The position numbers were made by a program, and so were the translations under genes. The notes below the pieces were generated by a model. That model did no database searches and was not told the origin of the DNA. It was given only the letters and a program-made list of their open reading frames with translations. A DNA stretch of 64,000 nucleotides from NCBI GenBank assembly GCA_964498585.1, contig CAZCHH010000009.1, positions 3,613 through 67,612 on the forward strand, given 5' to 3'. The stretch is from an uncultured Hyphomicrobiales bacterium (lineage in GTDB: Bacteria; Bacteroidota; Ignavibacteria; Kapaibacteriales; UBA2268). Shown here piece after piece: positions 1 to 64,000 of this stretch; position 1 is the stretch's first letter, and each line of letters starts with the position of its first letter.

Positions 1-24
1 TATTTTCTTTTTAACACAAGTACC

Positions 25-290
25 TTCACCTCTCAAGAGTAATGTCACGGAGATAAGTAATTAATTATTATGGATAATTTCTTAAATTTCAAGTAGTCGT
101 CATTATTTGTAATATAATAATAAAAATTTAAAGAATTAAAGTGTTAAAAGGTCTTATTATTAAAGTTATTATAGTTTATATTTAAGATTGTATAAGTTAA
201 ATAAATATTTGTTTGTGTATGTAAAAAATTTGAATTATTCGCTTATCTCCGTGACATTACTCTCAAGAGGGGAATTGCGTAAGGTGAGTT
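25..290. mobile_element. Hairpin MITE-like element, family E. An inverted repeat of about 30-48 bp (cttatctccgtgacattactctcaagagg) flanks about 185 bp of AT-rich DNA.
   Basis: Positions 30-60 are the reverse complement of 245-273. The same repeat ends recur at 6195-6240 and 6526-6570. Confidence 0.5.
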
Positions 291-382
291 ATTCAAAAAA
301 AGAAAATTCAAAGAATTTTACTTCTTCATAAATTTTTTTTTATTTTTGTAAAATAATGAATAATTAATTCAAAAATAAAAAT

Positions 383-3094
383 ATGCCTTTAAGTTGGAAT
401 GAAATCAAAGAGCGGGCAGTCGATTTTTCAAAGGAATGGGAAAACGCCTGCAACGAAGAAGCAGACGCAAAACCCTTTTTAGACGCTTTCTTTAATGTAT
501 TTGGTATTAGCAGAAAAAAAGTGGCTACTTTCGAGCATAAAGTGAAAAAACTTGACGAGAGCGATGGCTATATTGATATGCTTTGGAAAGGGACGATTTT
601 AATTGAAATGAAAAGCCGCGGGAAAAATCTCGACAAAGCTTTAGTGCAGGCAAAAGAATATTTACAGGGTTTGCCTCAGCACGAACTTCCCAAATATCTC
701 CTTATTTCCGATTTCCAAAATTTCCGGCTCTTCGACCTCGAAGACGATACCAAAGTCGAATTTAAACTGAATGAACTTGTTTATAACGTCCAGCATTTCG
801 GATACATTCTGGGTTTTCAGAAAAAAGTTTATAAAGAGCAAGACCCCGCGAACATTCAAGCTGCTGAACGTATGGGGAAAATCCACGACAGATTGAAGGA
901 AATCGGCTATGACGGGCATCCGCTCGAAGTGTATTTGGTGCGGCTGCTGTTTTGCCTCTTTGCCGAAGATACTACCATTTTCAATAAAACGCAGTTTCAG
1001 GACTTCATTGAGCAAAGGACTAACGAAGATGGAAGCGACCTCGCTGCTAAACTGAACGAGCTTTTTCAGGTGCTTAATACTCCGCGTGAAAATCGCTTTA
1101 AAAATCTGGACGAGCAGCTTGCCGAATTTCCTTATATAAATGGACGTTTGTTTGAAGAAATGCTACCTACTGCGAGTTTCGATAAGAAAATGCGTTTGGC
1201 TCTCCTTGATTGCTGCGCGATTGACTGGGCAAAGATTTCACCTGCTATTTTCGGCTCTATGTTCCAAAGCGTGATGAATCCTAAAGAAAGGCGAAATCTC
1301 GGCGCCCACTATACTTCTGAAAAAAATATTCTGAAACTCATTAAACCGCTTTTCCTTGATGAACTTTGGAACGAATTTGAAAATGTAAAGGATAACAAAA
1401 GCAAACTTCAGGAGTTTCACAAAAAGCTGAGCAAACTGAAATTCCTCGACCCTGCTTGCGGTTGCGGTAATTTCCTTGTGATTACATACAGGGAGTTGCG
1501 GCTTTTGGAACTTGAAATATTGCGTTCACTTTATAAAACTGGGCAGGGCGTCCTTGATATTCGCGATATTATCTGGCTTGATGTGGATATGTTCTACGGT
1601 ATTGAATACGAAGAGTTCCCTGCACGCATTGCAGAAGTGGCTATGTGGCTTATTGACCACCAAATGAATCTGCTTGTCAGCTTTGAGTTCGGGCAGTATT
1701 TTTCCCGCCTTCCACTGAAAAAATCTGCTAATATAACAAACGGAAACGCCTTGCAAATTGACTGGGAAACCATTGTTCCAAAAAACGAACTTTCTTACAT
1801 TTTGGGTAATCCGCCCTTTGTTGGGTCTAAAATGATGACGGTTGAACAAAGAAACGATGTTTTAAAGGAAGCTAATAATATAAAAGGAAGCGGTGTTTTG
1901 GATTACGTAACTGCTTGGTATTTTAAAGCATCAAAGTTTATTCAGGGAACTAAAATTAAAGCAGCTTTTGTTTCTACAAATTCAATTACACAAGGAGAAC
2001 AGGTTTCTATTATTTGGAGCGAGTTATTAAACAATTATAAAATAAAAATTCACTTTGCACACAAAACGTTTAAATGGAGTAATGAAGCAAAAGGAAACGC
2101 TGCAGTTTATTGTGTAATAATCGGTTTTGCTAATTTTGATACTGATAATAAAAAGATATTTGATTATGAGGATATAAAAGGAGAACCTATTGAATTAAAA
2201 GTAAAAAATGTTAATCCATATTTAGTAGATGCCAAAGACATTTTTATTTTTAAAAGAAGAAAACCAATAAATGAAGTTCCAGAAATTGTTTTTGGAAATA
2301 TGCCGAATGATGGTGGAAATTTTTTTATTATAGATGAAGAAATTAAAGAATACATAGAACAGGAACCTTTATCAGAAAAGTATATTAAACCTTTTTTAGG
2401 TGCTCAGGAATATTTAAATGGAAAGAAAAAATGGTGTTTATGGTTTTATAAAAATTTTGAACCAAAAGATTTGAATTTAATGCCTATTACTTATCAAAGA
2501 ATAAAAAATGTTGAAAAATTAAGGAAAAACAGCAGTAGAAAAACAACAAGGAATTTAGCTTCTTTTCCTACATTATTTGGGGAAGTAAGACAACCTGATT
2601 CTGATTTTATTCTAATTCCGCGTGTTTCATCTGAAAATAGAAAAGTTATTCCTATGAGTATTTTTAACTCTGATTTTATTGTTGGTGATTCTTGTTTAGC
2701 AATACCAAATGCAAAATTATTTCATCTGGGAGTACTTCAATCTTCTATGCACATGGCATGGGTTAAATATGTTTGTGGAAGATTAAAAAGTGATTTCAGA
2801 TATTCAAATGAAATTGTTTACAACAACTTCCCCTGGCCTGAGCAGCCGGGCGAAAAGCAAGTCGAAGCAATAGAGAAAGCGGCACAGAAAGTATTGGACG
2901 CAAGAGCAGAGTACCCGGACAGTTCTTTAGCCGATTTATACGACCCCTTGACAATGCCCCCAAATTTAGTCAAAGCCCATAACGAATTAGACAAAGCAGT
3001 TGATTTAGCATACCGCCCGCAGCCATTTACAACGGAGGCAAAGCGTATGGAATTTCTCTTTGAACTCTACGAGAAAACTTTAAATAATGATTAA
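383..3094 (+). CDS. MmeI-family Type IIL restriction-modification enzyme: a single chain with an N-terminal nuclease, a gamma-class N6-adenine methyltransferase and a target-recognition domain.
   Basis: 903 aa. The N-terminus (MPLSWNEIKERAVDFSKEWE...FEHKVKK...LIEMKSRGKNLDKA) matches MmeI from memory. It has a GCGNFL SAM-binding motif and an NPPF catalytic motif (LGNPPFVGSK). Length and order match MmeI (about 919 aa). Confidence 0.85.
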   Translation: MPLSWNEIKERAVDFSKEWENACNEEADAKPFLDAFFNVFGISRKKVATFEHKVKKLDESDGYIDMLWKGTILIEMKSRGKNLDKALVQAKEYLQGLPQHELPKYLLISDFQNFRLFDLEDDTKVEFKLNELVYNVQHFGYILGFQKKVYKEQDPANIQAAERMGKIHDRLKEIGYDGHPLEVYLVRLLFCLFAEDTTIFNKTQFQDFIEQRTNEDGSDLAAKLNELFQVLNTPRENRFKNLDEQLAEFPYINGRLFEEMLPTASFDKKMRLALLDCCAIDWAKISPAIFGSMFQSVMNPKERRNLGAHYTSEKNILKLIKPLFLDELWNEFENVKDNKSKLQEFHKKLSKLKFLDPACGCGNFLVITYRELRLLELEILRSLYKTGQGVLDIRDIIWLDVDMFYGIEYEEFPARIAEVAMWLIDHQMNLLVSFEFGQYFSRLPLKKSANITNGNALQIDWETIVPKNELSYILGNPPFVGSKMMTVEQRNDVLKEANNIKGSGVLDYVTAWYFKASKFIQGTKIKAAFVSTNSITQGEQVSIIWSELLNNYKIKIHFAHKTFKWSNEAKGNAAVYCVIIGFANFDTDNKKIFDYEDIKGEPIELKVKNVNPYLVDAKDIFIFKRRKPINEVPEIVFGNMPNDGGNFFIIDEEIKEYIEQEPLSEKYIKPFLGAQEYLNGKKKWCLWFYKNFEPKDLNLMPITYQRIKNVEKLRKNSSRKTTRNLASFPTLFGEVRQPDSDFILIPRVSSENRKVIPMSIFNSDFIVGDSCLAIPNAKLFHLGVLQSSMHMAWVKYVCGRLKSDFRYSNEIVYNNFPWPEQPGEKQVEAIEKAAQKVLDARAEYPDSSLADLYDPLTMPPNLVKAHNELDKAVDLAYRPQPFTTEAKRMEFLFELYEKTLNND

Positions 3095-3115
3095 TGATTA
3101 ATGATTAATTGTTAG
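3084..3115. repeat. Heptameric tandem array (TAATGAT)n that overlaps the stop codon of the restriction-modification gene.
   Basis: Reads aataatgattaatgattaatgattaattgttag. It is in inverted orientation relative to the 3391-3438 array. Confidence 0.6.
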
Positions 3116-3123
3116 TTTGATTT

Positions 3124-3360
3124 GTCATTCTGAACCCCAAGATAAAGCAAGTGCTTTATTTAAATAGAGATGACATCAATTAACACAGTCATTCTGAACG
3201 AAGTGAAGAATCCAGAGAGTAGTGGTTAAAAAATTTCTGGATTCTTCACTTCGTTCAGAATGACCGACAAACTATAATGTAATTCCGAAACGAAGTGAGG
3301 AATCTCAAGTATCGTGGTAGCAATGACTTGTGAGATTTCTCACTTCGTTTCGAAATGACA
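3124..3360. repeat. Mosaic cluster of three hairpin elements: A (3124-3176), B (3188-3264, a 35-bp perfect stem) and C (3283-3360).
   Basis: All three show gtcattctga...tcagaatgac-type palindromes. Copies of each family recur at ten or more other loci in the window. Confidence 0.7.
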
Positions 3361-3390
3361 CAATATAAAAAGTCTTTTAACGAATTATAA

Positions 3391-3438
3391 CACTAATCAT
3401 TTATCATTAACAATTAACAATTAATAATTAACAATTAT
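3391..3438. repeat. Heptameric tandem array (TAATCAT/TAACAAT)n that abuts the stop codon of the GH57 gene.
   Basis: Reads cactaatcatttatcattaacaattaacaattaataattaacaatt. Confidence 0.6.
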
Positions 3439-5157
3439 TTATTCTTTCCACCAGCTCAAATCAAGTTCGGTAAATAGAGAATTTCTTTGCTCTGTTTCTT
3501 CTATGTATTTCCAGTCCTGTGGAGAAAGTTGCCCAGTTTCCTTTAGCTTTTCAAGTTTATTGAGCATCGTATTGAAATCAGAATGATGAAATGAAAAGCG
3601 CTGTTCGGCATAGTCACGGGCAGAGAATGTATAAATCAGGAATTGCCAGTCAGATGCCTGCATTAATAATAACTCCCGAAGTGCCTGTTTCAAAACTCTC
3701 GTTTCATCTTCATTTAAATTATTTACGGGGTATTTTTCATAAACAGCTTTCAGACGATTTTCATTGTCGTAAAGTTGCACCCAAGTCCATTTTGTATCCT
3801 CATTACTCCAGACATCGTGATTATTATTTTCACCCCAGGAACCTTCGGGAAGTAGCATTACTTCCTTTGGTTTTATTCTGCTGTATTGCTCAAAAGTAGT
3901 TGCAGAATTAACGTAAGGAGAATGATGTAACCCTTTCAGCACTGCTTTTATAAATTGCGGACCTTCGAACCACCAATGCCCAAAAAGTTCGGTATCAAAA
4001 GGAGTGCAGACAGTAGCAAATTTTCCAGTTGTTCTTTGGTAAAAATTTGATGTGTTTTCGATATGATGGATAAAATGATTTGACTGCATATCAATTTTTT
4101 CTGCGGTCCAATCCGGGTGATAAAGAAGTTTATACATCATATCGGCTTTATTATCAGTAACCCGCCAATACCTTAGACGAGAATCATTACTTTTTTTATG
4201 GAAATCAAGATAGTTCGACTCTCCGGGATAGCCGACCTGACCACTCCAGACCTGCATAGAAATATCGTGATGTCGGGTAAAAGCTGCTGCAGTTCCATAT
4301 TGTGTCTTCTCGCTTGAACTACATTGAAATAAAGAAAGTGGTGATTTATCGAAGCTATTGGGAATATTTTCATAAGAATTTGAACCGATAGAAACAAATT
4401 TATCCTTTTCTGCATCAATAAAAACGCCGAGTGGAGTTGCTCTTTCTGTTAAATCCTGGTCTGTTATAAAATAATTCAAACCATACCGGGCAAGAAACTG
4501 CTCAATACCGGGTCGCAAATGCTCCTTGTGATAAGGAGCAATTGGAATAAGAGATTTCCAGTTATACGAAGGGCGGTAGGCACATTCTGGCAGCCATATT
4601 CCACGTGCTTCACGTCCAAAATGTTTTTTATAGTTTTCAGAAGCAAGCTGAACCTGCAAATTTACGCTTTTGTCTGTTGCAAGAAGAGGAAGATAGCCGT
4701 GAGTAGCGCCACAAGTAAGGATTTCTATAGCTCCGCTGTCCTGCAATTTTTTAAAAGCCCCTATAATTGAATTGCTGTATTTATGAACAAAGTCATTTTT
4801 CCTTTGCTCATACCACCACTGCCAGTATTTTGTTAAATAAATATGATGAAGGTCGTAGCCCCAGTCAGTATATTTTTTTTCATCACCTGAGGCAGCCGCA
4901 ATTTTTTCATCACAATATTTAATAAAAATTTCTTTGAAATCCTGATGCTCAAGCTGTTCACAAAGAACAGGAGATATATCCAAAGTAACTTTTGGATAAA
5001 TACCTTCTTCCATCAATTCATTAAATACATTAAGCAATGGGATATAACATTCGGCAACGGCTTCAGTGAGCCAATCGACTCCGTGGGGCCATGTGCCGTG
5101 GTGTAAAACCCATGGTAAATGGGTATGCAGGACTAATATGAAGTTTCCTGAGTGCAT
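3439..5157 (-). CDS. Glycoside hydrolase family 57 protein (alpha-1,4-glucan branching enzyme or amylase-like).
   Basis: The N-terminus reads LVLHTHLPWVLHHGTWPHG, typical of GH57. Length is 572 aa. Confidence 0.7.
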   Translation of the reverse strand: MHSGNFILVLHTHLPWVLHHGTWPHGVDWLTEAVAECYIPLLNVFNELMEEGIYPKVTLDISPVLCEQLEHQDFKEIFIKYCDEKIAAASGDEKKYTDWGYDLHHIYLTKYWQWWYEQRKNDFVHKYSNSIIGAFKKLQDSGAIEILTCGATHGYLPLLATDKSVNLQVQLASENYKKHFGREARGIWLPECAYRPSYNWKSLIPIAPYHKEHLRPGIEQFLARYGLNYFITDQDLTERATPLGVFIDAEKDKFVSIGSNSYENIPNSFDKSPLSLFQCSSSEKTQYGTAAAFTRHHDISMQVWSGQVGYPGESNYLDFHKKSNDSRLRYWRVTDNKADMMYKLLYHPDWTAEKIDMQSNHFIHHIENTSNFYQRTTGKFATVCTPFDTELFGHWWFEGPQFIKAVLKGLHHSPYVNSATTFEQYSRIKPKEVMLLPEGSWGENNNHDVWSNEDTKWTWVQLYDNENRLKAVYEKYPVNNLNEDETRVLKQALRELLLMQASDWQFLIYTFSARDYAEQRFSFHHSDFNTMLNKLEKLKETGQLSPQDWKYIEETEQRNSLFTELDLSWWKE

Positions 5158-5165
5158 AATTTCCT

Positions 5166-5498
5166 TTATAAAGCAGCTAATGCTTCTTGTTCAGTTTCAA
5201 CTACCTGGATAATTGAGATGAAACCGCTGATTTTAAAGATTTCTTTAATATTTTCATTCATAGCAAAAAGAACAACTGAGCCGTTTCCTTTTTTTGCTAA
5301 TTTTGCAAAAAGAAGAATTGCTCTAAGTCCAGAGCTGCTGATATACTCAATTTTTGAGAAATCAATCGCTAATTTGTTCTCACCAGCTTCGATAACCGGC
5401 TTAATTGTGTTTTCCAATGTTTCGCTGGAAACAGAATCAATTCTTCCGTTAATACGAATTATTAGTTTGCCGTCTTTTTTTTCCTGTAAAATTTCCAT
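5166..5498 (-). CDS. STAS-domain anti-sigma-factor antagonist (RsbV/SpoIIAA-like).
   Basis: 110 aa. Contains a conserved phosphorylatable serine context, DFSKIEYISSSGLRAIL. Confidence 0.75.
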   Translation of the reverse strand: MEILQEKKDGKLIIRINGRIDSVSSETLENTIKPVIEAGENKLAIDFSKIEYISSSGLRAILLFAKLAKKGNGSVVLFAMNENIKEIFKISGFISIIQVVETEQEALAAL

Positions 5499-5628
5499 TT
5501 GCTTTCCTTTTATATATAATGATTTGATTTTTCTTGCTAATTCATAACATTTTAAAATCCATACTACATTTCATTGCTATTTTTTGTATAAATTTCAAAG
5601 TGTAAAAATAAGAAAATAAAATGTATTT

Positions 5629-6039
5629 TTAAACTTTTTTAATTAAAGTTAATATGTTTTTATTATTAATTCTTTCATAATCAATATTATCCATAATATT
5701 CTTAACAAAGAAAATACCCAAACCGCCGATTTTCCTTTCTTCTAGCGATAATTCCGTGTTGGGGTCTTCTTTTAAAAGGGGATTAAATTCAATACCATCA
5801 TCTGTTATAGTTATTTTTAATTCACGATTTTCCAAAGAAAAATCAAGATTGATTAGATGTTCATTATTATCTTTAAAAGCATAATTGATGACGTTTGTAA
5901 CTGCTTCTTCCAATGCAAGATTGATATTAAATGTATGCTTAGCAACGGCTACCCACTTTTCTGAAAGTTGTTCAAGAAAGTTATCAAGTAAAATAATTTC
6001 GCTTATTTTATTTTTTAATGTTATGCTTGCTGTTTCCAT
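5629..6039 (-). CDS. Anti-sigma regulatory factor and serine kinase (RsbW/SpoIIAB-like, GHKL ATPase).
   Basis: 136 aa with a GGLGI G2-box. Adjacent to the STAS gene on the same strand. Confidence 0.65.
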   Translation of the reverse strand: METASITLKNKISEIILLDNFLEQLSEKWVAVAKHTFNINLALEEAVTNVINYAFKDNNEHLINLDFSLENRELKITITDDGIEFNPLLKEDPNTELSLEERKIGGLGIFFVKNIMDNIDYERINNKNILTLIKKV

Positions 6040-6070
6040 TTGATAGTTAATTATTAATGGTTATTTGGTT

Positions 6071-6105
6071 ATACTTCTTCCCAAGTTGCACTTGGGAAGA
6101 AGTAT
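6071..6105. repeat. Palindrome family H (cttcccaagttgcacttgggaag).
   Basis: Perfect 35-bp palindrome. Copies occur at 44358-44387, 44461-44488, 48100-48129 and 62164-62195. Confidence 0.6.
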
Positions 6106-6137
6106 TTCATTTAAGTTTTACTTTTTAAAATTATTAA

Positions 6138-6570
6138 CTCACCTTACGCATTCCCCTCTTGAGAGGGGCAGGGCTGATACGTTCTCTGAATCCACTTGTC
6201 TTATTCCAATCTCAAGAGTAATGACACGAAGATTAGTTAATAATTTGAATTTTTTTTAGCATAATTAATTTATTTAACTTTTATTATCTTTTTTATAATA
6301 AATAAAAACTTTAATAATAAAATCTTTTAACACCTCCCCTACCCCTCCTTATTAGGAGGGGAATAAGAACTGTTCTATGTCTTAGCGTTCCCCTCCTAAC
6401 AAGGAGGGGTAAGGGGAGGTGTATTATACTTGATTTAAACACGATAATATTTTATCATTTTATTCTGATATTACAAATATGGACAGCTACTTGAAATATT
6501 AGCAATTATCCATAATAATTAATTTCTTATCTTCGTGACATTACTCTCAAGAGGGGAATGGTAAGGTGAA
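6138..6570. mobile_element. Family-E hairpin element copy with a nested 91-bp C/G-tract palindrome (6331-6421).
   Basis: Same terminal sequences as 25-290. The internal repeat is cacctcccctacccctcctt...aaggaggggtaaggggaggtg. Confidence 0.5.
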
Positions 6571-6610
6571 TTATTAATTATCTTTCTTTATAAACTCATT
6601 AACCCAATAT

Positions 6611-6668
6611 CACTTATCATTAATCATTTATCATTTATCATTAATCACTTATCACTTATCATTTATCA
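6611..6668. repeat. Heptameric tandem array (TTATCAT/TTATCAC)n that abuts the stop codon of the CoA-transferase gene.
   Basis: Reads cacttatcattaatcatttatcatttatcattaatcacttatcacttatcatttatcact. Confidence 0.6.
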
Positions 6669-7862
6669 CTAAATAACTTGCTTTTCTTTAAATTCCTTAA
6701 TTTCTTCTAAAGTATAACCAACACCAGTTAGGATTTCTTCCGTATGCTCTGAAAGAAATGGAGGAGGAGCTTCGACTCCGCCGGGAGTTTTTTCAAATTT
6801 TGCTGTAATATTAAATAGTTTTAAATCACCAACACCTTCTGCGTTTACTTGCTCAAAAGTTTTGCGATGCTCAATTTGAGGAGCGGAAAGAGCATTTCCT
6901 AAATCAAGGATAGCTCCAGATGGAATATCGTGTTTGTTCAAAATTTCTACCCAGTAATCAGTATTTTGTTCCATCAATTTTTCATCTAAAAGCGGTTTTA
7001 AAACGTATCTGTTTTTTTTGCGTGTATCACGTTCTTTGAAACGTGGGTCTTCTTTTAGTTCAGCAAGATTTAAAATATCAGCAAGATTTTCCCATTGCTC
7101 CTGTTTGTTTGCTGCAATGTTTAAATATCCGTCCTTTGTTTTGAAAACGCCGGAAGGAGCAGCAGTAAAGTTTTCGTTGCCCATAAGCTGTGGCTGCTGT
7201 CCGCCAATCATAAGGTTTGCTACCACCCAACCCATAAGTGGCATAACTGAATCTAGAAGTGCGATGTCGATGAACTGTCCAATGCCAGTTTTTTCTCTGT
7301 AATAAAGAGCTGAACTAATAGCAAAGGCAGCGTTAAGACCGCCTACAGTATCGCAAAGCGGAAAGCCGGCACGAAGCGGATTAAGTCGTTCATCGCCATT
7401 GATTGCCATTACACCGCTTAATCCTTGAATGATTTGGTCGTAAGCCGGTTTGTCGGCATCGGGTCCTGTTTGACCAAAACCGGAAATGGCGCAATATATG
7501 AGCCGTGGATTAATTTCTTTTAAAGTATCATAGCCGACCCCGAGCCGAGTCATCACACCGGGACGGAAGTTTTCTACGACTACGTCAGCAGTAGCAGCTA
7601 ATTTCTTAAAAATATCTTTTGCTTTTTCCTGTTTTAAATTTAGTGTAACAGATTTTTTGTTAGCGTTTTGTGCGAGAAAAGATGTTCCCATTAGTTTTTT
7701 ATTGTAGTCGGGAACGCAGCCCAATTTGCGGGCTAAATCGCCGTCTTTGGGATTTTCTATTTTTATAACTTCAGCTCCGAGCCAAGCTAAATGTAATGTT
7801 GCAAAAGGACCGGACAGAACGTTTGTCAAATCCAGTACTCTTATTCCTTCCATTAGTTTCAT
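6669..7862 (-). CDS. Family III CoA-transferase (CaiB/BaiF/formyl-CoA transferase family).
   Basis: Motifs GIRVLDLT...GPFAT...LGAEVIKIE. Start trimmed to the ATG at 7862, which follows an AAGGAG ribosome-binding site. Confidence 0.8.
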   Translation of the reverse strand: MKLMEGIRVLDLTNVLSGPFATLHLAWLGAEVIKIENPKDGDLARKLGCVPDYNKKLMGTSFLAQNANKKSVTLNLKQEKAKDIFKKLAATADVVVENFRPGVMTRLGVGYDTLKEINPRLIYCAISGFGQTGPDADKPAYDQIIQGLSGVMAINGDERLNPLRAGFPLCDTVGGLNAAFAISSALYYREKTGIGQFIDIALLDSVMPLMGWVVANLMIGGQQPQLMGNENFTAAPSGVFKTKDGYLNIAANKQEQWENLADILNLAELKEDPRFKERDTRKKNRYVLKPLLDEKLMEQNTDYWVEILNKHDIPSGAILDLGNALSAPQIEHRKTFEQVNAEGVGDLKLFNITAKFEKTPGGVEAPPPFLSEHTEEILTGVGYTLEEIKEFKEKQVI

Positions 7863-8025
7863 ATATTCTCCTTTGTTGTATTTTAATTTGCTTGTCATAC
7901 TTGATTTTCCAAATAATTTGGAAAGTTTTTAAATTGATATGACATTTTATATAAAATTTTTCTTTTTTTAACTTTCGCAAAGTTAAAAAACTTTACTAAA
8001 GTATGTTCCTTCAAAAAAAATTGAT

Positions 8026-8237
8026 GCCATTCTGAAATCCCAGATAAAGCAAATGCTTCATTGTCATTGAGATGACATAATTTTACACAGTCATTCTGAG
8101 CGCAGCGAAGAATCCAGAGAATAGTGCTTAAAAAGAAATGTTTCTGGATTCTTCACTGCGTTCAGAATGACTGTGTTAAGCGATGTCATCTCCATTTAAA
8201 TAAAAGTCTTCCTTTATCGGAAGATTACCAATGACAT
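8026..8237. repeat. Mosaic hairpin cluster: A forward (8026-8078), B (8090-8171) and A reverse (8181-8237).
   Basis: Same families as 3124-3360. Confidence 0.7.
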
Positions 8238-8656
8238 ATAAAAGTTTATTAAAACTATAGAGTCATACACACTTTTGGTTTCTTGCCCATTTAATACCTT
8301 CAGCTACAATATTTTCATCAATACTATTTTTTTCTATATGCAATTCAACTTGCTTACAAATATCACCAAGTTGGATTGGTTTATAAACTTTTTTATTAAT
8401 AAGTTTTTTTTAAAACAGAACTTATTTCATTCATTGAAAATTGCATTAAAATTCTTCGATTCTTCTATTATTGTGTCTATATAATCTTCTTTTAATCTCA
8501 TAAGTTAACTTATTATGTTTTAATTATTAAAAAATTCTTCAACATAATATTTACAAAATAACGAAAATATATTCATTTAAAAAAGATTGCATTTTAAACT
8601 TTGAATTAATCGAAGAATTTATTAAGTTGATTTATTTTAAATGAAGAGGTAAAATA

Positions 8657-11038
8657 ATGAATAAAAAAATACTTTTTATGATAACATTGGTTTTCTTGTC
8701 TTTGAATCTTATTGCTCAAGAACCAAGTTGCAAATCTGACTTATCAAAGAAAAATACAGAATTTAAAGTTGTTGAATTCCAAAATAGTAAGAGATTTTTC
8801 GATAAATCTGCACTGGGAATAACAAACAGTAAAGATTTTTTCAGAGAATTAATTCCGTTTGGGCAGGCAGAAGTATATAACCCGGGAAAGTATAAGAGCA
8901 ATTTTAAATTATCAGATTCGTTCCTTTCTGACGATAATATGTATTTAAATGATTCAGTTTTTCTCAAAAAATTATTGCCTGCAGGCCAAAATCTTGGAGT
9001 AAAAATTAAAGTAGCTACAAGAAAATTTGAAATCATTTCTCCTTATAATTTGACAGATGAAGCAAAAGCAGCTGTTCAAAAAGCCCCTAAATGGATTAGA
9101 AATGTGTTAGAAAGCACACTTTCTCAACTTTATCAAAATCGACAAATTGAATTAGCAAATATTATCAATAATTCAAACGACCCGTATATTGATGAAATTG
9201 CTTATGCAATCGCTTATTCTTCAACCGTATATTTAAATGGTCCTTATTGCTATCCCCAACTATTTATCGATAATGCTCAAGACATATATTCTCATGACAC
9301 ACATCTAAATTACGTAGAAGTTGTTGATTATGGGACCTCTGATACCGATGAAGATTATTATTCAACCTTAAAGTATTACAAAATTGACGCTGACAATAAT
9401 AAAATTCAAATCGAAGTACCTAAAGAAATCTATTATGAATATGTGGTTCATCCAAAAATTACCGATGAAATACCTGCATATATAGATGCACAAGCAGTTG
9501 AATACGGTTCTAACAATTCACATACGCTTAATATTACTGGCCCTGAAACAGGTAAATTTTGGAGAGATTACTTGTTTAATCATACAGAAGAAAGAATAGA
9601 TGTATCGGGAACTTATTATCCTGTTTTAAAAGAAAGTATGAGTCAATGTGAGGTTTTGTGGGACGAAACAAACATTAAAAGCAGCGCTGTAAAAGAAATT
9701 ACTAATTGGATAAATGATGTTATGGATTTTACTTCCGGAGTCGAAAGACCACATCAGCCAATTAGAATTTATTCTTTACATATAGGTCGTTGTGGAGAAC
9801 ACGAAGACTTAGCTGCTGCTGTTGCAAGAGCTTGTCTAATACCTTGCAGAGGTATCGAAGCATATTCATCTGACCACGTCTGGAATGAATTTTGGGATGA
9901 ACAATGGTGGCAATGGGAACCAGTAAATAATTCTTATAAAGATTTTTATTGCTATTCTAAAGGTTGGAAAAAGAAATTTGGTTCAATATTTGCCCGAGAA
10001 AGCTCCGGTGCCGTTGTTTCTGTTACTGATAGTTATTGCGAAAACACATCACAGCTAACAATTTATGCGTTAGATGCTAACAATAAACCTATTGATGGTG
10101 CTTTAGTTCAAATAGCTGCTCAAGGAACGATTAAAAACCCAAACCCACAAGAACCAGACCCAATCATTTATGATACTTATGGAACTACTGATAATGAAGG
10201 AAAATGTGTTTTTGCTGTTGATAGTAATGTAAATTATTTTGCCAGAGTTGATTGCAGTATTGGAAGTAGTCCTTCAGCTTCAAATAGCGTAATTCCTTTA
10301 ATGCAGAATACTCTACCAGATACTTCCTACCAATTTTTTATTGGAATATCAAATTCAATGCCCAGAGCGAAATTTACAAATATCAATATTCCATCAGATA
10401 CAACGGTTCTTTTTAGTTTGAAAGTTAATTACACTTTGCATAATTCTTTAATAAAAAACTTTATGTATTTTGATGACCTTAATAATCAGCGGATTTATTC
10501 TAAAGGACCTGTCATTGAACCAAATATTTTTATAACTGATGAAGAAAATTTCAATAAAATGGTTAATAACACTGATTTTCAGGCAATTTCCAAAACAAAT
10601 GAAGCAATTAGCAATTCATTTTCATTTAATATTAGCTCTGAAGAAAAAAACTGGTATTGCATCTTTAATAATGACAATATTCTAAACAACTACGCTTCTT
10701 TTAGTGCTTCATTTGCTTTATATTTATCTCCATTGCTCTCAGTTGAAAATAATAAAATTGAAGATAATTTTGAAATTTCTATTTTTCCAAATCCAGTAAC
10801 AAATGAAGCTCAAATCACTTTTAATATACAAAATCGTAGTTTAGTGAATTTAGAAATTGTTAATTCAAATGGTTATGTTGTTAACAGTATAGTCAACACT
10901 CAATTAGAAAAAGGAGAATACAAATACAATTTCCAGTGCAATGATATTAATATGAATAGCTTAAATTCCGGTATCTATTTATTGAGATTGACTAAAGATA
11001 ATGCAGTAATTACTAAAAAGTTCATTATTTTAAATTAA
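8657..11038 (+). CDS. Secreted protein with a transglutaminase-like cysteine-protease core and a T9SS C-terminal sorting domain.
   Basis: Signal peptide present. GRCGEH...DHVWNEFWDE resembles a transglutaminase-like Cys/His core. The C-terminus, FPNPVTNEAQITF...GIYLLRLTKDN...KFIIL, is a T9SS sorting domain. Confidence 0.55.
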   Translation: MNKKILFMITLVFLSLNLIAQEPSCKSDLSKKNTEFKVVEFQNSKRFFDKSALGITNSKDFFRELIPFGQAEVYNPGKYKSNFKLSDSFLSDDNMYLNDSVFLKKLLPAGQNLGVKIKVATRKFEIISPYNLTDEAKAAVQKAPKWIRNVLESTLSQLYQNRQIELANIINNSNDPYIDEIAYAIAYSSTVYLNGPYCYPQLFIDNAQDIYSHDTHLNYVEVVDYGTSDTDEDYYSTLKYYKIDADNNKIQIEVPKEIYYEYVVHPKITDEIPAYIDAQAVEYGSNNSHTLNITGPETGKFWRDYLFNHTEERIDVSGTYYPVLKESMSQCEVLWDETNIKSSAVKEITNWINDVMDFTSGVERPHQPIRIYSLHIGRCGEHEDLAAAVARACLIPCRGIEAYSSDHVWNEFWDEQWWQWEPVNNSYKDFYCYSKGWKKKFGSIFARESSGAVVSVTDSYCENTSQLTIYALDANNKPIDGALVQIAAQGTIKNPNPQEPDPIIYDTYGTTDNEGKCVFAVDSNVNYFARVDCSIGSSPSASNSVIPLMQNTLPDTSYQFFIGISNSMPRAKFTNINIPSDTTVLFSLKVNYTLHNSLIKNFMYFDDLNNQRIYSKGPVIEPNIFITDEENFNKMVNNTDFQAISKTNEAISNSFSFNISSEEKNWYCIFNNDNILNNYASFSASFALYLSPLLSVENNKIEDNFEISIFPNPVTNEAQITFNIQNRSLVNLEIVNSNGYVVNSIVNTQLEKGEYKYNFQCNDINMNSLNSGIYLLRLTKDNAVITKKFIILN

Positions 11039-11130
11039 GATTTCAACTTTTTTGTTGTATTAAGTATATGTAATTTCATTTCCTATTTGAAATAATACAT
11101 ATAGTTGTATATAATAATTAATATTTTTCT

Positions 11131-11640
11131 GTCATTCCAAATCCCCAGATAAAGCAAATGCTTTATTATAATGGAGATGACAACATTAAATGTGTCATTC
11201 TGACGGATGTCAGAATCCATCTTATTATTATTCAACGCTATTCAATTTTAGTTAATTCATTGAAGCATTTGGGCTTGCCCAAATGTATCGTGAGCAAGCA
11301 CACTTGCTTTCCTAAGATGGATTCTGGCAGGCACCTGAATCCATCTTGGTTTTGTCTAATCAGAACGGACAAAGAGGCCATTAGTTGTTAGTAAAAATAC
11401 TAATGAGTAACAACTAATGATAAAAAAACAAATCAACCATCGGGTTAACCCGATGGTTGATTATAATGATAGATTCTGACATCCTTACCATTGACATCTT
11501 TTTTTGTCGGTCATTCTGAAGCGTTGTGAAGAATCCAGAGAAAGTGGTTTAAAGGAAATATTCTGGATTCTTCGTTGTGTTCAGAATGACAGTGTTAAGT
11601 TATTTCATCTCCTTTTAAATAAAGTATCTGCTTCATTTTG
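11131..11640. repeat. Mosaic hairpin cluster: A (11131-11182), a D-family composite MITE (11194-11486), B (11510-11589) and an A fragment.
   Basis: D terminal inverted repeat is gtcattctgacggatgtcagaatccatctt. Also contains the palindrome caaccatcgggttaacccgatggttg. The core recurs at 50462-50575 and 62345-62450. Confidence 0.7.
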
Positions 11641-11665
11641 GAGTTCGAGCAGTTTTATCAAAAAA

Positions 11666-12028
11666 CTAATTCTTTACTAGGTTATTCTTTTCCCAAGTAA
11701 ACTGGTAAGTTGTCCTAGAGCTATCAGAACAAACAATGATGTATTTAATACTCATTGGAGCTATAATTTGTGCTTCTGATGTTTGGAATTTCACTTTTTT
11801 ATCAACTTCAACTCTTTTCAAAATCAATTCCTTTGCTGCACTATCAGAAATAAAACCATCTACACGAATTGTGTATCTTTTACCATAAATTGTTCCATCG
11901 CCAAAAATAGTTGAGTCTAACTTGGCAATTTCACCACTGCCTTTTTCTTTATTAGGGCCTTCTTTTTCAGAACAGGAAACGATAACTATGCTAAAACAAG
12001 CAATTAGAATTAGTAATAAATTTTTCAT
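11666..12028 (-). CDS. Hypothetical lipoprotein.
   Basis: Signal peptide and lipobox (VIVSCSEK). 120 aa. Confidence 0.4.
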   Translation of the reverse strand: MKNLLLILIACFSIVIVSCSEKEGPNKEKGSGEIAKLDSTIFGDGTIYGKRYTIRVDGFISDSAAKELILKRVEVDKKVKFQTSEAQIIAPMSIKYIIVCSDSSRTTYQFTWEKNNLVKN

Positions 12029-12100
12029 AGCAATTATTTTTTAATTAATAATAAAATTTTGAACTAAATTACAATAGAATTTGTTTTTATACAAGAAAAA

Positions 12101-13816
12101 TTATCTGCAGCTTGAGCAACGCCCACATACAGATTGGTATTCGTCATCTTCAAAGTAGTCTAAAATAAAATTTCTCTTGCATTTGTCAGTAGATGCGTAT
12201 TCAAATACAAGATTCGCTTTTTCGTAAGCCCTGTCCCTACGTCTTTTTATATCTTTAAAATCAACAGGTATTTCGTTGTCTTTTCTTCTTTTATCTAACA
12301 AAATAATTCCCGGCGGAGTGGGCATTGTAAAATCAATTAATCCACTTAATTTGAATGAATTTAGAGCTGTTATAAATTCGTCATAATGAAAAAAATATTT
12401 CTTTAAAAAGTAGTTAATATTAAATTCAACCGGTCGATTGAATGCCGATGACGAAATTGAACGCAGTATTGCTTCCAAAATCTTTTTACGCTGCCCTGTA
12501 ATGTTTGTGTAATATTCTAAAAACCTTTCGCGTGAACTGTTTAGTCTTATCATTGAAGGAACAAATTTTACATTCTCAGTAATAATTTTTGCTTTATCAA
12601 GAAATTTTAAGATGGATTGGCAGGAATATATCGGAATTTTGGATAAATTTGAGATTTGCTCTACTGAAAGAGTTATTGGCAAAGATGACATTTCATTAAT
12701 TTTTACATTATGAACATCATAAAGAGCATTATAAACACAGACGAATTCATTGAAAAACGGATAGTTTGAATTAATAAAAAAGTCTTGCAAATAAGTATCA
12801 TTATCGTTATAAAACAAATAGCAGTAAGCTCCTTTTCCATCGCGACCGGCACGTCCTGCCTCCTGATAGTATGCTTCGAGCGTTTGCGGCAAATCTGTAT
12901 GAATGACATTGCGGACATTTGCTTTATCAATGCCCATTCCAAAGGCATTTGTAGCAATAATCACAGAACTTTCCTTATTCAAAAAAGCTTCCTGTGTTTT
13001 CTTGCGCGTTTTGTCTTCCAGCCCGGCATGATAAATCAAAACATCGTGCCGCATCTCCTGAAGCAATGAGCCGTATTCTTCTACTTTCTTTCTTGTTCCA
13101 CAATAAATTATTGTTGAACCACTCTTCGTTTTGTCAAGAACACGGGAAATGCTGTTTTCTTTCTTATAAATCACTTCCTTTGTAATATAGTGCAGATTTG
13201 GTCGGTCGAAACCACGTATGAATTTCTTTACATTCTTTATTTTTAGCGATTTTATTATATCATTCTGGACTTCTGGGGTAGCAGTTGCGGTAAGGGCAAT
13301 AATTGGTATTTGGGGCAGTTCTTCCAATGTCCTTGAAATAAGCAGATAAGAAGGGCGGAAATCGTGTCCCCATTCTGATATACAGTGGGCTTCGTCAATT
13401 GCGAGAAAAGAAATACGAATGAGTTTTAAAGCTTCGATAAAACGATTGCTGTCAAGTCGTTCCGGCGCTATATAAACAATTTTGTAGTTTCCTTCAATCA
13501 TTTCGTTTATACGAAAATTCATCTGCTCAAGCTCAATGGAACTGTTAATAAAAGTTGCAGGAATGTCAATTTTATTTAAGGTATCTACCTGGTCTTTCAT
13601 CAATGCAATTAATGGGGAAATCACTATTGCGGTTCCTTCGGAAATAATTGCTGGGAGTTGGTAGCAAAGCGATTTTCCGCCACCGGTTGGCATTACTACA
13701 AGCGTGTTCTTTCCTTCTAATATCGTTTGAACAATTTCGTCCTGCCCTTTGCGAAAGCAATCGTGTCCAAAGTTTTCCTTTAATTTTCTATTCAATAATT
13801 CAATGCTATACTTCAT
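12101..13816 (-). CDS. recQ: ATP-dependent DNA helicase RecQ.
   Basis: Has the motif I contact GQDEI and Walker A (PTGGGKSLCYQLPA), DEAH (AIDEAHCISEWGHDFRP), helicase C, and a C-terminal Zn-binding cysteine cluster. Confidence 0.85.
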   Translation of the reverse strand: MKYSIELLNRKLKENFGHDCFRKGQDEIVQTILEGKNTLVVMPTGGGKSLCYQLPAIISEGTAIVISPLIALMKDQVDTLNKIDIPATFINSSIELEQMNFRINEMIEGNYKIVYIAPERLDSNRFIEALKLIRISFLAIDEAHCISEWGHDFRPSYLLISRTLEELPQIPIIALTATATPEVQNDIIKSLKIKNVKKFIRGFDRPNLHYITKEVIYKKENSISRVLDKTKSGSTIIYCGTRKKVEEYGSLLQEMRHDVLIYHAGLEDKTRKKTQEAFLNKESSVIIATNAFGMGIDKANVRNVIHTDLPQTLEAYYQEAGRAGRDGKGAYCYLFYNDNDTYLQDFFINSNYPFFNEFVCVYNALYDVHNVKINEMSSLPITLSVEQISNLSKIPIYSCQSILKFLDKAKIITENVKFVPSMIRLNSSRERFLEYYTNITGQRKKILEAILRSISSSAFNRPVEFNINYFLKKYFFHYDEFITALNSFKLSGLIDFTMPTPPGIILLDKRRKDNEIPVDFKDIKRRRDRAYEKANLVFEYASTDKCKRNFILDYFEDDEYQSVCGRCSSCR

Positions 13817-13940
13817 AAATGCAAAATTACGAAAGATAGAGTTTAAAAAATTTTTAATTTTTAATTTTTTTTTGAGATAAAATTCAAAAAAATGTGTTTT
13901 TATAATTAGAGTATGTTACAAAATAAAAAAACTTTTTATA

Positions 13941-16900
13941 ATGAGATATTTCATATTTATTCTTTTCTTTGTTTTTTCAAACATTTTATTAGCAAATAAC
14001 TCTATTGTTATCAATGAAGTATGTGCATCAAATGACAAATCTTTGCTTGATGAAGATTACGAAGCAAGCGATTGGCTCGAGCTTTATAATACAACAGATT
14101 CTTCAATAAATTTAAAAGAATGGAGAATTTACGACAAAAACGATTTTTCAAACGCATGGATTTTACCAGATACAGTAATTGAAGCAAAAAGCTATTTGAT
14201 TTTATTTGCTTCTGGCAAAGACCGGGTAAGCAGTGGATATTATAGAATTGAAGCTGGTGGAACAGGAGCAGTAGAATGGGCATATTGCGATTATTTTCGT
14301 TATCATTATCTAAAAGTAGCAGGTGATTTTGATATATCTGTTAAGATCCCTTATTTAGTTTCTGATTTCCTATTTTCTATAGCAGGTTTAATGATTAGAG
14401 ATTCATTAACTTTATCTTCGAACTATATTGGAATGTATTCTCAGCTACAAAGACGTGGCTCTTATTTTTGCATATTTCGACAAGATACTTCAATAATTCC
14501 TTCTTTAGTTCATGCATATAAAGAAGTAGAATATCCTGATGTAAATGTAAGGATTTCACGAAGAAATGATACGGTAACAACATATTACTGGTATAAAGAT
14601 TTTCAGGATTGGCTAATAATGGGACAGTTTTTTAATCAAAACCAAGACAGTGTTTATCTTGGAATTACTCTAACAGGTGCATTAAAAGATTCAATTCCTA
14701 TAGCATATTTTTCAGATTTAGTGCTAGATGGTGATACTATTAGTCTTGATAAATTATCAGTATTTGATAATACGACTTATAATAATTCAAGTTTTTATTT
14801 TAATGAATTGCATACAAATTTTGAATTAAGTAAAGATGGTGAGAAGATTTTTCTTTGGGATAGAAATGGTAAACTAAAAGATGAATTTGAAGTTCCTAAA
14901 TTAGCAACTGATGTTAGTTTTGGAAGATTTTCAGATGGCAAAGCAAGAAAAATGTACTTTTTTCCGGCAACTCCAGAAAAAACCAACCAAAATGAGCTTA
15001 AAAAAATTCTCAACGAACCGATATTTTCAGTAGTTGGAGGATTATTTAGTAAGGCTTTAAATTTAACATTTACTTGTGAAGAAGAAAATGCAAATATTTT
15101 CTATACATTAGATTGCTCTGAACCAACAGAAAACTCTATACTATACTTAGGAGAAAGCATATTAATTGATAGCACCATTGTTATAAGAGCTAGAATTTTT
15201 AAAGATAATTGCTATCCGAGCAGAATAGTATCTAATTCATATATTTTTGACAACCCTGATGGAATTCCTATTGTGTCTATTGTTGCTTCTCCGTTGAGTT
15301 TAAATGATTCGATAAACGGTATCTTTTCACCAATTAATATTTTAAAAAATATTGAGATTCCAGTTAGTTTTACATACTGGGATGTTGATCCAAAACAAAA
15401 TTATAAAAGTGAGATTGGAATAAGAATTCATGGTAATTATGCACGAACACTTCCGCAGAAAGCTTTAAGATTGATATCAAGAAGTAAATATGAAAACAGT
15501 GAATTTGAATTTAATTTTTTTGGAGAACAATCACTAAAAAAATATAAAAAATTTGTGCTGCATAATAGTTCAAATGATTGGCAAAAAACATTAATAAGAA
15601 ATGATTTCTCTACTATTTTGTCAAAAAAGATTTTATATAAAGAAACACCAAATTCTAAACTTGTTATAACATACTTAAATGGAGATTATTATGGTATAAT
15701 GCATCTTATGGAAAGAATTGATGAAGACTATTTATCAGTAGCTTTTGATGTTGACGAGAAAAAAATCAATTATTTAAGAGATTATAATTTAATTAAAGCA
15801 GGAACCGGTATTGATTACCTTTCAATGTATAACAAAATAATGCAAATGGATATGGATAACGATTCGTCTTATAATGAAATTTCAAAGCTTATTGATATTG
15901 ATAATTTTATTGATTATACATTTTTAGAGAATTTCTGTGTCAATTTAGATTGGCCATATAAAAATATTAAATACTGGAATTCTTCTGAAATTGATTCAAA
16001 ATGGAGATGGTTATGGGACGATATGGATTTATGCTTTGGAAACTGGGGATTTTATCATACAGATATAATTAAACAAATGTGCATTTATGATAGCTCTTAT
16101 TTTTCTTTATTTTTCCAAAAATTAATCAAAAATAAAACACTTACTTTAAAACTTATAAATAGATGGGCTGATTTATTAAATTCTTCTTTTCATGAATATG
16201 AAACAGTGCCTATTTGGGATAGTTTAGTAAATAATATTCGTCCATTTATCTCAAGACATCATGAATTATGGGACAGTTCTGCAATTGATTGGGAAGATGA
16301 AACTATTGTAGTTACAAAATTTTTAAAAAGGCGCCCTGCTGCATTAAGGTCACAATTGTTATATAATTTCAATTTAAAAGATTCATTGATTTTAAGCATT
16401 GATTCAGATAATAAATATAATAAGTACATTAGAATTAACTCTCTTTCATTAAAAGAATTTCCCTGGACAGGTATCTATTTCCAGGGCATTCCAATTACTC
16501 TTGAAGCAGTGCCGAAGCCCGGATATGAGTTTGTTAGCTGGGGAAATGAATTACTGCCAGACACCTGCTTCCTCGAAATTGCTTTCGATACCTCGGAAGT
16601 TGTTTTAAATCCTATATTTAGACAAAAAGGAAATGACGACCGGACAATTATTTTCAATGAAATTATGTATAAAAGTTCAGATGATTTAAATTGTGGCGAC
16701 TGGGTTGAACTTTATAATATTTCTGATAAAACTGTTGATATTTCGAACTGGATTTTCAAAGATGATGACGATGAGCATATCTTTATAATTCCTCAAGAGA
16801 CTACCTTAAAATCAGAAGAATATCTTGTTTTATGTGAGAACGAAGAAGAGTTTTCAAATACTTATCCTAATGTATTGAATTATATAGGAAATTTCGACTT

Positions 16901-17414
16901 TGGACTTGGGCGTCCAGACATTATTCGATTGTTCGATTCAGATAACAAACTAATTGATTCTGTTGCTTATTCAAATGCTGCACCTTGGGACGCAAATGCC
17001 GATGGCACCGGTTACAGTTTAGAACTGAATAAATTCAATATTGACAATAATAATCCACTTAACTGGTATGCTTCATTAGTAAATGGAGGCACTCCGGGCG
17101 AATTAAATTCTGAATACGTATCAGTCGAAGAAATAGAAACGGAAAACGGAATATATTTTAAATGTTATCCAAATCCTTTAAGTGATTATTCTGTAATAGA
17201 GTATGCAGTTCCATTCAACACAAATATTTCAATTAATATTCATAATTTACTTGGAAATAAAATCTATGAAATATATTCTGGGTTGGCTGAAAAAAACAGG
17301 ATTCATTTTTCAACTGAATCACTTGCAAAAGGAGTATATTTTATTAAATTTGAAGCTGTAATTGAAAATAAAAAAGCAGTGAAGGTATTGCAGGTTGTAA
17401 AAGGAGAGTTCTAA
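13941..17414 (+). CDS. Secreted protein with two lamin-tail domains, a CotH kinase-like domain and a T9SS C-terminal sorting domain.
   Basis: N-terminal LTD (VINEVCASN...DWLELYN) and a second LTD (IIFNEIMYKSSDD...DWVELYN). CotH-like segment GIRIHGNYARTLPQKALRLI. C-terminus is YPNPLSD...GVYFIKFEAV. Confidence 0.6.
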   Translation: MRYFIFILFFVFSNILLANNSIVINEVCASNDKSLLDEDYEASDWLELYNTTDSSINLKEWRIYDKNDFSNAWILPDTVIEAKSYLILFASGKDRVSSGYYRIEAGGTGAVEWAYCDYFRYHYLKVAGDFDISVKIPYLVSDFLFSIAGLMIRDSLTLSSNYIGMYSQLQRRGSYFCIFRQDTSIIPSLVHAYKEVEYPDVNVRISRRNDTVTTYYWYKDFQDWLIMGQFFNQNQDSVYLGITLTGALKDSIPIAYFSDLVLDGDTISLDKLSVFDNTTYNNSSFYFNELHTNFELSKDGEKIFLWDRNGKLKDEFEVPKLATDVSFGRFSDGKARKMYFFPATPEKTNQNELKKILNEPIFSVVGGLFSKALNLTFTCEEENANIFYTLDCSEPTENSILYLGESILIDSTIVIRARIFKDNCYPSRIVSNSYIFDNPDGIPIVSIVASPLSLNDSINGIFSPINILKNIEIPVSFTYWDVDPKQNYKSEIGIRIHGNYARTLPQKALRLISRSKYENSEFEFNFFGEQSLKKYKKFVLHNSSNDWQKTLIRNDFSTILSKKILYKETPNSKLVITYLNGDYYGIMHLMERIDEDYLSVAFDVDEKKINYLRDYNLIKAGTGIDYLSMYNKIMQMDMDNDSSYNEISKLIDIDNFIDYTFLENFCVNLDWPYKNIKYWNSSEIDSKWRWLWDDMDLCFGNWGFYHTDIIKQMCIYDSSYFSLFFQKLIKNKTLTLKLINRWADLLNSSFHEYETVPIWDSLVNNIRPFISRHHELWDSSAIDWEDETIVVTKFLKRRPAALRSQLLYNFNLKDSLILSIDSDNKYNKYIRINSLSLKEFPWTGIYFQGIPITLEAVPKPGYEFVSWGNELLPDTCFLEIAFDTSEVVLNPIFRQKGNDDRTIIFNEIMYKSSDDLNCGDWVELYNISDKTVDISNWIFKDDDDEHIFIIPQETTLKSEEYLVLCENEEEFSNTYPNVLNYIGNFDFGLGRPDIIRLFDSDNKLIDSVAYSNAAPWDANADGTGYSLELNKFNIDNNNPLNWYASLVNGGTPGELNSEYVSVEEIETENGIYFKCYPNPLSDYSVIEYAVPFNTNISINIHNLLGNKIYEIYSGLAEKNRIHFSTESLAKGVYFIKFEAVIENKKAVKVLQVVKGEF

Positions 17415-17434
17415 AAATTTGAAATTGTCTGTTA

Positions 17435-17552
17435 TTCCGAAACGAAGTGAAGAATCTCAAGTATCGTGGTAGCAAGGATTTGTGAGATTCTTCACTTCGT
17501 TTCGGATTGACAGCCCCCAGTCATACGAACAACTTGTTGCTCGTATGACTGG
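17435..17552. repeat. Hairpin element C (17435-17512) plus the hairpin cagtcatacgaacaacttgttgctcgtatgactgg (17518-17552).
   Basis: Lies between two convergent genes. The second hairpin resembles the family-G hairpins at 55395-55522. Confidence 0.6.
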
Positions 17553-17562
17553 AACAAAGAAA

Positions 17563-19152
17563 CTACTTTTCTTCTTTTTTGAAATGTGAGAGAATATCAA
17601 CACCGGTGGCGTTTTCAATCATTTCTGAAAGTGAAACAACGGAGCCGGGAAGCTGATTAACTAATTTTGCAAGATTGTTTGTTCCATTCCCGTTGCTGTC
17701 GATAATGCTAATTTTATCAATGTTTATTCCTTTTACTGTGCTAGAGAGTTGCTCAACGAGTTGCGGCAGAATATTTAGAATGAATACCTTTTCTGCATCG
17801 CTTCCGGCACTTGAATACGCCTTAATTGTCTGATTGATAATTGCAATTTTTGCTTCGCCATCGGCAATTATTGTAGCAGCTTTTCCTTTAGCTTCGAGTT
17901 CCATAGCTTCTTTCTTTGCCTTCGATGGTTCAATTACATCGGCAATTAATTTCTTTTGTTGCAAGCTAATGCGTTCCTGTTCAACTTCCTGCTCAAACAT
18001 CACAGCTGCTTTCTGACTTGAAATGCGTGCTTCATTTTCCTTAATCAGAGCTTCTTTGTCCAATTCAGCTTTCTTTATTCTATAATTATTATTCTCAATT
18101 TCGATGATTTGCTTTGCTTTAGCATCGGAAACGGCAATATTTTGCTCGGACTCTATTTGGGCAGTTTCAATTTCCTGTTTTGCCTTTGCTTTTGCTTTTT
18201 CTGCCCTTTCCTGAGCAAGTGCTTCAGCTTCTTTTGCTTCTGCCTGTTTTATTGAATTAGCAATGGCAATATTTTGCTCGGCATTAATTTGAGCAGTTTC
18301 AATTTCCTGTTTTGCCTTTGCCTTGGCTTTTTCAGCAATTTCATTTGCTTCAGCATCGGCTGCTTCAGTGGCAGCATCTTTATTAGCATTGGTTATGGCA
18401 ATATTTTTCTCTTTTTCAATTTGAGCTTTTTCAATGTCCTGATTGGCAATAACTTTAGCAATTTCAGCGCGTTTTAGTGCTGCTGCCCTTGCTTCTTCAG
18501 CTTCTGCCTTGTTGTCTGCTTCTGCTTTTTCAGCAGCTTTAATAAGTTCAGCGGTCTTCATTCTACCGATTGAATCAAGATAGCCGCGCTCGTCTGAAAT
18601 ATTTGTGATTTTGAGTGTATCAAGCTGAAGTCCTAATTTTTGCAAATCTGTTTCTGCTTCTTCCATCAAACTTTCTGCGAATTTCATTCTGTCCTGGTTT
18701 ACTTCTTCTGGAGTTAAAGAAGCAAGCACGCCGCGCAGGTTTCCTTCGAGAGTATCTTTTGCAATGCGATGAATTTCTTCCTGTGTCATCGTTAAAAATC
18801 TTTCTACAGCATTGCCGAAAGCGGGTTCTTTGGAATCAATTTTAATATTTGCAATAGCTTCAACGACAAGCGGGATACCGCCTTTTGAATACGCATTTTT
18901 AACAGACAGGTCAATAGGAATAGTTTCAAGCGACATACGCGATGCCTTTTCTATTAGTGGAATGCGCAATGCCCTACCACCGCGGATAATTCGATAGCCG
19001 ACTATATCGCCGGAAGTTAAACTTCTTTTTCTGCCAGATAGGATAATAACCTCATTTGGTTGTGAAATAAGCAGAAGACGACTTATTGAAATGAAAATGA
19101 AAATCACAGCTACTGCTGCAATCGCAACTAAAGTTAGAATTACAGTGTCCAT
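17563..19152 (-). CDS. Flotillin-like SPFH/band-7 protein (FloT/YuaG-like).
   Basis: N-terminal transmembrane segment and SPFH domain, followed by a long Ala/Glu/Lys-rich coiled coil with an internal repeat. Confidence 0.8.
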   Translation of the reverse strand: MDTVILTLVAIAAVAVIFIFISISRLLLISQPNEVIILSGRKRSLTSGDIVGYRIIRGGRALRIPLIEKASRMSLETIPIDLSVKNAYSKGGIPLVVEAIANIKIDSKEPAFGNAVERFLTMTQEEIHRIAKDTLEGNLRGVLASLTPEEVNQDRMKFAESLMEEAETDLQKLGLQLDTLKITNISDERGYLDSIGRMKTAELIKAAEKAEADNKAEAEEARAAALKRAEIAKVIANQDIEKAQIEKEKNIAITNANKDAATEAADAEANEIAEKAKAKAKQEIETAQINAEQNIAIANSIKQAEAKEAEALAQERAEKAKAKAKQEIETAQIESEQNIAVSDAKAKQIIEIENNNYRIKKAELDKEALIKENEARISSQKAAVMFEQEVEQERISLQQKKLIADVIEPSKAKKEAMELEAKGKAATIIADGEAKIAIINQTIKAYSSAGSDAEKVFILNILPQLVEQLSSTVKGINIDKISIIDSNGNGTNNLAKLVNQLPGSVVSLSEMIENATGVDILSHFKKEEK

Positions 19153-19177
19153 TTTTTTCCTTTAATTTTTAAAAAAT

Positions 19178-19798
19178 CTATAAATCAGTTGTATCTATAT
19201 ATGCAATATTATCTTTAATATCCACAATTAAAGCCCTTTCACCCGTAACAAACTCGTTTTTGCTGCTTGCTTCTGAAACAATTGCCTGCAATTCGATTAT
19301 TTGTTCTTCCAGATATACGATTATTTTGCCCTTTTGTTCTTTTTTTACTGGCAGAGTAACTTTGCAAATCTTTCCTTTTAAATCCGATGTTTCAATCCCT
19401 TTTCCTGTTTCGGAATCTTTCAAATATTTAAACAGCTTGTATCCAAAAATCCATGACAAAGCACCGATTGCTCCCGATGCGAGAAGTGAAATAAAAGCAG
19501 ATATGCTTAACAAGGTGAACGTAGTGCCAGTCAGCCCAAAGAAAGTAAGGAAATAGATTACGTTGCGAAAACTGATGAATTTCACAGCATCTTTGAGTTC
19601 TGTTTGGGAATGGACTACCTGATGTTCAAAATGGTCAATATGAGCTATTTCTGTATCGGTAGCTGCATCTAATTCAGGCGCATCGTGCATACCCAACTCG
19701 GCAGAATGTTCCATATCGCCGGAATCGTGACCGCCAAAAAGAGAAATACCAAGCAGAATTCCTCCGAAAATCAGACAACATAAATAGAATGTTAGCAT
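19178..19798 (-). CDS. NfeD-like membrane protein (YuaF-like), partner of the flotillin gene.
   Basis: Transmembrane segments plus a C-terminal OB-fold-like region. Immediately upstream of the flotillin gene on the same strand. Confidence 0.55.
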   Translation of the reverse strand: MLTFYLCCLIFGGILLGISLFGGHDSGDMEHSAELGMHDAPELDAATDTEIAHIDHFEHQVVHSQTELKDAVKFISFRNVIYFLTFFGLTGTTFTLLSISAFISLLASGAIGALSWIFGYKLFKYLKDSETGKGIETSDLKGKICKVTLPVKKEQKGKIIVYLEEQIIELQAIVSEASSKNEFVTGERALIVDIKDNIAYIDTTDL

Positions 19799-19930
19799 AA
19801 TATTTTAAATTTTTAATAAAACTGCAAATTAATCAAATTTTGGAAAAAAGCAAATGGAAATATTTGGGGGTAAGTGTAATGAAAGAAAATTTATTTTAAA
19901 AGAAATGAAAAATTCCTGAAAATTGAAATG

Positions 19931-20107
19931 ATTATAAATTAATTACTAAATCATTCTTCACATCGTTATAAATATCATTGAGATTTTCTATGAGTTCTTC
20001 TAATGATAAGCCCTGTGTTAAATATTCAGGATATTCATTCATATAGCCAATCCAGAATTCTTTATCCTGCCAATATGTAATTTTTGTTTTATTAATAATA
20101 TTAATTA
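19931..20107 (-). pseudogene. HicB-like (UPF0150) antitoxin-domain ORF without a canonical start codon. Possible remnant or ORF with a non-canonical start.
   Basis: Translation ITYWQDKEFWIGYMNEYPEYLTQGLSLEELIENLNDIYNDV matches the HicB N-terminal pattern (..DGGY.A.VPELPGC.TQGDTLEEALEN..EAI). There is no ATG, GTG or TTG start. Confidence 0.35.
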
Positions 20108-20518
20108 TTTAAAAATACATAAAATTAATAGAATTTTAAATATTTCAGATAAATCGTTTATTTAAAATTTATTCATTTTGTTTGTTAACGAATATTTATT
20201 TATTTTATTTCTATTTATGCAATTTATATAAATTAGAAAAAAGTAATTGGAAATATTAAATAAGCTTGTGTTTGACTATAAGAATGATGATGAACCCATT
20301 ATGTATAGCAATTATTCTACATTAAGTTAAGTTTTTATTTCTTTGATATTCGAATTAAATTACTTATTTTTACTCAATAGTAATTTGATTTTATTTTATT
20401 GAGTTTGTAATATAACTACATACAATATAATAAAATATTCACTTTTATTAATTTGAATTGGAAATTAATAATAAATAATTATTTTAGTTTTTTAAAAATA
20501 ATAGAACAAGGAGTAAAT

Positions 20519-21832
20519 ATGTCGCTATATCGTAATCTGACTCAAGAGCAGGTTGTTTTACGTGATACAGTCAGACGTTTAGCTGAAGAATACATCAATC
20601 CTGTTGCCCAGGAATTAGATGACAATGAACAATTTAGCGTAGAATTAACTAAGAAATTTGCCGAACTTGGATTTCTCGGGGCTTTTCTTCCGGAAAACTA
20701 TAATGGCACTTCATTAGATTATTTATCATATATTATTTTAGTTGAAGAAATTGCACGTGTTGATGCTTCTCAGGCAGCTACTATAGCAGCGCAAAACTCG
20801 TTCGGAATTGCACCTATTTTACTTTTTGGTACTGAAAAACAGAAAAAAAAGTATTTACCAAAATTAGCTAAAGGAAATTTATGGAGTTTCGCAGTTACTG
20901 AATATATTTCTGGCTCCGATATAGGCAATATTGAAACAAAAGCTGAGAAAAAAGGAAAGAAGAATTGGATTTTAAGTGGCTCAAAAGCTTTTGTAACTAA
21001 TGCATCAACTGAAATATCTATTGGCTCAACAATACTTGCCCTTACAAAAAATGAAATAATAAAAATACCAGATGAAACTATTAATCAGGCAAATAAAATC
21101 AATAATCAAGGAAATGAAACAGAAAAACAAAAAACAAAAATCATAAAAGAATTCACATTTTTTTTAGTTGACAGAGCTACTCAGGGCTATAGAGCCACTC
21201 CTTTGAAAAATCGATTGTCCTGGCGAGCTTCTGATATTAGTGAAATTATAATAGATGAATGCTGTGTGCCAAGTGATAATATTCTCGGGAATGAAGGTGA
21301 TGGCTTAAAAATACTTCAAACTTGCTTGGACAATGGACGTCTTGCCGTTGCTGCAATTGGATTAGGTATTGCTCAAGGTGCTTTCGATTATGCTCTTCGA
21401 TATGCAAAAAATCGAAAAACATTCGGTAATCCCATTTGTTCTCATCAGGCAATTGCTTTTAAATTAGCAGATATTGAAGTTGGAATTGAACTTGCCCGAA
21501 ATTATCTTTACGATGCCTGCAGAATGCTTGATATGGGCGAAACTATTTCTAAAGAAAGTGCTGTTGCTAAATTATATTGCTCTGAACTAGCTCAACTCGC
21601 TGCAGAGCATTGTATTCAAATTTTAGGTGCTTATGGCATTATGAAAGAATATAAAGCTGAGAGATTTTTCCGCGACCAAAGAGCTTTGCAAATCATTGAA
21701 GGTACTTCCGAACTGCAAAGAATGATAATTGCTCGGCTACTCGGTTGCTTCGATAATTTAAATGAGCCAATTGATAATACTCAATTACCAGATGATACAA
21801 AATTGCAAAATAATTCTCAATTACAAAATTAA
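20519..21832 (+). CDS. Acyl-CoA dehydrogenase.
   Basis: ACAD N-terminal, middle and C-terminal motifs present, including EGTSELQRMIIAR near the C-terminus. Start set at the ATG that follows AAGGAG. Confidence 0.8.
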   Translation: MSLYRNLTQEQVVLRDTVRRLAEEYINPVAQELDDNEQFSVELTKKFAELGFLGAFLPENYNGTSLDYLSYIILVEEIARVDASQAATIAAQNSFGIAPILLFGTEKQKKKYLPKLAKGNLWSFAVTEYISGSDIGNIETKAEKKGKKNWILSGSKAFVTNASTEISIGSTILALTKNEIIKIPDETINQANKINNQGNETEKQKTKIIKEFTFFLVDRATQGYRATPLKNRLSWRASDISEIIIDECCVPSDNILGNEGDGLKILQTCLDNGRLAVAAIGLGIAQGAFDYALRYAKNRKTFGNPICSHQAIAFKLADIEVGIELARNYLYDACRMLDMGETISKESAVAKLYCSELAQLAAEHCIQILGAYGIMKEYKAERFFRDQRALQIIEGTSELQRMIIARLLGCFDNLNEPIDNTQLPDDTKLQNNSQLQN

Positions 21833-21925
21833 GCTCAAACTAAAAATACAAACAAAATTGCAAAATATTTGACTTAAATTTATGAATATTACAAGATGAA
21901 GGAATAAGAAAAATTAAGAAATATG

Positions 21926-22492
21926 TTATTTTTTCTTTAGAATTCTTCCGTAACCGGCAAAAATATTTTTATAATAATAATCATTTAAAGATTGAACAGT
22001 AACACCAACTGAAGAAGAAGAATGAACAAATTCATCATTCCCGACATAAATTCCAACATGGCTAATCTTATTGTTAGTTTTAAAAAAAACTAAATCGGCA
22101 ATTTCTCTGTTATCATAGAAAACTTTTTCAGAATAAATATATTGGTCAGCAGCAGTTCTTGGTAAATAAATATTGATTTTTGCAAAGACCTGCTTAACGA
22201 ATCCAGAGCAATCAACACAATTATTATTTTCACCACCCCAGCAATAAGGAATACCAATCCATTTATTTGCTTCATCAAGTATAGCATTTTGCTGTGAAGT
22301 TAGTTTCGTTCTATCAATTATCTTTGGATTTATTTTCTTTATTTTTTCTGATGATTTTGCTGCCTTTCTTTTAGTAGAGCTGCTTTCAGCTACTTTTGAA
22401 GAAAAACGAATAGTTGATTGACAACCTGCTAAAAGGATTATCACTGAAATATATATAAAATATTTGCTTATTATTTCTAATCTTATTATCAT
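21926..22492 (-). CDS. NlpC/P60-family peptidoglycan-hydrolase lipoprotein.
   Basis: Lipobox LAGC. Catalytic Cys in DCSGFV and His in HVGIYVG. Confidence 0.75.
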   Translation of the reverse strand: MIIRLEIISKYFIYISVIILLAGCQSTIRFSSKVAESSSTKRKAAKSSEKIKKINPKIIDRTKLTSQQNAILDEANKWIGIPYCWGGENNNCVDCSGFVKQVFAKINIYLPRTAADQYIYSEKVFYDNREIADLVFFKTNNKISHVGIYVGNDEFVHSSSSVGVTVQSLNDYYYKNIFAGYGRILKKK

Positions 22493-22645
22493 AATGAATA
22501 TAATTACAAAATTTATACCAATAATACAATTAGTATTTTTTCAAAATTATGAAAGAAAATTAAAAATTTATAATTTTTAAAAATATATTAATAAAATCAG
22601 ATTTTAAACGTTATTACTTAAAAATTTTAACATTAAAGGTGATTT

Positions 22646-23431
22646 ATGAAAAAATCAATAACAATTACTTTATTTTTAATATTGATGGCAATTCCCATTT
22701 ATTCGCAAGATGACCAAATTGACGATTTAAATTTTGAACCTACCCAGTTAGAAGAGTCAAGTATTCCTTATTTCGGAATAGCTGGAGGTTATACTGGCAC
22801 TTTCTTCTTTCCAAAATTTGATGATTTGAATTCTCATTTAAAAAGTATGGGCTTTCAATTAGGAGAATTTGAAACTCCAATGTATTTAAATGGTGTTCAG
22901 GGTTTTACTGCTATTGGGATTATTCCTAATATAAGAATTGGGTTTTTTGGAGTAACCGGCTCTAAAACACAAAAAGCAAATTTTAATATTAATGGCGCTA
23001 GTGTTGAACAAGGATTAGATTATTACGTTTCTCTAACCGGAATTAACATTGATTATGGTTTTGTGCCATTTAAATCATTGGCTATTTTGCCCGGAATCAA
23101 TTTAGGCTGGGGCGGACTTACATTAGAATCCTATCAGGGAGTTAAAGACATAGACTGGACTCATTTCAAATCTGAAGTAGATACCTTGAGTTTTATGAAT
23201 CGGGCAAAATCAACTTTTTCTTTTATTCAGCCAAATTTAAACATTGAATTTACTTTGACTTCTTATTTTATGATTAGAGGAAGCGTTGGATACAATTATT
23301 CATTTGCTTTAACAGGAGATTGGGAATGGGAAATGAATAAATATTCCAATCTAAAGAATGTTCCTTCCGGAATCAATGCAAACGGACTTACAGCCCAGTT
23401 AGGTATCTTTTTAGGACTATTTAATTATTAA
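22646..23431 (+). CDS. Outer-membrane beta-barrel protein.
   Basis: Signal peptide. Alternating-hydrophobic beta-strands, with a C-terminal strand ending in an aromatic residue (LGLFNY). Confidence 0.45.
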   Translation: MKKSITITLFLILMAIPIYSQDDQIDDLNFEPTQLEESSIPYFGIAGGYTGTFFFPKFDDLNSHLKSMGFQLGEFETPMYLNGVQGFTAIGIIPNIRIGFFGVTGSKTQKANFNINGASVEQGLDYYVSLTGINIDYGFVPFKSLAILPGINLGWGGLTLESYQGVKDIDWTHFKSEVDTLSFMNRAKSTFSFIQPNLNIEFTLTSYFMIRGSVGYNYSFALTGDWEWEMNKYSNLKNVPSGINANGLTAQLGIFLGLFNY

Positions 23432-23564
23432 CTCACATTTGCACATTCCCCTCTTGAGAGGGGAATGGAACTTGTGTTATAAAATAATCCAGATTAACTT
23501 GTTTAAATCTTATATAAGAATGTGTAAGTTGAGATTCGAATTCAAATATGTTTTATTTCCATAT

Positions 23565-24221
23565 CTAATCTAAAATTTTTCTCATTTCTTTTATATTTTG
23601 GACTAAATCCCCTTTGAATAATCCGGAGCCACTAACAAGTATATTAGCACCAGAGCTGGCAATTTCTTTTACATTATCCAGCTTTACTCCGCCATCAACT
23701 TCAATTTCAACTTCTGATAAATTATTATAATCTAAATATTCTCTTAAAGTTTTTGCACGTTTGTGAAATGAATTAATGAAATTTTGCCCACCGAAACCGG
23801 GATTAACAGACATCAGCAAAATAAAATCGCAGTATTCTGCTGCTTCAAAAGCAAAATCCAAAGGGGTAATTGGATTTAAAGCAATACCGGCTTGAATATT
23901 AAAACTTTTTATGTATGAAAGTGTTCGATGAAGGTGTGGAACGGCTTCTACGTGAACAGAAATCATATTTGCTCCGGCACGAACAAAATTTTCAATGAAT
24001 ATGTCCGGCTCGCTTATCATTAAATGGCAGTCTATCGGAAGCTTTGTAAGTTTTGCAATCGGTTCAACAAGCAAAGGACCAACAGTTATGTTTGGGACGA
24101 AATGTCCGTCCATAACATCAAAATGAAGTATATCTGCTCCTCCTTCTTCACATCGTCTTATTTCTAATTCTAAATTCGCAAAATTTGCTGAAAGTAATGA
24201 TGGCGCTATTTTATTTTTCAT
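23565..24221 (-). CDS. rpe: Ribulose-phosphate 3-epimerase.
   Basis: Motifs SLLSANF...DVMDGHFVPN...GGV are characteristic of Rpe. Confidence 0.9.
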   Translation of the reverse strand: MKNKIAPSLLSANFANLELEIRRCEEGGADILHFDVMDGHFVPNITVGPLLVEPIAKLTKLPIDCHLMISEPDIFIENFVRAGANMISVHVEAVPHLHRTLSYIKSFNIQAGIALNPITPLDFAFEAAEYCDFILLMSVNPGFGGQNFINSFHKRAKTLREYLDYNNLSEVEIEVDGGVKLDNVKEIASSGANILVSGSGLFKGDLVQNIKEMRKILD

Positions 24222-24298
24222 TTTTTTTCAAAGTTAAGCAGAGATGTAATACCTGAAATGGACTGCATCTCTGCCTGATTACCTTTATGAATTAAGAA

Positions 24299-25123
24299 TT
24301 ATTTTGCTACTTTATATCGAATTAATTCAGTTATAAAACCTAAATAATCATAAGTTTGAAATACTATTGGAATCTCGATTGTATGTGATTCTAAATGAGT
24401 TTTTACTATTCCGATATTTTCTGCTAACCAAATATGATAATTCAAATTAAAACCGAAATCCTTTGTTAATGGTAAAGGACTACTAACAGAAATTTCACCA
24501 TCAAAAGAAATTGGAATTGTATATTTTATAGCATTAACACTTGCTCCGTCAACAGAAATTGATTCTTCTGCTGTCCTCTTTGATTTAATTTTCATAACAC
24601 CGTTTATTTTTATATCTCCAAGTGGTGTGTCCGGTATAGTAAAATCAGTTATATCCTTACTGTAAACTTCACGCTCGCCAGCATTTTTTGTATCGATAAT
24701 TCTTAACAGAGTGTCGTTAATATTGAAAGGTAGTTCAAACCCACCTAATTCTTCAAATTGAAAAAAGCTGTTCATATAGTTTGAACGAATATACAAACTG
24801 TTATTTTCATAAATTAATTGCATTTCGTTTTGTTTTTCATAGTTATTATCAATTAAAGTAAAAATATCATATTTGCTAAGTGTTTTGCCGAAAGCAAGTT
24901 CTGTTCCTGTAATAGCTGCTGAATCAATCGAAGGATTATTGGGGCTTTCTTTTTGGTTCTCAATATCCAAAGAAAAATCATTGAAAATCCAATAATTTCC
25001 TGTAGTACTTGGAAAATAATTCTTCGTTGTGTCTGGTTCATTGCTTGTTCCTGAATCATCAGAACAAGAAACGGCAAAAAATACCAATGCTATCAGCATT
25101 ACTGTAAATTTGAGATTTTTCAT
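24299..25123 (-). CDS. Hypothetical lipoprotein.
   Basis: Signal peptide and lipobox (AVSCSDD). Confidence 0.4.
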   Translation of the reverse strand: MKNLKFTVMLIALVFFAVSCSDDSGTSNEPDTTKNYFPSTTGNYWIFNDFSLDIENQKESPNNPSIDSAAITGTELAFGKTLSKYDIFTLIDNNYEKQNEMQLIYENNSLYIRSNYMNSFFQFEELGGFELPFNINDTLLRIIDTKNAGEREVYSKDITDFTIPDTPLGDIKINGVMKIKSKRTAEESISVDGASVNAIKYTIPISFDGEISVSSPLPLTKDFGFNLNYHIWLAENIGIVKTHLESHTIEIPIVFQTYDYLGFITELIRYKVAK

Positions 25124-25540
25124 AAATAATTCCTATAATAATTTTTTTTCAATATATTTATAAAACAAATTTAGCTAATAAATGTAAAATAACAAAACAG
25201 AAATCATTGCTAAATTCATTTGGAGAATTAATTTTCATTTTTAAGTAATAAGGTCCTTACCTAATTTAACTCTAAAACATTAAGAAAAGAGTTTAATAAT
25301 AGTTATATTCTGAATTTTTACATTTAATATTATATTTTGTTATCAAAATTTAATATTATATGATATTATAATCATATTAATTAATAATCAAATCTGTATT
25401 ATAATAATAAAATGTCATTTAATTATTATTAAAAAATAGTTAAATATAAATATAATTTACTTTTTTATAATAATAATTTATTTAATCGCTATAGAAACTA
25501 TTAAGATAATAATAATTAAATAGAAGAAAATATCAAAAAA

Positions 25541-25735
25541 TTAAAAGATAGAAGTAATTAAATAAAAGGAAGAAACAAAAAAACGAAAGGAAGAAGAAAA
25601 TAAATAAAAGAAAGAAATAAATAATCGAAAAAAAGAAGCATTTAGACGAAAGGAAGAAACAAAAAAACAAAAGAAAAAGGCAAAAAAATAAAAGAAAGAG
25701 GTAATTAAATACAATAAATGAATAAGGGATTTCAT
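25541..25735. repeat. Homopurine (A/G only) tract of about 190 bp containing two imperfect ~70-bp direct repeats.
   Basis: Unit aaaggaagaaacaaaaaaacgaaaggaagaag...aaaggaagaaacaaaaaaacaaaagaaaaagg. The reverse strand is pure pyrimidine. Confidence 0.7.
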
Positions 25736-25868
25736 AATTTAATTTCAGAACTCCTAACTCCTTTATTTTCGTTATGGGGTCCGGAGCTCTGATATTAAAG
25801 AACTTATTTTCTCTTACTCATATACATTTTCAGAAAGGGATAGAGAAAAAACTTTTATTTAACAACTA

Positions 25869-26441
25869 TTAGAACCAAAAATAACTGATTTGAGCAAAAA
25901 TCCCTTTTTTGTTATGGTAACCGACACCGAAGCCGATATATTCTTCTAATAGATACTGCAAACCAGCACCGAAAGTAATACCGGATGTCGTTTCCGTTTT
26001 ATACATATAAAGGTCACTTAGCTTATTTTCAGAATCTCTTTTTCTTGCTAAAACCGAATCAGCTTGAGTAAAAAAGCCGACATTTCCAAAAACAGAAAAA
26101 TAATCATCAATATCGTAGAATAAATAACCATCTAAACTTAAAATAATAGTAGGGTAATTTTCTGTTGAAGCAATATCTTCTGGTCTGATCCTTTCGTAAG
26201 TAATATAATTAGGAATATCTTTAGCAAAACCAGCTAAATTAAGTCCAAATCCTAAGTAAGAATAACGGAAACCAAGCCCTGCACCAAGTCCATTTTCTCC
26301 GTAGCCAATGTCTAAGAATAATTGCTTAATATTTAACGGTTCATCATAATCGCCATAATAATCATCATCTTGCGAAAATGCACTGTTCGATAATGCAACA
26401 ACAAAACACAGCATTAGCAAAATATTTAATAATTTTTTCAT
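25869..26441 (-). CDS. Outer-membrane beta-barrel protein (OmpA-beta-barrel/porin-like).
   Basis: Signal peptide, alternating beta-strands, C-terminal AQISYFWF. Confidence 0.45.
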   Translation of the reverse strand: MKKLLNILLMLCFVVALSNSAFSQDDDYYGDYDEPLNIKQLFLDIGYGENGLGAGLGFRYSYLGFGLNLAGFAKDIPNYITYERIRPEDIASTENYPTIILSLDGYLFYDIDDYFSVFGNVGFFTQADSVLARKRDSENKLSDLYMYKTETTSGITFGAGLQYLLEEYIGFGVGYHNKKGIFAQISYFWF

Positions 26442-26501
26442 CGAAATATCCTTTTTATTTGTAAATATAAGTTAATAAATTTCATTTTTAAGTATTATTT
26501 A

Positions 26502-27266
26502 TTAGAAATTTTCTTTAAGATAATTTTTTAAAGAATTATAAGAAATACTATTAATGCTCTCATTAATACAAAAATCTTTAAAATTATTGAGGAGCGGTAT
26601 TAATTTTTTGTCAAAGAGAAAAAAATCAATGAAATCAGTGGGAATTTCTATATTATCGAAATCCAGTCCATTGATATTAAAATAATTGAAAAAGGGCTGA
26701 ATTAAATTACAAAATAAGTCTTCATTCAGATTTGCAGTATTTTCATTGTCGATTCTTTCAACCAATTCCTGAAACCAGAAAACAGAGCAACTCATCTCCT
26801 GCGATTTTTCAATTTCATTTTTAATTGCTTTGATTAAATAATTATAATCTGAGAAATAAAGAAGTAATCTCTTTATTTCATCATATTGCTTTTGTTTTTC
26901 CTTTTTAAAAATAAAACTTGTTAATGTGTTTCTAGGTCTTAACAAATAATTAATTTTAAATTTCACAGCACTTTCAGCAACTTCATAAAATATAGCTATT
27001 GGGAAGCGGGAATTGAAAAAATATTCTTTATCCAAAGTAGAAAATAAACTTTTAATTTTGTTAGTATTTGTATTAAAAAATTGATTTGCTTCGCGGGCTA
27101 ATCCTTCTTGATAAATCCACCAGGAGACTTCTGCAAGGAAAAATGTTCTGTAGCTTTTATCAATTTTTTTATTCTTTAATATATCAATAAGATAGATATG
27201 GCTCGAAGTTGTAGAAAACTCTTTTTTTATTTTATTAATTTCTCTGTCTATGATTTGTTTGAACAT
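26502..27266 (-). CDS. Hypothetical protein.
   Basis: 254-aa ORF with coding-like composition and no recognisable motif. Confidence 0.35.
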   Translation of the reverse strand: MFKQIIDREINKIKKEFSTTSSHIYLIDILKNKKIDKSYRTFFLAEVSWWIYQEGLAREANQFFNTNTNKIKSLFSTLDKEYFFNSRFPIAIFYEVAESAVKFKINYLLRPRNTLTSFIFKKEKQKQYDEIKRLLLYFSDYNYLIKAIKNEIEKSQEMSCSVFWFQELVERIDNENTANLNEDLFCNLIQPFFNYFNINGLDFDNIEIPTDFIDFFLFDKKLIPLLNNFKDFCINESINSISYNSLKNYLKENF

Positions 27267-27713
27267 AATTTCAAATTTTAAATAAGTATCTTACAATGTA
27301 TTAAATGTTAAATAAATAAAGTCATAACTAATTAATTACGTTCATTTTTGTAGTTAACAAACAATAATTATTAAAAATAAAAGATTTACTTTGAAAGCAA
27401 ATATAAAAAAAGTAATTGTAAAAAACAACGCATTTGTATTAATTCAGAGTGAAAAGCAAATAAAATAAGCATAAAGCAATTTGTAATTTATTGCGAAATT
27501 ATTCATTATGAGTCAAATATAATCCATTTATTTTTAGTTATTGAGAAGAATTATTAAAATTTAAAAATGAAAAAAGAATGAAAATATATCATAAAAATAT
27601 AAATTTGTTACTTTTTTTTAAAAATGTGTTGTCTTATTAATGAAATATTATTAAATTAGATATTGTATAAAGAAAAAAAAATAATTTAATAAATAAATAA
27701 TTAAGGTATAAAA

Positions 27714-30700
27714 ATGAAAAGCAAAATACTATTTACAACGTCATTTTTTTTATTTCTTTTGTTGTTTTTCTCACCAGTATTAAAATCAAATTATGATTTA
27801 GAAGAAATCAAGAAAAATTTGCCTAAGATGCTAGGTGCAAATAACCTTGGAAGAGATTTCTACATAACATTTCATCCCTGCTGGGAGACAGAAAATGCTA
27901 GAAATGACTTAAGAATTTATGTTTCTTCTGGCGTTGAAACTAATGTAACATTAGAAATTGAAGGAAAAAGTATTAAGCAGACGAAAAAAACGATTGCTAA
28001 CGATATTATCGAATTTAAACTAAATCCAGCCGAAGGACAATGCTATCAGAAATCAGACCAGGTACCGCCAGAACCAGAGCAGGTTTATGAGGGTTATGCA
28101 ATCCATATTTATTCTGATGACCCAATTATTTGCTACGGCGTTACCCGTTACCAATATACAAGTGATGGATTCTTAGCTTTGCCTGTTCAAGCATTGGGCA
28201 AGGAATATCTTGTAGCATCTTATGCTGACCCAACAATGAACACATTTCAATGGTTGCCAAGCTATACAAGTGTTGTTGCTGCTTATGATAATACAAAAGT
28301 ACGTTTTATTCTTGGTGGAACAGAATGGACAGTAACGCGTGGTGGTTTAAAGCCCGGTGAGTATAAAGAATATTCAATGAATAGGGGAGATGTATTACTT
28401 ATTCCCGGTTACGGTGCATTTGCTGATTTATCTGGTAGCCGTGTTATTGCTTCAAGGCCTGTTGGTGTTATATCCGGAAATTTTTGTGCATACATACCTA
28501 GCGATAAAGGATATTGTGATTTTATTATAGAAATGGAATTACCGACAAACACCTGGGGTAGAGATTATTTTGTTACACGAATGAAGAGTAGAAAAAAGAA
28601 CTCAATAATAAAAATCTTTGCTAAAGAACCGAATACAAAAATATACAGAGATGGAAGACAAATAGCAATTATTCCAAATGTAGGAGGAGTGCTGGGGCTT
28701 GGATATTTAGAAATCCGTTCAGACGATGGCGACCCAAGAAGTGTTGTTATTTCTGGCGATAAACCGATAAATGTAACACAATTTAATCCGGGTGAAGATG
28801 ATGATAATGTTGTAAGCGACCCATTCCAATTAGTTCTAACTCCATTAGAGCAATTTCAAACAGAAATAATTTTCAATACCCCCGGAATTCGAGGTGGATT
28901 TGGTTTCCCAACGAATTATGTGAATATTGTCTATGAAGCAGAAGAAAATGGTAGTATGCCAGACGACCTCCAGCTTGGTACCGTATTGGGCAGTGAAGTA
29001 ACTTGGCGAAAAGTTAATACAATAGATGCAAATCCCGGAGACCCTTTTGCTTATGAAGTAAATGGAAAGAAATTTAACGGGAAAATGGTTCAACTCGATG
29101 GCGATGGCGTCTATCGTCTTAGAGCTAACAAACCATTCTGTGCTTATGCTTATGGTTTCTCTGATTACGATTCTTATGGTTTTCCAACTAGCGTTGCTCT
29201 TGGTGATTTAACTAAGCCGGATACCGTTTGTCCTTATCCTACCTGGACAATGGATTGCGCTGGTATAATTGCTAACGGTAATGTACTTGATTTGCCAAAC
29301 AATGATGAAGTGAGGTCTAATCTTTCAATTATCTATCATCATAGTGACCTAAGCTTCAATTTTGATTTTTCTTATGCTGATTTTATGCCAGGAGAAGATA
29401 AAGAGACGGAATGGAGAGCAAATGTAATTGACCCGACAAAAGATGCCCGTTTAGTAATTACTTTTTCAGACAGACGTGGTAACGATACTTTATTAGTTAT
29501 CAACTTCTATGCTCCAAAATTTACAATCAGACCTGTATATGCTGATTACGGTTTGCTTGAGGTTGGAGATGTTGTCGATAAAACTTTTTGGGTAATTAAT
29601 GAAAGCAAAACAAGCGATGTTTATATTGAAGAATTAAAATTAAAATTTGAAAATGAAAATTTCCAGATAATTGGATTTGGATTGCCTACTATTATTCCAC
29701 CTATGGATTCTATTCCTTTTACAGTTCGTTTTACAGCTACTTTAACGACTCAAACGCGTTTTCGTGATTCAATAGGAGTTGGAGACACTTGCATTTTCTC
29801 ATATAAAGCACTTGTAGAAGCAAGAGTTGGTGAACCTACTATAGAAGTTACTGATGCTAACTTTGGTGATGTTACTGTTGGTAGGACTGTAAACAGGGAT
29901 ATTTATATAAAAAATGGTGGAAGTACTGACCTAGTGATTACTGGTTATACCGGACCTGCTGAAAGTGTTTATAATACTGATTTACCATACATCAGTGAAG
30001 ATGAACCTCTTATTATTCCATCTGGAGTAACTAAAAATTATGTTGTAAGTTTTACTCCAACTGCAGAGAGGTATTATCCTGACCAAATCTTATTCTTTAA
30101 TAATGCTAATAGAATAGACAGCATTGCAATTTTGAATGGCAGAGGCATTAAATCAGATTTAATTTCAAATTCTTATGATTGGGGACGTAAAAGAATTAGT
30201 CGTCCTGCTTTCCCAATTGACCCATACCCAGCTGAAAACAATGTCATTCATTTAGAAAATAACGGTAGCGATGAAGTAAAAATTTATGATTTAGATATAC
30301 AGACAGATAATAAAGGGAATGCATTTATTTTTGATAGAGAGCGCTTTAAAAATTTAACTATACCAGCCGGCGCTACTGTAGATGTTCCTGTAACATTCCA
30401 TCCTACTGAAACTGGTGAGCATGAACTTATTTTCCGTTATCAAAATACTGCTGGCAGCGAAACAGAAACTATTTTAAAAGGTATTGGAATTGTCCCAAGA
30501 ATAGTTACAAGTGATTATGACTTTGGAACAACTATTGTTAACGACATCCAGCATCCGAATGAAAGAACTATAGTTTTTACAAATGAAGCTTGGGAATTCG
30601 GTGATTCTTTAACAATTACTGATTTCACATCACTTCCAAATGCAAATTCTATTTCTTCAGTTTGGGATAATTTTGGAACAGAAGGATTTAAATACAACGA

Positions 30701-31934
30701 AATCGGATTAAAGCTTCCAATCGTTTTGCAGCAGGGAGAGTTTATTGAATTTCCTGCTCAGTTTGTTGCTGCTCACAACGGACAAAACACAGCAAGTTTG
30801 AGAAGCGTAAGCGATGCTGAAGCTGATACTATATCTAATTGGAATGGAAATGGATATTCTCAAAGCATTGCTGCTACAGGTGGCTCTGCTCGTACCTGTG
30901 TTGACGATGTTGAATACATAAATTGCGAAATATCTAATACTGGTTCAGGCGATATTGAAGTTACTGAAATCTTAATTAGCCAGTTAGAACCATACTTTTC
31001 ATTAAATAATCCTTCTGATGCTTTCGGATTTACTTTATTAGAAGGCGAATCAAGAACTGTTGTTGTTCAATATCATCCACTTACAAAAGGCACACACACA
31101 GCTGATTTAATTATCAAAAATTCAACTTTAAATCATCCGGAAATCATTGCTATTCCAGAACTTACTGGTATTAGTGAGCAATTTACCCGCAATACTTCTA
31201 TGTTCATTCCATCGGAATCAAAGAATCCGGCCATTGGCCAAAAAGTATATGCTACTGTTAGATTAGATGATGGCGAAGATATTTCACTCGCTCAAATAAG
31301 TGAACTCAACATTATAATTAATTATGAGCATGGATTCTTAAAAGCTATCCGTGATGAAATTCGACTTGCAGACCGTATTGCAAATGGATTTAATATCGAA
31401 AATTTAACTATTGATGATATTAAAGGTGAAATTAATTTTAATATATTAGCAAAATCTCAAGCCAATTATTTAGATGGTTTCGGTGATTTATTCCACATTG
31501 CTTTCAATACATTTCTACCAACTCAAAATGATACTACCGGTTTTTCCGAAATAAAACAAACAATCACTGCACTCGGTTCTTCATGTGTTATATTAACAAA
31601 TACTTCAAACTCATTGGAATTGAAACCAGTTTGTATTAATGATTTGCGAAAAATTGTTTACACTGGTGGAGTTTATGATTTTGCACCAATTAATCCAAAT
31701 CCAGTAACTTCTTCGGAAGCTAATTTTGAATACTCTGTTGCTCTTGAGGGCTGGACTGAAATTACTATAGTTGATTCTGATGGACAAACAGTTGCTCGAC
31801 CTGTTGCTCAATCACTAAAACCCGGTAAATATACATTCAGTATCCCAGTAAGCTCTTTAAGCTCTGGAACTTATTTCTGTAAGATGGTCTCCGGTCCATA
31901 CAGCGAGACAAGAAATTTAGTTATAGTAAAATAA
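27714..31934 (+). CDS. Giant secreted T9SS cargo protein (1406 aa) with repeated Ig-like/beta-sandwich regions.
   Basis: Signal peptide. C-terminus TEITIVDSDGQTV...GTYFCKMVSG...LVIVK is a T9SS C-terminal sorting domain. Confidence 0.55.
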   Translation: MKSKILFTTSFFLFLLLFFSPVLKSNYDLEEIKKNLPKMLGANNLGRDFYITFHPCWETENARNDLRIYVSSGVETNVTLEIEGKSIKQTKKTIANDIIEFKLNPAEGQCYQKSDQVPPEPEQVYEGYAIHIYSDDPIICYGVTRYQYTSDGFLALPVQALGKEYLVASYADPTMNTFQWLPSYTSVVAAYDNTKVRFILGGTEWTVTRGGLKPGEYKEYSMNRGDVLLIPGYGAFADLSGSRVIASRPVGVISGNFCAYIPSDKGYCDFIIEMELPTNTWGRDYFVTRMKSRKKNSIIKIFAKEPNTKIYRDGRQIAIIPNVGGVLGLGYLEIRSDDGDPRSVVISGDKPINVTQFNPGEDDDNVVSDPFQLVLTPLEQFQTEIIFNTPGIRGGFGFPTNYVNIVYEAEENGSMPDDLQLGTVLGSEVTWRKVNTIDANPGDPFAYEVNGKKFNGKMVQLDGDGVYRLRANKPFCAYAYGFSDYDSYGFPTSVALGDLTKPDTVCPYPTWTMDCAGIIANGNVLDLPNNDEVRSNLSIIYHHSDLSFNFDFSYADFMPGEDKETEWRANVIDPTKDARLVITFSDRRGNDTLLVINFYAPKFTIRPVYADYGLLEVGDVVDKTFWVINESKTSDVYIEELKLKFENENFQIIGFGLPTIIPPMDSIPFTVRFTATLTTQTRFRDSIGVGDTCIFSYKALVEARVGEPTIEVTDANFGDVTVGRTVNRDIYIKNGGSTDLVITGYTGPAESVYNTDLPYISEDEPLIIPSGVTKNYVVSFTPTAERYYPDQILFFNNANRIDSIAILNGRGIKSDLISNSYDWGRKRISRPAFPIDPYPAENNVIHLENNGSDEVKIYDLDIQTDNKGNAFIFDRERFKNLTIPAGATVDVPVTFHPTETGEHELIFRYQNTAGSETETILKGIGIVPRIVTSDYDFGTTIVNDIQHPNERTIVFTNEAWEFGDSLTITDFTSLPNANSISSVWDNFGTEGFKYNEIGLKLPIVLQQGEFIEFPAQFVAAHNGQNTASLRSVSDAEADTISNWNGNGYSQSIAATGGSARTCVDDVEYINCEISNTGSGDIEVTEILISQLEPYFSLNNPSDAFGFTLLEGESRTVVVQYHPLTKGTHTADLIIKNSTLNHPEIIAIPELTGISEQFTRNTSMFIPSESKNPAIGQKVYATVRLDDGEDISLAQISELNIIINYEHGFLKAIRDEIRLADRIANGFNIENLTIDDIKGEINFNILAKSQANYLDGFGDLFHIAFNTFLPTQNDTTGFSEIKQTITALGSSCVILTNTSNSLELKPVCINDLRKIVYTGGVYDFAPINPNPVTSSEANFEYSVALEGWTEITIVDSDGQTVARPVAQSLKPGKYTFSIPVSSLSSGTYFCKMVSGPYSETRNLVIVK

Positions 31935-31962
31935 TTCAATTCTAATAATAGGTTCAAAAGCC

Positions 31963-31999
31963 AGATGTCCTACATCTTCGATGTAGGACATCTTTTTTA
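31963..31999 (+). terminator. Rho-independent terminator.
   Basis: Stem-loop agatgtcctacatc-ttcg-gatgtaggacatct followed by TTTTTT. Confidence 0.7.
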
Positions 32000-32252
32000 T
32001 AAAATACAAATCCAGTTTTATCAATGACCTGAGATCCCTAGCTTCGTATCGTAATGACCGACAAAAAAAGAAATCATTGGTAACCTCTTGATAAATCAAT
32101 TACTTTATCGTGTGATTCTGTATGACATTTTATATTTGATATTTATATAAGTAATTTATTATAAACCTTGACTGTGCTAATCCCGTAGGTATTGTATATT
32201 AATAAAAAGCCATTTCAAATTGAAATGGCTTTAATAAAAAATTTTATTACTA

Positions 32253-33455
32253 TTACTTTATTAATCCAATATCTTTTAACGATTGCTTGATTATTTCAAA
32301 TGTACTTGCAATATCGTTATCCAAACCGACAGAGAAGCGGACCAATCCATCAGAAAGTCCCATTTGCTCTTGTTCTTCTTTAGGAATTTCAGAAGAAGTG
32401 CTGCTACCGGGAGAGCTAAAGAGTGTTTTATAAAAACCTAAACTAACGGCGAAATAACCAACATTTCTTTCCTGGAGCATAACCAATAGTTTGTCAGCAG
32501 TTTCTTTAGTTTTTGCATCAAAAGTAATCATTCCACCAAATCCATAGCCAGGAGTAAGCAAAAGCTTAATAAAATTATGCTGTGGATGCGAAAGAAGTCC
32601 GGGATAAATGACTCTAAGACCTAATTTTTCAAGGTGTTCAGCAACATACATAGCATTTTTAGAATGTTGGTGCATTCTAATGTGAAGTGTCCTTAAATTC
32701 TTCAAAATGCTTGCAGCTCTTATGCTATCAAGAACTGGACCGAGCAGCATAGTTGCTCCGTCATTTACACTACGCAAGGAAGCTATAAATTCTTTGTCAG
32801 AACAAATTGCGCCACCTATGCAATCGCTTGCACCATTAATGAACTTAGTTAAGCTATGAATAACAATATGGGCGCCAAAATTATGAGGTTGCATCATCAT
32901 TGGTGAAAAAGTATTATCAACAATGAGCTTCAAATTATGCTCGTCAGCAATTTTTCTGAGTTCTGCAATATCTGCCACTTCGAGCAGTGGATTAGAAATT
33001 CCTTCGCAATAAATAATTTTAGTTTTTTCATTAATTTTTGATTTTACTTCGTTAAGGTTGAGAATATTGACAAAATGGGTCTTAATATTAAGTTTCGGAA
33101 GGAAATTTTTCATAAGTGCATAAGTGCCGCCATAAATAGTTCTTGCAGAAATTATTTCATCACCGCAACCGCAAATCTGAAGAATAGAACAGGAAATTGC
33201 AGCCATACCGGAGCCAGTAACAATCCCTGCTCCAGTATTTTCCATTAGTGCTAAAGCTCTTGCAAGGTAATCAGTTGATGGATTTAGGTGTCTTGAATAA
33301 AGAAAGCAACCTTCGATTTCGGTTTCAAAAAGCTCTGTCATTTTTTCTGAAGTAAGAAAAGTAAAGGTCGATGAATCGGAAATCGAAGGATTAACCTCTC
33401 CATATTCTCCAAACACTAAGTAATTTTGTAGTTTAATTGCTGGGTCGTTTTTCAT
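32253..33455 (-). CDS. PLP-dependent Cys/Met-metabolism enzyme (methionine gamma-lyase or O-acetylhomoserine sulfhydrylase family).
   Basis: Putative PLP-lysine in SLTKFINGASD. Length (400 aa) and motifs resemble the transsulfuration family. Confidence 0.65.
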   Translation of the reverse strand: MKNDPAIKLQNYLVFGEYGEVNPSISDSSTFTFLTSEKMTELFETEIEGCFLYSRHLNPSTDYLARALALMENTGAGIVTGSGMAAISCSILQICGCGDEIISARTIYGGTYALMKNFLPKLNIKTHFVNILNLNEVKSKINEKTKIIYCEGISNPLLEVADIAELRKIADEHNLKLIVDNTFSPMMMQPHNFGAHIVIHSLTKFINGASDCIGGAICSDKEFIASLRSVNDGATMLLGPVLDSIRAASILKNLRTLHIRMHQHSKNAMYVAEHLEKLGLRVIYPGLLSHPQHNFIKLLLTPGYGFGGMITFDAKTKETADKLLVMLQERNVGYFAVSLGFYKTLFSSPGSSTSSEIPKEEQEQMGLSDGLVRFSVGLDNDIASTFEIIKQSLKDIGLIK

Positions 33456-33604
33456 TTTTCACCTATAAATTAATAATTTTTTAGCATATTTGTAAAAGAA
33501 TAAAATTAACAATAAAAATTAAAAAAATACTAAAAAAAATTAGAAAAAGTAATAAATTGTAATTTTGATTTAAAAAAATAAATAAAATAAATTTAAGGTG
33601 CGTT

Positions 33605-36121
33605 ATGAATAAAGCAGTGATTATGGCTGGAGGATTTGGAACCCGATTGAGGCCATTAACAATGAATGTTCCCAAACCAATGGTACCAATTCTGAACACT
33701 CCGATGATGGAGCATATTGTTAATTTATTAAAAAAGCACAGCATTACAGATATTGTTTCAGTTCTTTATTTCCAACCAGAAACCATCACAAATTATTTTG
33801 AAAATGGTGCAAAATTCGGTGTAGATATGAAATACGAGATGGCAAAAGCTGATTATGGAACTGCCGGAGCTGTTAAAAATGCTGAACAGCATTTAAAGGA
33901 ACCTTTTATTATTATAAGTGGAGATGTGCTAACTGATTTTGATTTAACAAAAGCAATAGAGTTTCATAAAGAAAAAAAATCGCTGGCAACTATACTTTTG
34001 ACCCGAGTACCAAATCCGCTCCAATTTGGAATTGTAATGACAAACGAAGATGGACTGATTACCCGTTTTCTCGAAAAACCATCCTGGGGTCAGGTTTTTT
34101 CTGATACAATCAATACAGGGATTTATATACTTGAACCGGAAGTTTTAGATTTGATTCCACAAAAAACAGAATTTGATTTTAGCAAAGATTTATACCCTGT
34201 TATACTTAGAAAAAAATTACCTTTATACGGTTATATTGCTGAAGGATACTGGAGAGATATTGGAAATTTGAATGAATATCAGCAAGGACAGTTTGATGCC
34301 GTAGCTGAAAAAGTAAAATTGGAAGTAAAAGGCAAAAAGAAAGATAATGTTGCTATTGGAAATAATGCAAAAATTGCTCCTACTGCTAAATTCTATGGAA
34401 ATGTTATTGTTGGTGATAACACTGTTATCGAGGATTATGTTGAAATAACTGACTCGGTTATTTCTGAAAATGTATCAATTGGAACTGGTTCAAAAATCAA
34501 AAGATGTACGATATGGAATGATGTGAAAATAGGTGATTTCGTTGAATTATTTGATGATGTAATTTGTAGTCATTGTAAAGTTGGGAACTCTGCGACAATT
34601 TTCGAAAATGTTTTTATTTCGGATTACTGCATAATAGGTGAAAATACAAACTTATTGCCAAATATTAAGTTATGGCCTAATAAACAAGTCCATAACGGAG
34701 CCACTCTTTCACGTTCTCTTGTTCAGGAAGAAAAATGGATGGGCGAACTATTTACCGATGCCCGTATTTCTGGAATATCAAATATAGAAATACATCCAGA
34801 ATTTGGAGCAAAGCTTGGTGCTGCTATTGGCATGGCTTTCGGACCTAATTCAAATTTTCTTGCCAGTCGTGACCCAGATAGCTTATCACGCCTTTTAAAA
34901 AGAACAATTACTTCCGGACTTGCTTCAGTTGGAGTAAATGTAAACGATTTGCAAACTATTTCAATCCCTCAGACACGACAGGAAATACGCACAGGAAAAT
35001 ATGCGGGTGGCTTACACGTCAGACGTTCACCACGCAATCCGGATATGACCGATATTATTATTTTCAATAATGAAGGTCGGGATATTGGAACTGCAAGAAC
35101 TAAATCAATCGAAAGATATTTTTATGGTGAAGATATTAGAAGGGTCCATTATGAAAAAGTGGGTGAAATTCATTATCCAGAAAGAACTAATGAGATTTAT
35201 ATTGACAGGTTCTTAGATTCATTAAATAGAGAAGCCATCAAAAACAGACGCTTCAAGGTTTTGATGGATTATTCTTATGGACTTGCAACAAATATTTATC
35301 CCAGTATTCTTGGAAAATTGAATATCGAGGCACTTTCTCTTCACGACTATGTTGATGCTCATAAGTATAAATCAGCTATCAATCTCCAACCTGAAGAGGG
35401 TGAAGAAGTCGTAAAAATTATGCGTTCTCTCGGCTATGAACTTGGTTTCGTTTTAGAGCCGGGTGCTGAAAAAATTACTGTTGTTGATGAAAGAGGAGTC
35501 TTATATTCACCGGCGCGTTTATTGACTATTGTTACAAAACTTTTCCTTGAAACAAATCGCGAGCGTGAGCCATATAAAATTGGTATTTCGATTGTTGCAA
35601 GCAATGAAATTGAAGAAATTGCCAAAGATTATAACGTTGAAGTATTTCGTGTGAAAAACTCTCATTCTGCAATGATGGAGGCAACACGTATTGAAAATGA
35701 AAATGACCCAAAAGTGTTGTTTGTCGGTGGAATTTGGGGTGGCTTAATTTTCTCTGATTTCTTGTTTGCTGCAGACGGTATGTATTCTGTTGGGAAAATT
35801 TTAGAAATGCTCGCATTGACAAATTATAAAATTTCAGAGCTTGACGAAATGCTCCCTCGTCGCTTCCAGTATATTTCTGAAATTGAATGTCCATGGGAAT
35901 CGAAAGGGGCTGTTATGAGAAAAGCTATGGAGCATTCTGCTGGTTTTCAAAGAGAATTAATTGAAGGAGTAAAAATTTTCTTCGATAGCAGTTCTGTTTT
36001 GCTTTTGCCAGACAAAGAAAAAGGTGCTTTCAAAATTTTTGCTGAAAGCAATCAATATGATTCTGCTGTTGCTATTGCACGGAAATATAGTTCGCTTTTA
36101 ACTCAATGGCGCGATGAATAA
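33605..36121 (+). CDS. Sugar-1-phosphate nucleotidyltransferase fused to a left-handed beta-helix domain and a C-terminal phosphohexomutase-like domain.
   Basis: N-terminus MAGGFGTRLRPLT (NTP-transferase) with hexapeptide repeats. The C-terminal region has a divergent Ser loop, RRSPRNP, in place of TASHNP. Confidence 0.6.
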   Translation: MNKAVIMAGGFGTRLRPLTMNVPKPMVPILNTPMMEHIVNLLKKHSITDIVSVLYFQPETITNYFENGAKFGVDMKYEMAKADYGTAGAVKNAEQHLKEPFIIISGDVLTDFDLTKAIEFHKEKKSLATILLTRVPNPLQFGIVMTNEDGLITRFLEKPSWGQVFSDTINTGIYILEPEVLDLIPQKTEFDFSKDLYPVILRKKLPLYGYIAEGYWRDIGNLNEYQQGQFDAVAEKVKLEVKGKKKDNVAIGNNAKIAPTAKFYGNVIVGDNTVIEDYVEITDSVISENVSIGTGSKIKRCTIWNDVKIGDFVELFDDVICSHCKVGNSATIFENVFISDYCIIGENTNLLPNIKLWPNKQVHNGATLSRSLVQEEKWMGELFTDARISGISNIEIHPEFGAKLGAAIGMAFGPNSNFLASRDPDSLSRLLKRTITSGLASVGVNVNDLQTISIPQTRQEIRTGKYAGGLHVRRSPRNPDMTDIIIFNNEGRDIGTARTKSIERYFYGEDIRRVHYEKVGEIHYPERTNEIYIDRFLDSLNREAIKNRRFKVLMDYSYGLATNIYPSILGKLNIEALSLHDYVDAHKYKSAINLQPEEGEEVVKIMRSLGYELGFVLEPGAEKITVVDERGVLYSPARLLTIVTKLFLETNREREPYKIGISIVASNEIEEIAKDYNVEVFRVKNSHSAMMEATRIENENDPKVLFVGGIWGGLIFSDFLFAADGMYSVGKILEMLALTNYKISELDEMLPRRFQYISEIECPWESKGAVMRKAMEHSAGFQRELIEGVKIFFDSSSVLLLPDKEKGAFKIFAESNQYDSAVAIARKYSSLLTQWRDE

Positions 36122-36150
36122 TTTTTGAAATATGATTAATTAGGAGGATT

Positions 36151-36612
36151 ATGAAAATATCTGATATTTTAAATAAAGATAACATAGAATTGTTACCAAA
36201 TATTAGTTCTAAAGCTGCTTTAGTAGATAAACTAATTGAAATTGCTGCAAGAACAGGGAAAATTCTAGACATTGAAGAAGTAAAAAAGCAGGTCTGGGAA
36301 AGAGAAAAACTTATGTCTACAGGAGTAGGTAAAGGAATCGCACTGCCACATGCTAAAACTAATCATATTGCTGATGAAACCGGTGCATTAATCATTTTAA
36401 AGCAGGGAGTTGAATTTGAATCTTTAGATGATAAGCCAGTTAACATTGCATTCCTTCTTATTGGTAAAGAAAATAATGTCGGAAATCATCTTAGATTGCT
36501 CAGTAAAATTTCCAGATTACTTAATAATGAATATTTACGTTCTAACATTATTGAAGCAAAAACAAAAAATGAAATACTTAGCTTATTTGACGAATTTGAG
36601 GAAAGCGAATAA
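36151..36612 (+). CDS. PTS EIIA type-2 domain protein (PtsN/IIA-Ntr-like regulator).
   Basis: Phospho-His motif GIALPHAKT. Stand-alone 153 aa. Confidence 0.7.
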   Translation: MKISDILNKDNIELLPNISSKAALVDKLIEIAARTGKILDIEEVKKQVWEREKLMSTGVGKGIALPHAKTNHIADETGALIILKQGVEFESLDDKPVNIAFLLIGKENNVGNHLRLLSKISRLLNNEYLRSNIIEAKTKNEILSLFDEFEESE

Positions 36613-36650
36613 TAATTGACAATTAACAATTAATAATTAACAATTAAATT
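36610..36650. repeat. Heptameric tandem array (TAACAAT/TAATAAT)n that begins at the stop codon.
   Basis: Reads taataattgacaattaacaattaataattaacaattaaatt. Confidence 0.55.
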
Positions 36651-36659
36651 AAAGGTCTT

Positions 36660-37376
36660 ATGAAAACATTTAAACTATCAATATTATTAATGCTTTTAGC
36701 ATTAATAATATCTTCCTGTTCTCATACAAATAATTTTTCACATTACAATATGGCAAAATCCAAAGTATTGTTTGAAAAAGCATTTGGTTCAGATATAAAT
36801 AAAGTTCATCAGTATTCAACAAATAATTATTCCCGGAAGAAAAGTGATGCTGAAATTTTTTCGCAAACAGCATTGTCGATTGGAAGTGCATTTGTTGGGA
36901 ATGAAATTGAAGAAAAGTTCACTAATGCAGTAAATCCCGACTCAGTTGTTTCAGAAATATCTCAGGGAATAGAGAATACATTGATAAAGTATTTTCAGAT
37001 TCAATCTGAATATGATGTGGCAGGTGAATATGATTATATCTGTATTGTTGCTTTAGAAAGATGCGAGATTTCTTCGGGTTCAGCCGGAGTCAATTTAGAC
37101 CTTGGTGCTACTACAAGGATTATTGATAGAAAAACCGGCGGACTCGTATGGGAGGATTCTGAAAATGAAAATATCCAATTGCGTTTTTCTACTACAAATT
37201 ACAATAGCAAATCCGGATTAGAACGCACACTAAACGATGCAACACAAGTTGCAATGCTTGCTTCTCTAAGCGAAGATGAGATTAGAAAGGCAGTCCGAAA
37301 CGCTTCTTCTGAAATTTCACGTCTATTCGGACAAACATTGCAGGAAGACTTTATGGAAATGAATAAGACAAGATAG
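36660..37376 (+). CDS. Hypothetical lipoprotein.
   Basis: Lipobox IISSCSH. 238 aa. Confidence 0.4.
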   Translation: MKTFKLSILLMLLALIISSCSHTNNFSHYNMAKSKVLFEKAFGSDINKVHQYSTNNYSRKKSDAEIFSQTALSIGSAFVGNEIEEKFTNAVNPDSVVSEISQGIENTLIKYFQIQSEYDVAGEYDYICIVALERCEISSGSAGVNLDLGATTRIIDRKTGGLVWEDSENENIQLRFSTTNYNSKSGLERTLNDATQVAMLASLSEDEIRKAVRNASSEISRLFGQTLQEDFMEMNKTR

Positions 37377-37391
37377 GAGGAAGGGCATAAT

Positions 37392-37444
37392 AATTTGTGT
37401 GCATTTAAAATGTATAATCCACAAATGCACACAAATTGTTTTTA
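37392..37444 (+). terminator. Rho-independent terminator.
   Basis: 15-bp perfect stem aatttgtgtgcattt...aaatgcacacaaatt followed by GTTTTTA. Confidence 0.7.
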
Positions 37445-37564
37445 CTACCACTTGTCCGAAATGAAATATCTTCTCTTCTGGTGCTTGACTACAAAAATTT
37501 TTTTGTGTGTAATTTGTATAGTTTGAGAAAACTATCCAACCTCTGATTAATCTTTTTTTTAATT

Positions 37565-37606
37565 ATTAAAGGAAAAAAGATATTCCAAAATTATTGGAAT
37601 ATCTTT
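37565..37606 (-). terminator. Rho-independent terminator downstream of gcvH, possibly bidirectional.
   Basis: Stem aagatattccaa/ttggaatatctt, with an A-run on the plus strand (a T-run on the minus strand). Confidence 0.6.
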
Positions 37607-37641
37607 TATACTTTTTACTTATAATTATTTTAAAAATTGAA

Positions 37642-38022
37642 TTAATGTCCGATAAATGCTTTGTATTGTTCCGCATTCATTAAAGAATCAAGTTCGGAAG
37701 GATTTTCGATTTCAATTTTAATCATCCAGCCATCGCCATAAGGGTCTTGATTAACTACTTCAGGATTGTTATTTATATCGCGATTAACCTGAATAACTTT
37801 GCCAGAGCAGGGGGCATTAATATCTGCTACTGTTTTTACAGCTTCAATGGTACCAAAGCTTTCATCTTTTCTAATTTCGACCAGGTCTTCCGAAATATCA
37901 ACGTAAACAACATCACCAAGCTCGCCTTGTGCGTGGTCTGTAACTCCTATCGTTCCAATGTTGCCTTCGATTTTTATCCATTCGTGGTCTTTTGTGTAAT
38001 TTAAATTTTCTGGAATATTCAT
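37642..38022 (-). CDS. gcvH: Glycine cleavage system H protein.
   Basis: Lipoyl-lysine motif EAVKTVADINAPCSG. 126 aa. Confidence 0.9.
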   Translation of the reverse strand: MNIPENLNYTKDHEWIKIEGNIGTIGVTDHAQGELGDVVYVDISEDLVEIRKDESFGTIEAVKTVADINAPCSGKVIQVNRDINNNPEVVNQDPYGDGWMIKIEIENPSELDSLMNAEQYKAFIGH

Positions 38023-38506
38023 TTTATTAATCCATTAAAATTAAAAAATATATTTGTATCTTTTCATTATATCAAATTTAAAAATTTTTTGGTATATTTT
38101 GTAATAAAAAATTAAATTTATTTAAAAAACTTACTTTTTTAAAAAAATATGCTTCTGTGATATAAATTATTTAAAATGAAATTTAAAAATTCTCATTTCA
38201 AGGCATTTATAAACGAAGACTTTTACTTTTTTAAAAATGAATGATATAGACATTGGATGAAGAAAATGAAATATAAGGTTGTAATTTTGTGTTCATTTGT
38301 GGAATAAAAATTTCAAAAATTGAAAAAGAACAATATATAATCTCATAACTTCTGATTCTAAAACAAAAATAAAGACATAGAAGATTTACTTCGTAGATAA
38401 TAATCTCTAGTTAAATTTGATTCTTTTCTTGGAAATAGGAATTGGGAATTAGGAATTAGGTATAATCTTATACCAAGTTGCATTTAATGATAAATTTTAT
38501 TTATTT

Positions 38507-38587
38507 GTCATTCTGAAGCGTTGTGATGAATCTCATGTTGCTTGTTAGCAATGAGTTGTGAGATTCCTCACTTCGTTTCTGAATGAC
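38507..38587. repeat. Hybrid B/C hairpin element.
   Basis: Reads gtcattctgaagcgttgtgatgaatctcat...gtgagattcctcacttcgtttctgaatgac. Confidence 0.6.
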
Positions 38588-38661
38588 AAAATGTAAAATA
38601 AAAAACTACGGGGCGATAGAAGTTCTTAACTTGAAAATCTATATCCGTAAGTGTCGTTATC

Positions 38662-39168
38662 TTAGAAATAATATCTAAAGCCGATAGAACCTTCAAAGTT
38701 AGCATAAGTACTTGGAAGCGCTCCGAACATAAGTCCGATTTCACCAAAAATTTCTATTGGGGTGTTTCTTGGAACAATATTAATACCTAAAACTCCACGC
38801 ACTCCAACTCCGATGTCATTTCCTTCTTTATACCATTTTTGATTGTTTTTGCTGTACCACCAGCCACCACTTTCACCGAAACCAACTGCTACGCCGGGAC
38901 CTGCATACAGATTAACGATATTGGAATTAAATGAATTGAAATGGAACAAATAGTCCACTCCAACCCGAAGATTTCCCATATATGAATTTCCAACACTTAT
39001 CGTCCATGCATTATTTTTTTGAGTCCAAATTTTCGCAGTCAAACCAGATGGTTCGCCGAGCATAATCCCCAAGCTGAAGCTACGTCCCATTGGTGCAAAT
39101 GATTTTAATGCCGGTGCTGACATTAAAATTATTATTAATATTAGTAAAGCAATATTTAGCTTTTTCAT
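38662..39168 (-). CDS. Small outer-membrane beta-barrel protein.
   Basis: Signal peptide, beta-strand periodicity, C-terminal IGFRYYF. Confidence 0.45.
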   Translation of the reverse strand: MKKLNIALLILIIILMSAPALKSFAPMGRSFSLGIMLGEPSGLTAKIWTQKNNAWTISVGNSYMGNLRVGVDYLFHFNSFNSNIVNLYAGPGVAVGFGESGGWWYSKNNQKWYKEGNDIGVGVRGVLGINIVPRNTPIEIFGEIGLMFGALPSTYANFEGSIGFRYYF

Positions 39169-39223
39169 TGTGTTTCCTTTTAATTACCTGAAATATTTAG
39201 CAGTAAATAAGAATACCTTATTC

Positions 39224-39934
39224 TTATTTTTTCAGAGCTTTAATAGTATTTATTATAGCATTTTCAATATCATTAGCATTATTTGGGTCATTCGGGTCTA
39301 ATATTGAAGTCCATTTTTTGAAAAAGTCATTTGGATTAAGCTGAATAGATACTGTTGTATTAGAATTAGCTGTTAAATTCAGTGACGGTTCAAACTTTAA
39401 CATTAAGTTTGCAGTAGTTTGGGATTTAAACATAAAAATTGAAGGATTGTCATTTTTATATGTAATACCTTCGATTAGAATAGAATATCTATCCGGAGTA
39501 GCAAAATCCCTAAAAACAGCGTCATTTTCATATTGACTTAAATCACTTGGGCTAAATCTATGAAATTCGAACTTAATTTTTTCATAAATACCAGGAAGGA
39601 CACTGTTTTCTGATAATTTGATTAAATTTCCAGTTCCATCTAAATCATAGATAAAAGGTCCGGTTTTTAGTTCTTTCCCAGCATTTGCGTCCTCATTAGT
39701 TAGGAATAATTTCATTCTTGACATTAAAATCCTGATTCTGATTATTTTGATAGAATCAACTTCATTAGCTTGGATTTTATCTCCACTTTCCGAAATAGCG
39801 ATGCTTTTAACAACTTTTTCTGCTAATTCGCCAACAATCTTTATATCTGGGTCTTTAGCAGGAGATGTCGATTCAGAACATGCTCCAATTATTAAAGCAA
39901 CAAAAACTACAAGAACTATAAATAAATTTTTCAT
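39224..39934 (-). CDS. Lipoprotein of unknown function, paralog of 58643-59359.
   Basis: Start trimmed to MKNLFIV (ATG at 39934 after GGAGGT). Lipobox IIGACSES. About 50% identical to the 58643-59359 product over its whole length. Confidence 0.5.
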   Translation of the reverse strand: MKNLFIVLVVFVALIIGACSESTSPAKDPDIKIVGELAEKVVKSIAISESGDKIQANEVDSIKIIRIRILMSRMKLFLTNEDANAGKELKTGPFIYDLDGTGNLIKLSENSVLPGIYEKIKFEFHRFSPSDLSQYENDAVFRDFATPDRYSILIEGITYKNDNPSIFMFKSQTTANLMLKFEPSLNLTANSNTTVSIQLNPNDFFKKWTSILDPNDPNNANDIENAIINTIKALKK

Positions 39935-39980
39935 AATATTACCTCCATTATGAATTTTTGATAAAAAATAAATTTCTATA

Positions 39981-40634
39981 TTAGAACCTAATTCCAGCTG
40001 TAATTTGCAGCCAGACATTTTTATAACGGGGAGTAGTTGAAGTTCCATCGCCGTTGTTATTAAAGAGGTCAAATCCAACTCTTGCTCCAAAAACAAACTG
40101 GTCTAAATAACCATCAGCTCCAGCAACAAAACACAATGTGTTCTTACGGATATTATCGTTCTCAAACTCCTTTACAATTTCAAAATCGCTTATTGGATTA
40201 TCAAATTCGTCCTTTTGCTCAATCAAGTAAGAATATTGAGGTCCGGCTAAAATGGTTAGATATTCAATCGGTTTAAATGCAACTAATATAGGAATATCAA
40301 TATAATTTGAAGTGCGCGTAAATTTATATTTTCCACCAATTAGTGAACCAGACCCAGTAAAACCTTTTTGAGAAAATAGTAATTCAGGTTGAATTCCAAT
40401 ATACTGCCCAATAGGAATTGAAATAAAGGCACCGGCTGCAAAACCGAACTTTGCATCTGCGTTGAACTCTTCACCTTCTGTATCATAAACATTAGAGTAA
40501 TTAGTTCCAATCTTCAAACCAAATGACAACTTATCGCGTAAATCATTTGAGTTTGACTGTGCTATACTATTGTTACTAAATAGTATTGTAGCAAGAATGG
40601 TTAATAAAATGAGATTTTTCATTAAAACTTTCAT
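39981..40634 (-). CDS. Outer-membrane beta-barrel protein.
   Basis: Signal peptide, C-terminal LQITAGIRF. Confidence 0.45.
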   Translation of the reverse strand: MKVLMKNLILLTILATILFSNNSIAQSNSNDLRDKLSFGLKIGTNYSNVYDTEGEEFNADAKFGFAAGAFISIPIGQYIGIQPELLFSQKGFTGSGSLIGGKYKFTRTSNYIDIPILVAFKPIEYLTILAGPQYSYLIEQKDEFDNPISDFEIVKEFENDNIRKNTLCFVAGADGYLDQFVFGARVGFDLFNNNGDGTSTTPRYKNVWLQITAGIRF

Positions 40635-40673
40635 TAGTGAAAAAAAAATTTGTTTAAAAAATTGTGATATTTG

Positions 40674-41615
40674 CTATTCTTGGTTTTCAAGTGTCTTTAA
40701 GCACTCGTTAATACTACCGGTTGCAAGAGCTATACTCATATCTGCTGCACCATAATATAAATTAATAGTATCATCGTCTGGAGCGATAGTATAGCCACAA
40801 GGAAATACTACTTTGTTTACATCACCTTCCTCCTCGTAAGGTTCCTGAGGCCCAAATACCCATTCATTGCTGCGTTTGAGACATAATTCCGGCTTTTCCA
40901 AATCAAATAATGCAAGTCCGAGCCGATAAATACATCCGGCAGCATTTTGTTTAACTCCATGGTAAATCATTAGCCAGCCCTGCGAAGTTTCGATTAAAGG
41001 TGAAGAGATTCCAATTTTATTAGCATCCCACCATCCACCACGTCTGGCTTCCATAATCAATTTATGGCTGCCCCAGTGCCTCAGGTCCGGCGAATAAGAT
41101 ATCCAAATATGCGCTCTTGGTGAACTTACTGGACGATGAATCAATGCCCAATGGTCACCTATTCGATGAGGCAGCAGTGTCGCATCTTTATCTTCAGGAG
41201 ACATTATTATCCCATAACGCTCAAAGTCCTTAAAATCCTCTGTAAATGCCAAAGCTACTCCCGGACCATCACGTGTATAAGCAGTATAAACAACGGCGTA
41301 TTTATTCAATTCGGGAATGAATGTTATTCGTGGGTCTTCAATTCCCCATATTTCTTCAGGAAAATTTTCTGGGTCTGGCAGCATAGTTGGTTCTTTGTCG
41401 ATAATCCAACTATCAATACCGTTTTTAGAACGAGCTGCACAGAGGTGTGATTGCCCGCTTCTGCTTTCAACACGGCACAAAAGCAAAGTAGTTCCGTCTT
41501 GTAAAAAAGTAGCCCCCGGATTAAAAACACTATTAATTGGGTATGTCCAATCAGCAGCAGTTAGTATTGGGTTCAATTTATTACGTTTAAAAAGCTCTGG
41601 ATATAGATTTTTCAT
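40674..41615 (-). CDS. GH130-family glycoside phosphorylase (beta-mannoside phosphorylase-like).
   Basis: NPIL...FNPGA...DPRI motifs typical of GH130. Start trimmed to MKNLYPELF, because the longer ORF runs into a hairpin element. Confidence 0.6.
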   Translation of the reverse strand: MKNLYPELFKRNKLNPILTAADWTYPINSVFNPGATFLQDGTTLLLCRVESRSGQSHLCAARSKNGIDSWIIDKEPTMLPDPENFPEEIWGIEDPRITFIPELNKYAVVYTAYTRDGPGVALAFTEDFKDFERYGIIMSPEDKDATLLPHRIGDHWALIHRPVSSPRAHIWISYSPDLRHWGSHKLIMEARRGGWWDANKIGISSPLIETSQGWLMIYHGVKQNAAGCIYRLGLALFDLEKPELCLKRSNEWVFGPQEPYEEEGDVNKVVFPCGYTIAPDDDTINLYYGAADMSIALATGSINECLKTLENQE

Positions 41616-41694
41616 TGTGGTTTCTTTCTTTTTAAAAATATTTTTTTGATTCAAATTCAATTTAGTATTTAGCTCAGTGCTAGTTTTATACATT

Positions 41695-41914
41695 GTCATT
41701 CTAGCGTATGCCAGAATCCATCTTGGTTTTCCCTAATTAATATGGACAAAGTGATTTTTAGTCATTGGTCATTAGTAGATACTAAAAATACTAATGACTA
41801 ATAACCTATAAAAACTTTTTTTAAGATGGATTCTGACATCCGTCAGAATGACGCTTTTAGTGATGTCAATTCCATTAAAATGAAGCATTTGTTTTATCTG
41901 GAGGTTTAGAATAA
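41695..41914. repeat. D-family hairpin MITE (41695-41851) plus a reversed A element (41862-41914).
   Basis: Terminal inverted repeats gtcattctagcgtatgccagaatccatctt ... aagatggattctgacatccgtcagaatgac. Confidence 0.7.
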
Positions 41915-41947
41915 CACAAATGAAATTTATTCCAACAGAACTCAATT

Positions 41948-44239
41948 TTAAACATCAATGGTTAAAATTGAATTTTCAATTAAGCGCAGTTCAAGCAGGG
42001 AATGAAGAAAAGCAAGAGTAGATTCAGCCCCCTGATTTTCGTTCAGCCGGTCTGAATGCAAACCATCGCGGCAGCCACCGGAAATTGGGTCATAAACAGA
42101 AAGATTCAAATCATTTCTGCCTAGAAACCATTCAAATGCTCTTCGGGCTTCTTTAATCCAATTTTTATCATTTGTAATTCTGAATGCCTCAAGACAAGCT
42201 GATACCATCGTTTGCGCTTCTACTGGCTGTTGGTCAAATCTTGCTCTTTCCCCATTTTTCGAATAAAATCCATTAGAACCAATAGGAATAAAATGACCAT
42301 CAGGAGAAACAGACCTCTGCAAATCAGCCAGCCAACGAAGAGATTCTAAGCCAACATTGACCATATCCCTATTCGGAATTGACTTACCACAAATAAGTAA
42401 AGCATTAGGTAATGCAGCATTGCAATAAGACAAGCTATTTTCGAACCATCTCCAGTCATCAGTGCGATTTGCTTTATATAACGCCATTAATCTTTTTGCT
42501 AAATCCAAGCGAACGTGACTTACTTTACTATCACCAGCAAAGCGTCCAGAATATTCATATATTCCCATTAAAGCAAAAGACCAGGCACGTGGGCTTGTCA
42601 TTCCGACTATAGTTGGTAACGCCTTTTCAAAAAGCCGTCCTGCTATGCTATTTAGAGATGATATTTTTGACCTTCCGAGTACTGTTCCTAATGCCCATAG
42701 AGTTCTGCCGTGGCTATCATCAGAGCCGCTGTCTTCTAACCATTGACGTTGATAATTAAGGAAATTTCTGAAATTACCATTCTTATTATTAAGTGCGAAC
42801 AAAACAAAGGCAAGGTATCTGGAAGATAGTGTGACTGATTTTCCATTTAAAGTTTCTTCTAAAAGAATACTAACGATTAAAGCACGGGCGTTATCATCTG
42901 TTGTATATCCCTCTTCGTAATTTGGCACTGTGAAAATTGAATGTTGAAAAATCCCTGTATCGTCAGTTAATCTTAACAAATGGTCGAGTTTAAGGGGTGG
43001 TAAATCGCCCGGTCGCTCGTTTAATGTTTTTACTATTCTTACTGGCAATTTTGTTGTCAGCATACGTTCAGAGCGGGCTCGCTTAAAGCTTGTCATATAA
43101 TGCTGTGCAGTTTTTTGCCAAACCATTTCTCTTCCAAACAAATAAGCTCGTTTTCGCATTGTATGGCGACTTTGTTCGTCTTCAAGCAATCTGACGACTT
43201 GCTCTGAAATTGCATCGGGATTACGAAATGGCACCAGCACTCCCCTTTCTTCAGCAAGCATTTCTTCGGCATACCAATAAGGGGTTGAAATTACGGCTTT
43301 ACCTGCACCAAGAGTATAAGCTAATGTTCCAGAAGTTATTTGTGCTTCATTAAGATAAGGTGTAATATAAATATCTGCAGCACCAATAAACTGCACAAGT
43401 TCATCAATACTAACAAAGCGGTTATAAAATATCACCTGCTCTTCAACTCCTTTTTCCTGAGCTAACCATTGCAGTGATAATCTGTATGCTTCGCCATCGT
43501 ATCGTTTCACGTTTGGATGTGTTTCGCCAAGAACGATATACACAACATTCGGAAAACGTTCCAAAATTTTTGGCAGAGCAGAAATAACATTCTCTATGCC
43601 TTTGCTAGGCGAAAGTAATCCAAAACTTAGTAATACAATTTTTCCTTCTACTCCGAACATATCTTTATAAAAACTCGGGTCAACAAATGAAACATCTGGA
43701 ATTCCGTGATGAATCATATCAATTTTATCAGCAGATACATTATAAATCTCCTGTAAAAATTTTGAGCCACGCTCACTCATTACTATTAATCTATCAGATA
43801 GTGCTGCTACTTTTTCCAGTACTAATCGTTGTTCCGGGCTGGGGTCACGTAAAATTGTATGTAATGTTGTTACTACCGGCATACTTAGTTCACGTAAAAG
43901 AGCAATTATATGACTACCTGCTTTTCCTCCAAAAATGCCATATTCAAATTGTAAACTTACTATATCAACATTATTAATATTTAAAAAATCAGAAGCCCGG
44001 CGATAAGACTCAATATCTTTTTCAGTTAATTCAAATCTAACTCGTGAAGGATATTCATACCCTTCCTCAATGTCATTGACAGGCAAAGCAATGCAGGTTG
44101 TATTAGAAAATTCGGTTGCTATTGCTTCGCTCAGGTCGGTAGTAAATGTTGCTATACCACACATTCTTGGTTCGTAATTGCCAATGAATGCTATTCTATT
44201 AATATTAGTGTGTTTATCTTTTATTTTTGTATTGTTCAT
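41948..44239 (-). CDS. GT4 glycosyltransferase fused to a C-terminal (alpha/alpha)6-barrel glycoside-hydrolase-like domain.
   Basis: The N-terminal ~400 aa have GT4 features, with an EGFG-like region (PYLNEAQITSGTLAYTLGAGKAV). The C-terminal ~360 aa look like an (alpha/alpha)6 barrel. Confidence 0.5.
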   Translation of the reverse strand: MNNTKIKDKHTNINRIAFIGNYEPRMCGIATFTTDLSEAIATEFSNTTCIALPVNDIEEGYEYPSRVRFELTEKDIESYRRASDFLNINNVDIVSLQFEYGIFGGKAGSHIIALLRELSMPVVTTLHTILRDPSPEQRLVLEKVAALSDRLIVMSERGSKFLQEIYNVSADKIDMIHHGIPDVSFVDPSFYKDMFGVEGKIVLLSFGLLSPSKGIENVISALPKILERFPNVVYIVLGETHPNVKRYDGEAYRLSLQWLAQEKGVEEQVIFYNRFVSIDELVQFIGAADIYITPYLNEAQITSGTLAYTLGAGKAVISTPYWYAEEMLAEERGVLVPFRNPDAISEQVVRLLEDEQSRHTMRKRAYLFGREMVWQKTAQHYMTSFKRARSERMLTTKLPVRIVKTLNERPGDLPPLKLDHLLRLTDDTGIFQHSIFTVPNYEEGYTTDDNARALIVSILLEETLNGKSVTLSSRYLAFVLFALNNKNGNFRNFLNYQRQWLEDSGSDDSHGRTLWALGTVLGRSKISSLNSIAGRLFEKALPTIVGMTSPRAWSFALMGIYEYSGRFAGDSKVSHVRLDLAKRLMALYKANRTDDWRWFENSLSYCNAALPNALLICGKSIPNRDMVNVGLESLRWLADLQRSVSPDGHFIPIGSNGFYSKNGERARFDQQPVEAQTMVSACLEAFRITNDKNWIKEARRAFEWFLGRNDLNLSVYDPISGGCRDGLHSDRLNENQGAESTLAFLHSLLELRLIENSILTIDV

Positions 44240-44357
44240 TTTTTTCCTCTTTTATTAATTATTATTTAAAGTTTTTCTTTTTAAATCTCATAATATCCTG
44301 TTCAAAAGGTTTTGATATATAATCGGAGCAACCACCAGCGATAAATTCTTCGTTGCA

Positions 44358-44488
44358 CTCCTTCCCAAGTTGCACTTGGGAAGGAAGATTTCTTTAAAGC
44401 TGTGCTTTACATTACTTTCCCTAATGAATAGAAGTTAAAAGCATAACTTTTGTGAAAGTTGCCTTCCCAAGTGCAACTTGGGAAGGAG
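44358..44488. repeat. Two family-H palindromes in inverted orientation flanking about 70 bp.
   Basis: ctccttcccaagttgcacttgggaaggaag at 44358-44387 and ccttcccaagtgcaacttgggaaggag at 44461-44488. Confidence 0.55.
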
Positions 44489-44546
44489 TTCTAAAGTATT
44501 TATTTATATATATTAATAATAAAGAATTACTAATTCTCAATAGGAA

Positions 44547-46034
44547 TTAAATTAGTTTTTCGCATATTAATCGGAAATGATAGCCGTAAATTGCAAATGT
44601 TATAGACAAAGCGAACTTGTTTGGTTTTCGCACCAGTGTCCACAAAAAAATTTCCCAGTATTTAATACGTTCTTTATCTAAAATTCCCAGAATGTAAATA
44701 GACCGAATAAAAGCAAGTATGTCTTTGTAAAAATTGATAAAGCTGGTTTTATTCTTGACTTTTGGTGCTTTGTATTCTTTTAAAAATGTTTTAATTCTTT
44801 TATTAAAAAGTTCGGGTGAATAAATTTGATTCATAACATCTTTATAGCCAGAAGTTAATGCTTCAATATTCATAATTGGAATAATGTTGGTTGTTCCGTC
44901 AGTATTATCGCCGGACATACTTTCTATAATGCGTCCTTCTTTTTTGAGACGTTTATAAAGTAAAGTATCGGTCGGCGCCTGCAAAAGTCCTACCATAGCA
45001 GTAACAATACCGCTTTTTTGAACGAAATCAACAAGCCGCTTGAATGTAGAATGAGTATCGTTATCAAAACCGAGTATAAAACCAGCTTGAACCTGTATGC
45101 CGGAACGCTGAATAAGTTTGATGCAACCAATTAGGTCCCTGTTCATATTTTGCTTTTTATTGCATTCAGCAAGACTTAGCTCCTCTGGAGTTTCTATTCC
45201 AATAAAAACAGAGTTAAATCCGGCTTCTACCATAAGTTTTAAAAGTTCTTTATCATCAGCCAGATTAATTGAAACCTCTGTATTAAAAGTAATTCCCTTT
45301 TTTCCTTGTCGCCATTTAATAAGAGCAGGCAGCAAATCATTTTTAAGAATTTTTTTATTTCCGATTAAATTATCATCAACAAAAAACACACTTTTCCGCC
45401 AACCTAAATTGTAAAGAGCATCAAGTTCATTAATTATCTGCTCTGAACTTTTGGTGCGTGTTTTTCTACCGAAAAGAGTAGTAATATTACAGAAATCGCA
45501 ATTAAAAGGGCAGCCCCTTGAATACTGAATATTCATCGTTGCATAGTTTTTAAAATCCACTAATTCCCAAAGCGGGGTTGGTGTCCGTCTTATATCCGGA
45601 AATTCTTTTGTCGTATATAAATGTTTAGCATTTCCTTGCTCAAAGTCTTTTAAAAACTCAACTAATGTTATTTCTGCTTCATTTAGTACGAAATGGTCGA
45701 TTGTATCAAATTGTTCATATTCAGAAGTAAACAGGGGACCGCCAGCTACAATTTTAATCCCGGCATCATTGCATTGCTTAATCACTTGAATAGCAGACTT
45801 TTTTTGAATACTCATCGCGCTTAAATAAACATAATCTGCCCACTTCAAATCTTTTTGAGTGAGTTCATTACAATTAAGGTCAATCAATCGTTTTGTCCAA
45901 TTTTTAGGTAAAATTGCAGCTACAGTAAGAAGCCCAAGCGGTTGAGATGAAACTTTTTTATGAATGAATTTTAAAGCATGTTTAAAACTCCAAAAAGTAT
46001 CAGGAATTTCTGGATAAACGAGGAGAATATTCAT
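44547..46034 (-). CDS. Radical-SAM protein with a B12-binding domain.
   Basis: CxxxCxxC motif (YSRGCPFNCDFC). N-terminal B12-binding-like region. Start trimmed to MNILLVYPE. Confidence 0.7.
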   Translation of the reverse strand: MNILLVYPEIPDTFWSFKHALKFIHKKVSSQPLGLLTVAAILPKNWTKRLIDLNCNELTQKDLKWADYVYLSAMSIQKKSAIQVIKQCNDAGIKIVAGGPLFTSEYEQFDTIDHFVLNEAEITLVEFLKDFEQGNAKHLYTTKEFPDIRRTPTPLWELVDFKNYATMNIQYSRGCPFNCDFCNITTLFGRKTRTKSSEQIINELDALYNLGWRKSVFFVDDNLIGNKKILKNDLLPALIKWRQGKKGITFNTEVSINLADDKELLKLMVEAGFNSVFIGIETPEELSLAECNKKQNMNRDLIGCIKLIQRSGIQVQAGFILGFDNDTHSTFKRLVDFVQKSGIVTAMVGLLQAPTDTLLYKRLKKEGRIIESMSGDNTDGTTNIIPIMNIEALTSGYKDVMNQIYSPELFNKRIKTFLKEYKAPKVKNKTSFINFYKDILAFIRSIYILGILDKERIKYWEIFLWTLVRKPNKFALSITFAIYGYHFRLICEKLI

Positions 46035-46056
46035 TTTTATTTCCTTAAAATTGAAA

Positions 46057-46704
46057 TTAATTACTTCTTTGATACATTTCTTTTCTTGCTCTGTCAATAG
46101 CTGTTTGGACATTCTTAATAGCATATTTAAGGTTGTCCCCATCATTAACGACTTGTCTGGAAATAGGAACGATTGCCTCAATTCCCTTTCTGGTTAAATC
46201 GTTTGAAAGATACATCTGAATTTCTTTGCAATCGGATAAATATGCCTTGAAAGCTTCCTTAACGCCGACACTATTTTCAGCAATTCTTCCATAAATTTCA
46301 CCAAGTTCTAAACGGCGTTGCTCGCTCAAAGCTTGAATGTCAGGGTTCTTATATTCATTTCCATCTTTTTCCCATTCCTCGAAATAGTCTATACCGCGTT
46401 TTTGCATTTCGTCAGCATGATTGTTAAAATCCTTTTGCATTTTTTCCATTTTTGATGTATTTTCAGTAAATAAATCAAATGCCTTCTTTACATCAGTTTG
46501 CCCGGCTCTCATTAAATCGTCAAGCGATGCACCGGTAGCATCTAACTGAACAACTACCATTTTTATATCGTTGTCCATAGTCTGCATTGTTGTCCTTGCT
46601 TTTTCAGAACGCTGCATTCCGGTTGAAGAGCAGCCAATTATGCTCATTGCTGCAATTACAAGAATTATATAATTAATTCTTACTGATTTATTGATTGTTT
46701 TCAT
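46057..46704 (-). CDS. Hypothetical coiled-coil lipoprotein.
   Basis: Lipobox IIGCSST. 215 aa. Confidence 0.4.
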   Translation of the reverse strand: MKTINKSVRINYIILVIAAMSIIGCSSTGMQRSEKARTTMQTMDNDIKMVVVQLDATGASLDDLMRAGQTDVKKAFDLFTENTSKMEKMQKDFNNHADEMQKRGIDYFEEWEKDGNEYKNPDIQALSEQRRLELGEIYGRIAENSVGVKEAFKAYLSDCKEIQMYLSNDLTRKGIEAIVPISRQVVNDGDNLKYAIKNVQTAIDRARKEMYQRSN

Positions 46705-46740
46705 TTTAGTACCTTTTTTTGAAAAATTATAAAATAACTT

Positions 46741-46965
46741 CTATACTACTTTTCTAATATAAATAACCCAACCGAGCATAATGCTGAGGGCAAGGAAAAG
46801 AATAGATGGTGCCCACATCCAACTGATACCACTTGACCATCCTGAACCCATCATACCCCCATCTTCGATTGTAACTGATAATGCACCACCGCTGAAGAGT
46901 AGGAATAATACTATCATAGCAACAAAAACTATGATAATAATCGGTTTACTGTTTTTTGTTTTCAT
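46741..46965 (-). CDS. Small membrane protein.
   Basis: 74 aa with two predicted transmembrane helices. Sits between the lipoprotein gene and the SPFH gene. Confidence 0.3.
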   Translation of the reverse strand: MKTKNSKPIIIIVFVAMIVLFLLFSGGALSVTIEDGGMMGSGWSSGISWMWAPSILFLALSIMLGWVIYIRKVV

Positions 46966-47192
46966 AATAATGAACTACTTTCTAATTAGAAATTTAATAA
47001 TATTACTTATATTGCCCTTCGTCCCTGAATTACTCTTATTATTATTATTATAATTGCAATTACAAATATGATGTGGAGGAAACCACTCATAGTGTAAGAA
47101 CTTAACATTCCAAAAAGCCATAATAATAAAAGAACTGTAGCGATTATATATAGCATTGTATTTCCCTTTAAATTGTTTTAAAATTTTTAATT

Positions 47193-48053
47193 TTACTTAC
47201 TAATATTTAGAGGCACCGCGCCAGCCATTTCGCCGATGATATTGACTAAATCTGACCCTGTAGGAATAACAATTTTCGAGTTTTTACCAAGTGCTTCTTC
47301 GAGTGCTTCTAATTTTCTTAACAATTGGGCATTACCTACAAAGTATTTATCAGCCGCTTCATTTACCAGTTTAATTGAAGCAGCATCACCTTCTGCATGC
47401 AAGATTTTTGCCTGACGATATCCTTCTGCTTCTTTGATTTTAGCTCTTTTTTCACCATCAGCTACCGTTTCGCGTGCGGATGCGAAGTCGATTGCAGCTA
47501 CCTTTTCGTTTTCTGCTTTAACAACTTTGTTCATAGTTTCCTGAACGTCAGATGGCGGGTCTATTTCTTTTAATTCAGTTCGGACAATTTCAATTCCCCA
47601 GCTTCTGGTTTCTTCAAGAAGAGTTCGGTGCAGCTCAGCATTGATTTTGCCTCTTTCGCTGTTTGCAGATTTCAAAGTTAAAGTTCCTATTATATTTCTC
47701 AATGTTGTTCGAGCCAAATTAACAATCTGATACATATAATTATTTACATTGTAAATTGAACTTTTTACGCTTTCTTCATCTGATTTTACTTTAAAATATA
47801 CCTGAGCATCAACTCTTGCATTTAAGTTATCATTGGTAATAATTTCCTGTGGCTCAGCATCAATCATAGATTCTGTAATGTTAACCCGATACATTTTTTC
47901 AATACCCGGAATAATCCAGTGAAATCCCGGATTTGCAAACCTGCTGTATTTTCCTAATCGCTCTGTTAAACCGCGTTGAGTAGGTCTGACAATTTTTACC
48001 CCAAATAGAAAAATCAATACTATTGCCGCTATTACATATAACATTGTATCCAT
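47193..48053 (-). CDS. SPFH/band-7 (stomatin/HflK-like) membrane protein.
   Basis: N-terminal transmembrane segment plus an SPFH domain. Start trimmed to MDTMLYV, because the longer ORF is translated across a hairpin MITE. Confidence 0.75.
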   Translation of the reverse strand: MDTMLYVIAAIVLIFLFGVKIVRPTQRGLTERLGKYSRFANPGFHWIIPGIEKMYRVNITESMIDAEPQEIITNDNLNARVDAQVYFKVKSDEESVKSSIYNVNNYMYQIVNLARTTLRNIIGTLTLKSANSERGKINAELHRTLLEETRSWGIEIVRTELKEIDPPSDVQETMNKVVKAENEKVAAIDFASARETVADGEKRAKIKEAEGYRQAKILHAEGDAASIKLVNEAADKYFVGNAQLLRKLEALEEALGKNSKIVIPTGSDLVNIIGEMAGAVPLNISK

Positions 48054-48099
48054 ATCTAATCCTTTCAAAATTTTGAATATTTTTAATTGCTTTTTTATT

Positions 48100-48335
48100 C
48101 TCCTTCCCAAGTTGAATTTGGGAAGGAGGTGAAATGACATAATTAGACTGTCATTCTGACGGATGTCAGAATCCATCTTTAAAATCGTTCTTACGGTCAT
48201 TAGTTATTAGTCATTAGTTTTTATACTAATAACGAATGATAAAAAATGCAAGATAGATTCTGGCATACGCCAGAATGACAGACAAAGATGTCATTAACCA
48301 TCAGCACTTTATTCCCTCTCAAGAGTGAATTCGTA
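48100..48335. repeat. Family-H palindrome, a D-family MITE (48150-48279) and a family-E end fragment.
   Basis: gtcattctgacggatgtcagaatccatcttt ... agatagattctggcatacgccagaatgac. Confidence 0.7.
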
Positions 48336-48341
48336 AGTTCG

Positions 48342-50342
48342 TTATTTTATAACTTCAACAAATATGTTTCTGTTGTACATTCTGCCTTCAGGGTATCTAT
48401 TATCGAACGTGTATTGCATTTTAGATTGACCAATTCCGATTGCCTGAACTTTAATATTTCTGTTATCGCTCTTAAACTCATCGTCCATAATTTTCTTCGC
48501 CATATCAGCTCTTTGTTGAGAAAGGATTTGGTTACCTTCTTCAGTTCCAATAATGTCAGTATGTCCGTGAATTATTACTTTATTTCCTCTAACAACACCG
48601 GGAACAATTTCGTTTTTAATGATTTTTTCGTAAGAATAAATAGCATCTGATTCATTGTAGTCAAAAATCATCAAATACCTTGCAGCATTTTTCAATTCTT
48701 TTTCTTTAGTAAGTTTAAAAGAAATATTTTCTTCAGTTTTTTTACCACTTTTTTCTGTAATTACAATTTTTGCATTATATTTTCCACTTTCTAAAAATCT
48801 CATCATTTCAGCTGGATTAACTCTTCCGATACTATAAGCAAATGGTCCGAAGTACATTGTTTTGCCTTCGCCGGTAATAGTTACGTCCCAACTTCTAAAC
48901 GGTACGTTTTGGTCGATGAAAAATATCATATCGTTATCAATAGATGCTTCATCTCTGATTGTATATTCAACTGGTTTCACCATAAACTGATTGCTAAAAA
49001 GAAATTTTACTCTGCGGTTTTCATCGGCTAACATTGCTTTAGCGCTTTCTTCAGAATAAATGCTTCCAGATGGTTTAAATGGCGGGTCAACTTCAACGGT
49101 GATTCTATTTGGGTCAATTCCAAAAGTATTAACCAGATAATTTTTTACTTTATTTGCAGCAATTTCACCTTCTTTTTCCTCAGGGTCACTGCCACGTAAT
49201 AATAGCTTTTCGCTGGGATTCTGTCTCATCCTATCGCCATAAATATTCAACACATTATAGTAGGTTTTCATCAATTGATTTACGTTTGTTTCTTTATCAG
49301 TTAAATCACCTTTCATAAAGTTTTCAAGGTCTGACTCTTTGAAATTTTGTGCTTCTGTTTTGGTAAGCAAAGTATATCTGTTTGGTATTTCCTGACTTCC
49401 TTTGTCAAAAAAGACATAAGGATGAACAGGGAAATAGCCGGTAACATTCTTGGTTAATATTACATTATCTTCCGGCATAACAACTAAAACCTTGTTTGCT
49501 ACAATAGGAGTAGAAGGAGTTATAGGTGTATATTTTTGAGATGTTACTACATCATCAATTTGGGGAAAATCAATAGATAATTTGACACCAAACCGATAGC
49601 TTAAAGTTGACCAAATATCTGTAATCGAATTTTGTGAAGGCATACCCTCACTTTTACGTTGGTTAACAAGCCAGGAGCAATCAACAAATGGTGTTAAATA
49701 CAGGGCATTTTTTCCATTGTTCAATTCTGCAAATTTGATATCATAAGCAATTCCGCCCTGAATACCATAAGTAGCTATATTACGTTTATCCACATCAACT
49801 TCTGGTTCAGTTTCAGATTTATCTTTGTCGGGCTTATAAGTAAAAGTACCAGTAAGATTAACGTTTACAAAAGGTCCGACATGCAAACTTAAATTAGGAA
49901 TCCAATGTTGGTCAACTCTGAAAGACGGAGCAAAAGATAAATAGTTCATCTTCGTGTCAAACGATGGGATTGGGTTCTGAGTAATGTCGTTAATTAGTGC
50001 ATTTCTTTCATCATAACAAATTCTGAATTGAATTCCCCACCAGCTATCAGAAAGATATAGACCAAAAATACCTGCGTAAACGCCAGTTCCGGTTCCATCT
50101 ACACGGTCAATATGCCCATCAGCAGAATGGAAATTATTATCCCATAAACCAGTGCTAAGGTTTTGATGTAAGGATTGCCAGCCCAATGATGCTTTATTGT
50201 GTTGAAATGCACCTGCTACACCTACTCGCCAGGATTGGTTGCGAAATTTAGTTTCCTGTGCATTTACTGAGCTAAATAATATTAGCATTAACACTAATGC
50301 TATAGTGCAACTTGCAAGAAACTGGTTTTTTAGAGTTTTCAT
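48342..50342 (-). CDS. OmpA-family outer-membrane protein (large N-terminal beta-barrel plus C-terminal OmpA domain).
   Basis: C-terminal HGHTDIIGTEEGNQILSQQRA motif of the OmpA_C domain. Confidence 0.7.
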   Translation of the reverse strand: MKTLKNQFLASCTIALVLMLILFSSVNAQETKFRNQSWRVGVAGAFQHNKASLGWQSLHQNLSTGLWDNNFHSADGHIDRVDGTGTGVYAGIFGLYLSDSWWGIQFRICYDERNALINDITQNPIPSFDTKMNYLSFAPSFRVDQHWIPNLSLHVGPFVNVNLTGTFTYKPDKDKSETEPEVDVDKRNIATYGIQGGIAYDIKFAELNNGKNALYLTPFVDCSWLVNQRKSEGMPSQNSITDIWSTLSYRFGVKLSIDFPQIDDVVTSQKYTPITPSTPIVANKVLVVMPEDNVILTKNVTGYFPVHPYVFFDKGSQEIPNRYTLLTKTEAQNFKESDLENFMKGDLTDKETNVNQLMKTYYNVLNIYGDRMRQNPSEKLLLRGSDPEEKEGEIAANKVKNYLVNTFGIDPNRITVEVDPPFKPSGSIYSEESAKAMLADENRRVKFLFSNQFMVKPVEYTIRDEASIDNDMIFFIDQNVPFRSWDVTITGEGKTMYFGPFAYSIGRVNPAEMMRFLESGKYNAKIVITEKSGKKTEENISFKLTKEKELKNAARYLMIFDYNESDAIYSYEKIIKNEIVPGVVRGNKVIIHGHTDIIGTEEGNQILSQQRADMAKKIMDDEFKSDNRNIKVQAIGIGQSKMQYTFDNRYPEGRMYNRNIFVEVIK

Positions 50343-50400
50343 AGTATTCCCTTAAATAAATTATTTATAACTGCTTTCGTTTTGAAAGTTCAGTTTCTTA

Positions 50401-50685
50401 TGAGATTCCTCACTTCGTTTCTGAATGACATCTTTACTTGTCATTCTGGCGTATGCCAGAATCTATCTTATTATTGTTCAATGCTATTCAATTTTAGCTA
50501 TTTCAAGGAAGCATTTGGGCTTGCCCAAATGTTACAAGTAAACAAGCTCACTTGCTTTCCCAAGATGGATTCTGACATCCGTCAGAATGACGCATTTTGT
50601 CATTTCCATTTAAATAAAGGTCTTTCTTTATTTGGGGGTTGCCAATGACATCTTTACTTTTCATTTTGTCATACGTCAGAATGAC
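50401..50685. repeat. C-element half, a D-family MITE with conserved core (50440-50591), a reversed A element (50598-50652) and a D-end fragment.
   Basis: Core ttcaattttagctatttcaaggaagcatttgggcttgcccaaatg... is shared with 11226-11335 and 62345-62450. Confidence 0.7.
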
Positions 50686-50780
50686 ACAAATACAATGTTT
50701 GTTTATTAATTAATAATAATATCAATTACTTACATCAATTTGGAAAGTTTAATAAGATTCTTTTAACTTAAAATACTTCA

Positions 50781-51119
50781 TTATTCGTAACCACTTTTTA
50801 TGACAGTAAGAATCATTTTAAATCGCTCGTTTGCTTTAATGATGCTTGTTTTGTGAGCTGGAATTACTATTGCCTGCCCGGTATCTAATAAATGTGAAAT
50901 TCCATTAATGATAATTTCAGCTCTTCCTTCTATTATTTGAGCAAATGAATCGAAAGGTAAAATTCTTTCAAATAAAGCTTCACCAATATCAAAAGATAGG
51001 ACACTGACATTACCGGTTGTTTTGTTTATTATTGTTTTGATAACAACTGAATGTAATTCATACTCAATAATTTCAACAGTAATAATAGCTTTTGACTTCT
51101 CTAATTCAGGATGTTCCAT
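50781..51119 (-). CDS. Cupin-domain protein.
   Basis: 112 aa with a small beta-barrel pattern. Confidence 0.4.
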   Translation of the reverse strand: MEHPELEKSKAIITVEIIEYELHSVVIKTIINKTTGNVSVLSFDIGEALFERILPFDSFAQIIEGRAEIIINGISHLLDTGQAIVIPAHKTSIIKANERFKMILTVIKSGYE

Positions 51120-51184
51120 TACAATAACCTTTCATATTTAAAAGTTACATATATGTTAATTTCCAAATAAAACTCATTTATATG

Positions 51185-51634
51185 TTACTTTCCTTTTTCA
51201 AAAAAATTTGATATTGATTCTCCAAGGTCATCTAAATTTCTGTTAAATTTCACCTTGAAAGCTTCCCACTTGGCTTTATCAGTTTGTCTGTTTTCAGCCA
51301 GATTCTTTTTTGAATCGCTAATTTTCTTTTCTAAATCAGCTAATATTTTCTGATATTCTGATTTATTTTGGTTTTTCTCATTAGCAATTTTTATTTTCAA
51401 TTCAGCAATACTTTTCTCGTAATTACTGATCCTAAGTTCAGATTCCTTTTTGAATTTCTGGTATTCCTCGACTGAATCCTGAATCGCTTCGTCTAATTCC
51501 TGTTTAGCTTCAACCACATTTTCAATTGATTTCTGCACATTCTCCTCGGCATCTTCAACTTTGTTATTGCAGCTGAGTATGGATAAGCTTGCAATTAAAG
51601 CTGCTACTGCTATGATTATAATCTGTTTTCTCAT
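51185..51634 (-). CDS. Coiled-coil lipoprotein.
   Basis: Lipobox ILSCNN. 149 aa. Confidence 0.4.
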   Translation of the reverse strand: MRKQIIIIAVAALIASLSILSCNNKVEDAEENVQKSIENVVEAKQELDEAIQDSVEEYQKFKKESELRISNYEKSIAELKIKIANEKNQNKSEYQKILADLEKKISDSKKNLAENRQTDKAKWEAFKVKFNRNLDDLGESISNFFEKGK

Positions 51635-51662
51635 ATAGAGTTCTCCTAAAATTAAAAAATCT

Positions 51663-51887
51663 TTATATTATTTTAATAAACTTGTGCATTCTTTTTTTTG
51701 TTTTGCCTATTACATCACCGATTTTGGTGTTAATTTTTTCTAACAAACCATCATCATTTTCTTCTTCAAATACAATATCTGTATCTATCATTTCAGAATA
51801 TTTTTCTTTCAGCTTGTTTTTCTTTTCTTCCCATAATTCTTTGTTTATAGGAGTGCCTTTTTCTTTTTTAAGAATTGTTGTTGTCAT
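51663..51887 (-). CDS. CsbD-like small stress protein, paralog 1.
   Basis: 74 aa. ...LWEEKKNKLKEKYSEMIDTDIVFEEENDDGLLEKINTKIGDVIGKTK resembles CsbD. GGAG ribosome-binding site. Confidence 0.5.
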   Translation of the reverse strand: MTTTILKKEKGTPINKELWEEKKNKLKEKYSEMIDTDIVFEEENDDGLLEKINTKIGDVIGKTKKRMHKFIKII

Positions 51888-51900
51888 TTTGACTCCGTGG

Positions 51901-51935
51901 TATATTTTAAAATTTCAAAAAACAATATAAGCAAA
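51901..51935 (-). promoter_or_regulatory. Conserved palindromic upstream element of CsbD-like paralog 1.
   Basis: tatattttaaaatttcaaaaaacaatataagcaaag. Nearly identical to 55141-55178. Confidence 0.45.
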
Positions 51936-52068
51936 GACGAATCAATAATTGTTATATAATTAAATATATTATTCATATAATTTACATATTTATTGAGTTA
52001 TTTTTAATTAGTCATAATATTCTGTATAAATATTTATTAAGATGAGTCTTAATAATTCAATTTTGTCG

Positions 52069-52496
52069 GTCATTCTGAACCCCCCGAAAAAATGAGAATT
52101 TTTTTTAAATGGAGATGACATAAATCAATAAAGCATTATGTTAAATTGAACAAGAGAAATCCCCCCTACCCCCCTTTTTCAAAGGGGGGTATGAAGGATT
52201 TCTTAGTGCTGTTCTGTATTCCATTGATTTCCCCAAAAAGATGTCATTGGCAACTCCCCAATATAAAGAAAAGCTTTATTTAAATGGAGATGACATAAAT
52301 TTACACTGTCATTCTGACATCCGCCAGAATGACATCGCTATTTATATGAACCAAAACTTTACGAAAGTTAAAAAACTTTCGCAAACTAAGAAGAACTAAA
52401 TACTTTCGTAAAGTTTCTTAACTTTGCGAAAGTTTAATTTATGTCATTTCTATTTAAACATAAATTCTCATTTTTCTAAGGGGGGTTCAAAATGAC
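52069..52496. mobile_element. Composite element bounded by inverted A-variant copies (52069-52121 forward; 52441-52496 reverse).
   Basis: Both end copies share the private insertion ccccccgaaaaaatgagaatt. The interior carries a C/G-tract palindrome, an A copy, a mini-D and the family-F hairpin aactttcgcaaagtt. Confidence 0.55.
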
Positions 52497-52545
52497 AGAT
52501 TACAAAAAGTCATTTAAACAAATTACAATACTATACAGCTGAACT

Positions 52546-52591
52546 CTTAATAATTAACAATTAATAATTAACAATTAACAATTAACAATTA
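52546..52591. repeat. Heptameric tandem array (TAACAAT)n ending on the stop codon of the histidine kinase gene.
   Basis: Reads cttaataattaacaattaataattaacaattaacaattaacaatt. Confidence 0.6.
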
Positions 52592-54874
52592 ATTCAAATA
52601 TTTGCTTATTATTTCATACACTTTTTTCTTAACGAGTGGTTTGATTAAATAGTCATCGCATCCTATAGATAGTATAGTATTTCTTTCTTCGCTAAAGGCA
52701 TAAGCGGTTTGAGCAATTATTGGTAAATCCGGTCTAATCTTTTTAATTATCTTTGTTGCTTCGATTCCATCCATAACCGGCATTCTGATATCCATTAAAA
52801 TCAAGTCGATGTCTGGAATATTTTTAACAATTTCTACTGCCTGCTCTCCATTAATAGCATGAATAACATTGATACCTGATTCACCTAAAAGCCGAATAAG
52901 ATACTGCGTGCTTATCCAATCATCTTCAGCAACAAGAACTGTCCCTTTCGTTCCCTTGACTGTTTTACCTGTATCTTCACTCACCGGTTCAAAATATTGA
53001 GCAATAGGAATATATGGGATAGAAAAATAAAATGTTGAACCAACATTTAATTCGGATTCCACCCAAATCTTTCCACCAATAAGTTCAACAAGTCCCTTGC
53101 AAATTGCGAGTCCGAGACCAGCTCCTTCAAACCCTCTTGATATACTCAAGTCAGCTTGTGTGAACTTATCGAAAATTTTCTCGTGAAATTCTGGAGTTAT
53201 TCCAATTCCAGTATCTTTTACGTAGAACTGAACAATTTCACCTTTGATTTCATAACCAAAATCAATACTCCCAGACATTGTAAATTTTATTGCATTATTG
53301 ATTAAGTTTGTCAATATCTGAAACAGCTTGGATTCGTCTGAATAAATTAATTCATTTGTATCATCGGTGCAATGGTAGTTTAATGTAATATTTTTTGTTC
53401 GTGCAAAAGGAGAGAAAAATGTAAGTAAATCTGAAAATATCGAATTAATACTAATAGTTTTTTGTTCTAATTTAAACTGTCCTGTTTGAATTTTAGAAAT
53501 ATCAAGTATATTGTTTACAATTTCAATTAGCCGTTTTCCACTTTGGGAAATCATAGCTGTAAATTCTTTAATATCATCTTTGCTTAAGTCATCTGCATTT
53601 AATAAAGTAGAAAAACCAATAATTCCATTTAAAGGAGTTCGTATTTCATGAGACATATTTTGCAAGAAAGCTGTTTTTAACTTATCACTTTCTTCTGCTT
53701 TCATTTTTGTAAGCATCAATTCTTGTTCAGCTATCTTTCTGTCTGTAATATCAAAGCAATGTCCGATATAACCAACAAATTCACCTTTGCTGTTATAATT
53801 CGGTGTTCCTAAATCATTAATCCAGCGATATTCTCCATTTGCATTTTTTAATCGGTATTCCATTTCAAATGTATCCCGTTTATAGAAAGCAGATATATAA
53901 ATTTTTAAGCAATTATCCAAATCATCAGGATGAACCCCATCAGTCCAGCCATTACCCATTTCCTGCTCAATAGTTTTTCCAGTAAAACTAAGCCATGCCT
54001 TGTTGAAATAATTACATAGCTTATCTGTTCCGGAAGTCCAAATTAGCGCAAGACCGGAATCGGCAAGCATTTTGTATTGCACCTCTTTTTCGCAAAGTTC
54101 ATTTTCTGCCCGTTTCCGTGCTGTTATATCGCGAATATTACATTGAATCACGTTTTGATGGTCAACTTTATATACATTGCTTACAAATTCAACATTAATT
54201 TTGCGTCCATTAGAAGTTTCTAATGGCAAATCATCATAACGAACATAATTATTCTCTTTTAATTCCAAAAACTTTTCCTGGTTAGATATGATATCCCTAA
54301 ATAATCCAATATCCCAGATTTTCTTTTCTACGAACTGTTCATAAGAATAGCCGAGCAATTCAATCAGGAAAGGATTAATATCAACAATTTTCCCTGTTTC
54401 TGCATCTAAAATAATAATTCCGTCTTTAGTTGACTCAAATAGGCGCCGGTATCTTGCTTCAGAATCAAAAAGTGCATCATTAATAATTTTTTGTTCGGTT
54501 ATATCCCGTAATACAATGAAAAATATTATTTCATCATCTATAATTCTTTTACTAATGCTTACTTCGACTGGAAACATTTTACCACTTTTGTGAACTCCGT
54601 TCAGTTCTAAACCTTTGCTCATCTTTAGAGTATTTTCAATTGAATTTTGAAAATTTTTTACATTCTCACGATGCTTTTCTTTTACTAAAGGAGGAATAAG
54701 AATATCAAGCTGCCTGCCGATGACTTCATCGCATTTATAACCAAATATTCTTACCGCTCCCTGATTGAAGAAAATTATATTATATTTTCCATCAATCGCT
54801 ATAAATGCGATTTGGTCAATATTTTCAACACTGGATAACAGTGCTTCGCTTGTTATATAATTTTTCTTTTCCAT
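52589..54874 (-). CDS. Hybrid sensor histidine kinase (PAS x3, HisKA, HATPase_c, receiver).
   Basis: H-box SHEIRTPLN. G-boxes DTGIGI and GLGLAICK. C-terminal receiver with the conserved Asp (LILMDIRMP). Confidence 0.85.
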   Translation of the reverse strand: MEKKNYITSEALLSSVENIDQIAFIAIDGKYNIIFFNQGAVRIFGYKCDEVIGRQLDILIPPLVKEKHRENVKNFQNSIENTLKMSKGLELNGVHKSGKMFPVEVSISKRIIDDEIIFFIVLRDITEQKIINDALFDSEARYRRLFESTKDGIIILDAETGKIVDINPFLIELLGYSYEQFVEKKIWDIGLFRDIISNQEKFLELKENNYVRYDDLPLETSNGRKINVEFVSNVYKVDHQNVIQCNIRDITARKRAENELCEKEVQYKMLADSGLALIWTSGTDKLCNYFNKAWLSFTGKTIEQEMGNGWTDGVHPDDLDNCLKIYISAFYKRDTFEMEYRLKNANGEYRWINDLGTPNYNSKGEFVGYIGHCFDITDRKIAEQELMLTKMKAEESDKLKTAFLQNMSHEIRTPLNGIIGFSTLLNADDLSKDDIKEFTAMISQSGKRLIEIVNNILDISKIQTGQFKLEQKTISINSIFSDLLTFFSPFARTKNITLNYHCTDDTNELIYSDESKLFQILTNLINNAIKFTMSGSIDFGYEIKGEIVQFYVKDTGIGITPEFHEKIFDKFTQADLSISRGFEGAGLGLAICKGLVELIGGKIWVESELNVGSTFYFSIPYIPIAQYFEPVSEDTGKTVKGTKGTVLVAEDDWISTQYLIRLLGESGINVIHAINGEQAVEIVKNIPDIDLILMDIRMPVMDGIEATKIIKKIRPDLPIIAQTAYAFSEERNTILSIGCDDYLIKPLVKKKVYEIISKYLN

Positions 54875-54904
54875 AAAACCCGAATTATAATTCTACATTC
54901 TTAA

Positions 54905-55129
54905 TTATATCGCTTCGATGAACTTATGCAATCCATCTTTGGTTTTGCCTATTACATCACCAATTTTTGAATTGATTCTTTCCATCAGGCCATCTTCCTG
55001 ACCATCTTTAAATTCCAAGTCAGTATCCGATAATTGAGGGAATTTCTCCTTAAGTTTACTCTTTTTTTCATCCCATAATTTTTTGTTAAACGTTAAGGAT
55101 TTTTTGGGGTTTTTGTAAGCCGTTTTCAT
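54905..55129 (-). CDS. CsbD-like small stress protein, paralog 2.
   Basis: Start trimmed to MKTAYKN (GGAGG ribosome-binding site). About 55% identical to 51663-51887. Confidence 0.5.
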   Translation of the reverse strand: MKTAYKNPKKSLTFNKKLWDEKKSKLKEKFPQLSDTDLEFKDGQEDGLMERINSKIGDVIGKTKDGLHKFIEAI

Positions 55130-55140
55130 AATGCCTCCGA

Positions 55141-55178
55141 TATATTGTTTTAAAATTTCAAAAAACAATATAAGCAAA
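55141..55178 (-). promoter_or_regulatory. Conserved palindromic upstream element of CsbD-like paralog 2.
   Basis: tatattgttttaaaatttcaaaaaacaatataagcaaaag (inverted repeat atattgtttt N8 aaaacaatat). Confidence 0.45.
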
Positions 55179-55394
55179 AGGATAGAGGTATGAGTTACAT
55201 AATTAGTAAAACTTTTCATATAATTTACTGATTTTATTGGTATTTCCGAATTAGTGCCAGTGCATAATCTTTATATACATATACGCAATGAGTAACTAAA
55301 AATCAAATAATTTTGGAAATTAAATTCTCTGGAAAGTTGGGAAACTTTGGGAAAGAAATAAAAAAACTATACCAAATAGCTAATAAACTGAATA

Positions 55395-55522
55395 ATTCAT
55401 CCGATGACTTCCCAGTCATCAGATGAATAGATTCAGACAAAGCGTGGCAGTCATACTATCAACAAGTTGATAGCATGACTTCTATCTTGTCATGCTATCA
55501 TTTCCCAATGATAGTATGACTG
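55395..55522. repeat. Three family-G hairpins with gtcat...atgac ends.
   Basis: attcatccgatgact/agtcatcagatgaat; gtcatactatcaac-aa-gttgatagcatgac; gtcatgctatcat...atgatagtatgac. Confidence 0.55.
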
Positions 55523-55618
55523 AATGGATTGATTAAGAAATGATTAGAAAGGAAATTATAAAGGGAAATATATTATGGTAGCAAGAATTTATTAGAAAAA
55601 AGGTATATGGAAGGGATT

Positions 55619-56179
55619 TTATAGGTTATTAATTCCTTTGCGTCTTTTTACACTCAAATTTTTGAAAAAAGTTGGGGTTAGTCCAGTTACTTTTTTAAAT
55701 TGGAATGATAAGTGCTGCACACTGCTATAATGCAACTTCCAGGCAATTTCAGAAAGATTTAGTTCATTATAAACCAATAATTCTTTTACCCGTTCAATTT
55801 TCTGATGAATAATGAAATGCTCTATAGTAGTGCCATGGACTTCTGAGAACAGATTGGAAAGATATTTATAATCATATTGCAATTGCTCGCTAATAAAATC
55901 TGAAAAATTTATATTTAATTCTTCCTCAGAATAATGAATTTGTTCAATTATAATGTTTTTGATTTTTTCAATTAGCATTGCACGTTTATCAGCAATAAGT
56001 TCCAAGCCGAATTTCTTCAATGACTTATCTATTTCTTCAAATTGTTCATTTGAAAAACTATCAATAATATCAACTTCACCTAAAACCAAATTTGAATAAC
56101 GTAATCCCAGCTTTTCCAAAACATCTTTAACTACTAACTTGCATCGAATACATACCATATTTTTTATATATAGCTTCAT
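55619..56179 (-). CDS. AraC-family transcriptional regulator with an N-terminal heavy-metal-associated (HMA, MxCxxC) domain.
   Basis: N-terminus MKLYIKNMVCIRCKLVVKDVLEKLGL (HMA-like). C-terminal AraC helix-turn-helix (...IAWKLHYSSVQHLSFQFKKVTGLTP). Confidence 0.6.
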   Translation of the reverse strand: MKLYIKNMVCIRCKLVVKDVLEKLGLRYSNLVLGEVDIIDSFSNEQFEEIDKSLKKFGLELIADKRAMLIEKIKNIIIEQIHYSEEELNINFSDFISEQLQYDYKYLSNLFSEVHGTTIEHFIIHQKIERVKELLVYNELNLSEIAWKLHYSSVQHLSFQFKKVTGLTPTFFKNLSVKRRKGINNL

Positions 56180-56456
56180 TAATTAAAAATCCTATTGTTG
56201 ATTAATCTTACACATTAAAGAAAATATTTTTTTTAACATTTTAAAATACAAAAATATTTTATATGTTGCAAAATATTACCTTGTCCTATGAGAAAAAAAA
56301 TTCATTAACATTTTCCGTTTAAAAATTCAGAACTTTGGCACCATAAATTTTTTTATTTCGCAGTTTATCAAATGAAAACTCTTATTTTAAAAGTGAATTA
56401 CTAATTCGTTATTAGTAGTTACAAACATATAACTAATGACTAAATACCAATAACCA

Positions 56457-56484
56457 CAATTAGCAATTAATAATTAACAATTAT
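56457..56484. repeat. Heptameric tandem array next to the stop codon of the VWA gene.
   Basis: Reads caattagcaattaataattaacaattat. Confidence 0.5.
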
Positions 56485-57477
56485 TTACGGCACTCTTCTA
56501 AAAACAGTATAGCTCAATATTATTTCAAATGCAATTAGAATGGCTGCAAGAATTGCGAGCGGAAGGAACTCGTCCCGATATTGACTGAAAGTAAGTTCGT
56601 CAATAGCAGTTTTTTCCATTTTGTCAATTTCAGCGTAAACTTCCTTGAGTCCTTTGTTGTTTGTAGCACGGAAGTATTTTCCGCCAGTCATATTTGAAAC
56701 CTGTTTGAGCAAATCTTCATCAATTTGCACTTCAATATTTTGGTATTGGATACCAAAAGGCGTTTTAAATGGATAAGGAGCCATACCGCGAGTACCAACG
56801 CCGATAGAATACACTTTCATTTTAAAAGATTTTGCAATTTCAGCAGCAGTCATAGGTGCAATGTAGCCAGTATTGTTTACTCCATCAGTAATTAGAATAA
56901 TCACTTTGCTTTTCGCGGTGCTGTTCATCAGCCGGTTGACAGCAGTTGCAAGCCCAAGCCCTATTGCAGTTCCGTCCTCAACCATATTTGTTTTTATGCC
57001 TTCAAATAAATTTTTGAGAGTGCTGTGGTCAGTAGTTAAAGGGCATTGAGTAAAACTTTCCCCTGCAAATACAACAAGACCAATCCTGTCATTCTGGCGG
57101 TTGTCAATGAACTCAATTGCAGTTTTCTTTGCAGCTTCAAGGCGGTTTGGAGAAAAATCCTTTGCTTCCATTGATGTAGAAATATCAAGGGCAACCACAA
57201 TGTCGATGCCCTCTGTTTTCACTTCTTTGTGGCTCAAAGTGGATTGTGGGCGTGCAAGAATGACGATAATCGTTGCAATAAGCAAAATCCTTAAAACAAA
57301 AAGTATATGCCTGAAAATTTGCTTAGCAGATGTTTTGGTTTGAATTAGCGGCTCTATTGTCGAAACCTGTAATTTCGGCTTTTGCTTCTTTTCCCGGAAA
57401 ACATACCAGGCAATCAAAAAAGGAATAATTATCAAAAAATAAAAATAGCCCGGCGATACAAAAATTATGTGTTCCAC
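56485..57477 (-). CDS. von Willebrand factor A-domain membrane protein (BatA-like).
   Basis: N-terminal transmembrane segments. MIDAS-like motif DISTSM...T...DG. C-terminal transmembrane segment. Confidence 0.7.
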   Translation of the reverse strand: MEHIIFVSPGYFYFLIIIPFLIAWYVFREKKQKPKLQVSTIEPLIQTKTSAKQIFRHILFVLRILLIATIIVILARPQSTLSHKEVKTEGIDIVVALDISTSMEAKDFSPNRLEAAKKTAIEFIDNRQNDRIGLVVFAGESFTQCPLTTDHSTLKNLFEGIKTNMVEDGTAIGLGLATAVNRLMNSTAKSKVIILITDGVNNTGYIAPMTAAEIAKSFKMKVYSIGVGTRGMAPYPFKTPFGIQYQNIEVQIDEDLLKQVSNMTGGKYFRATNNKGLKEVYAEIDKMEKTAIDELTFSQYRDEFLPLAILAAILIAFEIILSYTVFRRVP

Positions 57478-57480
57478 TTC

Positions 57481-58455
57481 CTACTCTCCTTTCCCATTGC
57501 TTTGCTGACGAAGTTTCAATTCATTTGCGATGTTTTCCACAATTTGAAAAGCATCAGAAAGACATCTTGCATTTTCGTCCGGAAGAGGAAGCGATTTAGC
57601 GAATTTTACCAAATCAGCTAATCTTAAAATGAATTCGAGTAATGCTATGTTGTTATGAGCAATGCTGCCTTTTTGTATTGAATCAAGAATTTCATCAGTT
57701 GTCATCTCAAGTGCCTGAAAATCAAGCTGCCTTTGGAGGTATAACCTTAAAATATCGGTCAATCGAATGTAATACTGCTTGACGAAACCAGATTGCCAAA
57801 GCTTTTCCTTTTCCAATTTTTCAAGTTCAGTTCTGGCAAAAACATCAGCCGGTATTTTTGGGTCATATTGATATTTGGGTTTTGCAGCTCGCTGTCTGTA
57901 TCTTTTCAGGAAAAACCATGCGGCTACGAAAATTAAAATGAATACCAGCCCAGCTATTATGTAACCAATATATTCATCAAAAGTAATTGGCTCGTCAATC
58001 GGACCTTTTATATCTTTAATTGCAAGAGATGTATCTACTTCAACTGTATGAAAATAAAGGAAGATGCTATCGGTTGCAGCGGGAAAAAGAGTATTAAAAC
58101 CGGGCTTTTCATACATAAAAACAAATGGTGGAATAACATAAGCACCACTATCGAAGCAGGTTACTTCAATTTTCTGCGAAAAGCGATATTTATTGCCATC
58201 TGTTATGGTATCTATTGAAGATTTATGCAGCACTTCAATTGCACCGATTGTATCCGGAATTACCGGCATTTCTACGTTCAACTTCTTATTACATTCAAGT
58301 TCTAACAATAACTTTATTCTATCGCCGATTAAAACGTTGTTGGTGTCATTGCTTAGCTTCGGAGTAACAATAATGTCTTCGGCTTGAAGCTTATAATAGC
58401 TTGATAATATAATAATTAGTAAAATAATTTTGATATTCTTCATACTGTTTTCCAA
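57481..58455 (-). CDS. Membrane protein, BatD/DUF4381-like.
   Basis: Signal peptide, mid-protein transmembrane helix. Gene order follows the BatA-like gene. Confidence 0.35.
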   Translation of the reverse strand: MENSMKNIKIILLIIILSSYYKLQAEDIIVTPKLSNDTNNVLIGDRIKLLLELECNKKLNVEMPVIPDTIGAIEVLHKSSIDTITDGNKYRFSQKIEVTCFDSGAYVIPPFVFMYEKPGFNTLFPAATDSIFLYFHTVEVDTSLAIKDIKGPIDEPITFDEYIGYIIAGLVFILIFVAAWFFLKRYRQRAAKPKYQYDPKIPADVFARTELEKLEKEKLWQSGFVKQYYIRLTDILRLYLQRQLDFQALEMTTDEILDSIQKGSIAHNNIALLEFILRLADLVKFAKSLPLPDENARCLSDAFQIVENIANELKLRQQSNGKGE

Positions 58456-58642
58456 TGTATTATTTCATATTATCTTAAACAAATAATATTGAAGTAAGTA
58501 TTATTATACTTTCAAAATTAAGAAAAATCAATAAGAATGCAAAGCTAATTGAAAATCATCTAGAAGGTATGTAATAAAAAATTTTTTTAAAAATATAGTT
58601 TTTGTAAATTTGATTTTATTTTTAATATTTTAGAGAGATATT

Positions 58643-59359
58643 ATGAAAAATTTATTAACAATACTTATCATTATGACTTTTTGTCTAATTAGCAGTTGCT
58701 CAGATTCAAACGACCCGAGTAACAAAGCAACATTAAACATAAAATCTGAATTGACACAAGGCACAGTTCAATTAACAGATTTAGTAAATAAAGAAATTTC
58801 AGTTTTAAAAACTGAAGTAGATTCAGTAAGAATCAATAAAGTAAGAATACTACTTTCAAGAATAAAATTACATTTAAAAAATAATAGTAATGAAAATGAT
58901 GATAAAGCTTTCCATACAGGTCCCTTTATCTTTGTTGGGGATTCAACAGATTCCTATTTCGATTTAGCAAATGGACAAATTGATGCCGGCACTTATGAAA
59001 AAATCAAATTTGAAATTCATCGCTTCGAACCAAACGAATTATCTCAATATAAAAATAACCAAACTTTTAAAGATTTTGCTACAGATAATCGCTATACTAC
59101 AATCTTTGAAGGAATTGCCTATAAAAACGGAGAAGCTTACCCATTTATCTACGATGGAACAGTAACTGCCAATTTGTCTTTAGATTTTGAAACTCCTATT
59201 GTCCTGCAGGAAAATATTACAACAAATATATATTTTCAAATCAATCCTTTTAATTTATTGAAATCGGGCGGTTCTATTCTTGACCCAAGAGATGAAGAAA
59301 ACAGAAATAATATTGATAATTTAATCAAATCTGCTATTAAAGCAGTAAAAAAGAATTAA
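58643..59359 (+). CDS. Lipoprotein of unknown function, paralog of 39224-39934.
   Basis: Lipobox LISSCSDS. Shared blocks GPFIF...YEKIKFEIHRFEP..LSQY...FKDFAT.NRY. Confidence 0.5.
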   Translation: MKNLLTILIIMTFCLISSCSDSNDPSNKATLNIKSELTQGTVQLTDLVNKEISVLKTEVDSVRINKVRILLSRIKLHLKNNSNENDDKAFHTGPFIFVGDSTDSYFDLANGQIDAGTYEKIKFEIHRFEPNELSQYKNNQTFKDFATDNRYTTIFEGIAYKNGEAYPFIYDGTVTANLSLDFETPIVLQENITTNIYFQINPFNLLKSGGSILDPRDEENRNNIDNLIKSAIKAVKKN

Positions 59360-59417
59360 AGTTGATTTGCGGAATGTATGAATTTTTTTATTTTCACAAA
59401 TAGATATCATTAGCTAC

Positions 59418-59705
59418 TTAATGAAGAATCTCATAAGTCATTGCTAATACAGAATTCGAGATTCTTCGCTCAGTTTCTAAAAAACCACTTCGGTTTTTTT
59501 TAACACATGACTGTTTAGATTACAATATATTTCAAGAGATATATCAACCATCGGGTTAATCCGATGGTTGATTATTCTTAACAATGGATTAGTATGATTT
59601 TGTTCATTTTCACAAAAGAAAACTTAATCGTTTATATTCGACTCAGATTAACTGTGTAAAATTATATCATCTCTATTTATATTAAGCATTTGCTTTATCT
59701 GTGCG
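59418..59705. repeat. Degenerate hairpin cluster: a C-like hairpin, the palindrome caaccatcgggttaatccgatggttg, and a reversed A fragment.
   Basis: tgaagaatctca...gagattcttcg at 59418-59470. Same palindrome as 11440-11470. Confidence 0.5.
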
Positions 59706-59871
59706 CCAAGATGATAAAAATGCGAAATAAATTACTACGTAGGTTCTGGAACTCTATTGCAGAAAAATCATATATCCTTAATTATATTGAACTTAATTTG
59801 GAACTTTACATAATATTTTGTATATTTGTATGAAATATCGTTTTGTCCAATATAAAAAAGGAGTAGTAATT

Positions 59872-61230
59872 ATGGTTCAAACAGAGCAGAATACTAACCC
59901 AAAAAGAATTTTAATCAACGAGCAAAAAAGCGAAAGATGGGTTGATTGGAAATGGCAAATCAGAAATTCCATTAGAGATATTGGAGCATTTGAGCAGCTA
60001 ACAGGAATAAAATTTTCCAATGAAGAAAAGGAAGATTTAAAAAAAACTCTTGACATTTTCCCATTATCAATTACCCCGTATTATTTATCTTTAATAGATA
60101 AAGAAGATTTTCGAAATGACCCAATTTTTCGACAATCTTTTCCTTCGCCATCAGAACTCATCGTTGAAGATTATGATATGAAAGACCCCCTTTCAGAAGA
60201 AAAGGACAGTCCCTGTCAGGGAATTACACACAGATATCCGGACAGAGTTTTGTTTCATATTAGCAATATATGTTCTATGTATTGCAGGCATTGCACCAGA
60301 AAAAGAAAAGTCGGCGATTCAGATTTCATTCCAGATAAAGAATCTATTCAAATTGGTTTGGATTATATTAAATCCACTCCGGTGGTTCGAGATGTTTTGC
60401 TTTCCGGTGGCGACCCTTTAATGCTTTCTGATAAATATTTAGATTGGATTTTAAATGAATTAAGAAGTATTCCACATGTTGAAATCATAAGAATAGGAAC
60501 GAGAATGCCGGTTGTTCTTCCGTATAGAATTACTCCGGAGCTTATTTCAGTTTTAAAGAAATACCAGCCATTATGGATAAATACGCATTTCAATCATCCA
60601 AGAGAAATTACTGCTGTTTCCAGAAAAGCTGTTAATATGCTTGCCGATGCAGGATTTCCACTTGGGAATCAAAGTGTTTTGCTTGCCGGAATAAATGACT
60701 GCCCACGAATAATGAAAGATTTAGTTCATAAATTAGTAAAAAACAGGATTCGCCCATATTATATTTACCAGTGCGATTTATCTGAGGGCTTAGCTCATTT
60801 CCGAACTCCGATAGGAAAAGGAATTGAGATAATGGAAAGCTTAATCGGTCATACAAGCGGGTTTGCTGTTCCGACTTATGTCGTGGACGCTCCCGGTGGC
60901 GGTGGTAAAATTCCCCTTATGCCTAATTATCTGATTTCCTGGTCAACAAATAAAGTTGTTCTCCGAAATTACGAAGGAGTTATTACTACATACAAAGAGC
61001 CAGATTCGTATGAACCGGTTTTCTGCGACAGGAACTGCAAGGACTGTTCTTTACAATTGAATCTAAGTGAACCAGACGAGCTAAAAATTACTGGTATTTA
61101 TGAACTTCTTTCTGATTATGAAGACAGGTTTACTCTTGTTCCAAGCGGAAATATGAGATTTATTAGAAGAAATGGCTATGATGACGATAACGAAAGCAAC
61201 TTTGATAGTGAAGGAGAGGCAGATGAATAG
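59872..61230 (+). CDS. kamA: Lysine 2,3-aminomutase (radical SAM, PLP-dependent).
   Basis: [11 protein letters not shown] radical-SAM cluster motif and the KamA family signature. Start at ATG 59872 after AAGGAG. Confidence 0.85.
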
Positions 61231-62065
61231 TAAAAATGATTTTGATAGTATTATCCAATTTAAGAATTCTTTAATTCAATATGGGAAAAATAGCGATAGA
61301 GTTTATCTAATGAAACTTGATAGTAACGAAAATGAGGTTATTAGTTTTATTGAACAATTAGCTATTGAAAATGATTTAGGAAAAATTTTTACTAAAGTTC
61401 CGGAAACTTCTATTCAAGCTTTTCTTAATAATAATTATAGAATTGAAGCAGAAATTCCAAATTACTTTAAAAGTGATAAATGTTATTTTGCTTCAAAATT
61501 TGTAAAAAAAGAAAGAGAATTTGTTAGCGAAGAACTTTCTTTAGAAATAGAAAATAATATTAAACTTGCTAAATCAAAAGCAAGTTCTGAAATGAAGGAA
61601 TTTGATAGCTCAATTAGAATTAAAGTTTTAGATTCAAAAGATTTAGAAAAAGCGGCTGAACTTTACCGAATAGTTTTCAAATCATATCCTTTCCCAATTT
61701 TTGACGCATCATATTTAGAAAGCACATTAGACCATATTATGTATTTTGGTGCTTTTGTAAATGGGCAGCTTGTTGCCTGCTCATCATCTGAAATGTATGT
61801 TCAGGATTCAAGCGTTGAAATGACTGATTTTGCAACTCTTCCAGATTATCTTGGGAAAAATATCAGTTCTATGCTTCTGTTTACAATGGAAAATGTTATG
61901 AAAGCAAATGGAATAAATACTTCCTACACTATTGCAAGAGCAATGTCGAAAGGAATGAATATTACTTTTGCAAAAAATGCTTATACGTTTTCCGGAACTT
62001 TGATTAATAATACTGATATTTTTGGTAAAATTGAATCTATGAATGTTTGGTATAAACATTTGTAA
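61223..62065 (+). CDS. ablB: GNAT-family acetyltransferase, putative beta-lysine N6-acetyltransferase (AblB/YodP-like).
   Basis: Follows kamA directly. Its ATG overlaps the kamA stop by 8 bp (ATGAATAG). GNAT-like C-terminal half. Start chosen at MNSKNDF. Confidence 0.55.
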
Positions 62066-62087
62066 TAACATTCAGGTATCCTGATTA

Positions 62088-62160
62088 GTTATTGGGTTAT
62101 TGGGTTATTGGTTTATTGGTTATTAGTTATTGGGTTATTGGGTTATTGGGTTATTGGGTT
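62088..62160. repeat. Tandem array (GTTATTGG)n, about 9-10 units.
   Basis: Reads gttattgggttattgggttattggtttattggttattagttattgggttattgggttattgggttattgggtt, immediately after the ablB stop. Confidence 0.7.
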
Positions 62161-62258
62161 GAACTCCTTCCCAAGTTGCACTTGGGAAAGAGAAGATAGC
62201 ATTCAAAGTGCGAAAAATCAGAACTCCTGATGCCTCGTAGTTTGTTATTTCTAGGGCT

Positions 62259-62471
62259 TGTCATTCTGAATCAACTTATAAAGCAAGTGCTTTATTATAA
62301 TGGAGATGACATAATTTTACCGTGTCGTTCTGACGGATGTCAGAATCCATCTTATTATTCTTGAGCTTCTATTCGATATTAACTATTTCACGGATGCATT
62401 TGGGCTTGCTCAAATGTTTTATGAGAAAGCTCACTTGATTTACAATATGGATTCTGGCATACGCCAGAATG
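62259..62471. repeat. A element (62259-62311) plus a D-family MITE with conserved core (62324-62471). Preceded by a family-H palindrome at 62164-62195.
   Basis: gtcgttctgacggatgtcagaatccatctt ... atggattctggcatacgccagaatgat. Confidence 0.7.
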
Positions 62472-62525
62472 ATAAATCATATATTCATATTAATTATGAC
62501 ATTTTATAATGTAATATGTATTATT

Positions 62526-63782
62526 TTACCAACTGTACTTTTCTATTGTCCAATTTTCTTCACCTTTGACAAAAAGCACAATATAATTATTTTTCTTGTC
62601 GTAGAGCATATTTTGAATATTTAATTCATCTTCATTTTCAAAAGTTCTTTCAGGAATAAATTTCCCATTAATATCATATTCTCTGAATATAAAAGAAGCA
62701 TAATCTTCTACTTTTTCCATATAACAAATAATCAAATTTTTTCCGTTATTCATCAATTTGAAAACAGATATTGGCATATATTCATCTATTACTTTAGTGC
62801 TACTTTCATTTTTATCTAATTTCTTTATTTCATTTCTTGCTTCTTCATATTTTTCTGAATAATTAACAATTGGATTAGATAAGCTGATAGTATCATCTGT
62901 TGATAAATTGTAAAAAGTGTTTGGGCTGTAAGGAAACATTGCAAAATGCTTATTATTAATTGTTGTTGTTTTAGGAATGTGCATAAACAATAGATTTATA
63001 TAAACATCATTTGCATATATCTCATCTAAAAATAGTGCTGTTCTAATATATTCGCCATTATTATCATAAATCGAAAGAACTGGGATTGAATCTTTTTTAT
63101 TAAATTCAATAAATACTGCCCTTGATTCATTAGGAATATAATATGTATTATTTTCATCAACAATATAGCTAAAGGGAATTGTATAATTATAACTTGTGTT
63201 ATTGGGGAAAATTACTCTTTTAATGTTAAGGGTTGAATCAAATTTAATGATTGCTGCTGTATTGTATGCTGTATTTTCTATATTTTTCATAAAGGTTGGT
63301 AAATAAATTAATGCTAATGAACTTAAATCATTATTATTTTTATTATAATTAACATTTATAAAAACATTTTTTATCATTATAAAATCAGTAAAACCTATTT
63401 CTCTACATTCTTCTAAAGACAAATATTTAACAGGTTGATAAGTATAATTGTCATTTGGATATGGCGGGGGAAATCTGTTCGTATGCTTTATTGAGTCGGA
63501 CAAATACAATTCAGCTTTTTTAAAATGCAATAAGTTGCCATTTTTAAAATCATAAATGGCGATAATTCGCTTTATTCCAGAAGTTAATACAATATTGCTT
63601 GCATTAGAGTTAATATCACAGTCAATAATATCTGATAATATAACGCTCTCATTTTCTTCTAAAATAACGGATTTGACTTTTGTCAAGGGCTTTGATTCGA
63701 TAGAAAGTTTTTGTTCTTCTCCATTAGCATCAATTACGAACATTATTACTAATAATAATGCTGCAAATATTACTTTTTTCAT
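62526..63782 (-). CDS. Secreted hypothetical protein, possibly a beta-propeller.
   Basis: Signal peptide. 418 aa and Asn/Tyr-rich. Confidence 0.35.
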   Translation of the reverse strand: MKKVIFAALLLVIMFVIDANGEEQKLSIESKPLTKVKSVILEENESVILSDIIDCDINSNASNIVLTSGIKRIIAIYDFKNGNLLHFKKAELYLSDSIKHTNRFPPPYPNDNYTYQPVKYLSLEECREIGFTDFIMIKNVFINVNYNKNNNDLSSLALIYLPTFMKNIENTAYNTAAIIKFDSTLNIKRVIFPNNTSYNYTIPFSYIVDENNTYYIPNESRAVFIEFNKKDSIPVLSIYDNNGEYIRTALFLDEIYANDVYINLLFMHIPKTTTINNKHFAMFPYSPNTFYNLSTDDTISLSNPIVNYSEKYEEARNEIKKLDKNESSTKVIDEYMPISVFKLMNNGKNLIICYMEKVEDYASFIFREYDINGKFIPERTFENEDELNIQNMLYDKKNNYIVLFVKGEENWTIEKYSW

Positions 63783-64000
63783 AAATAATTTCCTATTATG
63801 TTAAAAATAAACTATATTAAAATATTAAAATATATTCTTTTACTAACAAGCAATTAGTAATAGTTAATAAATTCAGAATTCCAGTCCTTTTGTAAAAAAT
63901 GGAGTTCAACAACAATGTTTTAATTGGTCATAGTTTATTATTACAGAATAAAACTAAGATATTGAATATTAAGGTTTTCTTATTCCTCATAAATATCCTG

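Follow-up and report, generated by a model that had tools for sequence, protein, structure and literature searches.

MmeI from Methylophilus methylotrophus is a single polypeptide of five domains (PMC2731914, PMC4833311). A residue code for the recognition positions of the MmeI family has been published (PMC2731914) and the base-contacting residues of MmeI are known from the MmeI-DNA structure (PMC4833311). In this structure Lys487, Ser488 and Lys489 form a loop of the methyltransferase domain that touches the minor groove at base pairs 2 and 4. Exchange of the recognition domain in this family is of an already known kind. It was proposed in 2009 as a natural event for the MmeI homologs IPF4888 and IPF5080 of Microcystis aeruginosa PCC7806, which are 98.5% identical except in the target-recognition domain, TRD, where they share 55% identity (PMC2731914). 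Furthermore, allelic diversity and movement of TRDs were described by Furuta et al. (2010, 2011, 2014) in Type IIG, Type I (hsdS) and Type III systems (PMC2853133, PMC3077401, PMC3983042). In these cases S-subunit-like TRDs are flanked by repeats, the variation occurs within one species (Helicobacter, Campylobacter, Streptococcus) and the exchange alters the specificity of methylation and restriction.

The gene studied here (Q, nt 383–3094) is known from sequence alone and encodes an MmeI-family Type IIL restriction-modification enzyme as one polypeptide of 903 residues. Enzymes of this family cut about 20/18 nt away from an asymmetric site and methylate adenine on a single strand. Positions refer to the window, i.e. 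the whole stretch of 64,000 nucleotides that was analysed, and all parts of Q and its flanks described here are located on the plus strand. The five Pfam domains MmeI_N, MmeI_hel, MmeI_Mtase, MmeI_TRD and MmeI_C are present with scores far above the cut-offs. They follow each other as nuclease, helical spacer, gamma-class N6-adenine methyltransferase, TRD and C-terminal bundle. Residues 1–899 of Q match residues 1–902 of MmeI (PDB entry 5HR4) end to end with 1168 bits in phmmer. The N-terminal PD-(D/E)XK nuclease domain (MmeI_N, residues 11–173, nt 413–901) and the C-terminal helical bundle (MmeI_C, residues 824–898, nt 2852–3076) belong to a backbone that is rich in GC at third codon positions (GC3). 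The methyltransferase domain (MmeI_Mtase) comprises residues 333–593 (nt 1379–2161). The catalytic motifs are intact and include Asp65 and Glu75-Met-Lys77 (D…ExK), motif I DPACGCGNF at residue 356 and motif IV NPPF at residues 476–479 (nt 1808–1819).

Compared to MmeI, the architecture is the same and the specificity positions can be aligned one to one. The code pairs differ, being Arg/Asp, Ser/Arg and Lys/Asp in Q and Glu/Asn, Ala/Arg and Glu/Arg in MmeI, and the predicted site of Q is xxGRAG instead of TCCRAC. The host of Q is low in GC and Kapabacteria-like, whereas that of MmeI is a betaproteobacterium. Related alleles (P0001–3, P0004, P0005, P0006 and P0008) were compared to Q. Like IPF4888 and IPF5080, alleles with exchanged modules are near-identical except in the TRD, with 98–99% identity compared to 44–48% in the TRD proper. 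Unlike that pair of paralogs from one strain, the copies are found in different assemblies or loci. The present case also goes further: exchange can be followed at the nucleotide level in three pairs, from two backbones, that have their junctions in common, it reaches into the methyltransferase domain, sub-modules are exchanged and a synonymous composition step is present family-wide. Conserved flanks and substituted recognition domains in close relatives are shared with the cases of Furuta et al., with recombination in the flanks as the presumed route, and an altered specificity is predicted here too. Q differs from those cases as a single-TRD gamma-class fusion enzyme without flanking repeats, and the exchange extends over many Bacteroidota-related hosts.

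The base composition of Q changes abruptly at two positions. GC and GC3 are 0.415 and 0.447 in segment A (nt 383–1840), 0.276 and 0.147 in segment B (nt 1841–2818) and 0.454 and 0.484 in segment C (nt 2819–3091). In 150-nt windows GC is 0.37–0.49 up to about nt 1800, 0.23–0.31 over nt 1950–2775 and 0.43–0.45 past nt 2780. The edges of B result from a maximum-likelihood two-breakpoint fit on GC3 and correspond to residues 487–812. The log-likelihood ratio of the step is 46.2, compared to 4.1 ± 1.7 (maximum 9.3) in 300 shuffles with synonymous codons permuted within each amino acid. For 13 further long ORFs in the window the same statistic is 1.6–7.7. The step reflects codon choice and not amino-acid content, since a Mantel-Haenszel test of GC3 stratified by amino acid gives χ2 = 79.9. 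The initial annotation had placed the AT-rich block at nt 1860–2820 and NPPF near nt 1807; the former agrees with the fit within 20 nt at both edges and the latter with the position given above. It also described the first part of the gene as richer in GC than the block, which is the case, although its figure of 43–47% is slightly high for a part that ranges over 0.35–0.49 with a mean of 0.415.

The other ORFs of the window have a GC3 of 0.25 (0.19–0.36 per gene), and windows of 326 codons have a mean of 0.24 with a standard deviation of 0.046. Thus, the flanks of Q lie about 4.6 standard deviations above the host GC3 and the middle about 2 standard deviations below. The corresponding offsets are +0.20 for the flanks and −0.10 for the AT-rich block, the latter close to what is normal in the family (−0.07 to −0.09). 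It is mainly in its GC-rich flanks, and not in the AT-rich block, that Q departs from its host.

Allele comparison, the GC3 fit and the MmeI contacts (PMC4833311) delimit an exchangeable DNA-recognition module of residues 481–811 (nt 1823–2815) with a GC3 of about 0.15. Mismatches between Q and P0005 amount to 3.8% in A, 33.0% in B and 6.9% in C (χ2 = 407), and those between Q and P0006 to 3.7%, 35.8% and 10.9% (χ2 = 442). On a second backbone P0004 and P0008 differ by 0.8%, 31.7% and 2.7% (χ2 = 542). In these three independent pairs mismatches turn from sparse to dense directly after GNPPFVG (about nt 1822; junction at nt 1816–1825) and from dense to sparse directly before VYNNFPWP (about nt 2815; junction at nt 2815–2827). 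The three pairs agree in both junctions and have nucleotide identities of 93–99% in the flanks and about 67% in the block. The left junction is enclosed by the methyltransferase domain and NPPF is the last conserved element ahead of it. From the start codon at nt 383 to about nt 800, a stretch with most of the nuclease domain, Q is 100% identical in nucleotides to P0005 and P0006, whose modules differ.

The view of the initial annotation that the block is a recombinationally exchanged unit with its edges at the exchange junctions is borne out by P0005 and P0006 (96% nucleotide identity 5' of the block, 89–93% 3' and 64–67% within) and again by the second backbone. Separate searches with the segments return different best matches, as anticipated there. 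The block had been equated with the TRD. It is the specificity region, but it is more than the TRD and begins in the methyltransferase domain directly after NPPFVG. All base-contacting residues of MmeI, from Lys487/Ser488/Lys489 through Arg810, align to residues 482–806 of Q and thus lie inside the module. Its first residues, Ser482-Lys483-Met484 (nt 1826–1834), are aligned to the minor-groove loop of MmeI (PMC4833311). The AT-rich block very probably represents a self-contained DNA-recognition module, composed of the minor-groove loop that follows motif IV, the remaining methyltransferase domain and the TRD.

The module can be divided into three sub-blocks. B1 (residues 481–560, nt 1823–2062) varies independently of the TRD, as seen in the P0004/P0008 bins and in the family identities. 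B2 (residues 561–620, nt 2063–2242) closes the methyltransferase domain and is conserved. It is near-identical in P0004 and P0008 despite differing B1 and B3, and its GC3 is still low. B3 (nt 2243–2815) is the TRD proper (MmeI_TRD, residues 617–820) and diverges most strongly; pairwise identity here has a median of 55% in the family. Of the family pairs, 466 are at least 95% identical in A, and in 156 of these the TRD identity is below 70%. A single backbone cluster at 93% (58 proteins) carries 13 TRD types, and 10 of the 62 TRD types are present on more than one backbone cluster. The Spearman correlation of pairwise identities in A and B3 is 0.24.

Reassortment of the module among alleles probably proceeds through homologous recombination in the highly conserved flanking sequence. 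With recombination presumed in these flanks, the visible junctions would always fall where conservation ends, i.e. after GNPPFVG and before VYNNFPWP. Exchange also involves smaller units: B1, the TRD by itself and a patch of about 36 nt that is predicted to set recognition at position 6.

Donors of the modules were sought. A donor was found for none of them, and the TRDs closest to those of P0005, P0006 and P0008 share 70% identity or less. The Q-type module was found only with its own two backbones, those of Q and P0004. In a metagenome scan with the module, only locus L090 (94%) has a Q-type module, again on a Q-type backbone, and no donor with a distant backbone was detected. A module-only protein search returned fragments of at most 581 residues with a best identity of 69%; it cannot reveal donors because known full-length relatives at 83–94% are missing from its list.

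Within the window, Q is a stand-alone gene. Its downstream neighbours encode a GH57 branching enzyme, a STAS protein, an anti-sigma kinase and a CoA-transferase; none of them is a methyltransferase or a specificity subunit. The upstream sequence is intergenic to the window edge. An exact look-up of the Q protein returned no record. An upstream flank (nt 296–382) travels with Q, as alleles from other genomic contexts are homologous to Q from nt 296/297 onward. A downstream flank (nt 3095–3176) is common to sibling alleles, with homology stopping at nt 3129–3176. P0004 and P0008 both have rpsD downstream, and Q, P0001 and P0003 adjoin glycogen-metabolism genes. The context of P0006 differs, and the contigs are short. 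The majority of the sequences come from metagenome assemblies, in which chimeric joins can arise through conserved flanks.

No local reservoir of modules was detected. Searches by tblastn with all module types across the 64 kb gave no second copy, silent cassette or paralog. The ORF at nt 41948–44239, a weak match with E = 0.006, encodes a glycosyltransferase and is spurious. Inverted repeats in the window are intergenic only, with none inside Q, and no repeat of any part of Q was found in the window. The 15 ORFs of the window scanned against Pfam include neither a recombinase nor a reverse transcriptase. A phase-variable shufflon of the hsdS type is therefore rejected (no silent cassettes, internal inverted repeats or recombinase among these ORFs), as is a diversity-generating retroelement (no template repeat and no reverse transcriptase among the same ORFs).

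Q and P0004 carry the same module type and their divergence is uniform, with 18.2% in A, 16.6% in B and 21.0% in C (p = 0.2). The three segments have co-diverged, so the A-B-C combination of Q predates the Q/P0004 split. The recent swaps would belong to the lineages of P0005, P0006 and P0008 and not to that of Q. For A, B and C, the synonymous codon differences between Q and P0004 amount to 0.38, 0.30 and 0.40, respectively, with the extreme AT3 of B lowering its saturation ceiling. Given 0.30 compared to 0.38, the module of Q is possibly slightly younger than its backbone. Polarised third-position changes are 33 GC>AT and 31 AT>GC in A and 10 and 15 in B; the counts are small, and imports by recombination may be among these substitutions. 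Neither block shows drift, and both seem to be stationary in composition.

The initial annotation had taken the sharp composition edges as the signature of a swap, and an equally sharp AT-rich domain in related genomes as the mark of a family-wide feature. For Q the uniform divergence from P0004 contradicts the former, and the latter is largely what is found. The middle of the gene is lower in GC3 in 75 of 77 genome loci, where B lies 0.086 below the GC3 of flanking genes and A 0.026 above. The dip is replicated in 51 of 55 metagenome loci, with B 0.066 below flanking genes (p = 1e-4). A low-GC3 block is significant in 39 of the 77 genome loci with median edges at residues 462 and 814. The step is also present in genomes of cultured isolates (L015, L061, L070 and L086), with GC3 values of 0.58/0.23/0.70 in Adhaeribacter (L086). 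Four distinct module types on the backbones of Q and its relatives are equally AT-rich (GC3 0.145–0.196). Even in invariant columns, GC3 is 0.28 in B and 0.39 in the flanks family-wide. Thus, the step is a long-standing, family-wide trait of module versus backbone and not a fresh scar, with a probability of roughly 80%.

A literature search for AT-rich recognition domains returned only general remarks that restriction-modification genes deviate in GC content and codon usage. The family-wide synonymous AT bias depends neither on the amino acid nor on how conserved a residue is, and it is possibly a new finding. It could bear on the AT-richness of accessory or non-recombining DNA.

Most likely, module and backbone stem from separate gene pools. 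Frequent recombination would keep the backbone alike across hosts. Its GC3 is near host level family-wide, but 0.15–0.23 above that of the low-GC Kapabacteria-like hosts of the clade of Q. The modules, presumably too diverged for internal recombination, would be replaced wholesale and lie closer to the AT-rich end, like accessory DNA in general. The AT bias of the module would be caused by this separation.

A less probable but still plausible explanation is a foreign backbone. A GC-richer MmeI gene would have entered low-GC Kapabacteria-like hosts and would be continually refreshed by recombination with arriving GC-richer alleles, with the modules derived from the local low-GC community. The flanks exceed the host GC3 by 0.20 in the window and by 0.15 to 0.23 in all sibling hosts (background 0.24–0.33), and backbones of the family seem to lean to a pool mean, lying about 0.07 above low-GC hosts and about 0.03 below high-GC hosts. 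The newly arrived modules of P0005, P0006 and P0008 were, moreover, AT-rich already on arrival. However, two backbones that are about 18% diverged both hold a GC3 of 0.45–0.56 in low-GC hosts, the substitution flux in A is balanced and no GC-rich donor backbone closer than 82% amino-acid identity was found. The modules of GC-richer hosts, about 0.16 below host GC3, are left unexplained.

Recombination itself might set the difference in GC3, which is rather unlikely. Heteroduplex repair with GC-biased gene conversion would lift the GC3 of the backbone, and the replaced, non-homologous module would decay to an AT-rich mutational equilibrium. The step would be block-wise at the homology edges because the module never forms a heteroduplex. 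The effect is indeed regional and not one of per-site conservation, the block edges coincide with the limits of homology, and the blocks are stationary at different GC3 with about 0.118 AT>GC changes per AT site in A and 0.053 in B. The largest GC3 excess is found in the most recently exchanging clade, in which 100% identical 5' ends are combined with different modules. Against this, the backbone is family-wide at host level (+0.03) and not above it, B2 is low in GC3 though recombining with the backbone in P0004/P0008, and the counts are small. The operation of GC-biased gene conversion in bacteria is also debated. If the explanation is correct, MmeI-family genes would provide a natural within-gene control for testing this process in bacteria. 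One gene, strand and transcript holds two stationary GC3 levels (about 0.45 and 0.15) in many hosts, with the boundary exactly at the inter-allelic homology limit.

A recent import of the AT-rich recognition region from a low-GC homolog, with the edges in Q as an un-ameliorated scar, is improbable. The composition breakpoints at nt 1841 and 2818 do lie within about 20 nt of the exchange junctions at nt 1822 and 2815, and the GC3 of the module (0.147) is closer to that of the host (0.25) than that of the flanks (0.45). Such an origin is contradicted by the co-divergence of Q and P0004, by the low GC3 common to four unrelated module types, by the conserved edges of the family-wide dip and by the substitution counts, in which neither a net GC>AT shift of the flanks nor an AT>GC shift of the module is seen. 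In genome scans, an abrupt change of composition within a gene does not alone prove a recent transfer; here it marks an old module boundary general to the family.

A metagenome-assembled chimera joined via the conserved flanks is very improbable. The window derives from a MAG-type NCBI contig and the flanks are up to 100% identical among alleles, but the A-B-C arrangement is found independently in NCBI, JGI, ENA and Logan assemblies at 92–97% nucleotide identity, P0004 has the same arrangement at uniform divergence and the cultured isolates share the step. AT-rich amino acids or a preference of conserved residues for GC-ending codons are ruled out by the stratified test given above: the block is indeed rich in Lys, Asn, Ile and Phe and less conserved (mean column conservation 0.71, compared to 0.87 in A), but GC3 is not correlated with conservation (rho = 0.01 in the block and 0.06 in the flanks) and invariant columns of Q have a GC3 of 0.19 in B and 0.46 in A+C.

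For retargeting of MmeI-type enzymes, the two junctions may be used as natural splice points. The unit that moves exceeds the annotated TRD by the minor-groove loop and the remaining methyltransferase domain. Laboratory engineering of specificity in MmeI relatives such as BREX PglX was reportedly carried out by Went and co-workers in 2024. Both cases have in common the idea of retargeting the system by replacing its recognition part, with natural junctions here and man-made swaps in PglX. The splice points could provide a design rule for chimeric enzymes or PglX variants. Since one polypeptide uses one module for both activities, module exchange is expected to retarget methylation and cleavage together.

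The six code residues are Arg, Asp, Ser, Lys, Asp and Arg in Q, Lys, Asp, Lys, Lys, Asp and Ser in P0006 and Lys, Gly, Thr, Lys, Asp and Val in P0005. P0008 and P0004 share all six at a TRD identity of only about 50%, so not every swap need alter positions 3, 4 and 6. From the code, the site should be xxGRAG for Q, xxGRAC for P0001–3 and xxGCAG for P0006, and closely related Kapabacteria-like strains are predicted to differ in their methylation motif in this manner. The specificity patch for position 6 comprises residues 794–805 (…VKYVCGRLKSDF…, nt 2762–2797) according to the alignment and the code (PMC2731914). Lys802 and Asp804 of Q are predicted to read G at this position, and the corresponding Glu and Arg of P0001 and P0003 to read C. 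The two versions of the patch differ at 11 of 36 nt with four changes synonymous, which points to short-patch conversion.

The MmeI-family open reading frame Q (383–3094, + strand, 903 aa) contains all five MmeI Pfam domains: MmeI_N (aa 11–173), MmeI_hel (aa 179–257), MmeI_Mtase (aa 333–593), MmeI_TRD (aa 617–820) and MmeI_C (aa 824–898). Its product aligns with MmeI (PDB 5HR4) over the whole length (1168 bits). The nuclease D…ExK motif, AdoMet motif I and NPPF (aa 476–479, nt 1808–1819) are intact. The GC content is 0.37–0.49 up to nt ~1800, 0.23–0.31 over ~1950–2775 and 0.43–0.45 past 2780. A maximum-likelihood two-breakpoint fit on third-codon-position GC (GC3) places a low-GC3 block at aa 487–812 (nt 1841–2818), with a GC3 of 0.147 inside and 0.452 outside. 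The log-likelihood ratio for this block is 46.2. It is 4.1 ± 1.7 (maximum 9.3) in 300 shuffles with synonymous codons permuted only within each amino acid, and 1.6–7.7 in 13 further long window ORFs. With stratification by amino acid, the Mantel-Haenszel test yields chi2 = 79.9, thus the composition effect is one of synonymous codon choice. The other window ORFs have a GC3 of 0.25 (per-gene range 0.19–0.36). Compared to this host value the flanks of Q are far higher (+0.20) and the middle is somewhat lower (−0.10), and neither of them looks native.

Full-length relatives were collected by protein search, their identity to Q was split into segments A (aa 1–486), B (aa 487–812) and C (aa 813–903), and their DNA was fetched and codon-aligned. 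Several of these relatives are mosaics. Protein identity to Q in A, B and C, respectively, is 98%, 56% and 98% for P0005, 98%, 53% and 93% for P0006, and 87%, 55–56% and 82% for P0007–P0009 and P0016. The corresponding values are 97–99%, 90–94% and 93% for P0001–P0003 and 87%, 83% and 82% for P0004. At the nucleotide level, P0005 and P0006 match the window at 100% over 383–~800, at 89–98% (30-codon windows) up to ~1780 and at 50–86% within the block. Identity is back to ~92–94% at the right junction and decreases to 83–91% near the 3' end. Nucleotide mismatch in A, B and C is 3.8%, 33.0% and 6.9% for Q and P0005 (chi2 = 407, p = 1.6e-90), 3.7%, 35.8% and 10.9% for Q and P0006 (chi2 = 442, p = 3.7e-98) and 0.8%, 31.7% and 2.7% for P0004 and P0008 (chi2 = 542, p = 5.6e-120), the latter two both with rpsD downstream. 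In all three pairs the dense mismatches start at nt 1816–1825 and stop at 2815–2827. In the protein sequences, the left junction comes directly after …GNPPFVG, with SKMMTV, KKEQNS, TAYQNI or SRMMDL as the next residues, and the right junction lies directly ahead of (I)VYNNFPWP. The initial annotation had described an AT-rich block at ~1860–2820 and interpreted it as a swapped target-recognition region. The block is confirmed by the GC3 fit, and its role as an exchanged specificity unit is borne out by the 32–36% mismatch inside versus 0.8–3.8% in A and by the common junctions of three allele pairs.

The extent of this module agrees with the contacts in the MmeI–DNA structure. There, base contacts are made by the target-recognition domain (TRD) and additionally by K487, S488 and K489 of the methyltransferase domain (minor groove, base pairs 2 and 4; PMC4833311). 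These three residues align to S482-K483-M484 of Q, the first residues past the left junction. The last specificity residue, R810 of MmeI, corresponds to R806 of Q, five residues ahead of the right junction. Thus, the exchanged unit holds every base-contacting residue and little extra on either side.

Recognition sites were predicted with the residue covariation code of Morgan and Luyten, which was validated by mutagenesis (PMC2731914), applied at the MmeI positions E751, N773, A774, E806, R808 and R810. Q has R, D, S, K, D and R at these positions, and its predicted site is xxGRAG: R747 and D769 predict G at position 3, S770 and R806 a purine at position 4, and K802 and D804 G at position 6. 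The residues of P0001–P0003 (R, D, T, E, R, R) predict xxGRAC and those of P0006 (K, D, K, K, D, S) xxGCAG. The K/S pair found in P0006 was engineered into MmeI by Morgan and Luyten to read C at position 4 (PMC2731914). For P0005 (K, G, T, K, D, V), position 4 has no clear prediction (xxG(C/N)AG expected). Judging by the K645M result, M640 of Q at the position of MmeI K645 is a weak hint of A for position 2, and R719 at the position of A723 is a weak hint of C:G at position 1. All six code residues are common to P0008 and P0004; hence a swap need not always alter positions 3, 4 and 6.

Parts of the module are exchanged as well. The region nt ~2063–2240 (aa 561–620) is nearly identical in P0004 and P0008, and both neighbouring sides differ. 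Accordingly, aa 481–560 and the TRD proper (aa 621–811) are able to vary separately. Q and P0001/P0003, which have the same module type, differ at 11 of 36 nucleotides at aa 794–805. Four of these differences are purely synonymous, and the remaining TRD has a synonymous codon difference of ~10%. The patch turns K802/D804, the pair deciding position 6 of the recognition site, into E/R, and its simplest account is short-patch conversion. P0008 and P0016 likewise differ from each other by a K…D to E…R switch.

The backbone, that is the flanks A and C, is itself not uniform. Alleles with a 100% identical 5' end carry three different recognition modules, and elsewhere their backbone differs by 2–11% (30-codon windows), which suggests that the 5' end underwent a sweep or conversion very recently. 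In two of the fetched loci, L001 and L002, identity to the window is 100% over 383–~800 (the first ~420 nt) and over 86–159 nt upstream. P0003 (locus L008) matches the window at 93–98% of nucleotides in most of the backbone, but a ~100-nt stretch within the nuclease domain (~608–700) reaches only 78–80%. The backbone is therefore a recombination mosaic, too.

The reading of the step as the scar of a recent swap does not hold for Q, on three grounds. Firstly, Q and P0004, which share the module type on backbones of 87% protein identity, diverge uniformly (18.2% of nucleotides in A, 16.6% in B and 21.0% in C, p = 0.2; synonymous codon differences 0.38, 0.30 and 0.40). Module and flanks have thus been joined since before the split of Q and P0004, and parsimony places the replacements in the lineages of P0005, P0006 and P0008. 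Secondly, the four module types on these backbones are all alike in GC3 (0.145–0.196; flanks 0.41–0.56), and their hosts are all low in GC (background GC3 0.24–0.33). Thirdly, when the P0004 clade serves as outgroup, polarised third-position changes within the ingroup clade are in balance, with 33 GC>AT and 31 AT>GC in A and 10 and 15 in B. Composition drift is not visible in either block, at these small counts and with some changes possibly being imports.

The composition step is found throughout the family. From genomes, mostly of Bacteroidota and relatives, 80 loci were fetched, of which 77 were usable and 67 had background; a metagenome sample comprises 55 loci (45 with background). GC3 is higher in A than in B in 75/77 genome loci (mean difference 0.11) and 51/55 metagenome loci. 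Relative to flanking genes, B, A and C deviate by −0.086, +0.026 and +0.029 in the genomes and by −0.066 (p = 1e-4), +0.024 (not significant) and +0.019 in the metagenomes. The low-GC3 block reaches significance (log-likelihood ratio ≥ 10) in 39 of the 77 loci, with median edges at aa 462 and 814 in Q numbering. Three loci have steeper GC3 steps than Q (L039, 0.29/0.68; L086, 0.24/0.62; L085, 0.25/0.63). The step also occurs in the cultured isolates Adhaeribacter rhizoryzae, Flavobacterium fragile and F. chungnamense and is thus no assembly artefact. Even at invariant columns GC3 is 0.28 inside and 0.39 outside the block for the family, and 0.19 and 0.46 for Q. Conservation and GC3 do not correlate within the block or within the flanks. 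Low GC3 is a regional property. Given the family-wide dip, the unusual part of Q is its flanks, and the module is near the family norm. The reading of the sharp boundaries as a swap signature therefore stands in part: the right unit was picked out, and it is truly exchangeable, but the step, shared by nearly all family loci and accompanied by uniform Q–P0004 divergence, is no mark of a recent swap in Q.

Reassortment is likewise general across the family. In a set of 198 non-identical proteins, identity in A reaches 95% or more for 466 pairs, of which 156 fall below 70% in the TRD. Pairwise identities in A and in the TRD have a Spearman correlation of 0.24. A single 93% backbone cluster (58 proteins) contains 13 TRD types, and 10/62 TRD types are shared by at least two backbone clusters.

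A local shufflon or diversity-generating retroelement is excluded by the lack of a second copy of any module type in the 64-kb window, of inverted repeats inside the gene and of a recombinase or reverse transcriptase among the 15 window ORFs scanned against Pfam. The simplest mechanism would be homologous recombination between alleles or paralogs following horizontal transfer. Crossovers could then lie anywhere in the conserved flanks, and the apparent breakpoints would mark the ends of homology. Homology to alleles in other contexts is confined to the gene, 86 nt upstream and 35–80 nt downstream; as a small unit, the gene moves as well. For none of the modules was a donor found among the family proteins or in the metagenome scan. 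For the AT bias, a regional cause linked to recombination fits the data better than any selective cause acting per site, and the data do not discriminate between three such readings. The modules may share the AT bias usual for accessory DNA, the backbone following a pool mean across hosts. The backbone of this clade may have been renewed repeatedly from GC-richer hosts. Alternatively, GC-biased conversion may act only where alleles can form heteroduplex.

TRD exchange as such is known. Morgan and Luyten, who in 2009 proposed that it occurs naturally in the MmeI family, gave as an example two Microcystis homologs that are 98.5% identical save for a TRD at 55% (PMC2731914), and Furuta and colleagues reported that TRDs of Type IIG genes vary between alleles and that domains move in Helicobacter and other genera (PMC2853133, PMC3077401, PMC3983042). 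Q is thus a new, well-resolved instance. Added here are the nucleotide-level junctions, the reach of the module into the methyltransferase domain in line with the structural contacts, the sub-module exchange, the scale of reassortment within the subfamily of Q and the family-wide synonymous composition step, for which no prior report was found in the literature searched.

The window has a GC content of 32.3%, and the named members of the 90%-identity clusters of neighbouring proteins are 'Candidatus Kapabacteria bacterium'. Several large window proteins have type-9-secretion sorting tails. Por_Secre_tail domains of this kind are present in a transglutaminase-like (8657–11038), a CotH + LTD (13941–17414) and an IgGFc_binding-like (27714–31934) secreted protein, consistent with a host of the Bacteroidota-related (FCB) group. 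A STAS-domain protein and an adjacent HATPase_c_2 anti-sigma-type kinase (5166–6039, − strand) form a partner-switching pair just past the GH57 gene. GC is very low at 25001–28000 (0.22–0.26 per kb, 0.32 for the window).

The intergenic DNA on either side of Q consists of short dispersed repeats (36–125, 242–291, 3126–3264, 3282–3352, 3406–3441) with copies elsewhere in the window. Copies of 3126–3264, 3282–3352, 36–125 and 3410–3437 are located at 8028–8171 (83%), 17434–17504 (93%), 6547–6458 (88%) and 36619–36646 (100%), respectively. A perfect 29-nt inverted repeat lies at 3188–3216/3236–3264. The elements look MITE- or REP-like. Copies are also found beside the sibling alleles in L002, L005 and L008. 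The contig CAZCLJ010000008.1 (L010/L002), labelled as an uncultured Hyphomicrobiales bacterium, has flanks of 37% GC, the Kapabacteria-like intergenic repeats of the window and a gene for a Laminin_G_3 protein of 2165 aa, whose type-9-secretion sorting tail is faint. Probably, this contig is mis-binned or mislabelled.

Follow-up and report, generated by a model that had tools for sequence, protein, structure and literature searches.

The STRR heptamers of heterocystous cyanobacteria, reportedly described by Mazel et al. in 1990, are said to be tandem and dispersed in non-coding DNA, and stop anchoring is reportedly no part of that description. Rehm et al. (2015, PLoS One; PMC4692102) described tandem 7-nt units, GGGAATC in Xanthomonas and GGGGA(C/T)T in Nostoc PCC 7120. 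On the sense strand these strongly favour positions up to 50 bp from a stop codon or overlapping it, and ahead of ORFs they occupy the antisense strand; the same distribution was reported for Nostoc although Rho is absent there. MacGregor (2015; PMC4679880) described TAACTGA direct repeats in marine Beggiatoaceae, Cyanobacteria and five Bacteroidetes, named S1, Csp and CsrA as candidate binders, and suggested a role in rearrangement. In the survey of Mrazek et al. (2007), as summarised in PMC4679880, long SSRs of 5–11 nt were most commonly heptanucleotides, were intergenic and were connected with polymerase slippage.

We analysed a 64,000-nt stretch of DNA (the window) whose source genome belongs to the Kapabacteria (Bacteroidota). 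Using TRF and our own detector, we found seven period-7 arrays in the window, whereas 100 dinucleotide shuffles gave a mean of 0.04 and a maximum of 1; the same detection returned no array with a period of 9–12. The heptamer arrays comprise 3.6–8.7 copies with 80–100% matches (Table 1) and show the three or more head-to-tail 7-nt copies by which bacterial heptanucleotide SSRs (LSSR/STRR class) are recognised. The initial annotation had described tandem AT-rich arrays at six heptamer loci, all of which are real and have a period of 7; the unit it proposed, TAAYMAT, describes four of them (AATTAAC type on the + strand), whereas those at 3085 and 6608 consist of TAATGAT or TRRTGAT. Two arrays, at 38431–38460 and 48196–48223, had been overlooked, the latter representing a second class that lies inside a hairpin element and lacks stop anchoring. 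The arrays at 3085–3115 and 3396–3438 are mutually inverted, and their pairing is possible in silico. The octamer array at 62088 has a G-rich, C-free sense strand with essentially no stops, and its polarity is that of the heptamers; a G3N5 run, a candidate G-quadruplex-type motif, makes up the 3' half of (GTTATTGG)n.

Table 1. Repeat arrays and neighbouring elements in the window (positions counted from its first nucleotide).
Position	Core or array proper	Strand	Feature	Context
3085..3115	3085-3109(-3115)	+	(TAATGAT)3.6, then TAATTGT	post-stop array of MmeI-like gene 383..3094; 0 C, 3 G; stops in six frames
3124..3365			hairpin-element cluster, GTCATTCTGA-type modules	between convergent arrays 3085 and 3406; neighbour, not part of an array
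3396..3438	3406-3437 (degenerate from 3396)	-	A(TAATTGT/TAATTAT)4 TAATGAT AAATGAT, as read on -	post-stop array of GH57 gene 3439..5157
6608..6668	6608-6668	-	(TRRTGAT)8.7, as read on -; units TAGTGAT, AAATGAT, AAGTGAT, TAATGAT	post-stop array of CoA-transferase gene 6669..7898
36610..36650	36610-36647	+	(AATTAAC)5-type	fills 47-nt spacer from PTS-EIIA gene (stop 36610-36612) to ORF 36660..37376
38431..38460		-	(GGAATTA)4 on + strand	TAATTCC (C over G) in sense of downstream gcvH 37642..38022
48196..48240	48196-48223		heptamer array (GTCATTA/GTTATTA; TTAGTCA-like) plus inverted copy	internal stem of hairpin element (module B)
52547..52592	52547-52592	-	(TAATTGT/TAATTAT)6.6, as read on -	post-stop array of hybrid histidine kinase gene 52589..54874
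56440..56484	56456-56483	-	A TAATTGT TAATTAT TAATTGC TAATTGT GGTTATT GGTATTT, as read on -	post-stop array of BatA gene 56485..57477
62088..62160		+	octamer (GTTATTGG)9.4, period 8	22 nt 3' of stop of ORF 61172..62065

Contact with a stop codon is exact at all six heptamer arrays. The TAA of the MmeI-like gene (3092–3094) lies inside array 3085 as the TAA of its second unit, and that of the hybrid histidine kinase gene (52589–52591) lies inside array 52547 as the TAA of its first unit, while the PTS-EIIA stop forms the opening 3 nt of array 36610. The CoA-transferase stop (TAG, 6669–6671) adjoins its array with a 0-nt gap and is in phase with it as a first unit TAGTGAT, and the TAA codons of the GH57 (3439–3441) and BatA (56485–56487) genes are each 1 nt from arrays 3406 and 56456, respectively. 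Offsets in the window range from −10 to +1 nt, and the joint probability that all six arrays fall on stops is about 1e-5 under uniform placement within their own spacers. The claim that each array sits on a stop holds for these six but not for the octamer (Table 1). The six array-bearing ORFs are real and complete genes; their Pfam domains (MmeI, GH57, CoA-transferase, PTS-EIIA, hybrid kinase and BatA) finish 2–23 residues before the stop, in five of the six cases by 5 residues or fewer.

Period 7 was also dominant in related metagenome contigs totalling 430 kb (48 arrays versus 5, 10 and 4 for periods 6, 8 and 9), where TAATGAT, TAATTGT, TAAGTGA and TAATTGA recurred at about 25 non-redundant loci and no array lay inside an ORF body. 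In these contigs, 18 of 25 arrays were flush with a stop as against 2.8 expected (z = 9.9), bearing out the earlier proposal that placement is non-random relative to stop codons. The offset was 0 or +1 nt at 12 loci, and the gene's own stop was the array's first TAA at no fewer than six loci. A post-stop position was found for six of seven arrays in the window and 21 of 25 in the lineage.

Arrays appear to change quickly between relatives. The BatA array is swapped for TAATGAT units in the 99%-identical strain L001 and is missing from orthologues of 85% identity or less, and array 36610 is identical across 10 metagenome contigs and not hypermutable. Because BatA orthologues share one native stop codon whether or not they carry the array, the arrays are young additions, lying immediately 3' of an unaltered native stop. 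These observations bear on the idea, raised in the initial annotation as an all-frame stop or insulator, that the arrays are selected translational terminators, which would release ribosomes that read through, frameshift or re-initiate ahead of the structured repeat cluster. The density of stops on the sense strand is real: post-stop arrays of TAAT type all carry them in each of the three sense frames, TAATGAT, TAAGTGA and TAATTGA supply two per unit, UAA or UGA occurs in every sense frame, and the base after each UAA is U or G; in E. coli, no termination context is stronger than UAAU. The gene-sense orientation of 21 of 21 lineage arrays and the use of the native stop as the first TAA fit as well. 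Stops in all six frames, as had been claimed for every array, occur in five of seven; array 6608–6668 has them in three sense frames and one antisense frame, and the octamer has them on the − strand plus a single TAG on the + strand. All-frame stops are an arithmetic outcome of repeating a 7-nt unit that contains TAA, 7 being coprime with 3. Against selection for termination, BatA orthologues without arrays end at the same codon, and 37 of the 44 genes in the window are arrayless, some directly before hairpin elements, including five with such elements 12–35 nt downstream. Moreover, arrays are lost or swapped among close relatives; arrays of GTTATTGG and GGTTATT, which lack sense-strand stops here, and of TAATGGT keep the same position and polarity with few or no sense stops; and GGGAATC of Xanthomonas obeys the same rule with no stops (PMC4692102). 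We therefore consider a selected terminator function unlikely.

Array orientation tracks the gene strand. On the mRNA-sense strand of post-stop arrays, G exceeded C in 21:0 cases in the lineage and 12:1 in other Bacteroidota (strict gene set), so that the wrong orientation was seen in 0 of 21 and 1 of 13, respectively; units behind stops are built of U, A and G (UAAUGAU, UAAUUGU, UAAGUGA and GGUUAUU). Arrays before start codons have the opposite polarity, with C over G in 3:0 and 11:2 cases in the same two sets, and the sense strand there is G-poor (AAUUAAC). Array 36610, whose sense strand contains C and is G-poor, ends about 10–12 nt before the ATG of the next ORF, and its exceptional polarity is explained by its being of this pre-start type. 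Both parts of the distribution of Rehm et al. are thus found here, the downstream part (50 bp or less from a stop, G-richer strand coding) at the post-stop ratios and the upstream part (near a start, G-richer strand non-coding) at array 36610 and at the pre-start ratios, whereas the heptamer arrays lack the G3+ tracts and the four-unit preference. At the convergent pair 3085/3406 orientation flips within 350 bp which, together with its tracking of the gene strand, indicates a constraint at the transcript level rather than on duplex DNA. Post-stop polarity was weaker in cyanobacteria (8:5 versus 33:1, Fisher p = 0.004).

Another reading makes the arrays single-stranded RNA platforms for a protein that covers about 7 nt, with ribosomal protein S1 and cold-shock-domain proteins as candidates; the protein would mark ORF boundaries and control either mRNA 3' stability or antitermination. 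In its favour, polarity is strictly strand-specific, a few unit sequences are repeated across loci and phyla, the arrays are weakly structured, and the T/G-rich units GTTATTG and TTGTTAA resemble heptanucleotides that cold-shock proteins are reported to prefer. The binders proposed for TAACTGA (PMC4679880) point in the same direction. We nevertheless regard such a platform as improbable, to about the same degree as a terminator, because orthologous sites show no conservation of the arrays, the unit sequence drifts inside single arrays, and many different units follow the rule, including G-rich ones in other phyla.

The hairpin elements of the same spacers provide another possible partner. The arrays themselves fold into weak A-U stems only (−3.5 to −6.9 kcal/mol) and contain neither a stable palindrome of MITE or REP type nor terminal inverted repeats, whereas the neighbouring GTCATTCTGA elements do qualify. 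None of the intervals separating stops from their heptamer arrays contains a terminator-like hairpin, no intrinsic terminator (G+C-rich stem-loop and U tract) was found inside the arrays, and Rfam gave no match across the whole window. The initial annotation had placed the arrays, in five of six cases, between a stop and a hairpin cluster. This arrangement is clear at 3085, 3406, 52547 and 62088; array 6608 has a different palindrome about 190 nt away, 56456 a heptamer-hairpin remnant only, and 36610 no hairpin element.

It had further been suggested that the arrays are an insertion target or by-product of these elements, that is, landing pads (TTAA/TAA-rich targets) or footprints of insertion and excision. 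Arrays do frequently adjoin the first element and run straight into its end at no fewer than eight loci (as in ...TTGTCTT, then GTCATTCTGA), TTAA is formed at every unit junction of TAATGAT and TAATTGT, one element family bears its own inverted heptamer array, and short-read contigs break where array and element meet. However, a hairpin motif lay within 100 nt of 9 of 20 stop-flush arrays (45%) as compared with 39% of all non-ORF positions in the same contigs; arrays thus show no excess and are tied to the hairpin elements no more closely than any spacer position is. Arrays without elements (36610 and several lineage loci) and elements without arrays both exist, no split array or target duplication was seen, the arrays flanking 3124–3365 are inverted rather than direct, and stop-anchored arrays of the same polarity occur in other Bacteroidota at loci without the GTCATTCTGA motif. 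A landing-pad origin is accordingly somewhat less probable still than an RNA platform.

A strain-variable segment of 18 kb (38461–56418) is missing from five independent contigs; both of its junctions lie within heptamer arrays, array 38431 being the left one, and junction-adjacent sequence is 90% identical as against 99.8% elsewhere in the comparison. Least probable is an action of the arrays at the level of duplex DNA, whether through bending or nucleoid-protein binding or by serving as recombination hot spots that delimit exchangeable gene blocks: these junctions, the rearrangement role suggested for TAACTGA (PMC4679880) and the fact that three units make two helical turns are in its favour, but it does not predict a gene-strand polarity that flips within 350 bp, which also argues against the phased A-tract site for a nucleoid protein envisaged earlier, the segment carries no integrase or transposase, the junction case is a single one, and units of 7 bp do not keep in phase with the helix.

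As a whole, we favour, with a probability of roughly 0.45, a reading in which heptamer repeats made by slippage are filtered by transcript-level constraints. Slipped-strand mispairing, biased towards 7 nt as is known for bacterial repeats, would create and resize the arrays, and deletion bias, which we assume to strip neutral spacer, would leave an array flush with the nearest constrained element, here the stop codon. Selection at the RNA level would then purge wrongly oriented arrays. Within a leader, an array free of G would contain no AUG, GUG or UUG and little structure, which would suit start selection independent of Shine-Dalgarno sequences in Bacteroidota; Bacteroidetes do not use Shine-Dalgarno sequences, and AUG is depleted near their start codons (PMC6847099). 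Behind a stop, past the cover of the ribosome, a C-free array would be unable to serve as a C-rich, G-poor loading site for a putative Rho, so that transcription may run on to the first stable hairpin. All-frame stops would be a by-product of the TAA-containing 7-nt unit, and the hairpin elements independent occupants of the same spacers. We infer array transcription, Rho dependence and the leader effect.

The weaker polarity at stops in cyanobacteria, from which Rho is absent (PMC13289151), is consistent with this filtering of slippage products, as are the weak folding of the arrays and the lack of a terminator-like hairpin ahead of them. Conversely, an orientation filter alone fails to predict offsets of 0 or +1 nt at 12 loci, early Rho termination once an operon's last gene has been passed may do little harm, yet the wrong orientation was absent from the 21 lineage arrays, and the Nostoc repeats follow the rule despite the absence of Rho. 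The recurrence of TAATGAT and TAATTGT across loci and phyla suggests, beyond neutral slippage, a more specific cause, for example a binding protein. A broader proposal, that heptamer arrays are a general punctuation of gene boundaries read on the transcript, C-free after the stop and G-free before the start, appears to us doubtful, on a par with terminators and RNA platforms. If true, its readers and non-readers would be machinery that acts on single-stranded RNA over about 7 nt (Rho, S1, cold-shock-domain proteins), arrays would set where ribosome-free RNA is terminated, degraded or re-initiated, and the AT-rich arrays of Bacteroidota would make the rule for G-rich repeats independent of G-quadruplexes.

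Like the repeats of Rehm et al., the arrays described here are tandem heptamers at many intergenic loci, near or overlapping stops with the G-richer strand coding and upstream of ORFs with the G-richer strand non-coding; their length and sequence may vary among close relatives, as those of the published repeats do, and the associated genes are functionally unrelated. They differ in that the AT-rich units (TAATGAT, TAATTGT) contain at most one G and have no capacity for G-quadruplexes, G3 tracts being confined to octamer 62088, in the absence of a four-unit preference, in the kapabacterial host and in a tighter stop offset (0 or +1 nt, or overlap). With the TAACTGA repeats they share the heptamer unit, stops in all forward frames, overlap of some repeats with the stop of the upstream gene, other heptamers in the same spacers and Shine-Dalgarno-poor hosts. 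The unusual taxonomic range is also common to both: at least 120 stretches contain (TAATKRT)3, and among the matches listed these are mostly from Cyanobacteria, Bacteroidota and Parabeggiatoa, in agreement with the restriction of TAACTGA to Beggiatoaceae, Cyanobacteria and some Bacteroidetes (PMC4679880). In contrast, the unit itself differs, and most Maribeggiatoa repeats lie, forward-oriented, a few nt upstream of starts, whereas six of seven here lie behind stops; the G/C polarity rule would be invisible for TAACTGA because its unit has one G and one C. Relative to the survey of Mrazek et al., as far as its summary goes, a positional and polarity rule is stated here, and Kapabacteria lie outside that survey. 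The stop-anchored arrays use units other than those of STRR and belong to a different phylum. TTGGTCA/TTAGTCA inside the hairpin elements is a match to STRR2. Since the rule of position and polarity has already been published (Rehm et al., 2015) and overlap with stops is known (MacGregor, 2015), the arrays are a new, AT-rich example of this class, alongside STRR, TAACTGA and GGGAATC/GGGGAYT.

All seven arrays of the initial annotation were recovered twice, once with Tandem Repeats Finder and once with a separate detector, and they are heptanucleotide repeats apart from one octamer. The window (32% G+C) holds seven period-7 arrays, where 100 dinucleotide shuffles average 0.04, and the same period count found no arrays with periods of 9-12; the arrays are real, and their occurrence is clearly non-random. 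The single consensus TAAYMAT originally given for all arrays was not borne out, as the units fall into two families, and two further heptamer features had gone unlisted (see the table). No Rfam family matched anywhere in the window at gathering thresholds, and no tRNA or tmRNA genes were found in it. The window encodes a T9SS Por_Secre_tail protein as well as BatA, whose closest named homologues (94-95% identity) are annotated as Candidatus Kapabacteria; on these grounds the source is a Kapabacteria genome (Bacteroidota), and an initial cyanobacterial assignment, suggested by the heptamers together with the hairpins, was rejected.

Repeat arrays, hairpin elements and other features of the window
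Feature	Position	Unit or content	Adjacent gene or remark
Heptamer array	3085	TAATGAT / TRRTGAT	MmeI-like
Heptamer array	3406	TAATTGT / TAATTAT (AATTAAC on other strand)	GH57
Heptamer array	6608	TAATGAT / TRRTGAT	CoA-transferase
Heptamer array	36610	TAATTGT / TAATTAT (AATTAAC on other strand)	PTS-EIIA
Heptamer array	52547	TAATTGT / TAATTAT (AATTAAC on other strand)	Hybrid kinase
Heptamer array	56456	TAATTGT / TAATTAT (AATTAAC on other strand)	BatA
Octamer array	62088	(GTTATTGG)n	3' half (62126-62160) is GGG-TTATT x4, a canonical G3N5 quadruplex motif as read in the sense of the upstream gene
Heptamer array	38431-38460	(GGAATTA)4	Newly listed
Heptamer hairpin within mobile element	48196-48240	Internal stem of inverted arrays (TTAGTCA/TTGGTCA)n	Newly listed; second hairpin module, many copies in metagenomic contigs L132-L209; unit is that of the cyanobacterial STRR2 repeat
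Spacers full of modular hairpin elements	3124-3365, 8024-8237, 11194-11590, 48150-48279, 50420-50685, 51883-52496, 62163-62475	All start GTCATTCTGA	Also in contigs L132-L209
Hairpin module one		GTCATTCYGAACCCC...ATAAAGCAAGTGCTTTATTTAAATGGAGATGAC
Hairpin module two		GTCATTCTGACGGATGTCAGAATCCATCTT...AAGATGGATTCTGGCATACGCCAGAATGAC	Usually after module one
MmeI-type restriction-modification fusion gene	383-3094	Complete; all five MmeI Pfam domains	Left end of window; convergent to GH57 gene
A-rich tandem repeats	25327-25718	Nested periods 21, 42, 84 (TAAATAAAAGAAAGAAGCAAA...)	In 745-nt spacer of 24-27% G+C
132-nt repeat	18119-18441	2.4 copies, 74% matches	Inside ORF 17563..19152; presumably a repeated protein segment
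Same-strand ORF pairs	39224-40634, 44547-46704, 59818-62065	Overlaps of 59-125 nt in different frames	Possibly over-extended start codons, frameshifts or sequencing errors

The arrays are anchored at stop codons. Each of the six heptamer arrays touches or overlaps a stop codon, and the genes concerned are full-length and Pfam-supported. Offsets are -10 to +1 nt, and when each array is placed uniformly in its own spacer, with offsets from -25 to +10 nt generously counted as contact, the joint probability for the six is ~1e-5. The original statement that arrays sit on stop codons holds for all six heptamer arrays and fails for the octamer array, which begins 22 nt past its stop. The genome-scale scan proposed in the initial annotation revealed an excess at stops in two samples. 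In the broad sample, one genome per species was scanned for (TAATKRT)3, giving at least 120 stretches; among the matches listed, which came mostly from Cyanobacteria, Bacteroidota and Parabeggiatoa, 81 arrays had defined flanks on both sides, and 31 of these were stop-flush against 22.5 expected (z = 3.0). Isolates among the listed carriers include Flavobacterium agrisoli, Gelidibacter maritimus, Parapedobacter soli, Sandaracinomonas limnophila and Reichenbachiella faecimaris. In the lineage sample, obtained by scanning metagenomes for a lineage-specific hairpin (78 contigs, 430 kb, 32% G+C), 25 heptamer arrays outside the elements had two defined flanks, and 18 of them were stop-flush against 2.8 expected (z = 9.9). 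At the non-redundant flush loci, the stop coincided with the array's first TAA in at least six cases and the array started exactly 1 base past the stop (TAR-A-TAAT...) in six more, the ORF extending one or two units into the array at the remainder.

The arrays also have a strand polarity, which is linked to the transcript. On the gene-sense strand, stop-touching arrays read TAA[T/G]KRW, with G present and C absent; the only exception in the window, array 36610, is also the only one that ends ~10-12 nt ahead of a start codon. We scored polarity as the excess of G over C on the sense strand. The gene set was strict, made up of the longest ORFs that do not overlap and have at least 150 codons, and arrays within 40 nt of an ATG formed a pre-start class. 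In this lineage, G exceeded C in 21 post-stop arrays and the reverse was seen in none (21:0), and C exceeded G in pre-start arrays by 3:0. Among the matches listed, the corresponding ratios were 12:1 and 11:2 in other Bacteroidota and 8:5 and 7:1 in Cyanobacteria, so that post-stop polarity was 33:1 in Bacteroidota versus 8:5 in cyanobacteria (Fisher p = 0.004). The TAATKRT pattern alone displayed no orientation bias among the broad-sample matches listed (16 sense versus 24 antisense, p = 0.27); the signal there was seen only once post-stop and pre-start arrays were split and G was scored against C. A shadow-ORF artefact was ruled out by persistence of the result with the strict gene set. Replication strand was likewise ruled out as the cause: because the convergent pair 3085/3406 flips within 350 bp, orientation follows the gene, not replication direction. 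The "inverted pair" noted earlier at this locus follows from the same gene-sense rule, and its two arrays can pair in silico, closing the hairpin cluster between them.

Several other readings of the arrays were weighed. Stops in all six frames, a property originally ascribed to every array, occur in five of the seven. All frames are hit because the unit contains TAA and its length is coprime with 3. Such stops are not needed for termination, since genes keep their native stop and 37 of 44 lack an array; moreover, GTTATTGG and GGTTATT arrays obey the same position and polarity rule without sense-strand stops. The all-frame-stop reading is therefore largely a by-product of the unit sequence. As to stop usage in general, TGA ends none of the 37 window ORFs of at least 150 codons (TAA, 29; TAG, 8) and 15% of such ORFs in related metagenome contigs; the trinucleotide itself is frequent in the window (1233 occurrences).

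A tie to the hairpin elements had also been suggested. The motif GTCATTCTGA occurs 31 times versus 4.6 expected and is part of modular elements that chain together and match no Rfam family. Arrays often lead straight into the first hairpin element, and a Candidatus Kapaibacterium MAG (L041, L124) shares both the motif and the order of stop, array and hairpin. However, proximity as a special association is ruled out, as 45% of stop-flush arrays are found within 100 nt of the motif versus 39% of all non-ORF positions. Equally placed arrays are also present in Bacteroidota loci without the motif. The strand polarity speaks against a nucleoid-protein or bent-DNA site.

Comparison of BatA orthologues, which all terminate ...RVP-stop at the same codon, shows that the native stop is kept and suggests that arrays turn over rapidly. 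The gene is followed by TAA-A-(TAATTGT)4 in the window, by TAG-A-(TAATGAT)2-TAATTGT and then GGTTATT units in a 99%-identical strain (contig L001), by only a weak TGGTTAT pair in a 95% relative, and by a short spacer, hairpin element or terminator, with no array, in 85%, 64% and 62% relatives. The arrays would therefore be recent additions directly 3' of an unchanged stop, quickly replaced. They do not seem to be rapidly phase-variable, since 10 contigs of different sample origin all have the identical array 36610. The orthologues rule out that the array cuts off or replaces the native BatA C-terminus, and truncation is unlikely at the other genes, where the Pfam domains reach to within 2-23 residues of the stop (at most 5 in five of six). 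Exact-protein look-ups for the CoA-transferase and GNAT proteins found none on record.

The only GH57 contig found stops within the array, 28 nt past the gene. Contigs with BatA measure only 2.4-2.7 kb, and short-read contigs of the organism end at arrays or hairpin clusters (L131 and the contigs with P0002-P0006); these repeats therefore fragment assemblies. In practical terms, arrays and adjoining hairpin elements break short-read assemblies and mark strain-variable junctions. An 18-kb segment (38461-56418) is missing from five independent metagenome contigs (L001, L002, L004, L005 and L010), which join 38460 straight to 56419, and two further contigs agree with the window. Both junctions lie within heptamer arrays, and the segment encodes GH130, GT4, radical-SAM/B12, SPFH, OmpA, hybrid kinase and AraC proteins, with no integrase or transposase. 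About 330 nt at the junction (56419-56743, the BatA 3' end) are 90-92% identical between haplotypes (L002, L004, L005 and L010), and the other side is 99.8% identical; the former resembles a tract acquired by recombination with a diverged strain.

We propose that arrays may arise by slipped-strand mispairing, that deletion bias may compact them against the stop, and that an RNA-level filter may act on their orientation. Rho loads on RNA that is unstructured, rich in C, poor in G and free of ribosomes, and C-free arrays on the post-stop side would escape it; Rho escape is our hypothesis for the source of the post-stop polarity. Among the matches listed, the 33:1 ratio in Bacteroidota versus 8:5 in cyanobacteria, which lack Rho (PMC13289151), makes this hypothesis concrete and testable. 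On the leader side, a G-free array could not hold AUG, GUG or UUG; in Bacteroidetes, start-codon choice does not rely on a Shine-Dalgarno sequence, and AUG is depleted near starts (PMC6847099). The arrays fold into weak A-U stems only, and the first terminator-like hairpins in the window lie beyond the heptamer arrays, consistent with 3' untranslated regions that begin with the arrays. A sigma-70 promoter scan gave counts equal to those in shuffles; the sigma-70 consensus is not valid for Bacteroidota.

Knowledge of tandem heptanucleotides in bacteria goes back to 1990. In Xanthomonas, Rehm et al. (2015) found repeats of GGGAATC, and in Nostoc repeats of GGGGAYT; their G-rich strand is the coding one where the repeats lie within 50 bp of a stop and the non-coding one upstream of ORFs, and G-quadruplexes were proposed (PMC4692102). 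MacGregor (2015) reported TAACTGA arrays from Beggiatoaceae, Cyanobacteria and five Bacteroidetes, which place stops in all forward frames and in 13 cases overlap the upstream stop (PMC4679880). The window arrays belong to this class. Unlike those repeats, their heptamer units are AT-rich and unable to form G-quadruplexes, the array-to-stop offset is tighter, and the host is new; the novelty lies in the phylum-level host, Kapabacteria, and in the AT-rich units. Finding the rule in such units removes the structure proposed to explain it and provides evidence that the published stop-side/start-side strand rule is independent of G-quadruplexes.

Follow-up and report, generated by a model that had tools for sequence, protein, structure and literature searches.

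The 64-kb stretch of DNA analysed here (the window) carries 12 intergenic arrays built from modules with GTCAT...ATGAC ends, and these arrays are probably SRM hairpin repeats of the NTS/dRS3 type, a new case of a repeat class that is already known. All 12 clusters listed in the first-pass annotation are present and lie between ORFs (Table 1), and repeat finding recovered its module families A, B, C, D and G. Allowing at most one mismatch, GTCATTCTGA matches the window 31 times, compared to 4.6 ± 1.95 expected from dinucleotide shuffles (maximum 10), while bare GTCAT/ATGAC is only mildly enriched (139 versus 102 ± 8). We defined a strict architecture as GTCAT, an anchored stem (≥5 bp), a loop no longer than 12 nt and then a 3' C; 14 such sites were found in the window against 0.56 ± 0.74 in shuffles (maximum 3), and all 14 fall within arrays. 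When folded as single-stranded DNA, the modules are far more stable than their shuffles, with z values from -2.5 to -13. These results support the earlier description of a BIME-like, modular mosaic of intergenic hairpins.

Some details of that description had to be revised. The perfect stem of module B measures 29 bp (3188-3216 paired with 3236-3264) and not 35 bp. Nor does every module start with GTCAT and end with ATGAC: the C modules at 3278 and 17430 start with GTAAT and GTTAT, the A module at 8026 starts with GCCAT, and the D unit of array 12 departs at both termini. The cluster at 59418-59705 is real, but it contains only degenerate remnants instead of intact modules.

Table 1. Arrays of the window, their modules and hairpins, and their folding as single-stranded DNA
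Array	Coordinates	Modules and hairpins (strand)	Setting and fold
1	3124..3360	A 3124-3176 (+); B 3188-3264; C 3280-3359; B and C are inverted arm pairs, B arms SRM-type; arm hairpins 3188 (+), 3264 (-), 3359 (-)	Between convergent ends of an MmeI-type R-M gene and a GH57 gene; B fold -31.7 kcal/mol, z = -13.4
2	8026..8237	A 8026-8078 (+); B 8090-8171; inverted A 8184-8237; jointly an imperfect inverted repeat (95-nt arms, 74% complementary)	
3	11131..11640	A 11131-11183; D-type unit with 8-bp-stem hairpin at start, 11194-11219 (+), and degenerate right-hand hairpins 11313-11342, 11468-11500; B 11510-11590; degenerate inverted A ~11596-11640	
4	17430..17551	C 17430-17513; G-type palindrome GTCATACGA..TCGTATGAC 17518-17551	z = -10.6 and -5.9
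5	38507..38587	Lone C module	
6	41695..41917	D unit 41695-41852, hairpin termini 41695-41720 (+), 41827-41852 (-), core a hairpin of GTCATTR heptamers; inverted A 41864-41917; exact SRM-pattern match 41694-41721	
7	48150..48279	One D unit: left hairpin 48150-48175 (+), GAC-GGAT-GTC type; right hairpin 48254-48279 (-), GGC-GTAT-GCC type; exact SRM-pattern match 48253-48280 (-)	z = -8.5; ahead of the D unit, an unrelated CTCCTTCCCAAGT...ACTTGGGAAGGAG-type hairpin, 48102-48128
8	50398..50686	Half C arm 50398-50430; D unit 50440-50591; inverted A 50598-50651; degenerate hairpin 50655-50685; exact SRM-pattern match 50439-50466	
9	52069..52496	A 52069-52121; A 52244-52296; fused 26-nt palindrome GTCATTCTGACATCCGCCAGAATGAC 52308-52333; E module based on AACTTTCGYAAAGTT ~52340-52436; inverted A 52436-52496	z = -5.4
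10	55395..55522	Three short G-type palindromes, GTCAT/ATGAC in or at the stem	z = -3.9 and -8.6
11	59418..59705	Remnants: C-like hairpin without GTCAT ends 59418-59475; hairpin CAACCATCGGGTTAATCCGATGGTTG ~59538-59563 (near-identical copy at 11436-11461); inverted A remnant ~59655-59705	
12	62260..62472	A 62260-62312; D unit 62324-62472, termini slightly decayed (GTCGT..., ...AATGAT)	

What is conserved is a short hairpin on one strand, GTC-ATTCnnnn-loop-nnnnGAAT-C, which occurs in two forms. At the D termini its stem is 8 bp long and its loop 4 nt, while in the B and C arms a 5-bp stem is followed by a conserved GA/GA mismatch pair and then by 2 bp of stem closed by a GNA triloop. The units are arranged in inverted pairs, which places one on each DNA strand, with either a short loop (B and C) or a core of 70-250 bp (D) as spacer, and the pairs are often preceded by module A. 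Module A itself and the G palindromes are without SRM architecture. The E module is present in seven near-full copies in the window and the set of loci studied alongside it.

Compensatory changes had been claimed for A/G positions in the D termini, but we find them in the B and C arms. The D termini fall into two linked haplotypes that differ in stem and loop at once (across the window and low-GC loci, 62 GAC-GGAT-GTC and a further 13 with a GAAT loop, 24 GGC-GTAT-GCC, and few mixed forms), and taken alone they are weak evidence for covariation. The B and C arm stems, on the other hand, occur in three compensated states (CC/GG, CT/AG and TC/GA), with full pairing in 92 of 104 arms. Over the B/C alignment, 96.2% of cells are paired and 33 are changed on both sides, compared to 11 in shuffles, none of 500 of which reached the observed value. 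The two arms carry differing compensated variants in 20 of the 32 B/C elements, which breaks the long stem; what is preserved is therefore each strand's local hairpin, and to read B and C as long perfect stems is misleading. Preservation of the local hairpin points to a DNA-level, strand-specific function.

The same data bear on an RNA role, in which the long B, C and D hairpins would act as terminators or mRNA-stabilising structures, a role suggested for REP/BIME, and resemble each other by descent only. These hairpins are indeed very stable, four arrays (at 3124, 11131, 17430 and 62260) lie between convergent gene ends and six more lie downstream of a gene end. Array 2, however, is on one side upstream of the start of gene 6669-7898 and not past a gene end, and no Rfam family was matched. 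The GA/GA pair is confined to the GTCAT-reading strand of each arm; the arms show it on opposite strands, and its placement is thus independent of the direction of transcription. This strand-symmetric conservation, together with the broken long stems, argues against an RNA role as the primary one, and we consider such a role unlikely.

NTS and Ssn-related motifs (SRM) have been reported together with SsnA, a GIY-YIG single-strand DNA nuclease (Nat Commun 2025;16:2388; PMC11893778), and cleavage of such hairpins by this small nuclease was recently demonstrated for Neisseria and other bacteria. In the Neisseria NTS, CGTCATTCCCGCGMAVGCGGGAATCYRG, cleavage is governed by the GTC just 5' of the palindrome, and the base most critical for binding is the C directly after it (PMC11893778). 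The hairpins described here have the same organisation, with a 5' GTC(A/T)(T/C) head abutting an ATTC...GAAT palindrome and C next to it on the 3' side; in both systems the hairpin sits on one defined strand and is found in hundreds of intergenic copies, across phyla. GTC before and C after the palindrome were present in 115 of 126 matches, where GTC is given by construction, the search having fixed GTCATTC...GAAT, and C by count. Exact matches to the published SRM pattern number three in the window, compared to 0.03 in shuffles. Most copies fail the strict pattern because their stems are AT-richer (CTGAC/CTGGC here versus CCCGC), with A/T where the pattern demands S, and the B/C-arm form with its GA/GA pair and GNA triloop does not appear in the SsnA paper.

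A link to a nuclease gene comes from outside the window. We scanned metagenomes with a pattern consisting of the hairpin, an 18-48 nt spacer and a Y-x-Y-I codon motif, which returned two contigs and no others. Both carry GTCATTCTGGCGTATGCCAGAATC, 29 nt, a 96-aa ORF and an inverted hairpin. The ORF belongs to PF01541 GIY-YIG (Pfam, E = 8e-16), and the 23-mer that flanks it on both sides, inverted, is identical to the hairpin of the window. Four more homologues, of Bacteroidota, Ignavibacteria and related origin, repeat the hairpin-gene-hairpin layout; their sources are Tenacibaculum, an Ignavibacteriaceae MAG and two further low-GC contigs. In every case seen, the gene that this hairpin type flanks is of the GIY-YIG kind. 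NCBIfam has no model for it, and the ~96-aa GIY-YIG family, placed by Pfam PF01541, is putatively ssn-type and may correspond to cd10448 or SsnA.

No ssn/GIY-YIG gene was found in the window itself, nor in 423 kb of sequence taken from two MAGs that are ~90% identical (a sample that we estimate is probably less than one-tenth of each genome), and the cognate ssn of the window lineage is predicted. Of the SRM-rich genomes, 19% are without ssn (PMC11893778). The earlier statement that the window lacks a transposase also holds, as Pfam found no Y1 or other transposase, and no other candidate enzyme gene for the repeats, among all window ORFs of at least 100 aa; any enzyme must therefore act in trans. 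No transposase was found in the 423 kb of relatives either.

The first-pass annotation had assigned this trans-acting role to an HUH/Y1 transposase (RAYT or TnpA), the arrays being REP/REPIN or IS200/IS605-derived miniature elements. Like the REP, BIME and REPIN elements of E. coli and Pseudomonas, the arrays are mosaics of short extragenic palindromes in inverted doublets and alternating orientation, non-autonomous and presumably served by one single-copy enzyme acting on single-stranded hairpins, and the Ssn paper itself likens its repeats to REP/BIME (PMC11893778). No target-site duplications are visible at the module ends inspected in the window, as would be the case for single-strand transposition, although this also agrees with the SRM reading, and a weak RAYT-like match was found in an unrelated 39%-GC MAG locus (L065), 6.5 kb from its hairpin. 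The head, though, is GTCAT abutting ATTC...GAAT-C, the NTS/SRM signature, and not of the GTAG type, and the ends are symmetric, whereas those of IS200/IS605 differ between left and right. Pfam reported no Y1_Tnp in the window ORFs, no RAYT was detected in the window or the 423 kb, and tblastn with IS200 and IS608 TnpA gave no match in either, a test with two queries whose sensitivity is low and, for divergent RAYTs, limited. The hairpin-flanked genes seen code for GIY-YIG nucleases throughout and not for HUH/Y1 transposases. We find this assignment quite improbable.

Comparison with relatives shows how the arrays change. The elements occur genome-wide in relatives, in line with the earlier expectation: we counted 243 hairpin-architecture sites in 487 kb, made up of the window and low-GC loci that were chosen for carrying a hairpin. 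Among strains of 95-100% identity, both sites that were checked have the arrays at the same positions. Module content and order differ at two orthologous sites compared between two ~90%-identical relatives of the window. In the ~90%-identical relative L026, collinearity is interrupted at array 2, where ~400 nt of unrelated sequence is found, and ends at array 1. All eight same-species assemblies break in array 3 at 11545 or 11554, within B, and same-species contigs end in array 8 at 50562-50564 in a D terminus (4/5) or at 50634 (1/5). A strain-variable 18-kb segment has its breakpoints within heptamer/octamer tandem arrays; its left edge is 44 nt from the C module of array 5, which lies inside the segment, and the other breakpoint is within a hairpin at 56410-56440. 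Structural differences between relatives also tend to start at the arrays or close to their edges. In a few cases, arrays were also seen at the edges of variable genes and beside surface-protein genes.

Two further mechanisms can be weighed against these observations. The modules share terminal sequences, have differing interiors and reach a high copy number in relatives, as would MITEs in which A, B, C and D carry a ~10-bp terminal inverted repeat (GTCATTCTGA) and are cut and pasted by one DDE transposase from a full-length IS elsewhere. This is very unlikely given that the modules are not bordered by target-site duplications, the inverted repeat continues into the flanks, and conservation reaches past the terminal repeat into an internally compensated hairpin; moreover, positions are fixed at both array edges checked in strains 95-100% identical, and the 786 ORFs of the window and 91 loci yielded no multi-copy ORF or transposase. 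The arrays as recombination junctions would also be compatible with dRS3-like sites used by a phage-encoded transposase or recombinase of the IS110/Piv type, dRS3 being the integration site of Neisseria filamentous prophages. We hold this for highly unlikely, since the window and the loci have neither such a recombinase nor a prophage, 2.9 million viral contigs are free of the hairpin, and the mechanism explains how the sites are used but not their origin or the hairpin-specific covariation.

The closest known counterparts of the arrays are found in Neisseria, where dRS3-RS-dRS3 intergenic arrays were reportedly described by Parkhill in 2000. A 2007 account covers these intergenic mosaic elements, and such arrays were then not observed outside Neisseria (Bentley 2007; PMC1797815). 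The D units share their plan of inverted 20-26-nt hairpins around cores of 50-250 bp, in several families, and both systems form concatenated intergenic arrays with conserved positions, varying repeat number and order, and a location by variable-gene edges and surface-protein genes (few cases here). The host phylum differs, and the arrays here have additional modules (A, the short-loop doublets B and C, and the G palindromes) as well as D cores made of GTCATTR heptamers. Palindromic elements of Rickettsia have a GTCATTGCGAGG...GCAATC-type hairpin form and are often inserted in frame within genes, unlike the window copies, which are all intergenic. In one locus (L123), the ssn homologue has a similar hairpin upstream, and both Rickettsia and Wolbachia were counted among SRM-rich genomes (PMC11893778).

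Taken jointly, the reading of the arrays as mosaics of SRM/NTS-type hairpins seems to us reasonably likely to be right, and would make them the counterpart, for a Kapabacteria-like genome, of the Neisseria intergenic mosaic elements. The functional unit would be the hairpin that forms when the strand with 5'-GTC-ATTCnnnn-loop-nnnnGAAT-C-3' is single-stranded. A cognate Ssn for this lineage, its cleavage at these hairpins and the way in which the copies spread are matters of inference. By analogy with SsnA, a GIY-YIG nuclease of ~95 aa, coded at another place in the genome, would bind this hairpin in its folded state and nick the DNA strand a few nt 5' of GTC. The arrays would then be preferred sites of single-stranded DNA processing and recombination, and their modules may be slowly reshuffled for this reason.

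All twelve intergenic clusters listed in the first-pass annotation were found in place, each lying between ORFs and holding up to four modules, although the cluster at 59418-59705 is now represented only by remnants. The module families, namely, A (53 nt), B and C (short-loop inverted pairs of hairpin arms), D (hairpin termini around a core), and G (short palindromes), were also recovered by repeat finding. Many copies carry the GTCAT ends that had been ascribed to every module, but several heads have decayed (GTAAT, GTTAT, GCCAT, and GTCGT), and the perfect stem of module B measured 29 bp instead of 35 bp. Allowing at most one mismatch, GTCATTCTGA occurs 31 times in the window compared to 4.6 ± 1.95 times in shuffled sequences. 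A stricter site, defined as GTCAT with a perfect stem of 5 bp or more that begins at its A, a loop of no more than 12 nt, and then C, was found 14 times, compared to 0.56 ± 0.74 times in shuffles (maximum of 3), and all 14 sites fall inside arrays. When folded as single strands, the modules showed stabilities far above those of shuffled sequences, with -31.7 kcal/mol for the B module at 3188-3264 (z = -13.4), z values of -6.5 to -10.6 for C copies and -3.9 to -8.6 for G palindromes, and -6.5 and -7.8 kcal/mol for the 30-nt D termini (z = -2.9 and -5.7).

The D termini read (T)GTC-ATTCTGRC-GKAT-GYCAGAAT-C, that is, a stem of 8 bp closed by a loop of 4 nt, preceded by GTC and followed by C. The arms of B and C share this frame, GTC-ATTxx-GA-(A)-xC-GNA-Gx-GA-yyAAT-C, in which a conserved GA/GA mismatch pair separates the outer stem (5 bp) from the inner stem (2 bp) and a triloop closes the hairpin. 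Tandem G.A mismatches, like C-GNA-G loops, have unusually high stability in DNA. Each of B, C, and D is an inverted hairpin pair presenting one GTCAT-reading hairpin on each DNA strand, which explains the common GTCAT...ATGAC ends noticed before.

Compensatory A/G changes had been proposed for the D termini and the stem variants are indeed paired, but they form two subfamilies, GAC-GGAT-GTC (62 copies and a further 13 with a GAAT loop) and GGC-GTAT-GCC (24 copies), with mixed forms being rare. Since the stem variant is linked to a loop base, this covariation is weak evidence when taken alone. The B/C arms tell more: at two stem positions they show three compensated states (CC/GG, CT/AG, and TC/GA), their inner stem alternates between AC..GT and GC..GC, and pairing is complete in 92 of 104 arms. 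When 56 distinct arms were aligned, 96.2% of the cells were paired and 33 had changes on both sides; shuffles gave 11 ± 2.3, and 0 of 500 reached the observed value. All slid registers of the alignment collapse. The stem is therefore kept in the B/C arms. The two arms differ in variant in 20 of the 32 complete elements, leaving the long stem mismatched and each arm hairpin intact, so what is preserved is, on either strand, the short hairpin. This conservation and the strand specificity of the GA/GA mismatch pair argue for an orientation-dependent role at the DNA level and against hairpins that function primarily in RNA or as terminators. A search of the window with Rfam at gathering thresholds and a tRNA scan returned nothing.

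This frame is exactly that of the Neisseria hairpin repeat NTS and of the Ssn-related motif (SRM), with a GTC head, an ATTC...GAAT palindrome, and a C. NTS, CGTCATTCCCGCGMAVGCGGGAATCYRG, is cut by SsnA, a 94-amino-acid single-domain GIY-YIG nuclease that binds the hairpin, once folded, in single-stranded DNA (ssDNA) alone and on just one strand, and cuts a few nucleotides upstream of it (PMC11893778). Cleavage is governed by the three bases before the palindrome, while the C after the palindrome is most critical for binding (PMC11893778). In our data, (T/A/G/C)GTCAT precedes the stem in 14/14 strict sites, 75 of the 104 B/C arms have TGTC in front, and the base after GAAT was C in 115 of the 126 matches of a search fixing only GTCATTC...GAAT. 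The degenerate SRM pattern, HGTCWYN(0-2)YYVSBRHN(0-5)WNVSBRGN(0-2)RNCYNB (PMC11893778), is matched exactly by 3 window copies compared to 0.03 in shuffles. The remaining copies, including the GAC-GGAT-GTC subfamily and the B/C arms, miss it at the S positions, having A/T in the stem where the published pattern wants C/G, in a genome of low GC content. We consider it highly probable that the window hairpins belong to the NTS/SRM class.

We scanned metagenome contigs for the hairpin followed after 18 to 48 nt by a GIY codon pattern (F/Y-x-Y-I/V/M), which returned only two contigs (L098 and L099), derived from another organism with ∼44% GC. Both have the same layout, in which GTCATTCTGGCGTATGCCAGAATC is followed after 29 nt by a 96-amino-acid ORF starting MNSYYVYILASKKNGTLYTGVTSDL (Pfam GIY-YIG, E = 8e-16) and then by the inverted hairpin GGATTCTGGCATACGCCAGAATGAC; in L098 the ORF lies at 814-1104. 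Homologues of the encoded protein are likewise flanked, each by its own hairpin variant (see the table). Judging from these hairpin-gene-hairpin layouts, the window hairpins are of the class found alongside small GIY-YIG genes, and one window subfamily is identical to such a flank. The 96-amino-acid family, a cd10448 candidate, fits the published description of Ssn proteins as single-domain proteins of about 95 amino acids flanked on both sides (PMC11893778). Gene callers translate such hairpins, and the public Ssn entries P0125, P0157, P0201, P0227, and P0005 are extended in this way (for example, MPAQAGIQ..., ...GCQPALA, and MSFRARHGI); a spurious window ORF (52241-52399) similarly contains CHSDIRQND, encoded by the palindrome at 52308.

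The 23-mer TCATTCTGRCGKATGYCAGAATC was found at 91 or more loci in a scan of genome collections. Among the matches listed, most come from two Kapabacteria-like metagenome-assembled genomes (MAGs), one from an Ignavibacteria MAG, and others from about 15 high-GC gammaproteobacterial MAGs, where the 23-mer stands in NTS-like inverted pairs. The exact hairpin TCATTCTGGCGTATGCCAGAATC is present in 1 or 2 copies per gammaproteobacterial MAG (Thiogranum, Thiodiazotropha, Thiohalobacter, and others), often beside a CCGGC-type hairpin. The shared 23-mer may stem either from horizontal spread or from convergence under the constraint of one protein, and we do not claim transfer because those Gammaproteobacteria carry many hairpin variants. 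The hairpin had zero matches in viral contigs.

The absence of a transposase gene from the window was confirmed by Pfam searches of every ORF of at least 100 amino acids, which also detected no GIY-YIG protein; searches for GIY-YIG/Ssn by regular expression and tblastn, covering the window and the loci, gave none either. With tblastn, no Ssn homologue was found in the window or across 423 kb from two ∼90%-identical relatives, a sample that by our estimate probably covers less than a tenth of either genome. IS200/IS608 TnpA was likewise undetected in the same DNA using approximate queries of limited sensitivity, which gave one weak RAYT-like match, in an unrelated 39%-GC MAG. Comparison of 786 ORFs (window and 91 loci) all against all yielded no multicopy transposase, only type IX secretion (T9SS)-tail proteins and ABC ATPases, and ORFs that convergent hairpins bracket in the relatives proved spurious or were ordinary genes, without a nuclease or transposase among them by Pfam. 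From 240 Ssn homologues, P0222, P0155, P0198, and P0111 were picked by amino acid composition as candidates for the lineage's own ssn and rejected, as they come from other organisms with other hairpin variants. Hairpin-derived peptide tags matched none of the 240, and none of those with many Logan contigs is low-GC in appearance. We infer the cognate enzyme of the lineage from the hairpin class, with no gene for it in the sampled DNA.

The first-pass reading of a BIME-like mosaic of single-strand hairpins whose enzyme is encoded elsewhere holds, but its assignment to an HUH/Y1 enzyme does not. REP/REPIN elements served by a RAYT (Y1) do not fit a head that is GTCAT and not of the GTAG type, and Y1 is absent from the window by Pfam and from the low-GC loci by tblastn at its limited sensitivity. 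Miniature elements derived from IS200/IS605 (PATE-like) would be expected to have distinct left and right subterminal hairpins with specific cleavage tetranucleotides, like the ends of a full element with tnpA and/or tnpB, whereas both ends here are inverted copies of one hairpin, and the sampled DNA contains neither a tnpA-like sequence nor multicopy ORFs. Classical MITEs with terminal inverted repeats are also not supported, since target-site duplications are not visible at any module border and a parent insertion sequence is absent from the sampled DNA.

The window has a GC content of ∼32%, and Pfam assigns the type IX secretion sorting domain Por_Secre_tail to several of its large proteins, which places the lineage in the FCB group. 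A locus (L026) of the Candidatus Kapaibacterium sp. MAG DAIOVK01 is ∼90% identical to window positions 3393-7871. A second MAG, CAZCLJ01 (for example, loci L003, L008, L028, and L040), is ∼80% identical to the window at L003. Its title, "uncultured Hyphomicrobiales bacterium," is probably a taxonomic error given its GC content of ∼32% and its 87 to 91% identity to DAIOVK01 over their overlaps. Using small conserved proteins as queries, we located the window species in Logan assemblies, and it is present at 95 to 100% identity in several public sequencing-run assemblies. SRA runs SRR8925732, SRR8925803, SRR8925766, and SRR27676571/573 contain it. An exact-protein look-up with the 793-amino-acid T9SS protein of the window gave no record.

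At array 3 (11131-11640), contigs of 8 assemblies (95.5 to 100% identity) end at 11545 or, in one of the eight, at 11554, and at array 8 (50398-50686) contigs end at 50562-50564 in 4 of 5 assemblies and at 50634 in the fifth. These identical edges indicate that the arrays are fixed in the species and break short-read assemblies. With regard to presence or absence between close relatives, array positions are the same at these two arrays in strains of 95 to 100% identity, whereas module content differs in relatives of 87 to 91% identity, as seen at two orthologous intergenic sites of DAIOVK01 and CAZCLJ01. The loop of a C module is also inverted between relatives (L012:2330-2420 versus L028:2238-2321) with the outer arm sequence unmoved, suggesting that the loop was flipped when the two inverted arms recombined. 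Collinearity of the window with L026 ends at array 1 (3124-3360); at array 2 (8026-8237), ∼400 nt are replaced, ∼325 nt align again, and identity is lost after ∼8595.

A larger rearrangement joins 38463 to 56419 in four independent same-species assemblies (L104, L105, L106, and L109), from which the 18-kb segment 38464-56418 is absent at that site. Two other contigs (L107 and L108) retain the window arrangement at the left edge of the segment, and a gene inside it (50781-51119) turned up only in samples that do not include the four with the junction. Both breakpoints fall in tandem arrays of the heptamer/octamer kind, one of them 44 nt away from the C module at 38507 and the other inside a hairpin at 56410-56440. 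Of the twelve arrays, six are in the segment, whose genes are mostly those of outer-membrane proteins, glycosyltransferases, and regulators.

The Neisseria dRS3 repeat is ATTCCC-N8-GGGAAT. As in the Neisseria mosaics, hairpin inverted repeats flank cores (in Neisseria, ∼20 bp and 50 to 150 bp, respectively), several families coexist in intergenic arrays, and the arrays are syntenic between relatives with variable content. Bentley et al. described mosaic elements of stable position and changing content, in arrays beside variable genes (PMC1797815), and stated that such arrays were not seen outside Neisseria (PMC1797815). The pattern that we observe by sequence comparison is what was described there.

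Module A is not an SRM. It has 41 copies in the 487 kb examined, and in 24 of 42 cases, among loci chosen for D hairpins, a same-orientation SRM-type hairpin follows after ∼12 nt. By analogy with SsnA, a predicted cut would fall in the spacer between module A and the hairpin.

Several other repeats accompany the arrays. Tandem arrays of 7 to 8 nt (ATGATTA, TTAACAA, TCATTTA, and GGTTATTG), reminiscent of cyanobacterial STRR repeats, stand at many gene ends, and the D-module cores at 41748-41818 and 48196-48240 are hairpins made of GTCATTR heptamers, the hairpin head itself. Two copies of a separate hairpin family without GTCAT ends form a 52-nt inverted pair at 44357-44489. Several G/C-rich hairpins lie in the 6.0- to 6.7-kb gap, the center of which (∼6180-6630) does not align to the ∼90%-identical L026. 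An A-rich intergenic array at 25472-25744 has a 21-nt period and about 10 units (61 to 77% identical), and the Band_7/SPFH ORF 17563-19152 contains three tandem 132-nt coding repeats at 18130-18525 (65 to 73% identical).

Positions and composition of hairpin modules, flanking hairpins, and accompanying repeats
Feature	Location	Description
D units	41695-41852, 48150-48279, 50440-50591, 62324-62472	Inverted hairpins flank core
Orthologous site 1, shared by DAIOVK01 and CAZCLJ01		C+D versus C (loop inverted)+D+inverted A
Orthologous site 2, shared by DAIOVK01 and CAZCLJ01		A-E-D versus D-A-C (E, a further module)
7-8-nt tandem arrays	3086-3110, 3386-3448, 6615-6663, 36609-36657, 52547-52609, 56446-56494, 62076-62165	
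GTCAT-less hairpin family	6076-6102, 44360-44386, 44462-44488, 48102-48128, 62166-62192	CTCCTTCCCAAGT-TGCA-ACTTGGGAAGGAG
G/C-rich hairpins	25-66/233-274, 6130-6176, 6336-6415, 6545-6579, 52155-52203	TTCCCCTCTTGAGAGGGG and CCCCTACCCCTCC...GGAGGGGTAAGGGG types
Tenacibaculum homologue of the 96-amino-acid protein		Flanking hairpin ATTCCTGC-GTAG-GCAGGAAT
Homologues in an Ignavibacteriaceae MAG and another FCB-type contig		Flanking hairpin ATTCCCGC-GWAA-GCGGGAAT
Homologue in a 35%-GC contig		Whole hairpin mosaic
Gammaproteobacterial loci with TCATTCTGGCGTATGCCAGAATC, among the matches listed	L017, L025, L027, L033, L035, L038, L045, L054, L062, L064, L068, L074, L075, L078, L085, L086	

Taken as a whole, the mechanism that we favor, with moderate confidence and by analogy with Neisseria, is that of NTS/SRM-type hairpins in Neisseria-like mosaic arrays that would serve as substrates of an Ssn-family GIY-YIG single-strand nuclease. 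Preservation of a short strand-specific hairpin and not of the long palindrome is the expectation for the target of an ssDNA nuclease. We regard as improbable the further step in which the inverted doublets B, C, and D together with A are copied through an ssDNA intermediate by a GIY-YIG Ssn protein, with hairpin-ssn-hairpin as the autonomous form. If true, this would be a hitherto unrecognized transposon class with neither a DDE nor an HUH enzyme, and the 23-mer shared by the Kapabacteria-like lineage, Gammaproteobacteria, and the ssn flank of a third organism would reflect horizontal spread.

The kind of element was recently described, while the lineage is new. AT-rich hairpins, including those with the GA/GA mismatch and GNA triloop, escape the published pattern, and censuses based on it may therefore undercount low-GC genomes. 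In practice, the arrays break short-read assemblies and, once translated, enter public databases as false extensions of proteins. The Ssn/NTS system and the Neisseria-style mosaic array would thereby reach a free-living, T9SS-encoding, Kapabacteria-like FCB lineage with ∼32% GC.
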